Origin: Chiloscyllium plagiosum
Taxonomy: Eukaryota
Assembly (NCBI RefSeq): GCF_004010195.1
Contig: NC_057718.1
Coordinates: 89,047,458 to 89,067,457, forward strand
Reading direction: 5' to 3'
Length of the DNA stretch: 20,000 bases
The translations under genes were made by a program, and so were the position numbers. Shown here one piece after another: positions 1 to 20,000 of the stretch (positions within the stretch are counted from its first letter, which is position 1; each line of letters begins with the position of its first letter). A model generated the notes under the pieces. That model worked only from the letters and a program-made list of their open reading frames with translations, ran no database searches and was not told where the DNA came from.

Positions 1-109
1 AGAAAGACCATGCAAAACATGGGATTGGGCTTCACTAAAGGTGACAGTTGGTACGGCGTAGCATTGTCTAAAAATCAAAAGCTAAGTACAAAAACAGAAT
101 TTAGCTCAA

Positions 110-670
110 GACTTGGGTAAAGGTTTGTAGCTCGGGTGCCCGTTGCCATGGTTGTGGGTATGTTCACCGAGCTGGGAAGTTGATTTGCAAATGTTTCATC
201 CCTCATCTAGGTGACATCCTCAGTGCTTTGAAGCCTCCTGTGAAGCGCTGCTGTACTGTGTCTTATGGAATTTACTTGGTTCCATTTCTGCCGCTTCCAG
301 TTGCCGGTTCTAGTTGTAGTGGCCGGTATATTGGGGCTAGGTCAATGTGTTCGTTGATGGAGTCCATCGATGAGTGCCATGCTTCTAGGAATTCTCTGGC
401 TGTTCTCTGTTTGGCTTGACCTATGATCATTGTGTTGTCCCAATGGAATTTGTGGTCCTTGTCATCTGTGTGTATGACTACTAGGGACAGCTGGTCATGG
501 CGTTTAGTAGCTAGTTGGTGTTTGTGGATGTGGATTGCTAGTTGTCAGCTTGTTGGTCCTACATAAGTGCAGTCTTTGCATGGAATCCTGTAAATTACAT
601 TCACATGATGGGTGTAGGGCCTTTCGTCCTGCTGAGTTGTTGTCTGAGCGCGGCTGTCAGTTTATGGGCT
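110..670 (-). mobile_element. Penelope-like element 3' fragment: decayed GIY-YIG endonuclease plus pLTR
   Basis: Minus-strand translation with frameshifts gives LRQQLSRTK...NVIYRIPCKDCTYVGPTS*QLAIHIHKHQLATKRHDQLSLVVIHTDDKDHKFHWDNTMIIGQAKQRTAREFLEAWHSSMDSINEHIDLAPIYRPLQ, a typical PLE GIY-YIG domain, followed by a hammerhead-bearing 3' region. Confidence 0.9.
185..226 (-). ncRNA. Degenerate hammerhead ribozyme motif in PLE pLTR
   Basis: Minus strand: gca-CTGAGGA-tGTCaCCT-agatg-AGGGAT-GAAA-CATT-tgc. Core boxes at 217-223 and 194-197; helix I gca/tgc; helix III CGTT changed to CATT (CpG-type decay). Confidence 0.7.
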
Positions 671-1273
671 CTCGTGTGGTCGGAGAACTTAGGAATTAGT
701 CACAAAGCTGCAGAAAAGGAGGAATTTACACACATAAAGAGCTCAATGTGGTACAAGGAATCTCCACTCAGAAAGATAACCAAGGCATTCATTTGCAAAG
801 TAGGAGATCCCAACAATCTGGGTTGTATTGAACTTTTAGTGAACACCCTGTTAAAATTTAAACTTCATACCATTGCCAACCATGCAGTACTATTAGACTA
901 AGTTACCTTGACTGGAAAGACAGATCTGCAAAAATGATCTATTGCAAAAATGTGGAATGACAGTCAGAAGCGGAGGAACATCACAGCTTACATTATGACA
1001 TAATACAGATAAGAACGTTAAACATGTCAATGTTGATTGCAACCAATATTATTCACTTTTGAGCCTGTCACCCCTCTCGTGACTTCAAACTTCCTTAGAG
1101 GTGGAGAAAGGGTTTGACCACCTCCCCGTGAAAAACAGGTCCAAAAACAAACTGTTATCGACTGTCCGATCAACGGCAACTAGGAGAAATGTATTCAGGC
1201 TTCTGAGGTCCATGGTGGAACCCAAAAAGAAGAAAGAGCCTGTTGAGGTTTCCTACCGAGATATTAAAGAAAT

Positions 1274-1660
1274 GACCATCAGACCGTAAATATAGGAGCA
1301 GAATTAGGCCATTGGATAGTTGAGTCTGTTCCATCATTCAATCATGGCTGATATGTTTCCGAAACTTATTCTCCCTACTTATTCCCTTTAAATTCTCCAT
1401 TCCCTTACTAATCAAGAACCTATCTATCTCTGTTTTAATTACATTCAAAAACTTGGCCTCCACAGCCCTCTGCGGAAATGAGTTCTACAGATTAAGCACC
1501 CTCTGGCTGAAGAAATTCCTCTTCATCTCAGTTCTAAAGGGTCGTCCCGTCCCTCTGAGGCTGTGCCCCGGATCCTAGTCTCCCCTACTCTTGGAAGTGG
1601 GAACATCTTCCCATGTCCACTCTATCCAGGCCTCTCAGTATTCTGTAAGTTTCAATGAGA
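1274..1660 (-). mobile_element. CR1-type LINE 3' end
   Basis: Minus-strand translation LIETYRILRGLDRVD...RPFRTEMKRNFFSQRVLNL*NSFPQRAVEAK...KTEIDRFLISKG, followed by a CR1 3'UTR and short-repeat tail. Confidence 0.9.
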
Positions 1661-1985
1661 CTAATCCACAGACCCCAGGTAATGTTCTGGGACCTTGGAT
1701 TCAAATCCTGTCACAGCAGCTGGTGGAATTTGAATTCAATAAAAATCTGGAAGTAAGGTTCTAATGATGACCATGAATCCATTCGTAATGTTTGGAAAAA
1801 CCCATCTGGTTCACTAAGGTCCTTTAGGGAAGGAAACTGCCATCCTTACCCTGGTCTGGCCTACATGTGACTCCAGACCCACAGCAATATGGTTGACTCT
1901 TAAATGCCCTCTGGGTAACTGGGGATGAGCAATAAATACTGGCCCTGGCCAGTGGCGTCCTCATCCTATGAATGAATTTTTTAAA
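1661..1985 (+). mobile_element. 5'-truncated tRNA-derived SINE with LINE-derived tail
   Basis: B-box-like GGATTCAAATCC near 1697; core ggtctggcctacatgtgactccagacccacagcaat; tail aataaatactggccctggccagtggcgtcctcatcctatgaatgaat is shared with the LINE end at 3620-3670. Confidence 0.8.
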
Positions 1986-1989
1986 AACT

Positions 1990-2200
1990 CAGAAAATATT
2001 AGGTGTCTAGCCAAGGCTCAGTTAGTGGTATGATGGGCAGAGATTTCAGAAGAGCTTGAAGATGTCAGGTCCAGAAAATACTGCTGTCAATACCAAAGGC
2101 AGGTCAGAAGCAAAAACCCAACAGACTTGTGAGAAGAAGAATGTGTAGCACAGCCCACGCAGGAATCTTGCATTGGTCATCGTCAGCCAACAGAACAGTC
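1990..2200 (+). mobile_element. Gypsy integrase zinc-binding domain remnant (continuation of copy A)
   Basis: Translation NIRCLAKAQLVV*WAEISEELEDVRSRKYCCQYQR...PTDL*E resembles KCRARAQSSVWWPGISKELED...C..C...PTRPWE. Confidence 0.65.
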
Positions 2201-2206
2201 AATGCT

Positions 2207-2501
2207 ATGGAATCTCTACAGTGTGGAAGCAGGCCATTTGACCCATCGTGTCTGCACTGACTGGCCAAAGAAAATCCCAACCTTATCTCCTGTAATCCTG
2301 CATTTACTAATCCACCTATTACACATCCCTGAACACTATGGGCAATTTAGCCTGGCCAATCCATCTGATGTGCACATCTTTGGATTGTGGGAGGAAACTG
2401 GAGCACCGGGAAGAAACCCATGCAGACACGGGGTGGATTCAAACCCGGGTCGCTGGCGCTGTGAGGCAGCAGTGCTAACCACTGAGCCACCTGTGCCGCC
2501 C
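2207..2501 (-). mobile_element. HE1-type tRNA-derived V-SINE with internal deletion
   Basis: Minus strand begins gggcggcacaggTGGCTCAGTGGttagcactgctgcctcacagcgccagcgacccgGGTTTGAATCC (A and B boxes); V-domain gtgctccagtttcctcccacaatccaaagatgtgc; CR1-like tail. Confidence 0.9.
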
Positions 2502-2951
2502 ATGGATAGAGATAATGCTAAATGAGCAGCCATCTTTCAGTAATGAAACTTACAATCTGATCAAGTCTTCTTTACCAGTCAACCACCAAGAGTGACGAAA
2601 GACTTCCTGCCTGATCAACAATCCGAGAGAGATAACCTCCATTTGATTCCATCAGAATGACTGTAATCCCCACAGCCCCTGACATAGTCAAGGAGAACAA
2701 AACCCCTGGTCTAGGCATATTCGGGATGCTGAGAAAAGCAATTAAAAAGTCACTGGTTGATCCATGAATCCAAATATCAAAATGTTTCCGGAATGTTAGC
2801 AGGAAGGGAAGTGTGGATTATGAGAAAAATGTGATATCTCTAGGCCACCTGCATTTGACCAGACACTTAGAGATGAGGCTGTGGTAAATGTAAAAAGTTA
2901 TATTCATGATTATATACAGGGTTAATTAGTGGGGGAATACTTGGGGAAAGT

Positions 2952-3258
2952 TGTTGCATTAGGTAATGGTTCCAAAGAAGTTAATATTCATATTACACTG
3001 GCTCCACCCATTCTACTGATGTCACACACCGTATGTGGGTCAAGGCAAGGAGTTCTATTCTGGCTTTTAGAAGGAGCCGAAATATCAGTGGTAGCTCCCT
3101 AAGGTCCAGATTACACCTGATCAAATATTGCAGTACTTATTGTTGTTGTGTAATAAACCTCCTTGTTATCTCAGAACAATGCCTCATATGTAGCTAACTC
3201 GCAGTGGTATCTATATCCTCTACCACTATTCACTAGACAGACCTAAAACAAAGCAACG
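2952..3258 (+). mobile_element. Putative 3' LTR of Gypsy copy A
   Basis: Purine tract GGGGAAAG at 2943-2950, start TGTTGC at 2952, AATAAA at 3152-3157, end GCAACG at 3253-3258 (terminal inverted repeat with one mismatch). Confidence 0.6.
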
Positions 3259-3349
3259 AGAAAGGAGGATTGGGGACAGCGAACTACCTCAAATAACCCT
3301 TACCCAGTAGCACATAATAGAGTTGGCAAATCCCAGCTGGGGAAAGAAA

Positions 3350-3613
3350 CGCATTGGCAGTCCTTGCTCATGCTTGACTGGATGACCTGAGACTTCATGG
3401 AGGCCAGAGTAAATGTAGAGGACTCCCAGGGCCACTCCCTCCTGACTGTGTAACACTGTCCTATGACCTGCTGATCTGACAGGGCATATCAACAGGATGA
3501 TGACGTTAGTTGAGAGACATGATTCTGTGAATATGAGTGCATCAGTTACTGTTCATTGACTTGTCAGTGGGACAACTTTTTGAATTGTGATGACAGCCCC
3601 TTGATGTTAGTGA
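3350..3613 (-). mobile_element. LINE (CR1/L2 group) AP-endonuclease fragment
   Basis: ORF 3289..3492 contains TVLHSQEGVALGVLYIYSGLHEVSGHPVKHEQG, resembling the APE segment GGGTVVYSQEGVALGVLNIDSGPHEVSWHQVKHGQG of a common shark LINE. Confidence 0.75.
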
Positions 3614-3669
3614 TTTTTGTTTTCATTCATTCAGAGGATACGGGTCTTGCTGGGCTGGGCCAGCATTTA

Positions 3670-4488
3670 AATCTAAACTTCAATCTAAATCTAGATTTAG
3701 GTTTTATTGTTACGTGTACTCAAATACGAGGTACAACAGTACAGTTGAAAGTGTACAATGCCACCACACACAAAGTACCCCGGAATAAAATCTTAGCCTA
3801 CACTAATAGGAAAATAAAGAAATAAATGAATCAGTTCAGCACTACAGTCTTAGCATCAAAGTAGAAAAATCAATAAATTAAAAATGTTAAACAATCATGA
3901 GGGACATGGATGGGGTAAATAGACAAGGTCTTTTCCCTGGGGTGGGAGTGTCCAGAATTAGAGGGCATAGGTTTAGGGTGGGAGGGAAAGATTTAAAAGG
4001 GACCTAAGGGGCAACTTTTTCGCACAGAGGGTGGTACGTGTATGGAATGAGCTGCCAGAAGAAGTGCTGGAGGCTGGTACAATTACAACATTTAAAAGGC
4101 ATCTGGATGGGTATATGAATAGGAAGGGTTTGGAGGGATATGGGCCAAGTGCTGGCAAATGGGACTAGATTGGATTGGGATATCTGGTCGGCATGGACGG
4201 GTCAGACCGAAGGGTCTCTTTCTGTGCTGTATGTCTCTATGACTCTATTACAGTGCTTTCTTAAGCCATGGACCTCCAGACACTCCAAGCTGGGCTTTCT
4301 CCAGGAGGGTTCACTCTCCCCCAACACTGCCCATGCTCCATCGCTGCCTTTACCTCACACACCCTCTGAAAGTTAAGTAAGAAACACAAAAAAACTAAAA
4401 AGAGAGCTGAGAAAAGAAGGAAAAAAGCAGAAAGAAGAAGGGAAAGCGGGCCGAATGGATGAGATTTGGGCTTGAGACCCTGGATGCT
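3670..4488 (-). mobile_element. Non-coding retroposon with LINE-type 3' tail and (TCTAAA)-like terminal repeats; contains a CR1 insertion
   Basis: Flanked by TSD GCATTTA (3663-3669 and 4489-4495). The minus-strand tail gagtacacgtaacaataaaacctaaatctagatttagattg is shared with 4812-5058. Pyrimidine-rich 5' region; no ORF. Confidence 0.6.
3893..4248 (+). mobile_element. Well-preserved CR1 (HER1-like) 3' fragment
   Basis: Reads IMRDMDGVNRQGLFPGVGVSRIRGHRFRVGGERFKRDLRGNFFAQRVVRVWNELPEEVLEAGTITTFKRHLDGYMNRKG; tail ...tctctatgactctat. Confidence 0.92.
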
Positions 4489-4811
4489 GCATTTATTCCC
4501 TACCCCTGGTTGAGCTTGAGAGAGTGGCGCTGTGATGCCTTCTCAAACCACTGCAGTCAATCAGGTGGACTCACAATGCTATTAGGCAAGGAGCCCAGGC
4601 ATTTTGATCCCGCCACAGTGAAGGAAAGATGATATATCTCCAAGTCAAGACGGTGAGTGGCTCGGAGGTGAACTTTCACGCAATGCTGTTCCAACGTATC
4701 TACCATCTTTTCCGTTCTAGATGTTTTTGACTGTGGGTTTGGAAGGTGTTGTCCGAGGACTCTGGGTGAACTAATGAAGTGTATCTTGTAGATGGTACAC
4801 ACTGTGACTGA

Positions 4812-5058
4812 ACATAGGTTCAGATTTTCAGATTTTATTTATTGGCACGTGTACAGGAGTACAGTGAAAAGTCGACAGAGTCACCACTCTCCGGCACCAT
4901 CTTAGAAGGCAATAGTTGGAATTAAAAACATGAGCAGAAATTAAAGAATTAGAAAGGAGAGAAGGAAACCTCCTGATCACCCTCACCGCCACTGCAATGA
5001 GTCTTTAACTAGGCTGACTAATCTCACCTGCACTGGATCCATCAGCACTCTCTGCGCT
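4812..5058 (-). mobile_element. Second, shorter non-coding retroposon with the same LINE-type tail
   Basis: tttattggcacgtgtacaggagtacagtgaaaag matches ttttattgttacgtgtactc...gtacagttgaaag at 3702-3752; it interrupts the same LINE copy. Confidence 0.55.
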
Positions 5059-5479
5059 GGAGTGCTAGAGGGAGTGGGTGTTTGTGAATGTGGTGCTAGT
5101 CAAGTGGACTGCTTTGTCCTGGATAGTGGCAAGCATTTGAGTGTTGTTGGATTTGCACTCATCCAGACAAGTGGGAGTATTCCATTACACTCCTGACCTG
5201 TGCCTTTGTAGATGATGGACAGGCTTTAAGGAGTCAGGAGGTGAGTTACTGGTTGCAGTATTCCTGTCTGCCGATCTGCTCCTGTCTCCCCAGTGTTTAT
5301 ACAACAAGCCCAGTTCTGTTTCTGGTCAGTGGGTCAGGCCCAGGTTCTGGACAATGGGGGGAAATTCAGTGATGGTAATGCCATTGAAGCTGGCAATTCA
5401 TGTGAGGAGGGCGTTGCAGGGTTGACTGGGCAATGTGTCCTTTTCTTTGTTGGCCATGTTTTGTGAACTGCTCCCAGCT

Positions 5480-5790
5480 TTACAATGCCTTCTCTGAATT
5501 CTTGAACTTCATGTACATTCTCTCCCTCTTTATTCCATCACTGGTGTCACGCAGTCACCTTTTTAGGCCTCACATTCCAAATACCCTTCCCAAATTCTTC
5601 AGACTTTCTGCCTTTCTCCCCTTTGTTAAGATCCTACTGACAATCTATTCCTTTGATTAGGCTTTGGTCACCCTTCACAAATGTCTCCTTCACTGTCTTG
5701 GCATCCATTTGGTCTGATCACCCCTCCGGGAGCACTTTGGAGTGTGCTGAGAGTGTGCACCTGAAAAGTGCTAGATGAATGCAGCGACAA
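5480..5790 (+). mobile_element. Old L2-type LINE 3' end
   Basis: Decayed L2 3' pattern: ccaaatacccttcccaaattcttcagactttctgcc...ttaagatcctactgacaatctattcctttgattaggctttggtcacc... Confidence 0.6.
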
Positions 5791-6060
5791 CTCGCTATAA
5801 AATAGTGCGTTTAATGTCCCAAGGTACTTCACGGGAACATTGTCAGACAATATTTGATTTCTAAAGAGGTCTTCGACAGGCAAACCAATGTTTGGCAGAG
5901 TTGGACTGAAAGGGACCTGTTTCCATGCTTATACATCTCAATGACTCAATAATAAAAGATGTAAGAAAAATGCAGAGACTTAAGGAGGGTATTCCAAAAC
6001 TTAGCATCAAAGCAGGTGAAGGAATAACTGCATGTGGTTATGGAATTAAAATTGAGAAGG
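5785..6060 (-). mobile_element. Old L2-type LINE 3' end, tail-to-tail with the previous copy; short CR1 tail (+) inside at ~5897-5950
   Basis: caactcgctataaaatagtgcgtttaatgtcccaaggtacttcacgggaacattgtcagacaatatttga is the reverse of an L2 tail; ggagggtattccaaaacttag is the reverse of the WNSLP region. Confidence 0.6.
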
Positions 6061-7599
6061 GACAAAGTACAGTCAATTTTTAAAAAAAATCTCACCTCAA
6101 ACATCCAACTCATGATTCACGTAGTAAGAAAGATCAAGTGGCTAACTTGCCTCCTCCTCACTTGACCCAACTTTCCACTGTTGAGGTGGCGGGCACAAAA
6201 CTTGCCCGTGCGTCAGCTGGCATGAGCTGCTCCCTGCTTGGGACAATGCCAGGCTAACTCGTCCAGAATAAGGGAACATTGCTACTTTGTTTTGACCACA
6301 CTTGGCCAATTTCTTCTCCAAGATCCTCTCTACAGTGGCACCTTAAGTGGTCCAGACCACTTTGATCACTCACTTCAAAGCACATTCTGTACTCTCACTG
6401 ACAAACTGCAGGTAATAAGTGAGCCATTTCAATAATAGAACTTCAAATAAATGTTATAACGTTTTCTTCTTTAAAAATGAGTACAAAAGAAAGCCCAGAT
6501 AGTGTTTTTCTTTAATTTAAGATTTACACAGGGCACTTTGGTTACGCATGGCAGCACCTACACAATAAGTTTGTGCCCAAGGACTGTATATAGACAGGGA
6601 CCTTAGTCCAGTTCCAACGTTAAGTTCAGATCACATGTCTTGCCCTTGCACCTTTTTGATTTGAGTTTGTCTCCTCCGGCAATGAGATTGTACAGAAGTG
6701 TTTAACATGCTTCCCAGATTTCAAGATGGAGACCCCCCCCTTACAGAAGCTGTGTAGTCATGTCTCTGTTTCTTTCACTGTAAAGGTCAATCAGGAAGTG
6801 GCACATGAGCTTGGTTCAGAGATGTCGTAATGCCAGTATAGGTGGGCCTGAGGTCAGCTGATGTAGCACGATAAACTTGACCCAGAGCCAGGAAGAACAG
6901 AAATCAAAAATCCAACAGAGCAAATCTGTTTCACTGGGCACACTGAGACCCACGTATTGCTGTCTTCTATACTGTTAAGAATAATGGGCCAATCTTGGTT
7001 AGAGGCATTGAAATATTGCAATCAGCACCTCTCTGATGGTGATGGAGGGAGCAGTGATAAGTTGGGACAGTGGGAGTCTGTTGGGGATAGGGGAGTGAGC
7101 TGGAAGGTGGAGAGGGGTGTGGGGAGGTAGTAGAGGTGGATTGTGTCAGGGGTGGAATACGGTTGGTGTCCATTTTGGCATGTGTGAAGTGAAACTATTG
7201 AAACATTCTTGAGGACCTTGTAGGGCTGTAGGTTTATCTGAGGTTGTGGAGAGAGAGTGATTACATATATCCAATGGGAGATTATAGGAGTATCTGAAGG
7301 CAAATCTAAGGTTGGGGAGGGGTGTTGCAGTATCTGGGCAGGGGTTGTTGGAGAGGTACGCGCCTATTCTCAGGAGTGAAGCTTGATTTTTATCCAATGG
7401 ATGCCACCGTAAGAGACTTAAAGGAGAATTGGAACAATATATGAGGGAGTGGTCCTACCAGAAAGGGTGGGGATATTTGCAGACCTTCCTGTTCAGCCTG
7501 GAATATGGGGCAATTAACATGAACTGCCTCTGGTGTAAATAAACATGAAGCTGGAGTCAGTGATACTTTCACTCTTAACCCTCTCGCAGTGCTGTTGAC

Positions 7600-8300
7600 T
7601 GTAGGTTAAGGATGTTACCTGTGTTGAGCCCTCTGTTTCTTGATTATGAATGCTTCCTGTTGTGTACCAAAGGCTTTAATGAACTCACAGGCTTCACAAA
7701 TGAAGAGAAATTACAGGTGGGGCATCACAACATCACCAATGTACAGTGAGAAATAAGGATTCCAGTCCATGGTGGAATCATTATTGTGGGATGAAAAAGT
7801 AACAGGATATATTGGTCTTTGGGATAGCTAGCCTTTGAGATATTGCCTTACGTTTTGTTTGATGGTACAAGATCGATTTGGCCATGGGACCCAATTACCT
7901 TCACATCTTCCAGAATCTCTTGAAACCTCCTATTGATCTGTCTCAGCCCCTTCAGAGATTCGTCTTCTAGCTGATGTATTAACCCATGGAACAATCTTAT
8001 CATTGACCATATTGTATTTACCAGTATTGCTTCTTCTCCCCAAGTCTCTGAATTCACGAATGCAGGTGGTCTCAATATTTTACATTTTGTCGTAATGCAC
8101 TGGTCGGATGTGGGACAATGCTGGAAATCTCTGATTTGAGGATTACTTACCTGCTGGAGGATCTTCTATGGTTCAGATATCATACTTTAAAGATGTTGTT
8201 GTTGGTCCATTACGCTATTTGGAGGACACTTACTCTTGAACTTCCTTCCTGGAAGATAGCTGCTCTTTGAAATGCAGACATACACATGAACATGCAAATT
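7600..8300 (-). pseudogene. Possible very old Gypsy reverse-transcriptase remnant
   Basis: Weak but collinear motifs: GEEAILVNT (cf. DEESSLLTTFNT), IRLFHGLIHQLEDE (cf. RLPFGLISAQDE), ILEDVKVIGS (cf. IVDDILVYGS), FGTQQEAFIIKK (cf. WGPEQQEAFEKIK). Confidence 0.3.
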
Positions 8301-8903
8301 ATAAGCTGGACTCAGTCCCTCAAGTGTGCAATAAAATTAATAAATATTTCCTCCTTGTGGTGTTCTGGCAGTCAATGGTTTTCTAATGAGAAGAATTAGG
8401 CTCTTTTGTACAGTATCCTCAATGCTAACACCAGGCAATCTCTTATATTTGATTGTGACATGAATCTGTAGTCATTGGTTTGGCTCCCATAGAGTCATAT
8501 GAACCCTCACTTCCTCAATCTGTTGACCTGAGTGGATTACTTCAGTTGCCCATTGTATTTGTTTGACTGGTGAAGTACACTTTCTCAGACTGTCCAAACC
8601 CCAAATCTGCTCACTCCACACCATCTCTGCCTCTGGCATTGACTGTTCTGTTTTAGAAAACAAAGGTTTGAACACTTGCACCAGTCCCGTGAAGTTCCTG
8701 TCTTCCTCTACTTTGACAATGTTTGTCAGAGAAATTAGCCCAATACGTTAGAGATCACAAAGCACAGTTCAAAGTGAAATTGACAAATGGTTTATTAGCA
8801 CGACGATATCGCGGAAGAGAAATTGACTAAGCTGAAAGAGCACAATAGTAGCCGTGTATTCTCTTCCCAGAGCTGAGGAAGAAGCCAGGTTTTATAATAA
8901 TCC

Positions 8904-9120
8904 GTTCGTACCAAGTGCCAGGTTGACCTCCGGAGGGGGGAGGCACAGGTGCCAGTCGGCCGGTGGACAGTCTTTTGGGATCGTGATTTCTGATGAAGGG
9001 CTTTTGCCCGAAACGTCGATTTTCCTGCTCCCCATATACTGCCTGACCTGCTGTGCTTTTCCAGCACCACTCTAATCTAGACTCTGGTTTCCAGCATCTG
9101 CAGTCCTTGTTTTTACCACC
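8904..9120 (+). mobile_element. Non-autonomous PLE-derived hammerhead element with 86 nt of extra 5' sequence
   Basis: Perfect 13-bp TSD TTTATAATAATCC (8891-8903 and 9121-9133); body ...gcctgacctgctgtgcttttccagcaccac...ccagcatctgcagtcc. Confidence 0.9.
8985..9022 (+). ncRNA. Minimal hammerhead ribozyme motif, catalytic core intact
   Basis: CTGATGA(8990-8996)-A-GGGC-TTTT-GCCC-GAAA(9010-9013)-CGTC; predicted cleavage after C9017; loop-less palindromic helix III; helix I only ~2 bp. Confidence 0.8.
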
Positions 9121-9262
9121 TTTATAATAATCCTGTACAATAGGGCTGATTCAAATTGGGGGGAAAATACAATGTATCTGGAAATGGAGAAATCTAATTA
9201 CAATGATGCTAATCGGAAAACAGTCATCGGATGAATGTCCTGATTCTCGATACAATGCAACA

Positions 9263-10760
9263 TCCTGACAGTATCAGTGGGTCCGGAACTTCCATTCCTC
9301 TTCACAGGTAGGTGCTAATGTCTCCTCTGAAGCAGTAAGGTGCTCCCATTGTCTTGTCCTTGGAGCAATGCTCTTGGTGGTGCCTCTCTGTCTGACCTGT
9401 TCTTTGTGTGGCTCTGGTGTTGTTGGGTTATGAGACTGCCCTCGGGGCTTTGGGACAGCCATGTTGATCTGACACTGTTAGTGGGTGCTGCGAAGTGTAT
9501 TCCCTTGTCTGCGAGTGCTGTTTGGTTTCGCTTGCCAGCTCGCTTGGTCCCTGCTGAGGCATTCTGGGTGTTTTTGGTACAGTTTGGCCAAGTTTGCTTT
9601 CCTATGTTCTGTGTGGGCCTATTATGGGTTGGCAGGGTGGCAGATCTTTTCCCACAATGTTAGACAACTTTTCCATGCCAGCATCTTTCTCCTTGGGTTC
9701 TGCCAGAAGTCTCTGAAGCTTGTGTTTTACTGGTTGCTTGTCAACTGCTTGGTTGATAATGATTTATTGATGGACCACTGTTTTGACAGCTGTTTCCTTC
9801 TGGACCAGTTAATCTCTGGGAGGTTTTGGACCTCCTCCACAACTTCACTTGAGGTTCAGGCATGTATGCGGTCTCAAAAGTGAAGTTGATTGAATGCGAA
9901 TAATGTACATATTTTAACCATTTTCTGTGTTGTGTTAGAGTGTAATGCGTAGCATTTCTATCTTTATGGTACCTATTTCATCTGTACTATGTAGTCTTAC
10001 CTCTGTAGGCCACACCTTCTGCATCTTCAGTCATGGTACATTGACTGATAGAACTGTAAGGTTTGCGCGTGTATCAAGCACAAAGTTAACAGGATGTCCA
10101 TTATCCAAACAATTTCTGCATGTTCTGGCTCATCCAGATTAGTCAGTTCCCCTGAGAGTACCTCAGACATCTTCTTCAATGGAGGTACCTCATCAAAGCA
10201 GGATTGTTTTTCTCTATCGGAACTGTGTGTTTTACTGTGCACAGCTCTTTACACGCGAGACCAGCAGCACTGTTCTGAAATTGCATCTGATGTCTGCATA
10301 AGTGACCTACAGTTTTACAAATATACAATGGACATAGCCTGTACAAGTGAGCATTTGTAATCCTGCAGCGTTGACACTGGTTTGTAGCAGCAGGTATTTT
10401 GATTGTTCCTTGTGTCTCCTTGCATTGTCCCTCTCTAGGATGCCCATACCTTTTAAATATAATGGGATTTCATCAAGAATTTTAGCAGCAATCCTGGCTC
10501 TTATTATTTCTGATTTCATAGCTCCACATTCATAGCTTTCCACCGATCTGTGGGGCTCGTAAGTAAAATCGTCTAAAGATTTCAATGGAAGCTAAACTAC
10601 TCTGTTACATATTTGAGGATACATCCGAAACCCAGCGTAAAACTCCTTGCCTCCATTCACAAACTGTGTCTGACAGCAGAAACCAGTGTAACATGAACAT
10701 TAACTCCTTCACAACAAGAACTTAATGTGTTAAGAACACTCCCCGTCAGGTATACCTTGA
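9263..10760 (-). mobile_element. Decayed Gypsy (Mag/K02A2.6-like) gag-zinc knuckle-protease, copy B
   Basis: Gag SLDDFTYEPHRSVESYECGAMKSEIIRARIAAKILDE (cf. ESVDAFI.DL.RL.E.CEYG.LK.ELIRDRIVVGI.D); knuckles CQRCRITNAHLYRLCP..ICKTVGHLC (10295-10376); protease NGHPVNFVLDTRANLTVLS (~10046-10102). Confidence 0.85.
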
Positions 10761-11170
10761 CTGTCCATCTTTCCTTTCCCATTTGAGTTTGACTCTATGC
10801 CCTCTTGTCTGAGATCTCATGTTGATCCTGAACAAATGGGAGCCAGCATATCAATTTTCTTGATGTTCTTTATTTCCTCACAGGATGACAGTACATCAGG
10901 CATACAGTACAGAAAAGGCCATTCGATCCAGCCAATCCATCCTCTAATGAGTCTCCTCCATTAAATACTTGTCTAGCTTCCCTTACAAGTATCAATATGA
11001 CTAACTTTAACACTCCTTGTGACAGGGAACCTCACCATTCTTTGTGTAATTTGCTATTGCAATTCTTGCAACTATCTTAAATCGATGGCCTATGATTAGG
11101 CTCTTCCACTCAACAGGATACACTCTACGTTTATTTGCTCCATTGTAATCTTTCACAATTTGAAAGACGT

Positions 11171-12083
11171 CAGCAGGTAAACGGGCTGACGGGTAAGTGA
11201 AATTCAATCTGAATAAATGTGAGGTGATGCACTTGGGCAGGACAAACAATGGAAAGGGAATATGTGATGGACCCTGGGGAGCACAGAGGAGCAGAGTGAC
11301 TTTGACGTGCCTTAAGGTATCCGGGCAGATGAATAAAATGATTAAGGCGACATATGGGTTACTTGCATTTATTAGTTGAAGCACAGGGTTAAAGAATAGG
11401 TGGGTTATGCAGGTCATTAATTCTGATTTCTCTCCACAGATGCTGTCAGACCTGCTGAGCTTTTCCAGCAATTTCTGTTTTGTTTCTGATTGACAGCATC
11501 CGCAGTTCTTTCGGGGGTTATGCTGGAACCATATAAGGTATTGATTAGGCCACAGCTAGATTATTGTGAGCAGTTCTGTGATCCACATTATAGGAAGGAT
11601 GTGCTAACACTGGAGAGGGTGCAAAGGAGATTTACCAGGACGTTGCCTGGGCTGGAGAGTTACGAACAGAGATATTCAGACTGGGGTCGTTAAGCTTCGA
11701 GCAGAGGAAATTGAGAAGGGACATGGTTGAGATGTACAAAGTTGTGAGGAATGTGGTCAGGGTAGGCAGGTAGAAACGTTTCCCCTAGACAGAGGGATCA
11801 ATAAACAGGGTACATAGATTTAAGGAACAGGACAGAAAGTGCAGTGAAGATGTGAGGAAAAATCTTTTCACCAAGACGTTGGAGAGAATTTGGAACTCAG
11901 TGCCTGAAAGGGTGGTAAAGGTAGAACATCTTGGAAGAATTAAGAAGTATTTAGATTTGCACCTGTGATGCAAAAACATACAAGGCTATGGGCCAGGTGC
12001 TGGGAAAAATGAGATTGGAATGGTAAGGATTGGACCCGACGGGCCAAAGGGTGGTTTCTCTGTGCTGCAGATCTCTATGTCAT
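11171..12083 (+). mobile_element. CR1 3' fragment (RT C-terminus + tail)
   Basis: KFNLNKCEVMHLGRTN; YKVLIRPQLDYCEQFCDPHYRKDVLTLERVQRRFTRTLPGL; tail ...ctgtgctgcagatctctatg. Confidence 0.92.
11414..11513 (+). mobile_element. PLE pLTR 3' fragment (hammerhead truncated away)
   Basis: ctctccacagatgctgtcagacctgctgagcttttccagcaatttctg; TSD GGGTTATGC at 11402-11410 and 11515-11523. Confidence 0.8.
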
Positions 12084-12496
12084 TTATTAGTTCACCCTTC
12101 AGCCTTCCCTTTCAAGAAAAAAGGGACCTGGCCTGTTAATCTATTCCTGATATGTTCACCCAACACATTCCCACCATCTTCATGATAAATCATCCTTACA
12201 TCCTTTTGGTAAATGACAACCAGAACTGCACATGTTATCCAGGCTGTGCTCTAACCTAAGATTTGATGCAGATTAAATATAACATCACTACCCTTCAATG
12301 GACTCCATCTCAAAATAAATGTTAGTGGTGGTTTAGTTTCTTATGACCTTGCTTTCAACATTTAGAGATTGGTGCATTTCTACCTGAAACCCCTTTGTTG
12401 CGTGGCCCTACGTAGACTTGTACCTCACATGTAATAAGTGCCCTCCCTTTCCTTCTTAGAAAATGCACTTCCTTACACTTGGTCTGCATTCAACTG

Positions 12497-13235
12497 GAAG
12501 TTGCTCATTTTGGAAGGGAGTAAAAATTGAGAAGAACTGCAGAAAGCTGAAACACAAAGGTACTTGGGGGTACTTGTGTCTGAAACACAGAAGGAAAGCA
12601 CACTGGTGCAGCAGAGAATCCAGAAGGCTAATGGAATGTTGGCCCTTATTTCAAAGAGGTTGAGGTTTAAGAGTTGGGAAGTCTCACTTCAACTGCGCAA
12701 GGTGCTGTTGAGACCACGTCTGGAGTAGTTTTGGTCTGCTTATTCAAGGAGAGATATTGTTTTATTTGGAGACAGTTCAGAGAAGATTCACTAGGATGAT
12801 CCCCAGTGTGGAGGGATGAGTAAAGGCCAAACAAGTTGGGACTCTACTCACCAGAGTATAAAAGAATGACAAGCGAACTCACTGAAACATAGAGGATTCT
12901 TAAAGGCCTTGAAAGGGAATGCTGAGAAGACATTTCCTGTCATGGGGAAGTCTAGGTCCAGGGAAACAGCCTCAGAATAAAGGGGTGTTAATTTAAGATT
13001 GAGATGCAGAGAAATTTCTTCTCGAGAGAGTAGTGAGCATTTGGAACTCCTTGCCACAAAGAGCTGTATATATTTAAGGCTGAGCTGGATAGATTCTTGG
13101 TCGGTCAGGAAATCAGGGGTTATGGGGAAAACGCAGGAAAGTAGATGTGAGGACTGTCAGGGCAGCTACAATCTTAGTGAATGGCTCGAGGTCCAAATAG
13201 CCTACTCCTGTTCCTATTTCTTATGACCTTAGAGT
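12497..13235 (+). mobile_element. CR1 3' fragment
   Basis: EVAHFGR...KANGMLALISRG...KVLLRPRLE...LETVQRRFTRMIPSV; tail gcctactcctgttcctatttcttatgacctta. Confidence 0.9.
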
Positions 13236-13981
13236 CTGATTACTTCCGTTGCCACTTGTCTGTCTGTTCTCTCACAAGTTCTCTCATAATTCATCACTGT
13301 CCTTTTCAGTCTTGAGTATCTCCAACAATTTGGTGCAATCTTCAAATTTAGAAATTGTGCTATTGATTCCAAAGACTAAATCATTAATAGAACCCATGAA
13401 CTGAACTGATCCTAGCACTGATCTTGTAGAACACAACTTACCATTTTCTACCAATTAACAACTCCCCTTTATTTCCACTTTCTGCTCTCTGGTCTGAAGC
13501 TAGCTAGCAGTCCATTCTGCTGTCTGTCCTCTCACACAGCATTCTCTGATCCTTATTTCTTATTCTATTATAGTGCATCTTATCAAAGAACTTCTGAAAA
13601 TTCTGAAAAATTACTTCCACAGCATTATCATTATTGACACTCTTTGTCACCCTCCCAAAAGTTTTAATCAGATTGTCCAAGCAAGATTTTTCATTTTGAA
13701 ATTTGTGCTGACTACTTTGTTATTATTTTTCTTGTTTCTATGTTCCCCTAATCTCTCCTTCAGTCTTGATTTCATTATTTCCCTGTCACTGACCAGTTTA
13801 TATTCTGTTCTCCTTATCAAATATAGGAATTCCAGTCTTCTGCAACTGTAACAAATGATTGCATATCGGTCGTCATGGTTCTGGTATTTCTTCTATAGGT
13901 TTGTTGCAAATATAAGGGCTTTATCTTTGAAGTTTAGTTTTGTCAATATATCCTTTTTAAGGAACTTAATTGCACTGTCTA

Positions 13982-14357
13982 GTCATAGAGTCTTAAAGCA
14001 TGGAATCAGACCCTTTCGTCCAACTTGTCCATGCTGACTAAAGTTCCCAAACTAATCCCATTTACCACTACATCTACCACTTCCTCTGGTAGTTTGTTCC
14101 ACATAGGCACCATCCTCTGTGTGAAAAGGTTGCCCCTCAGTACTCTTTCTCCTCTCACCTTGAAATTACGCACTCTAGTTTTGAACTCCCCAACCCTAGG
14201 GAAAAGACCTTTGGTGTTCACCTTATCTATGCCCCTCATGATTTTATAAAGCTCTATAAGGTCTCCCCTCAGCCCCGACGCTCCCAGGGACAGAAGTCTC
14301 AGCTTACCCTACCTCTTCTTATAAGTGAAGCACTTCAGTCCTGGTAATATCTTTGTC
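13982..14357 (-). mobile_element. CR1 3' fragment
   Basis: ORF 14006..14239 MRGIDKVNTKGLFPRVGEFKTRVRNFKVRGERVLRGNLFTQRMVPMWNKLPEEVVD; gtcatagagtc tail. Confidence 0.9.
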
Positions 14358-14412
14358 TCATTCACTGTCATGTCTACCTGTTCTACTTCCCTGAATATTG
14401 AACTGAATAATT

Positions 14413-14516
14413 GTATTCTGAAGAAGGGTCACTGGACCCAAAATGTTAACAGCTTTCTCTCTACAGATGCTGCCAGACCTGCAGAATTTTCCCAACAATT
14501 TCTGTTTTTGTTTCTA
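14413..14516 (+). mobile_element. PLE pLTR fragment with decayed hammerhead
   Basis: CTGAAGA(14418-14424)-A-GGGTC-ACTG-GACCC-aAAA-tGTT; both core lesions are at former CpG sites; TSD AATAATT at 14406-14412 and 14517-14523. Confidence 0.8.
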
Positions 14517-14823
14517 AATAATTATTTAGTAACTCTGCCAACTTTTTAATGCTACCTGTGCCATTATCATCTCCATCCCTTAATGGGTCTAGTTTATCAC
14601 AGCCGCCTGTTTATTTATTTTACCGACAAAATACTTTATTATTTCTTGATAATTTACTTCAATAGTTCCTCTTTGCCTTCCTTATTCTTTTTGTCTAACT
14701 TCTCTCTGAACCTCTTCAAATTATCTTTGGTCATGCACTGCTTTAATGTCTAATTATTAAATGTCTCTCTTCTAACCTGCGATTGTTCCCTGCCATCTTT
14801 ATTCATCTGTTGAGTCTCACTAG

Positions 14824-15771
14824 TATCATGACAATGGATTGTATCCCTGAATCACATACAGATGCATTGAATTTTTGAGTATAATGTGTTTTAAAAAAAT
14901 AGAAGCCAAAAGATGGCTGAGAATGTAAATTCTGTGGCTGTCTTGTAAATCCTGTGTGGATCATACTGAGTCCTGAGAGAGTACATGAAATGTCACGCTC
15001 AAGGTGTGTCAAGGGAATGTCAGACAGCAATACTGTAAAGGGAGAGATGCCATTCAACAAAACTGTATTATGATCTCCTGTGGCTACAGAGATAAGGAAA
15101 GGCTGATTAACCCCACTCAACAGAGTTGGGGGCTGTGTTCTAGATTCCATACAAAGTATGAGTTGAAAAAAAGGACATTTCTGGGTTTGTCTTCTGTCCT
15201 TCTGTTTTCTTGAATGCTGATGCGTTGTGTGTTAGCTTGGGGTTTGAGCACCCATTGTGCTAAAGAGTGTTGAGAAAGGACCCAGTTGAGAACTTCCAAG
15301 AGGCTCCCCTGTGTCTACTGGTCACAAGAAATAATGTCTCTGTCTAATTACTGAAACAAGGTGAGTTGGCAAAGTCATTGCTGAAGGAAACTGGACAAAA
15401 TCTTTTCAGCTAACTGCAGAACGAAGATCGCCAATCAAATACTCAACTGTCAAAGTCACCAGGATCACCCATCTTAACAGCAGGCGATATTTCACAATGT
15501 TTTCATCATGACATCCCGAAAACTGACTCACCTTTTGTTTGACACTTTGGTCTCACTTCTCATTTCTAATTTGTGTGTGTGTTGTGCTTTTTTTTTCAGT
15601 AGCTAATAAAGTCATTGTTTAACTCAAGAAAGCTGGTTAAATTGGCTCCTTTTAAAATGCAAATACTTTTCGGGTTGGAGGGATCCTGTTTTAATTAACC
15701 TTGTTGCGATGAACTGAGGGAGAGGATAAATAGAATAGTGGAGCCATTTCATCCCTCTGCATCTGTGAATA
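14824..15771 (+). mobile_element. Probable solo LTR (Gypsy/ERV type), ~950 bp
   Basis: Non-coding block that cleanly interrupts the old CR1; starts TATCATGAC (decayed TGTCATGAC); (GT)n then AATAAA at ~15605; U5-like end gagccatttcatccctctgcatctgtgaata. TSD not seen. Confidence 0.5.
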
Positions 15772-16277
15772 TACCCATTCAGCGTCCATCACTTGGGGAT
15801 CAGTTGTAACACCAGCTTAATTTGTTCTTCCTGCACCCTAAATGTCTGAAATGTTTTCCTTTTTTTGTATTACATTACATTGCTTATGCTAATAAAATTC
15901 CTCATTTTATTTTCACAAGTTCCATTCTCAGCCCCTCACATCAGCTTTTCTCCAATCTATTAGCCTTTTCTTCATATTAATATCTTATACTATCCTCATC
16001 TTTACATGTATTCGTAAATTGCCCCTCTTACCCAGAAGTTCCCTTATCTTTACCTCTTTTATCAGTTCTGGTTTATTCCATGTTACTCGATCCAGTAATG
16101 AATCTTCCCCTTGTTGGGCTTTTTGCATATTGGAAAGAGGTCCTGCACATATTGTAGTAACTCTATTCCCTTATCCCCCTTACCTGCCCCTTCTCCTAAT
16201 ATTGACCTTTAGAGTCTTAAGCTGAAAATGTGTTGCTGGAAAAGCACAGCAGGTCAGGCAGCATCCAGGGAACAGGA

Positions 16278-16314
16278 GAATCGACGTTTCGGGCATAAGC
16301 CCTTCTTCAGGAAT
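16278..16314 (-). ncRNA. Minimal hammerhead motif, intact core
   Basis: Minus strand attc-CTGAAGA-A-GGGC-TTAT-GCCC-GAAA-CGTC-gatt; boxes at 16304-16310 and 16287-16290. Confidence 0.8.
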
Positions 16315-16315
16315 G

Positions 16316-16351
16316 ATTCCTGAAGAAGGGCTTATGCCGAAACGTCGATTC
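16316..16351 (+). ncRNA. Minimal hammerhead motif, intact core, helix II shortened by one C
   Basis: attc-CTGAAGA(16320-16326)-AG-GGC-TTAT-GCC-GAAA(16339-16342)-CGTC-gatt. Confidence 0.75.
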
Positions 16352-16489
16352 TCCTGTTCCCTGGATGCTGCCTGACCTGCTGCGCTTTTCCAGCAACACA
16401 TTTTCAGCTCTGATCTCCAGCATCTGCAGACCTCACTTTCTCCTTTAGAGTCTTAATACAAGCTCAAGCCAGACCTCCAGATTACTGTT

Positions 16490-16708
16490 TAGTAAATTTT
16501 CACCCAGAGGATGATAGAAGTCAGGAACACACTGCCTGAGAAGCAGGTTCTGTCACAATGTTTTTGAAGCAACTGGATGAGCATTTAACATTCCAAGGTG
16601 TGGTAGATTATAGATCAAGTGCAGACAATGCTTTGGTGTTTGTTGGTTGGCATGGACAAGGCAGGCTGAAGAGCCTGTTTCTGTGCTGTATGGTTCTATG
16701 ACTGTATG
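16490..16708 (+). mobile_element. CR1 3' fragment
   Basis: ttttcacccagaggatgatagaagtcaggaacacactgcctgag...ggctgaagagcctgtttctgtgctgtatggttctatgact. Confidence 0.8.
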
Positions 16709-17442
16709 CCTAGCATTTATATGACTGTAAGGCTAGAGAGCAACACGGTCTGTGCTGTGCAGGTTCCAACCTTCCAGTAGATTCTGAGCATATGGTTACT
16801 AAGGTCACAGTTAAATCACAGCATACCTCAGAGGCTTATCTATATAATTATCAAACCTCTATCTCTGCACTTTTGTATCCAATTAACATCCTCCATGATT
16901 ATTATGCCATTCCTTAATTTATGTCCTTCGCTCTTCCTCCAGCTCTCTTCCATTGTTAGCTCATCTGTAGACTACACCTATTGGTATGATTGATTCTTTA
17001 TTGTCTCTTACTCCTATTCATTGACTCTATTTTGTTGTACTGTCAACGACAGCATTTTTTTTTCTACTATTATTATGTCAACCCTAATATCGATAATTCC
17101 TACACCAGGGCGGTCTCTCCCTGTGCCACAGTGAAAGCTGAGGACACCAGCCACCCAATATGTTTGTGGCTCGGTCCACAGATGGGTCAAAGTGATGGTC
17201 ACCTTTTCCATGCTAAACAGGATAGACTCTTGAGTTAAAAGAGTGAAACTTGAGGTAGAAGAGTTTAGTTGTTGTCCTGCTACCTCTGGAGTGGCAAAGT
17301 TTACCGATTGCATGGATTTCTCAGTGAGTCACAGATTTTCTGAGTTGGTTTTCCATTGGAACTGGTTTCAGACATTGAAAGAGAGTAGAGATTCCAGTTT
17401 CCTTCCTGTGATCCGCCCCGGTGCTAAGTCCTGACTCTGTTC

Positions 17443-17722
17443 AGAGTCATACAGATGCACAGCATGGAAAAAGACCCTTCGGTCCAACCCCTCCATGCTG
17501 ACCAGATATCCCAACCAAATCTAGTCCCACCTGCCAGCACCCGGCCCATATCCCTCCAAACCCTTCCTATTCATATACCCATCCAGATGGCTTTTAAAAG
17601 TTGCAATTGTACCAGCCTCCACCACTTCCTCTGGCAGCTCATTCCATACACGTACCACCCTCTGTGTGGAAAATGTTGCCCTGTAGGTCTCTTTTATATC
17701 TTTCCCCTCTCACCCTAAACCA
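17443..17722 (-). mobile_element. Well-preserved CR1 3' fragment, same subfamily as 3893-4248
   Basis: Near-identical reverse complement, e.g. cccatatccctccaaacccttcctattcatatacccatccagatg. Confidence 0.92.
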
Positions 17723-17855
17723 CATCATTCCAGATGAAGGAATTGTGCCCAATACGTCAACTTTCCTACTCCTCGGATGCTGCCTGACTTGCTGTGCTAT
17801 TTCAGCACCACACTTTTCGACTCTGACTCTCCAGCATTTGCAGTGCTCACTTTCT
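17723..17855 (+). mobile_element. PLE pLTR fragment with inactivated hammerhead
   Basis: cattc-CAGATGA-aggaattgtgccc-AATA-CGTC (17731-17758), then cctcggatgctgcctgacttgctgtgc...ccagcatttgcagtgctcactttct. Confidence 0.85.
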
Positions 17856-18194
17856 ACACTTCCCAATATATCACCATTTAAACAAGACACCTCCTTTTTG
17901 TTTTTGTTTTCCACAGCAAAGGCTATAACTTCACCTTGTGGCACTGCACTTGCCATGAGTTTGAGGCACAGACCTGGACCAGCTTTTCCAGAGCCTGCCC
18001 TCTTTCTGGATTCACTCCCTTTCTTTTCAGTTGCTGCAAGTCAACAATTGGATCCCAGCATGAAAATAAAAGAAACAGAAAAGGCAGTGAGAGAAGAGAG
18101 TGCCATTGGACAGAGGAAGGAAATTACAGTCTTGGAATAATCTCAATCTTCATTCAAAGAGGGAGGAGCAGCAGCAGCTTCAGAAGCTCATGGG

Positions 18195-18268
18195 TCAAGA
18201 GTAGAGTGGTGCTGGAAAAGCACAGCAGGTCAGGCAGCATCCGAGGAGCAGGAGAATCGACGTTTCGG
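18195..18268 (-). mobile_element. PLE pLTR fragment truncated inside the hammerhead
   Basis: gtgctggaaaagcacagcaggtcaggcagcatccgaggagcaggagaatcgacgtttcgg; only the GAAACGTC half remains. Confidence 0.85.
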
Positions 18269-18388
18269 ATTCAGACAATAGGGCTGTTCTGAATGGTAGG
18301 AGGACCAGGCTCCTCCTTCAGATGTTCCAGTGCTCCTCATTGGTTCAGCAAATGAAATTCATGCACCATTTTGACAGACAGATAGAAG

Positions 18389-18457
18389 CATGTGCAGTTT
18401 TTTGCAGACACCGGTGAACATGTGCAGTGCTTGCTGACACCGAGGGGCACGCGCAGT
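18389..18457. repeat. Degenerate ~30-bp tandem repeat (2.3 copies)
   Basis: catgtgcagttttttgcagacaccggtgaa / catgtgcagtgcttgctgacaccgagggg / cacgcgcagt. Confidence 0.6.
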
Positions 18458-18599
18458 AGGCTCTGTAGAAATGCTGGTGTAACTGACAGATTCAACTGGC
18501 CAAATGCCAATAGAAGGAAAAAAGGGTAGAGCCACAATTTTGTTTCACCTCCCCACCCCGGGTTGGACATAGCCGCGCATGCTCCTCGTTATTCTCCTT

Positions 18600-19280
18600 A
18601 GCCTCACCCCTCATGATTTTTCAAATCTCAATAAGGTCATCCCTCAACCTCCTCCACTCCAGTGAAAAAGTCCCAGCCTCTCCCTATAACTCAAACCCTC
18701 CAGTCCTGGCAACGTCCAGGTAAATCTTTATCGAACCCTCTCTAGTAGTATTCTTCCTATTACAGGGCGACCAGAACTGTACTCCATACTCCAAAAAATG
18801 GCCTCACCAACACCCTGTACAACCTCAACATAGAACAAAGAAAATTTACAATCCAGGAACAGGCCATTCAGCCCTTCAAGCCTAAGCGGATCCAAATCCC
18901 GTCTAAATCTATCGCGCAATTCCTGAATCTGTATCCCTCTGCTTTCCACTTACTCATGCATCTGTCCAGATGCACCTTAAATGAATCTACAGTCTCTGCC
19001 TCTACCTCTGCTGGCAATGCGTTCCAGGCAACTATCACCATCTGTGTAAAGTACTTTCCGTGTGCATCCCCAACATGATGACCCAACTCCTGTACTCAGC
19101 ATGTGATCAATGAAGGCAAGTGTGCTAAACACCTTCTTCACCCCTGTCTACCAGTGATGGAACTTTCAAGAACAATGAACATGAACACCCCTGGGTCTCT
19201 GTTCTACAACACGACCCAGGGCCCTACCATTACCTGAACAAGTCTTGCCCTCCTTTATTTTAGCAAAATGCAACCCCTTA
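18600..19280 (-). mobile_element. CR1 RT C-terminal fragment with a nested CR1 3' end (18832-19070)
   Basis: Host reads MLRLYRVLVRPFFGVWSTVLVAL (cf. LYRTLVRPLLEYCVQFWSP); the nested copy YFTQMVIVAWNALPAEVEAETVDSFKVHLDRCM is flanked by TSD CAACAT (18826-18831 and 19071-19076). Confidence 0.88.
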
Positions 19281-19474
19281 CTTACATCCATACCTCTCTC
19301 ATACACACGCTCTCTCTCAGGCATACACATACACCACCCTCTCAACACATTCACCCTCTCACAGGCTCATACTCCATCACAATCACACTTTACCAAGCAT
19401 GCACACATGCAAATACAGGTACACGCTCTCTTACGCGCAGTCTTATGCACAAACTCATATGCACACACACACAC
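19281..19474. repeat. Degenerate (CA)/(CT)-rich low-complexity tract, probably PLE UTR
   Basis: catacacacgctctctctcaggcatacacatacaccaccctctc...gcacacacacacac. Confidence 0.6.
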
Positions 19475-19560
19475 TTTTTTGATGAAGGGCCTTTGCCCAA
19501 AACGTCGATTTTCCTGCTCCTCGGATGCTGCCTGACTTGCTGCAGCACCACACTCTCAAT
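19475..19560 (+). mobile_element. PLE pLTR fragment with decayed hammerhead
   Basis: tTGATGA-A-GGGC-CTTT-GCCC-aAAA-CGTC-gatt (19479-19506), followed by the shared body. Confidence 0.85.
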
Positions 19561-19596
19561 CCTAAACCTCTTACCCTCTAGTTCTAGACTCCCCCA

Positions 19597-20000
19597 TCCA
19601 TGCGGGACACCCGCACCAATCAACCACACCGTCCTGTGGCCCAATATTTCAACTCCCCCTCCCACTCTGCCAAGGACATGGAGGTCCTGGGCCTCCTTCA
19701 CCATCGCTCCCTCACCACTAGACACCTGGAGGAAGAACGCCTCATCTTCCGCCTCGGAACACTTCAACCCCAGGGCATCAATGTGGACTTCAACAGTTTC
19801 CTCATTTCCCCTTCCCCCACCTCACCCTAGTTTTAAACTTCCAGCTCAGCACTGTCCCCATGACTTGTCCGGACTTGTCCTACCTGCCTATCTCCTTTTC
19901 CACTTATCCACTCCACCCTCTCCTCCCTAACCTATCACCTTCATCCCCTCCTCCGCTCACCCATTGTACTCTAAGCTACTTTCTCCCCCCCCCCCCCCCC
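19597..20000 (+). mobile_element. Neptune-type Penelope element 3' fragment: GIY-YIG C-terminus + 3'UTR, running off the window
   Basis: ORF 19600..19830 RDTRTNQPHRPVAQYFNSPSHSAKDMEVLGLL...RHLEEERLIFRLGTLQPQGINVDF matches the PVA.HFN...H / LIF.LGTL.P.G.N.DF end of PLE endonucleases. Confidence 0.9.

Follow-up and report, generated by a model that had tools for sequence, protein, structure and literature searches.

The stretch of DNA analysed here (the window) comprises 20,000 nucleotides of the genome of the shark Chiloscyllium plagiosum (contig NC_057718.1, positions 89,047,458 to 89,067,457). It holds eight units of 75-130 nt that belong to two subfamilies, A and B, and, at its two ends, fragments of two Penelope-like elements (PLEs), one of the Poseidon and one of the Neptune type (Table 1). 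A ninth motif-bearing site, at 223-190 on the minus strand, is no separate unit but the terminal part of the Poseidon fragment. All seven hammerhead motifs and both truncated ends that had been listed in an earlier, sequence-only reading of the window were found again, at the same positions and on the same strands.

Table 1. Features of the window (numbered from its first nucleotide).
Feature	Position	Strand	Remarks
Broken, 5'-truncated Poseidon-type PLE copy	150-669	-	part of the GIY-YIG endonuclease, then its own pLTR hammerhead and a tail
Poseidon pLTR hammerhead, minimal and decayed	190-223	-	boxes kept, helix III palindrome lost
Other moderately repeated sequence, ~80 nt	8904-8985	+	upstream of the hammerhead, inside the same duplication; origin unexplained
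Family A unit, intact minimal hammerhead	8985-9120	+	core 8990-9017, predicted cut after C9017; tail present
13-bp duplication, exact	8891-8903 and 9121-9133	+	0 of ~288 random pairs as long
Family B stub	11414-11514	+	5' end ~4-5 nt before the inferred cut site; tail present
12-bp duplication, 1 mismatch	11402-11413 and 11515-11526		flanks the family B stub
Family B unit	14416-14513	+	5-bp helix II, G12 lost; without tail
Possible 10-bp duplication, 1 mismatch	14403-14412 and 14514-14523		borderline, p 0.017-0.10
Inverted arm, family A unit, intact hammerhead	16221-16314	-	core 16310-16283; without tail
Direct arm, family A unit	16316-16441	+	core 16320-16346; helix II lacks one C
15-bp duplication, exact	16206-16220 and 16442-16456	+	flanks the head-to-head pair
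Decayed family A unit	17727-17858	+	tail present; adjoins LINE-like fragment; no significant duplication
Family A stub	18195-18268	-	5' end within helix II, 10 nt short of the cut site; without tail
Decayed family A unit	19476-19552	+	C3 and G12 changed; 8-nt internal loss; without tail
Short piece of another repeat	19553-19599	+	continues the 17443-17721 LINE-like family; separates the 19476 unit from the Neptune piece
5'-truncated Neptune-type PLE copy	19600-20000	+	last 67+ endonuclease codons, pyrimidine-rich 3' region; runs off the window

The motifs are indeed minimal type I hammerheads of the Penelope kind, as had been proposed: besides the catalytic boxes, an unpaired extra base occurs between positions 9 and 10.1 in all seven cores, the palindromic 15.2-16.2 in five of them, and the closing pair G10.1-C11.1 in all six aligned copies of families A and B, while helix I consists of four pairs (2+2) plus a U-U mismatch. 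A strict scan (CUGANGA, helix II of at least 3 bp, GAAA and CGUH) gave two matches in the window, at 8990 (+) and 16310 (-), against none in each of 100 dinucleotide shuffles, and a relaxed scan for core and stem without CGUH gave three (shuffle mean 0.23, maximum 2). Integrity had been overestimated, with three cores reported as intact; only two of the seven are fully so when the helices are included. The boxes (CUGANGA, GAAA, U16.1 and H17) are unchanged in four cores, two of which are damaged elsewhere (16320 + in helix II, 223-190 - in helix III), and the others are broken at U4, G12 and A14 (17731), at C3 and G12 (19479) or at G12 (14418). The loss of G12, which affects three of the seven cores and falls at a CpG, looks like CpG decay. 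A scan of the window with Rfam gave no hammerhead model up to E=10; its 16 matches were all at chance level or to a hairpin only, and the hairpin look-alikes fall on the inverted pair at 16221-16441. Exact-pattern scans for the core found none in metagenome, prokaryote-genome or viral contigs, and a 19-base tail pattern that occurred at 67 prokaryote loci was taken as chance, the longest alignment to the window being 47 bases. The bases in front of the core are too degenerate to count as initiator-like, and that reading was rejected.

Variation of helix II with retained pairing had been taken as a sign of structural conservation. In the main family, however, none of the four pairs has changed on both sides, and the covariation score (eight pairs in the six copies in the window) is reached by 182 of 500 shuffles; the helix differences that had been quoted are those between three different families. 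Folding predictions for the trimmed motif place the active dimer 11-18 kcal/mol below the best alternative dimer in stability. A lone copy would require a second one for helix III and is probably inert, and for any transcript of the inverted pair the predicted fold is a single long hairpin, in which the core is buried.

The Poseidon piece aligns in register with the proteins P0002, P0004 and P0007 over 669-604, 652-314 and 317-150 (tblastn, E 2e-50 to 2e-52), is 83% identical to Chiloscyllium proteins and carries a stop and frameshifts. Its hammerhead is directly linked to its ORF, both here and in the database proteins P0002 and P0004-P0008, which read through the same hammerhead sequence after the endonuclease; the true 3' end of this copy probably lies a few tens of bases further. 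We assign the copy at 150-669 to the Poseidon clade in part because P0002 has no Cys linker. The Neptune piece is 75% identical to residues 383-449 of P0001 (E 6e-25), a protein that contains RT, a C-x4-C-x2-C linker and GIY-YIG, although the piece itself lacks the GIY-YIG motif. Pfam returned no family for any of three window fragments; their identity is drawn instead from homologous proteins. Both pieces, which had been seen as GIY-YIG donors of two PLE types, are thus real, but they are dead fragments: being 5'-truncated, devoid of RT and either broken or without GIY-YIG, they cannot be donors. Contig depth over the Neptune body reaches 1.8-2.8 million (19633-19990), so longer truncated PLE copies are common as well. 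The unit at 19479 and the Neptune piece were considered as a partial tandem and rejected as such, because another repeat lies between them; its joint with the LINE-like family (17720 to 19572) occurs in 5, 1 and 2 contigs, with a loose end behind 17721. Neither the contigs nor protein, locus or pattern searches yielded a sequence that bridges families A and B with a coding parent. Of the searches made with the frame of the Neptune 3' region for a link to a hammerhead, one gave nothing and the other three unrelated repetitive proteins, and the Neptune protein had no confirmed match among metagenome and viral contigs.

The 5' ends of the units are not random. Six of the eight begin 2-7 nt before the core and none exactly at the cut site, and the 5' boundary at 14416 is shared by 491, 452 and 487 contigs in three DNA runs, with flanks of low agreement before it (0.37-0.38 in the three runs). 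The expectation that 5' ends would cluster just upstream of the ribozyme was therefore borne out, and pure random truncation is insufficient to explain this pile near the ribozyme front. The 3' ends form two classes ~30 nt apart, with the tail present in four of the eight units and missing in the other four; the family 3' boundary at 16444 occurs in 501, 477 and 636 contigs. Over the units, contigs reach a depth of 10^5-10^6, compared with 14-130 in single-copy bins (values that represent depth, not copy number), so that the "dense cluster" is not special to the window, the units being extremely abundant genome-wide. The end of a family A unit precedes the start of a family B unit, at whatever spacing, in 28, 14 and 19 contigs, which indicates that head-to-tail pairs exist elsewhere. 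The ~80 nt in front of the intact unit at 8985 have no second match within the window and a contig depth of ~17,000-75,000 at 8947-8950.

Flanking target-site duplications, which had been proposed for the short copies, were confirmed in part. When a duplication is called clear if at most 2 of ~288 random pairs are as good, three of the seven insertion units tested have one (12-15 bp), one is borderline and three have none. The best documented insertion is the head-to-head pair, the arms of which are joined across one base and differ at 2 of ~94 positions (98% alike), and which carries a 32-nt tail (16410-16441) on the direct arm only. In a related shark (run X9, record 21) position 16205 runs straight on into 16442 without intervening letters, and this empty site keeps a single copy of the 15-bp duplication. 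In record 15 of X12 the match ends at 16205, beyond which 256 letters remain, and the depth is 31.1, the same as at 16596, whereas X1 contigs continue into both arms. The pair at 16221-16441 is a recent insertion that is missing from a related shark. The claim that the short units are mobilised, most likely by PLE machinery, held, and one insertion is now demonstrated by an empty site.

We consider it probable (roughly 0.7) that the units are dispersed end-pieces of PLEs, i.e., a pseudo-LTR with an optional tail, that were inserted by PLE reverse transcriptase and endonuclease, with the hammerhead as an uncut and decaying passenger. By analogy with the anole PAc element (PMC11167929), the PLE endonuclease would nick the target and reverse transcription of uncleaved RNA would begin at either of two internal sites, which lie downstream of the core by ~95 and 125 nt. 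Synthesis of the cDNA would then pass the ribozyme and halt at the front edge of helix I, which may be where the RNA itself starts or where the cDNA anneals or folds back; such fold-back would yield the head-to-head pair. The hammerhead would ride along uncut and decay afterwards. The even split between units with and without a tail matches the two start sites of reverse transcription reported in PMC11167929, where ribozyme cleavage was also dispensable in vitro. The lack of units beginning at the cut site is what is expected if uncut RNA is the template; together with 5' ends before the core and the absence of tandems, it suggests that cleavage and rolling circles are likely not their source. 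Furthermore, the one-sided tail, the inverted arm and the duplication at 16206-16456 are the arrangement described for PLE insertions, in which a one-sided tail and an adjacent shorter inverted copy occur with a target-site duplication (PMC8557442; PMC3846280). Some observations do count against end-pieces: the lack of a coding parent linked to families A and B, the Neptune piece that ends at the window edge before any hammerhead, the units without a significant duplication, the A-B contigs elsewhere, and the 5' ends, whose non-random positions would be expected from a dedicated short RNA but are not predicted by simple truncation.

Such an RNA is the basis of a reading in which families A and B are non-autonomous and SINE-like: master copies would give rise to a short RNA running from helix I to the tail, and PLE proteins would copy it in trans. 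The sharp common 5' and 3' boundaries with unrelated flanks, the same "full" length of six of the eight units, sequence differences at the subfamily level and a parent that is not linked in the window would all fit, as do reports that the pLTR sequence alone drives integration in trans (PMC3846280) and that pLTRs contain internal promoters (PMC2377424). A normal PLE transcript from an upstream pLTR, reverse-transcribed from a nearby tail site, would give the same boundaries, however. ARAGORN finds no tRNA genes (although it can miss degenerate heads), the units starting directly with helix I, and RNA reads map to both strands without any accumulation of starts or ends, a weak test in a poly(A) single-cell library. 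We regard the SINE-like origin as possible but unlikely, and it is similarly doubtful that the ~125-base units are full copies of a dedicated short RNA, i.e., a self-propagating class of hammerhead-headed SINEs in sharks that is run by Penelope proteins. If true, they would rank among the most abundant vertebrate repeats that bear a ribozyme, their insertion would have continued since closely related species split, and their transcripts could pair in trans, with active dimers inside host RNAs.

It seems much less plausible that the units are monomer offspring of non-LTR retrozymes, in which tandem copies cleave as dimers and circularise and the circles are reverse-transcribed. The hammerheads are of type I, pLTR-derived tandem retrozymes are reported from one cartilaginous fish and monomer copies are common in some families (bioRxiv 10.64898/2026.07.22.740005), and a few head-to-tail joints of mixed family do occur elsewhere. 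The window is, however, without any tandem array, no unit is permuted at the cut site, the cores are minimal and without the contacts between loops 1 and 2 typical of retrozymes (PMC7229834), and the predicted active dimer is the weaker one by the margin given above. The one-sided tail and the inverted arm are PLE signatures. The label "retrozyme-like" is thus not supported, since no head-to-tail tandem is present in the window and the core lies at the 5' end and is followed by a PLE tail, which is the anatomy of a pLTR. Least probable, and very improbable in our view, is that longer PLE insertions were reduced to solo units when their repeats recombined or the sequence between these was deleted, as has been proposed for rotifer solo pLTRs without duplications (PMC3846280) and as the three units lacking a clear duplication might suggest. 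Recombination between direct repeats does not produce the nearly identical head-to-head arms of the youngest insertion, and two stubs begin inside the motif, directly beside a duplication or flank.

Dispersed single minimal hammerheads (min-HHRs) of truncated metazoan PLEs were described in 2014 by Cervera and de la Pena (PMC4209133), with thousands per genome in fish, coelacanth and frog. The units in the window share with these the core, the unpaired 9/10.1 base, G10.1-C11.1, the palindromic remnant of helix III and a short helix I, as well as the occurrence of mostly single motifs, ascribed to truncated PLEs, and of close pairs on opposite strands. They differ in that helix II of family A has 4 bp, compared with 7-8 bp for Schistosoma, and in that abundance appears far higher here; the consulted portions of PMC4209133 do not name sharks or describe 5' ends piling at helix I. 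Our literature search (Repbase and Dfam being outside its scope) returned no shark-specific description of a PLE hammerhead, the sole shark match being the origin of the name, and nothing for Penelope with hammerhead and cartilaginous or for a non-autonomous Neptune with target site duplication.

Natural insertions in such numbers, with sharp ends and with empty sites in related species, form good material for the study of PLE transposition, in particular of its unsolved steps: the starting point of the template RNA, the origin of the inverted arm and whether any cleavage by the hammerhead takes place. Should the short units prove to have a mobile RNA of their own, PLEs would have a clean SINE-like partner. 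Animal non-LTR retrozymes resemble the units in being non-coding and PLE-related, in their type I hammerhead and in probably being moved by PLE proteins, but what defines them is circular RNA and a tandem arrangement in which every unit has a hammerhead (PMC7229834; bioRxiv 10.64898/2026.07.22.740005), whereas the units here are single or inverted, have a minimal core and are not permuted at the cut site. EN+ PLE insertions, reported as a 5'-truncated copy with an inverted neighbour, a one-sided tail of 30-40 bp and a short duplication (PMC3846280; PMC8557442; PMC11167929), are matched by 16206-16456, which has a shorter inverted arm, a 32-nt tail confined to one arm, a palindromic junction, a duplication and an empty site, and the two classes of 3' ends ~30 nt apart agree with PMC11167929, although no ORF lies between the repeats and the duplications are longer (12-15 bp) than in the rotifer examples (8-10 bp). 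As it stands, the window is a shark example of the class of dispersed PLE hammerheads described in 2014.

The hammerhead motifs in the window are real and were correctly identified, while their reading as a retrozyme system is over-interpreted. A strict minimal-hammerhead scan of the window returned two motifs with CGUH (8990 + and 16310 -, named by core coordinate) versus none in each of 100 shuffles. All seven core-like motifs of the sequence-only reading were recovered by the motif scan, and the copy-by-copy check reduced the three cores proposed as intact to these two (see table); the Rfam scan of the window reported no hammerhead. The loss of G12 is in every case a CG to CA change. In family A, one of two subfamilies (A and B) of short hammerhead units, helix I consists of two pairs, a U-U mismatch and then at most two additional pairs. 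The suggested covariation of helix II holds between families only, since the six aligned A/B copies contain no two-sided changes and their covariation score was matched by 182 of 500 shuffles.

Hammerhead cores in the window and their state
Core	Strand	State
8990	+	intact
16310	-	intact
16320	+	boxes kept; helix II one C short
223	-	boxes kept; helix III palindrome gone
17731	+	G12 lost plus further core bases
19479	+	G12 lost plus further core bases
14418	+	G12 lost

The eight motifs or stubs other than 223-190 belong to family A (n = 6) and family B (n = 2). Their 5' ends do cluster just upstream of the ribozyme, as had been suggested: six of the eight lie 2-7 bases upstream of the core, the remaining two lie one 10 and the other ~4-5 bases upstream of the predicted cut, and none begins at that cut. 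At the 3' end, a ~30-base tail is present on four units and absent from the other four. The description of the copies as flanked by target-site duplications was borne out in part, i.e., for three of the seven insertion units tested (12-15 bp), with one borderline (10 bp) and three without. A tRNA gene search of the window found none. Immediately 5' of the intact 8990 hammerhead, inside a 13-bp duplication, lie ~80 GC-rich, moderately repeated bases (8904-8985), which may represent upstream sequence carried over from the parent, the result of a template switch or a captured fragment. Another repeat (~8720-8903 and 9121-9330), presumably LTR-like on the minus strand, apparently hosts this insertion, with depth to several thousand at 9190-9225. 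LINE-like 3'-end fragments, which we take to be CR1-like, occur at 3970-4246 and 17443-17721 (89% identical, opposite orientation) and at 13981-14350, 11500-12080, 12470-13220 and 18590-19100; two hammerhead units adjoin such pieces. Two diverged copies (68-78%) of a repeat without family label lie in opposite orientation at 2957-3078 and 10617-10727.

Sequencing reads were compared over 8700-19990 of the window in four of 24 listed runs (three DNA, one RNA), with 439,607, 361,000 and 469,053 contigs aligned from the DNA runs. The head-to-head pair at 16221-16441 (two family A arms, minus then plus, with a 15-bp duplication at 16206/16442) was inserted recently, adding 221 bases together with the duplication: in run X9, from a related organism (~2-4% divergent), one 824-base contig connects 16205 straight to 16442 and retains a single copy of the duplication, a contig of run X12 behaves likewise as far as its visible extent, and contigs of run X1, whose organism label is that of the best-matching runs, extend into both arms. 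The arms differ at two of ~94 positions, with one base at the junction and a 32-base tail on one arm only. Among the joints listed for the three DNA runs there was no empty site for the other units, and contigs of all three break within the 14416 unit, suggesting that it is shared by their organisms. At 11189 contigs of both related organisms cease matching and the same-label run goes on to 11228, possibly another lineage-specific indel.

DNA contig depth, which gives no copy number and reflects an incomplete count, was 10^5-10^6 over the units versus 14-130 in single-copy bins; the family is therefore genome-wide and the window is not the special, dense cluster it had been taken for. Per DNA run, ~450-490 contigs cease matching at a shared 5' boundary (14416) and 480-640 at a shared 3' boundary (16444), beyond which the flanks agree poorly (0.33-0.38). 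Among the joints listed, a family A end is followed by a family B start in 28, 14 and 19 contigs of the three DNA runs and tail-to-tail pairs occur in 25, 18 and 26, which counts against a purely solitary picture. At the joints 16444->14416 and 16444->18206, tens of contigs carry a second unit, in head-to-tail or tail-to-tail arrangement, directly after the 3' end of the first, a hint that new copies insert beside existing ones. Family B contigs of all three DNA runs have a few common bases (ending ATCAG) just before the 14416 boundary, which with the next bases would complete a four-pair helix I and which resemble an initiator or splice acceptor. From the RNA run 5,526 of 12,955,460 reads aligned, on both strands and with none in single-copy flanks; their starts and ends revealed no site shared by many molecules, a weak test because a poly(A) single-cell library is unable to show circles or cyclic-phosphate ends.

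For both endonuclease fragments the matching proteins (1 + 10 matches; 71-83% identity) come from Chiloscyllium punctatum, Hemiscyllium ocellatum and Rhincodon typus, which identifies the DNA as that of a carpet-shark-type fish. The fragment at 669-150 (-), interrupted by a stop and frameshifts, matches reverse transcriptase (RT) plus GIY-YIG proteins across three frames, in an alignment that extends through the hammerhead at 223-190; the database proteins P0002 and P0004-P0008 terminate in or read across the equivalent sequence. This motif is thus best read, from the protein alignments, as the terminal repeat (pLTR) of a 5'-truncated Poseidon-type Penelope-like element (PLE). P0003 and P0008, predicted Chiloscyllium MAP3K7 and NT5DC1 isoforms, end in Poseidon-type endonuclease sequence, which in P0008 reaches the hammerhead; this may be exonisation or a gene-model artefact. 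The fragment from 19600 (+) matches residues 383-449 of the Neptune-type protein P0001, whose Cys linker is the one ascribed to Neptune elements (PMC8557442, in part). Between this piece and the unit at 19476-19552 lie ~45 bases of another repeat (joint 17720->19572), so that the two are not contiguous. These fragments had been proposed as GIY-YIG donors at the window ends; neither contains RT and, therefore, neither could supply the machinery. Protein-level and contig searches with the Neptune protein and its 3'-region frame found no ORF of a parent element for family A or family B.

An inverted shorter arm, a one-sided tail and a duplication form the insertion signature of endonuclease-bearing PLEs, according to the portions consulted of PMC3846280 and PMC8557442. 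For the anole element PAc, the corresponding part of PMC11167929 places the start of reverse transcription at two internal sites located ~110-120 bases downstream of helix II; the stretch between these sites forms the tail, uncut RNA serves as the main template and the hammerhead cleaves only with the protein. Like PAc in that account, the A/B units have the same core-to-end distance and the same two end classes, from which we infer that uncut pLTR RNA is copied by target priming and that copying would halt at the leading edge of helix I. Either transcription starting within the pLTR or fold-back of the cDNA would account for such a halt; an internal promoter is known in Drosophila Penelope (PMC2377424, in part). 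Folding predictions give a single hairpin (about -194 to -202 kcal/mol, either strand) for the entire inverted insertion, and for the trimmed intact motifs they favour the best alternative dimer over the active one by 11-18 kcal/mol, which makes hammerhead activity at these loci unlikely without help.

Our literature search, with repeat databases outside its scope, found no description of shark PLE hammerheads. A 2026 preprint (bioRxiv 10.64898/2026.07.22.740005), in the part consulted, traces the origin of non-LTR retrozymes to pLTRs, with one cartilaginous fish among the organisms covered; families A and B may be listed in its supplementary tables. Non-LTR retrozymes are tandem, usually with canonical hammerheads, and expressed as circles, as far as PMC7229834 was covered; unlike these, the A/B units in the window are not arranged in tandem, and no motif lies within any tandem repeat of the window, so that the retrozyme-like interpretation is not supported. 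The useful details are the empty site of the head-to-head pair and the sharp 5' edge. In the sections consulted, Cervera and de la Pena (2014; PMC4209133) reported that minimal hammerheads occur singly in the thousands per genome and also as opposite-strand pairs, with truncated PLEs as their probable origin.

What the first reader, a model, noticed from the sequence alone, without database searches (positions are those of the whole stretch)
16206..16456. Young near-perfect palindrome with a hammerhead on each strand
Seen: 94/93-bp arms, 1-nt spacer (G16315), only two differences, intact CpGs and a perfect 13-15 bp TSD, so this is a single recent insertion. The fold-back centre lies 4 nt upstream of both CTGAAGA boxes. 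Established: inverted pLTR duplication at the 5' end is known for Penelope insertions. Inference: transcription from either direction produces one sense ribozyme preceded by its exact antisense, giving a ~93-bp hairpin that would lock the ribozyme and be a Dicer/ADAR substrate able to silence the family; the DNA could extrude a cruciform. The fold-back position may record the mechanism of second-strand priming.
Basis: partly seen in the sequence, partly recalled or inferred. Interest (0 to 1): 0.7.

Follow-up and report, generated by a model that had tools for sequence, protein, structure and literature searches.

The report
Head-to-head Penelope retroelement stub, shark
This is a real mirror-image insertion of two short end-pieces of a very common shark jumping gene, laid down in a pattern already published for this class, so it is ordinary.

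Summary
In detail: 94/93-bp arms (16221-16314, 16316-16408), two differences, a minimal hammerhead on each strand and a 15-bp duplication. A related species has the empty site with one copy of the 15-mer. Another individual of the same species shows both outer junctions, each only 18-24 letters deep. So it is a true insertion, not an artefact. The 33-bp one-sided extension (16409-16441) is the published Penelope 'tail'. Inverted copy, tail, duplication and opposite-strand hammerheads are all described (PMC3846280, PMC8557442, PMC4209133). Corrections: G16315 is templated parent sequence, not a spacer; centres vary among copies, though 16 of 19 displayed junctions have one arm ending near the hammerhead core; the right hammerhead has lost a stem-II base; no RNA read touched the unique flanks (2% of one run). 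Most likely origin: two cDNAs primed from the two strands of one staggered cut, at two start sites, joined head to head (about 0.55; fold-back about 0.25). A silencing role for this copy is unsupported. The scan has reported this kind of stub many times elsewhere in the same genome.

The parts
16206..16220 (+). Left copy of the 15-bp target-site duplication; its last base (A16220) also pairs with T16409, a 1-nt microhomology at the left junction
   Evidence: Exact repeat; single copy at the empty site in organism B, contig of 583 nt joining 16205 to 16442
16221..16316 (-). Left arm: tail-less, 5'-truncated pLTR copy, sense on the minus strand; matches the parent to 6 nt upstream of the CUGA box, which includes G16315 and A16316
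   Evidence: loose ends behind 16316 in 4 of 4 runs; numbering
16279..16314 (-). Minimal type I hammerhead motif of the left arm: core boxes, extra A before a 4-bp stem II, no loop 3, weak helix I (3 pairs and one U-U)
   Evidence: features compared with PMC4209133
16316..16408 (+). Right arm: 5'-truncated pLTR copy starting 4 nt upstream of the CUGA box; carries both differences relative to the other copies that cover those sites
16316..16350 (+). Minimal hammerhead motif of the right arm, with one stem-II C missing (3-bp stem); predicted cut after 16346
   Evidence: 77 of 122 family RNA reads laid here carry the extra C
16409..16441 (+). 33-bp Penelope 'tail', present on this side only; the family end is fixed 2-3 bases further on (16443/16444), overlapping the duplication
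   Evidence: 206-640 contigs per listed row end at 16443 or 16444 in the DNA runs; 30-40-bp tail in PMC8557442 and PMC11167929
16442..16456 (+). Right copy of the 15-bp target-site duplication

Best explanation
It is a dead-on-arrival insertion of the end (pLTR) of an endonuclease-bearing Penelope-like element of a shark. SHOWN: it inserted at this site, duplicated 15 bp, and consists of two head-to-head 5'-truncated copies, one with the 33-bp tail. INFERRED (about 0.55 for this step alone): the GIY-YIG endonuclease cut both strands 15 nt apart, leaving two inward-pointing 3' ends. Each primed reverse transcription on uncleaved element RNA, one at the tail end (2-3 nt microhomology) and one 33 nt further in (1 nt). 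Both cDNAs stopped just past the hammerhead core, and their 3' ends were joined through one shared base. The two hammerheads are passengers with no function here. If the locus were transcribed, the hairpin would be an ADAR or Dicer substrate like thousands of similar stubs, but no transcription was seen.
For: Empty site with one 15-mer in organism B: 256 and 175 letters on the two sides. Both outer junctions in another individual, X3 (contigs 8 and 14). Same layout published: inverted pLTR, 31-bp tail on one copy, 8-10-bp duplication (PMC3846280; PMC8557442). In vitro, an anole Penelope protein cuts and extends both strands, starts at two internal sites that bound the tail, and uses uncleaved RNA (PMC11167929). 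Both arms keep sequence upstream of the predicted cut, so the template was uncleaved. The tail-less arm reaches further upstream (-6) than the tail-bearing arm (-4): a fold-back copy cannot hold bases its template lacks, so fold-back needs an untemplated base that matches the parent by luck (1 in 4; inference). Five other stretches of the window match this family well (4 copies besides the two arms), and a Penelope-type GIY-YIG fragment lies at 19600-19916.
Against: No continuous link from this pLTR family to an RT/GIY-YIG reading frame was obtained; no genome is held, and the nearby fragment is separated from the 19476 copy by about 40 other bases. The X3 junction contigs enter the element by only 24 and 18 letters, below the tool's 31-letter bar for bridging; X5 showed no junction contig and a hole at 16463-16489. 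No displayed contig crossed this copy's centre with fewer than 6 differences. The argument for two primers rests on one base. Many family joints have 2-3 shared letters, which fold-back also predicts. At least one other copy has the same centre (X5 contig 20), which a palindromic master copy would also give.
Confidence: 0.8

Rival explanations
1. Same element, but the mirror arm arose by fold-back (self-priming): one cDNA folded onto itself and was copied, or a self-primed antisense RNA was the template, as proposed by Arkhipova et al. 2013.
For: PMC3846280 reads palindromic junctions this way. 7 of the 12 displayed skip joints have 1-3 shared letters in at least one run, such as a looping 3' end would use. 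Both arms share subfamily variants (16233, 16268, 16272 and their mirrors), as one template would give.
Against: Here the tail-less arm holds parent bases (-5, -6) that the tail-bearing arm lacks; a 1-nt loop cannot close (inference). Extension from both cut strands was seen in vitro. Shared variants also follow from two RNAs of one source copy.
Confidence: 0.25
2. A non-autonomous palindromic mini-element: a hairpin master copy is transcribed and re-inserted whole, so the centre is inherited.
For: X5 contig 20 (16284-16391, 8 differences, 1 gap, depth 24.6 against about 8 for single copy) crosses the same centre with 31 and 76 letters; X3 contig 10 and X5 contig 19 cross it more briefly; some joints have depths of tens of copies.
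Against: 833 joints listed, all 19 distinct displayed skip joints different. A hairpin of about -200 kcal/mol is a poor template (inference). A stop hot spot near the hammerhead core explains recurrence.
Confidence: 0.1
3. One reading: this copy is a transcribed hairpin that locks the ribozyme and silences the family.
For: The hairpin is predicted on both strands and removes stem II. Family RNA exists on both strands: mean depth 740 and 349 in the tail bin. Precedents: PMC3681739, PMC5625713.
Against: Zero RNA depth on the unique flanks (about 2% of one run). Editing-type strand skew at only 4 of 8 displayed A>G/T>C sites, and non-editing changes were as skewed. The lone motif is not predicted to fold helix I. 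PMC3681739 says such siRNAs did not silence Penelope efficiently.
Confidence: 0.04
4. Assembly or sequencing fold-back artefact.
For: No displayed contig spans this copy's own centre.
Against: The arms differ at two sites; duplication and tail flank it; the empty site exists in organism B; both outer junctions, in opposite orientation, appear in another individual.
Confidence: 0.02

Closest known systems
Inverted-pLTR insertions of EN+ Penelope-like elements (Arkhipova et al. 2013, PMC3846280; Craig et al. 2021, PMC8557442)
   Same: Head-to-head 5'-truncated copy at the 5' end, 30-40-bp tail on one side, target duplication, palindromic junction.
   Different: Here nothing but about 95 and 126 bp of pLTR is present, with no ORF; the duplication is 15 bp against 8-10 bp in the rotifer examples; the arms are almost equal.
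Minimal hammerheads of metazoan PLEs (Cervera and De la Pena 2014, PMC4209133)
   Same: Core boxes, extra base before stem II, G10.1-C11.1 pair, no helix III loop; pairs on opposite strands were noted in Schistosoma.
   Different: Their opposite-strand pairs were 100-700 bp apart; these cores are 9 bp apart. Stem II is 4 bp (3 in the right arm) and helix I has a U-U mismatch.
PAc, the anole Poseidon element studied in vitro (Frangieh et al. 2024, PMC11167929)
   Same: Two start sites bounding the tail, both strands cut and extended, uncleaved RNA as template, AT-rich target (10 of 15 bases here).
   Different: The paper's main text does not explain how inverted ends are joined. PAc's ORF starts in stem II, whereas frames starting in this motif stop within about 30 codons. 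The nearby ORF fragment's relative looks Neptune-like (untested).
L1 twin priming (recalled; no paper on it read here)
   Same: Both cut strands prime cDNA and the two cDNAs join by microhomology.
   Different: In L1 the two cDNAs copy different parts of one RNA, giving an inversion without duplication; here both copy the same part, giving a palindrome.
Non-LTR retrozymes (bioRxiv 10.64898/2026.07.22.740005)
   Same: Non-coding, PLE-derived, type I hammerhead.
   Different: Retrozymes are direct tandem repeats; this is inverted.

Membership tests
EN+ Penelope-like element insertion | pLTR carrying a hammerhead motif | tested here: met
   3 matches against 0.04 expected
EN+ Penelope-like element insertion | Inverted 5'-truncated copy adjacent at the 5' end | tested here: met
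EN+ Penelope-like element insertion | 30-40-bp tail on one end only | tested here: met
   33 bp, 16409-16441; fixed family end
EN+ Penelope-like element insertion | Target-site duplication, shown by an empty site | tested here: met
   Organism B contig joins 16205 to 16442
EN+ Penelope-like element insertion | pLTR belongs to an element encoding RT plus C-terminal GIY-YIG | tested here: inconclusive
   GIY-YIG-type fragment at 19600-19916 hits P0001 but is not continuous with this pLTR; no genome held; viral scans empty
Neptune clade | Zn-finger-like linker between RT and EN, and RT phylogeny | not tested
   P0001 shows a Cys/His cluster before the GIY-YIG region; no tree was built and P0001 is not linked to this pLTR
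Minimal PLE hammerhead | Core boxes, extra base between positions 9 and 10.1, G10.1-C11.1, palindromic 15.2-16.2 | tested here: met
   Left arm; the right arm has a shortened stem II
Minimal PLE hammerhead | Helix I of 4-5 bp | tested here: inconclusive
   3 pairs and one U-U; predicted probability under 0.001 in the lone arm
Minimal PLE hammerhead | Self-cleavage (as dimer or with protein) | not testable with these tools
   No pile-up of read ends in the RNA run (table 6)
Non-LTR retrozyme | Direct tandem units, each with a hammerhead | tested here: not met
   Units are inverted; definition
microRNA precursor families (Rfam) | Score at or above the gathering threshold | tested here: not met
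   7 of 7 matches at the hairpin are below threshold, best 40.6 against 68 bits

The most novel reading that the evidence does not exclude
Shark genomes hold a very large fossil record of Penelope insertion intermediates showing that both strands of the cut prime cDNA at the two start sites, and that one cDNA usually stops in a narrow zone (-6 to +8) at the 5' side of the hammerhead core. That zone would mark the template RNA's 5' end or a protein-bound ribozyme fold that halts the RT, giving the non-cleaving motif a role in setting insertion length.
Probability: 0.25. Interest if true: 0.5.

Novelty: new member of a known kind. Interest (0 to 1): 0.15.

Why it matters
This single copy matters little: it is one of very many such stubs. 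Its value is as a clean example with a proven empty site. How Penelope-like elements make their inverted ends is still described as open (PMC8557442, PMC11167929), and a family this abundant makes the two-primer and fold-back models countable from junctions alone.

Tried and rejected
No whole genome is held, so copies could not be collected with both ends; family statements rest on one laying of contigs and reads, of which only the top rows were shown. A family motif found 0 matches in viral contigs and 1 in metagenome contigs, which was a chance match with no other family sequence (L001). P0001 found no relative in viral contigs (0 of 25 candidates). Rfam gave no hammerhead family match, only sub-threshold miRNA-type hairpin hits and one weak scaRNA hit (8 matches). 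Pfam gave nothing significant for 4 of 4 window frames. No RNA holder of the locus was listed; this is no evidence either way. A-to-I editing: the RNA run had 21 A>G and 14 T>C places against 10-13 and 10-14 in the DNA runs; strand skew fitted editing at 4 of 8 displayed sites, including the stem-II loop A (16296/16334), but other change types were equally skewed, and 91 rows were not shown: inconclusive. Dating: 2 differences in 94 bp at the epaulette-shark rate (PMC10587355) gives about 15 million generations (1.8-55 million). I do not trust this, since the differences may be RT errors or template differences, arms can be homogenised, and the species is not that one. Earlier-findings search by sequence was empty. 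Literature searches for shark + Penelope + palindrome (4 papers) and Penelope + twin priming (3 papers) showed no paper devoted to either; the library lacks most subscription journals.

Full report
WHAT IS THERE. The insert spans 16221-16441 between two exact copies of a 15-mer (16206-16220, 16442-16456). The arms are 94 and 93 bp and differ by one missing C in the right arm's stem II and one T/C site. A 33-bp stretch follows the right arm only. The 15-mer occurs twice in the window, with a chance of about 7e-7 allowing 400 placements. A minimal-hammerhead pattern matches each strand and one other copy: 3 matches against 0.04 expected. Four other copies of the same repeat lie at 8986-9107, 17727-17855, 18206-18268 and 19480-19543, with two weaker relatives at 11439 and 14466. 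The copy at 18206 is on the minus strand; none of the four has a mirror arm beside it in the repeat listings.

IS IT REAL. No genome is held, so I laid 4 of 24 listed runs on 15950-16750 at 90% likeness. In X14 (organism B) one 583-nt contig of depth 30 covers 15950-16205 (256 letters, 14 differences) and continues directly into 16442-16616 (175 letters, 8 differences). This is the empty site with one copy of the 15-mer, at about 5% divergence. In X3 (organism A, another sample than the best holder) one contig runs from the left flank 24 letters into the left arm, and another from 18 letters of the tail into the right flank; the flanks differ from the window by about 2%. These overlaps are below the tool's 31-letter bar, but short entry into a high-copy repeat is what such contigs give, and the letters are those of the insert and not of the empty site. 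X5 showed no junction contig and no depth at 16463-16489, so it says nothing. No displayed contig crossed this copy's centre cleanly (277,310 pieces not shown). An artefact is very unlikely.

WHAT IT IS. 83,665, 72,219 and 124,865 contigs were laid from the three DNA runs, nearly all on the element, so the family is huge. Hundreds of contigs stop at 16443/16444: the tail end is fixed. Loose ends behind 16316 agree in 4 of 4 runs, showing that the parent continues upstream and that G16315 and A16316 are parent bases of the left arm; the 17727 copy confirms those bases. So the left arm reaches -6 and the right arm starts at -4 (C of CUGA = +1), sharing one base. A frame at 19588-19827 hit one protein, P0001 (Chiloscyllium punctatum label, E 6e-22), which has a GIY-YIG match just under Pfam's cut-off (21.7 against 22.6 bits). 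This places Penelope-type coding sequence in the window and points to a bamboo-shark-like host, but does not link it to this pLTR.

THE PATTERN IS PUBLISHED. PMC3846280 (11 passages read) describes an inverted pLTR with a 31-bp tail on one copy, 8-10-bp duplications and palindromic junctions, and proposes self-priming. PMC8557442 (12 of 15 passages) calls the inverted 5'-truncated copy and the 30-40-bp tail typical. PMC4209133 (parts 1-2 of 4: abstract, results, discussion) defines the minimal hammerhead, notes pairs on opposite strands 100-700 bp apart, and found single motifs inactive. PMC11167929 (parts 1-2 of 4: main text) shows both strands cut and extended, two start sites bounding the tail, and uncleaved RNA as the substrate. 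The retrozyme preprint 10.64898/2026.07.22.740005 (part 1 of 5 and 6 passages) defines retrozymes as direct tandems. I opened no supplements; junction figures there may bear on the mechanism.

HOW IT FORMED. Shown: the insertion, the duplication, two arms, one tail, 1-nt overlap at the centre, 1 nt and 2-3 nt of microhomology at the outer ends. Inferred: a 15-nt staggered cut gave two inward 3' ends; each primed a cDNA, one at the tail end and one 33 nt inside; both ran through the predicted cut site (+28), so the RNA was uncleaved; they were joined head to head. Fold-back must start from the tail-bearing cDNA, yet the other arm holds parent bases that this cDNA lacks, so it needs a lucky untemplated base (1 in 4). 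That is modest support from one base. I put two primers at about 0.55, fold-back at 0.25 and a hairpin master copy at 0.1.

IS THE CENTRE FIXED. No. Table 5 lists 833 joints and shows 15; table 5c lists 602 and shows 12. After dropping 3 opposite-strand rows, 2 tail-to-arm rows and 3 duplicates, 19 distinct centre joints remain. All differ. In 16 of 19, one arm ends between -6 and +8 and the other between +34 and +102. This clustering is a lead only: the rows were chosen by depth, my reference stops at -6, near-symmetric centres are not scored as joints, and counting was incomplete for X3 and X5. X5 contig 20 shows another copy with the same centre. One tail-to-arm row (16439 to 16220) and two contigs starting at 16220/16221 suggest that the tail-less end recurs too.

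DOES IT DO ANYTHING. Either strand folds into one long hairpin (-194 and -202 kcal/mol) that removes stem II. But helix I is not predicted even in the lone arm (under 0.001), and the right motif is damaged. In the RNA run (poly(A) single-cell, about 2% read) 2,406 reads were laid, none on the unique flanks; family reads came from both strands and showed no pile-up of ends. That library under-samples introns, so this is weak. Editing was inconclusive. siRNAs matching Penelope inverted repeats are reported in Drosophila and did not silence efficiently (PMC3681739, 5 passages). Penelope is the heavily edited LINE-class repeat in lizard, and a palindromic repeat is the most edited in frog (PMC5625713, 6 passages). 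A family-level dsRNA effect in sharks is plausible but neither new in kind nor shown here. Single-strand DNA hairpin energies are -122 and -124 kcal/mol; that is not a test of cruciform extrusion.

AGE. The insert postdates the split from organism B (or is polymorphic there) and appears shared with a haplotype 2% away. With the low shark rate in PMC10587355 (5 passages) this is unlikely to be very recent, but I give no date.

EARLIER NOTES. The scan holds 105 notes fitting these words in this genome (8 shown) and 2. They reach the same class verdict. They gave me the PMC3846280 lead and the idea that the mirror half is built at each insertion; they are not independent support.

VERDICT. Real, well-supported, ordinary: a new member of a known kind. 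Interest 0.15.

Noticed in passing
window 8891-9133: A family copy (8986-9107) with a 13-bp duplication (8891, 9121) that also encloses about 82 bp (8904-8985) unlike the pLTR and unmatched elsewhere in the window: captured DNA, a template switch, or another subfamily's upstream sequence.
   Followed up: partly
window 19476-20000: A family copy with an 8-bp deletion sits after a CA-rich run; about 40 bases later begins a 5'-truncated Penelope-type GIY-YIG end with its 3' region, running off the window.
   Followed up: partly
window 14408-14515 and 11402-11523: Two older relatives. The first has a decayed hammerhead with a 5-bp stem II; the second has a 9-bp flanking repeat.
   Followed up: no
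window 16443-16446 (family loose ends): Consensus letters after the fixed tail end begin AG or CAG in the DNA runs, so the parent's tail end resembles a splice acceptor after a pyrimidine run. Agreement is only about 0.33.
   Followed up: no
window 16280 (mirror 16349/16350): The variant that makes helix I a perfect 4 bp is a minority in the family: 8-10% of laid depth in organism A, 20% in organism B.
   Followed up: no
window 16296 and 16334: The stem-II loop A reads G about twice as often on one read orientation in RNA (23% vs 12%; 26% vs 11%), in the direction editing would give if the library is stranded as usual; other change types are as skewed.
   Followed up: partly
window 3970-4246 and 17443-17721; also 13981-14347, 16497-16707: Another repeat family in opposite orientations, 89% alike over 279 bp and 13 kb apart; I recall this sequence type as CR1-like LINE ends, and Pfam gave no hit for the one frame tried.
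   Followed up: no
window 15950-16220, run X3: A sample labelled as the same organism differs from the window by about 2% in both flanks, high for one species.
   Followed up: no
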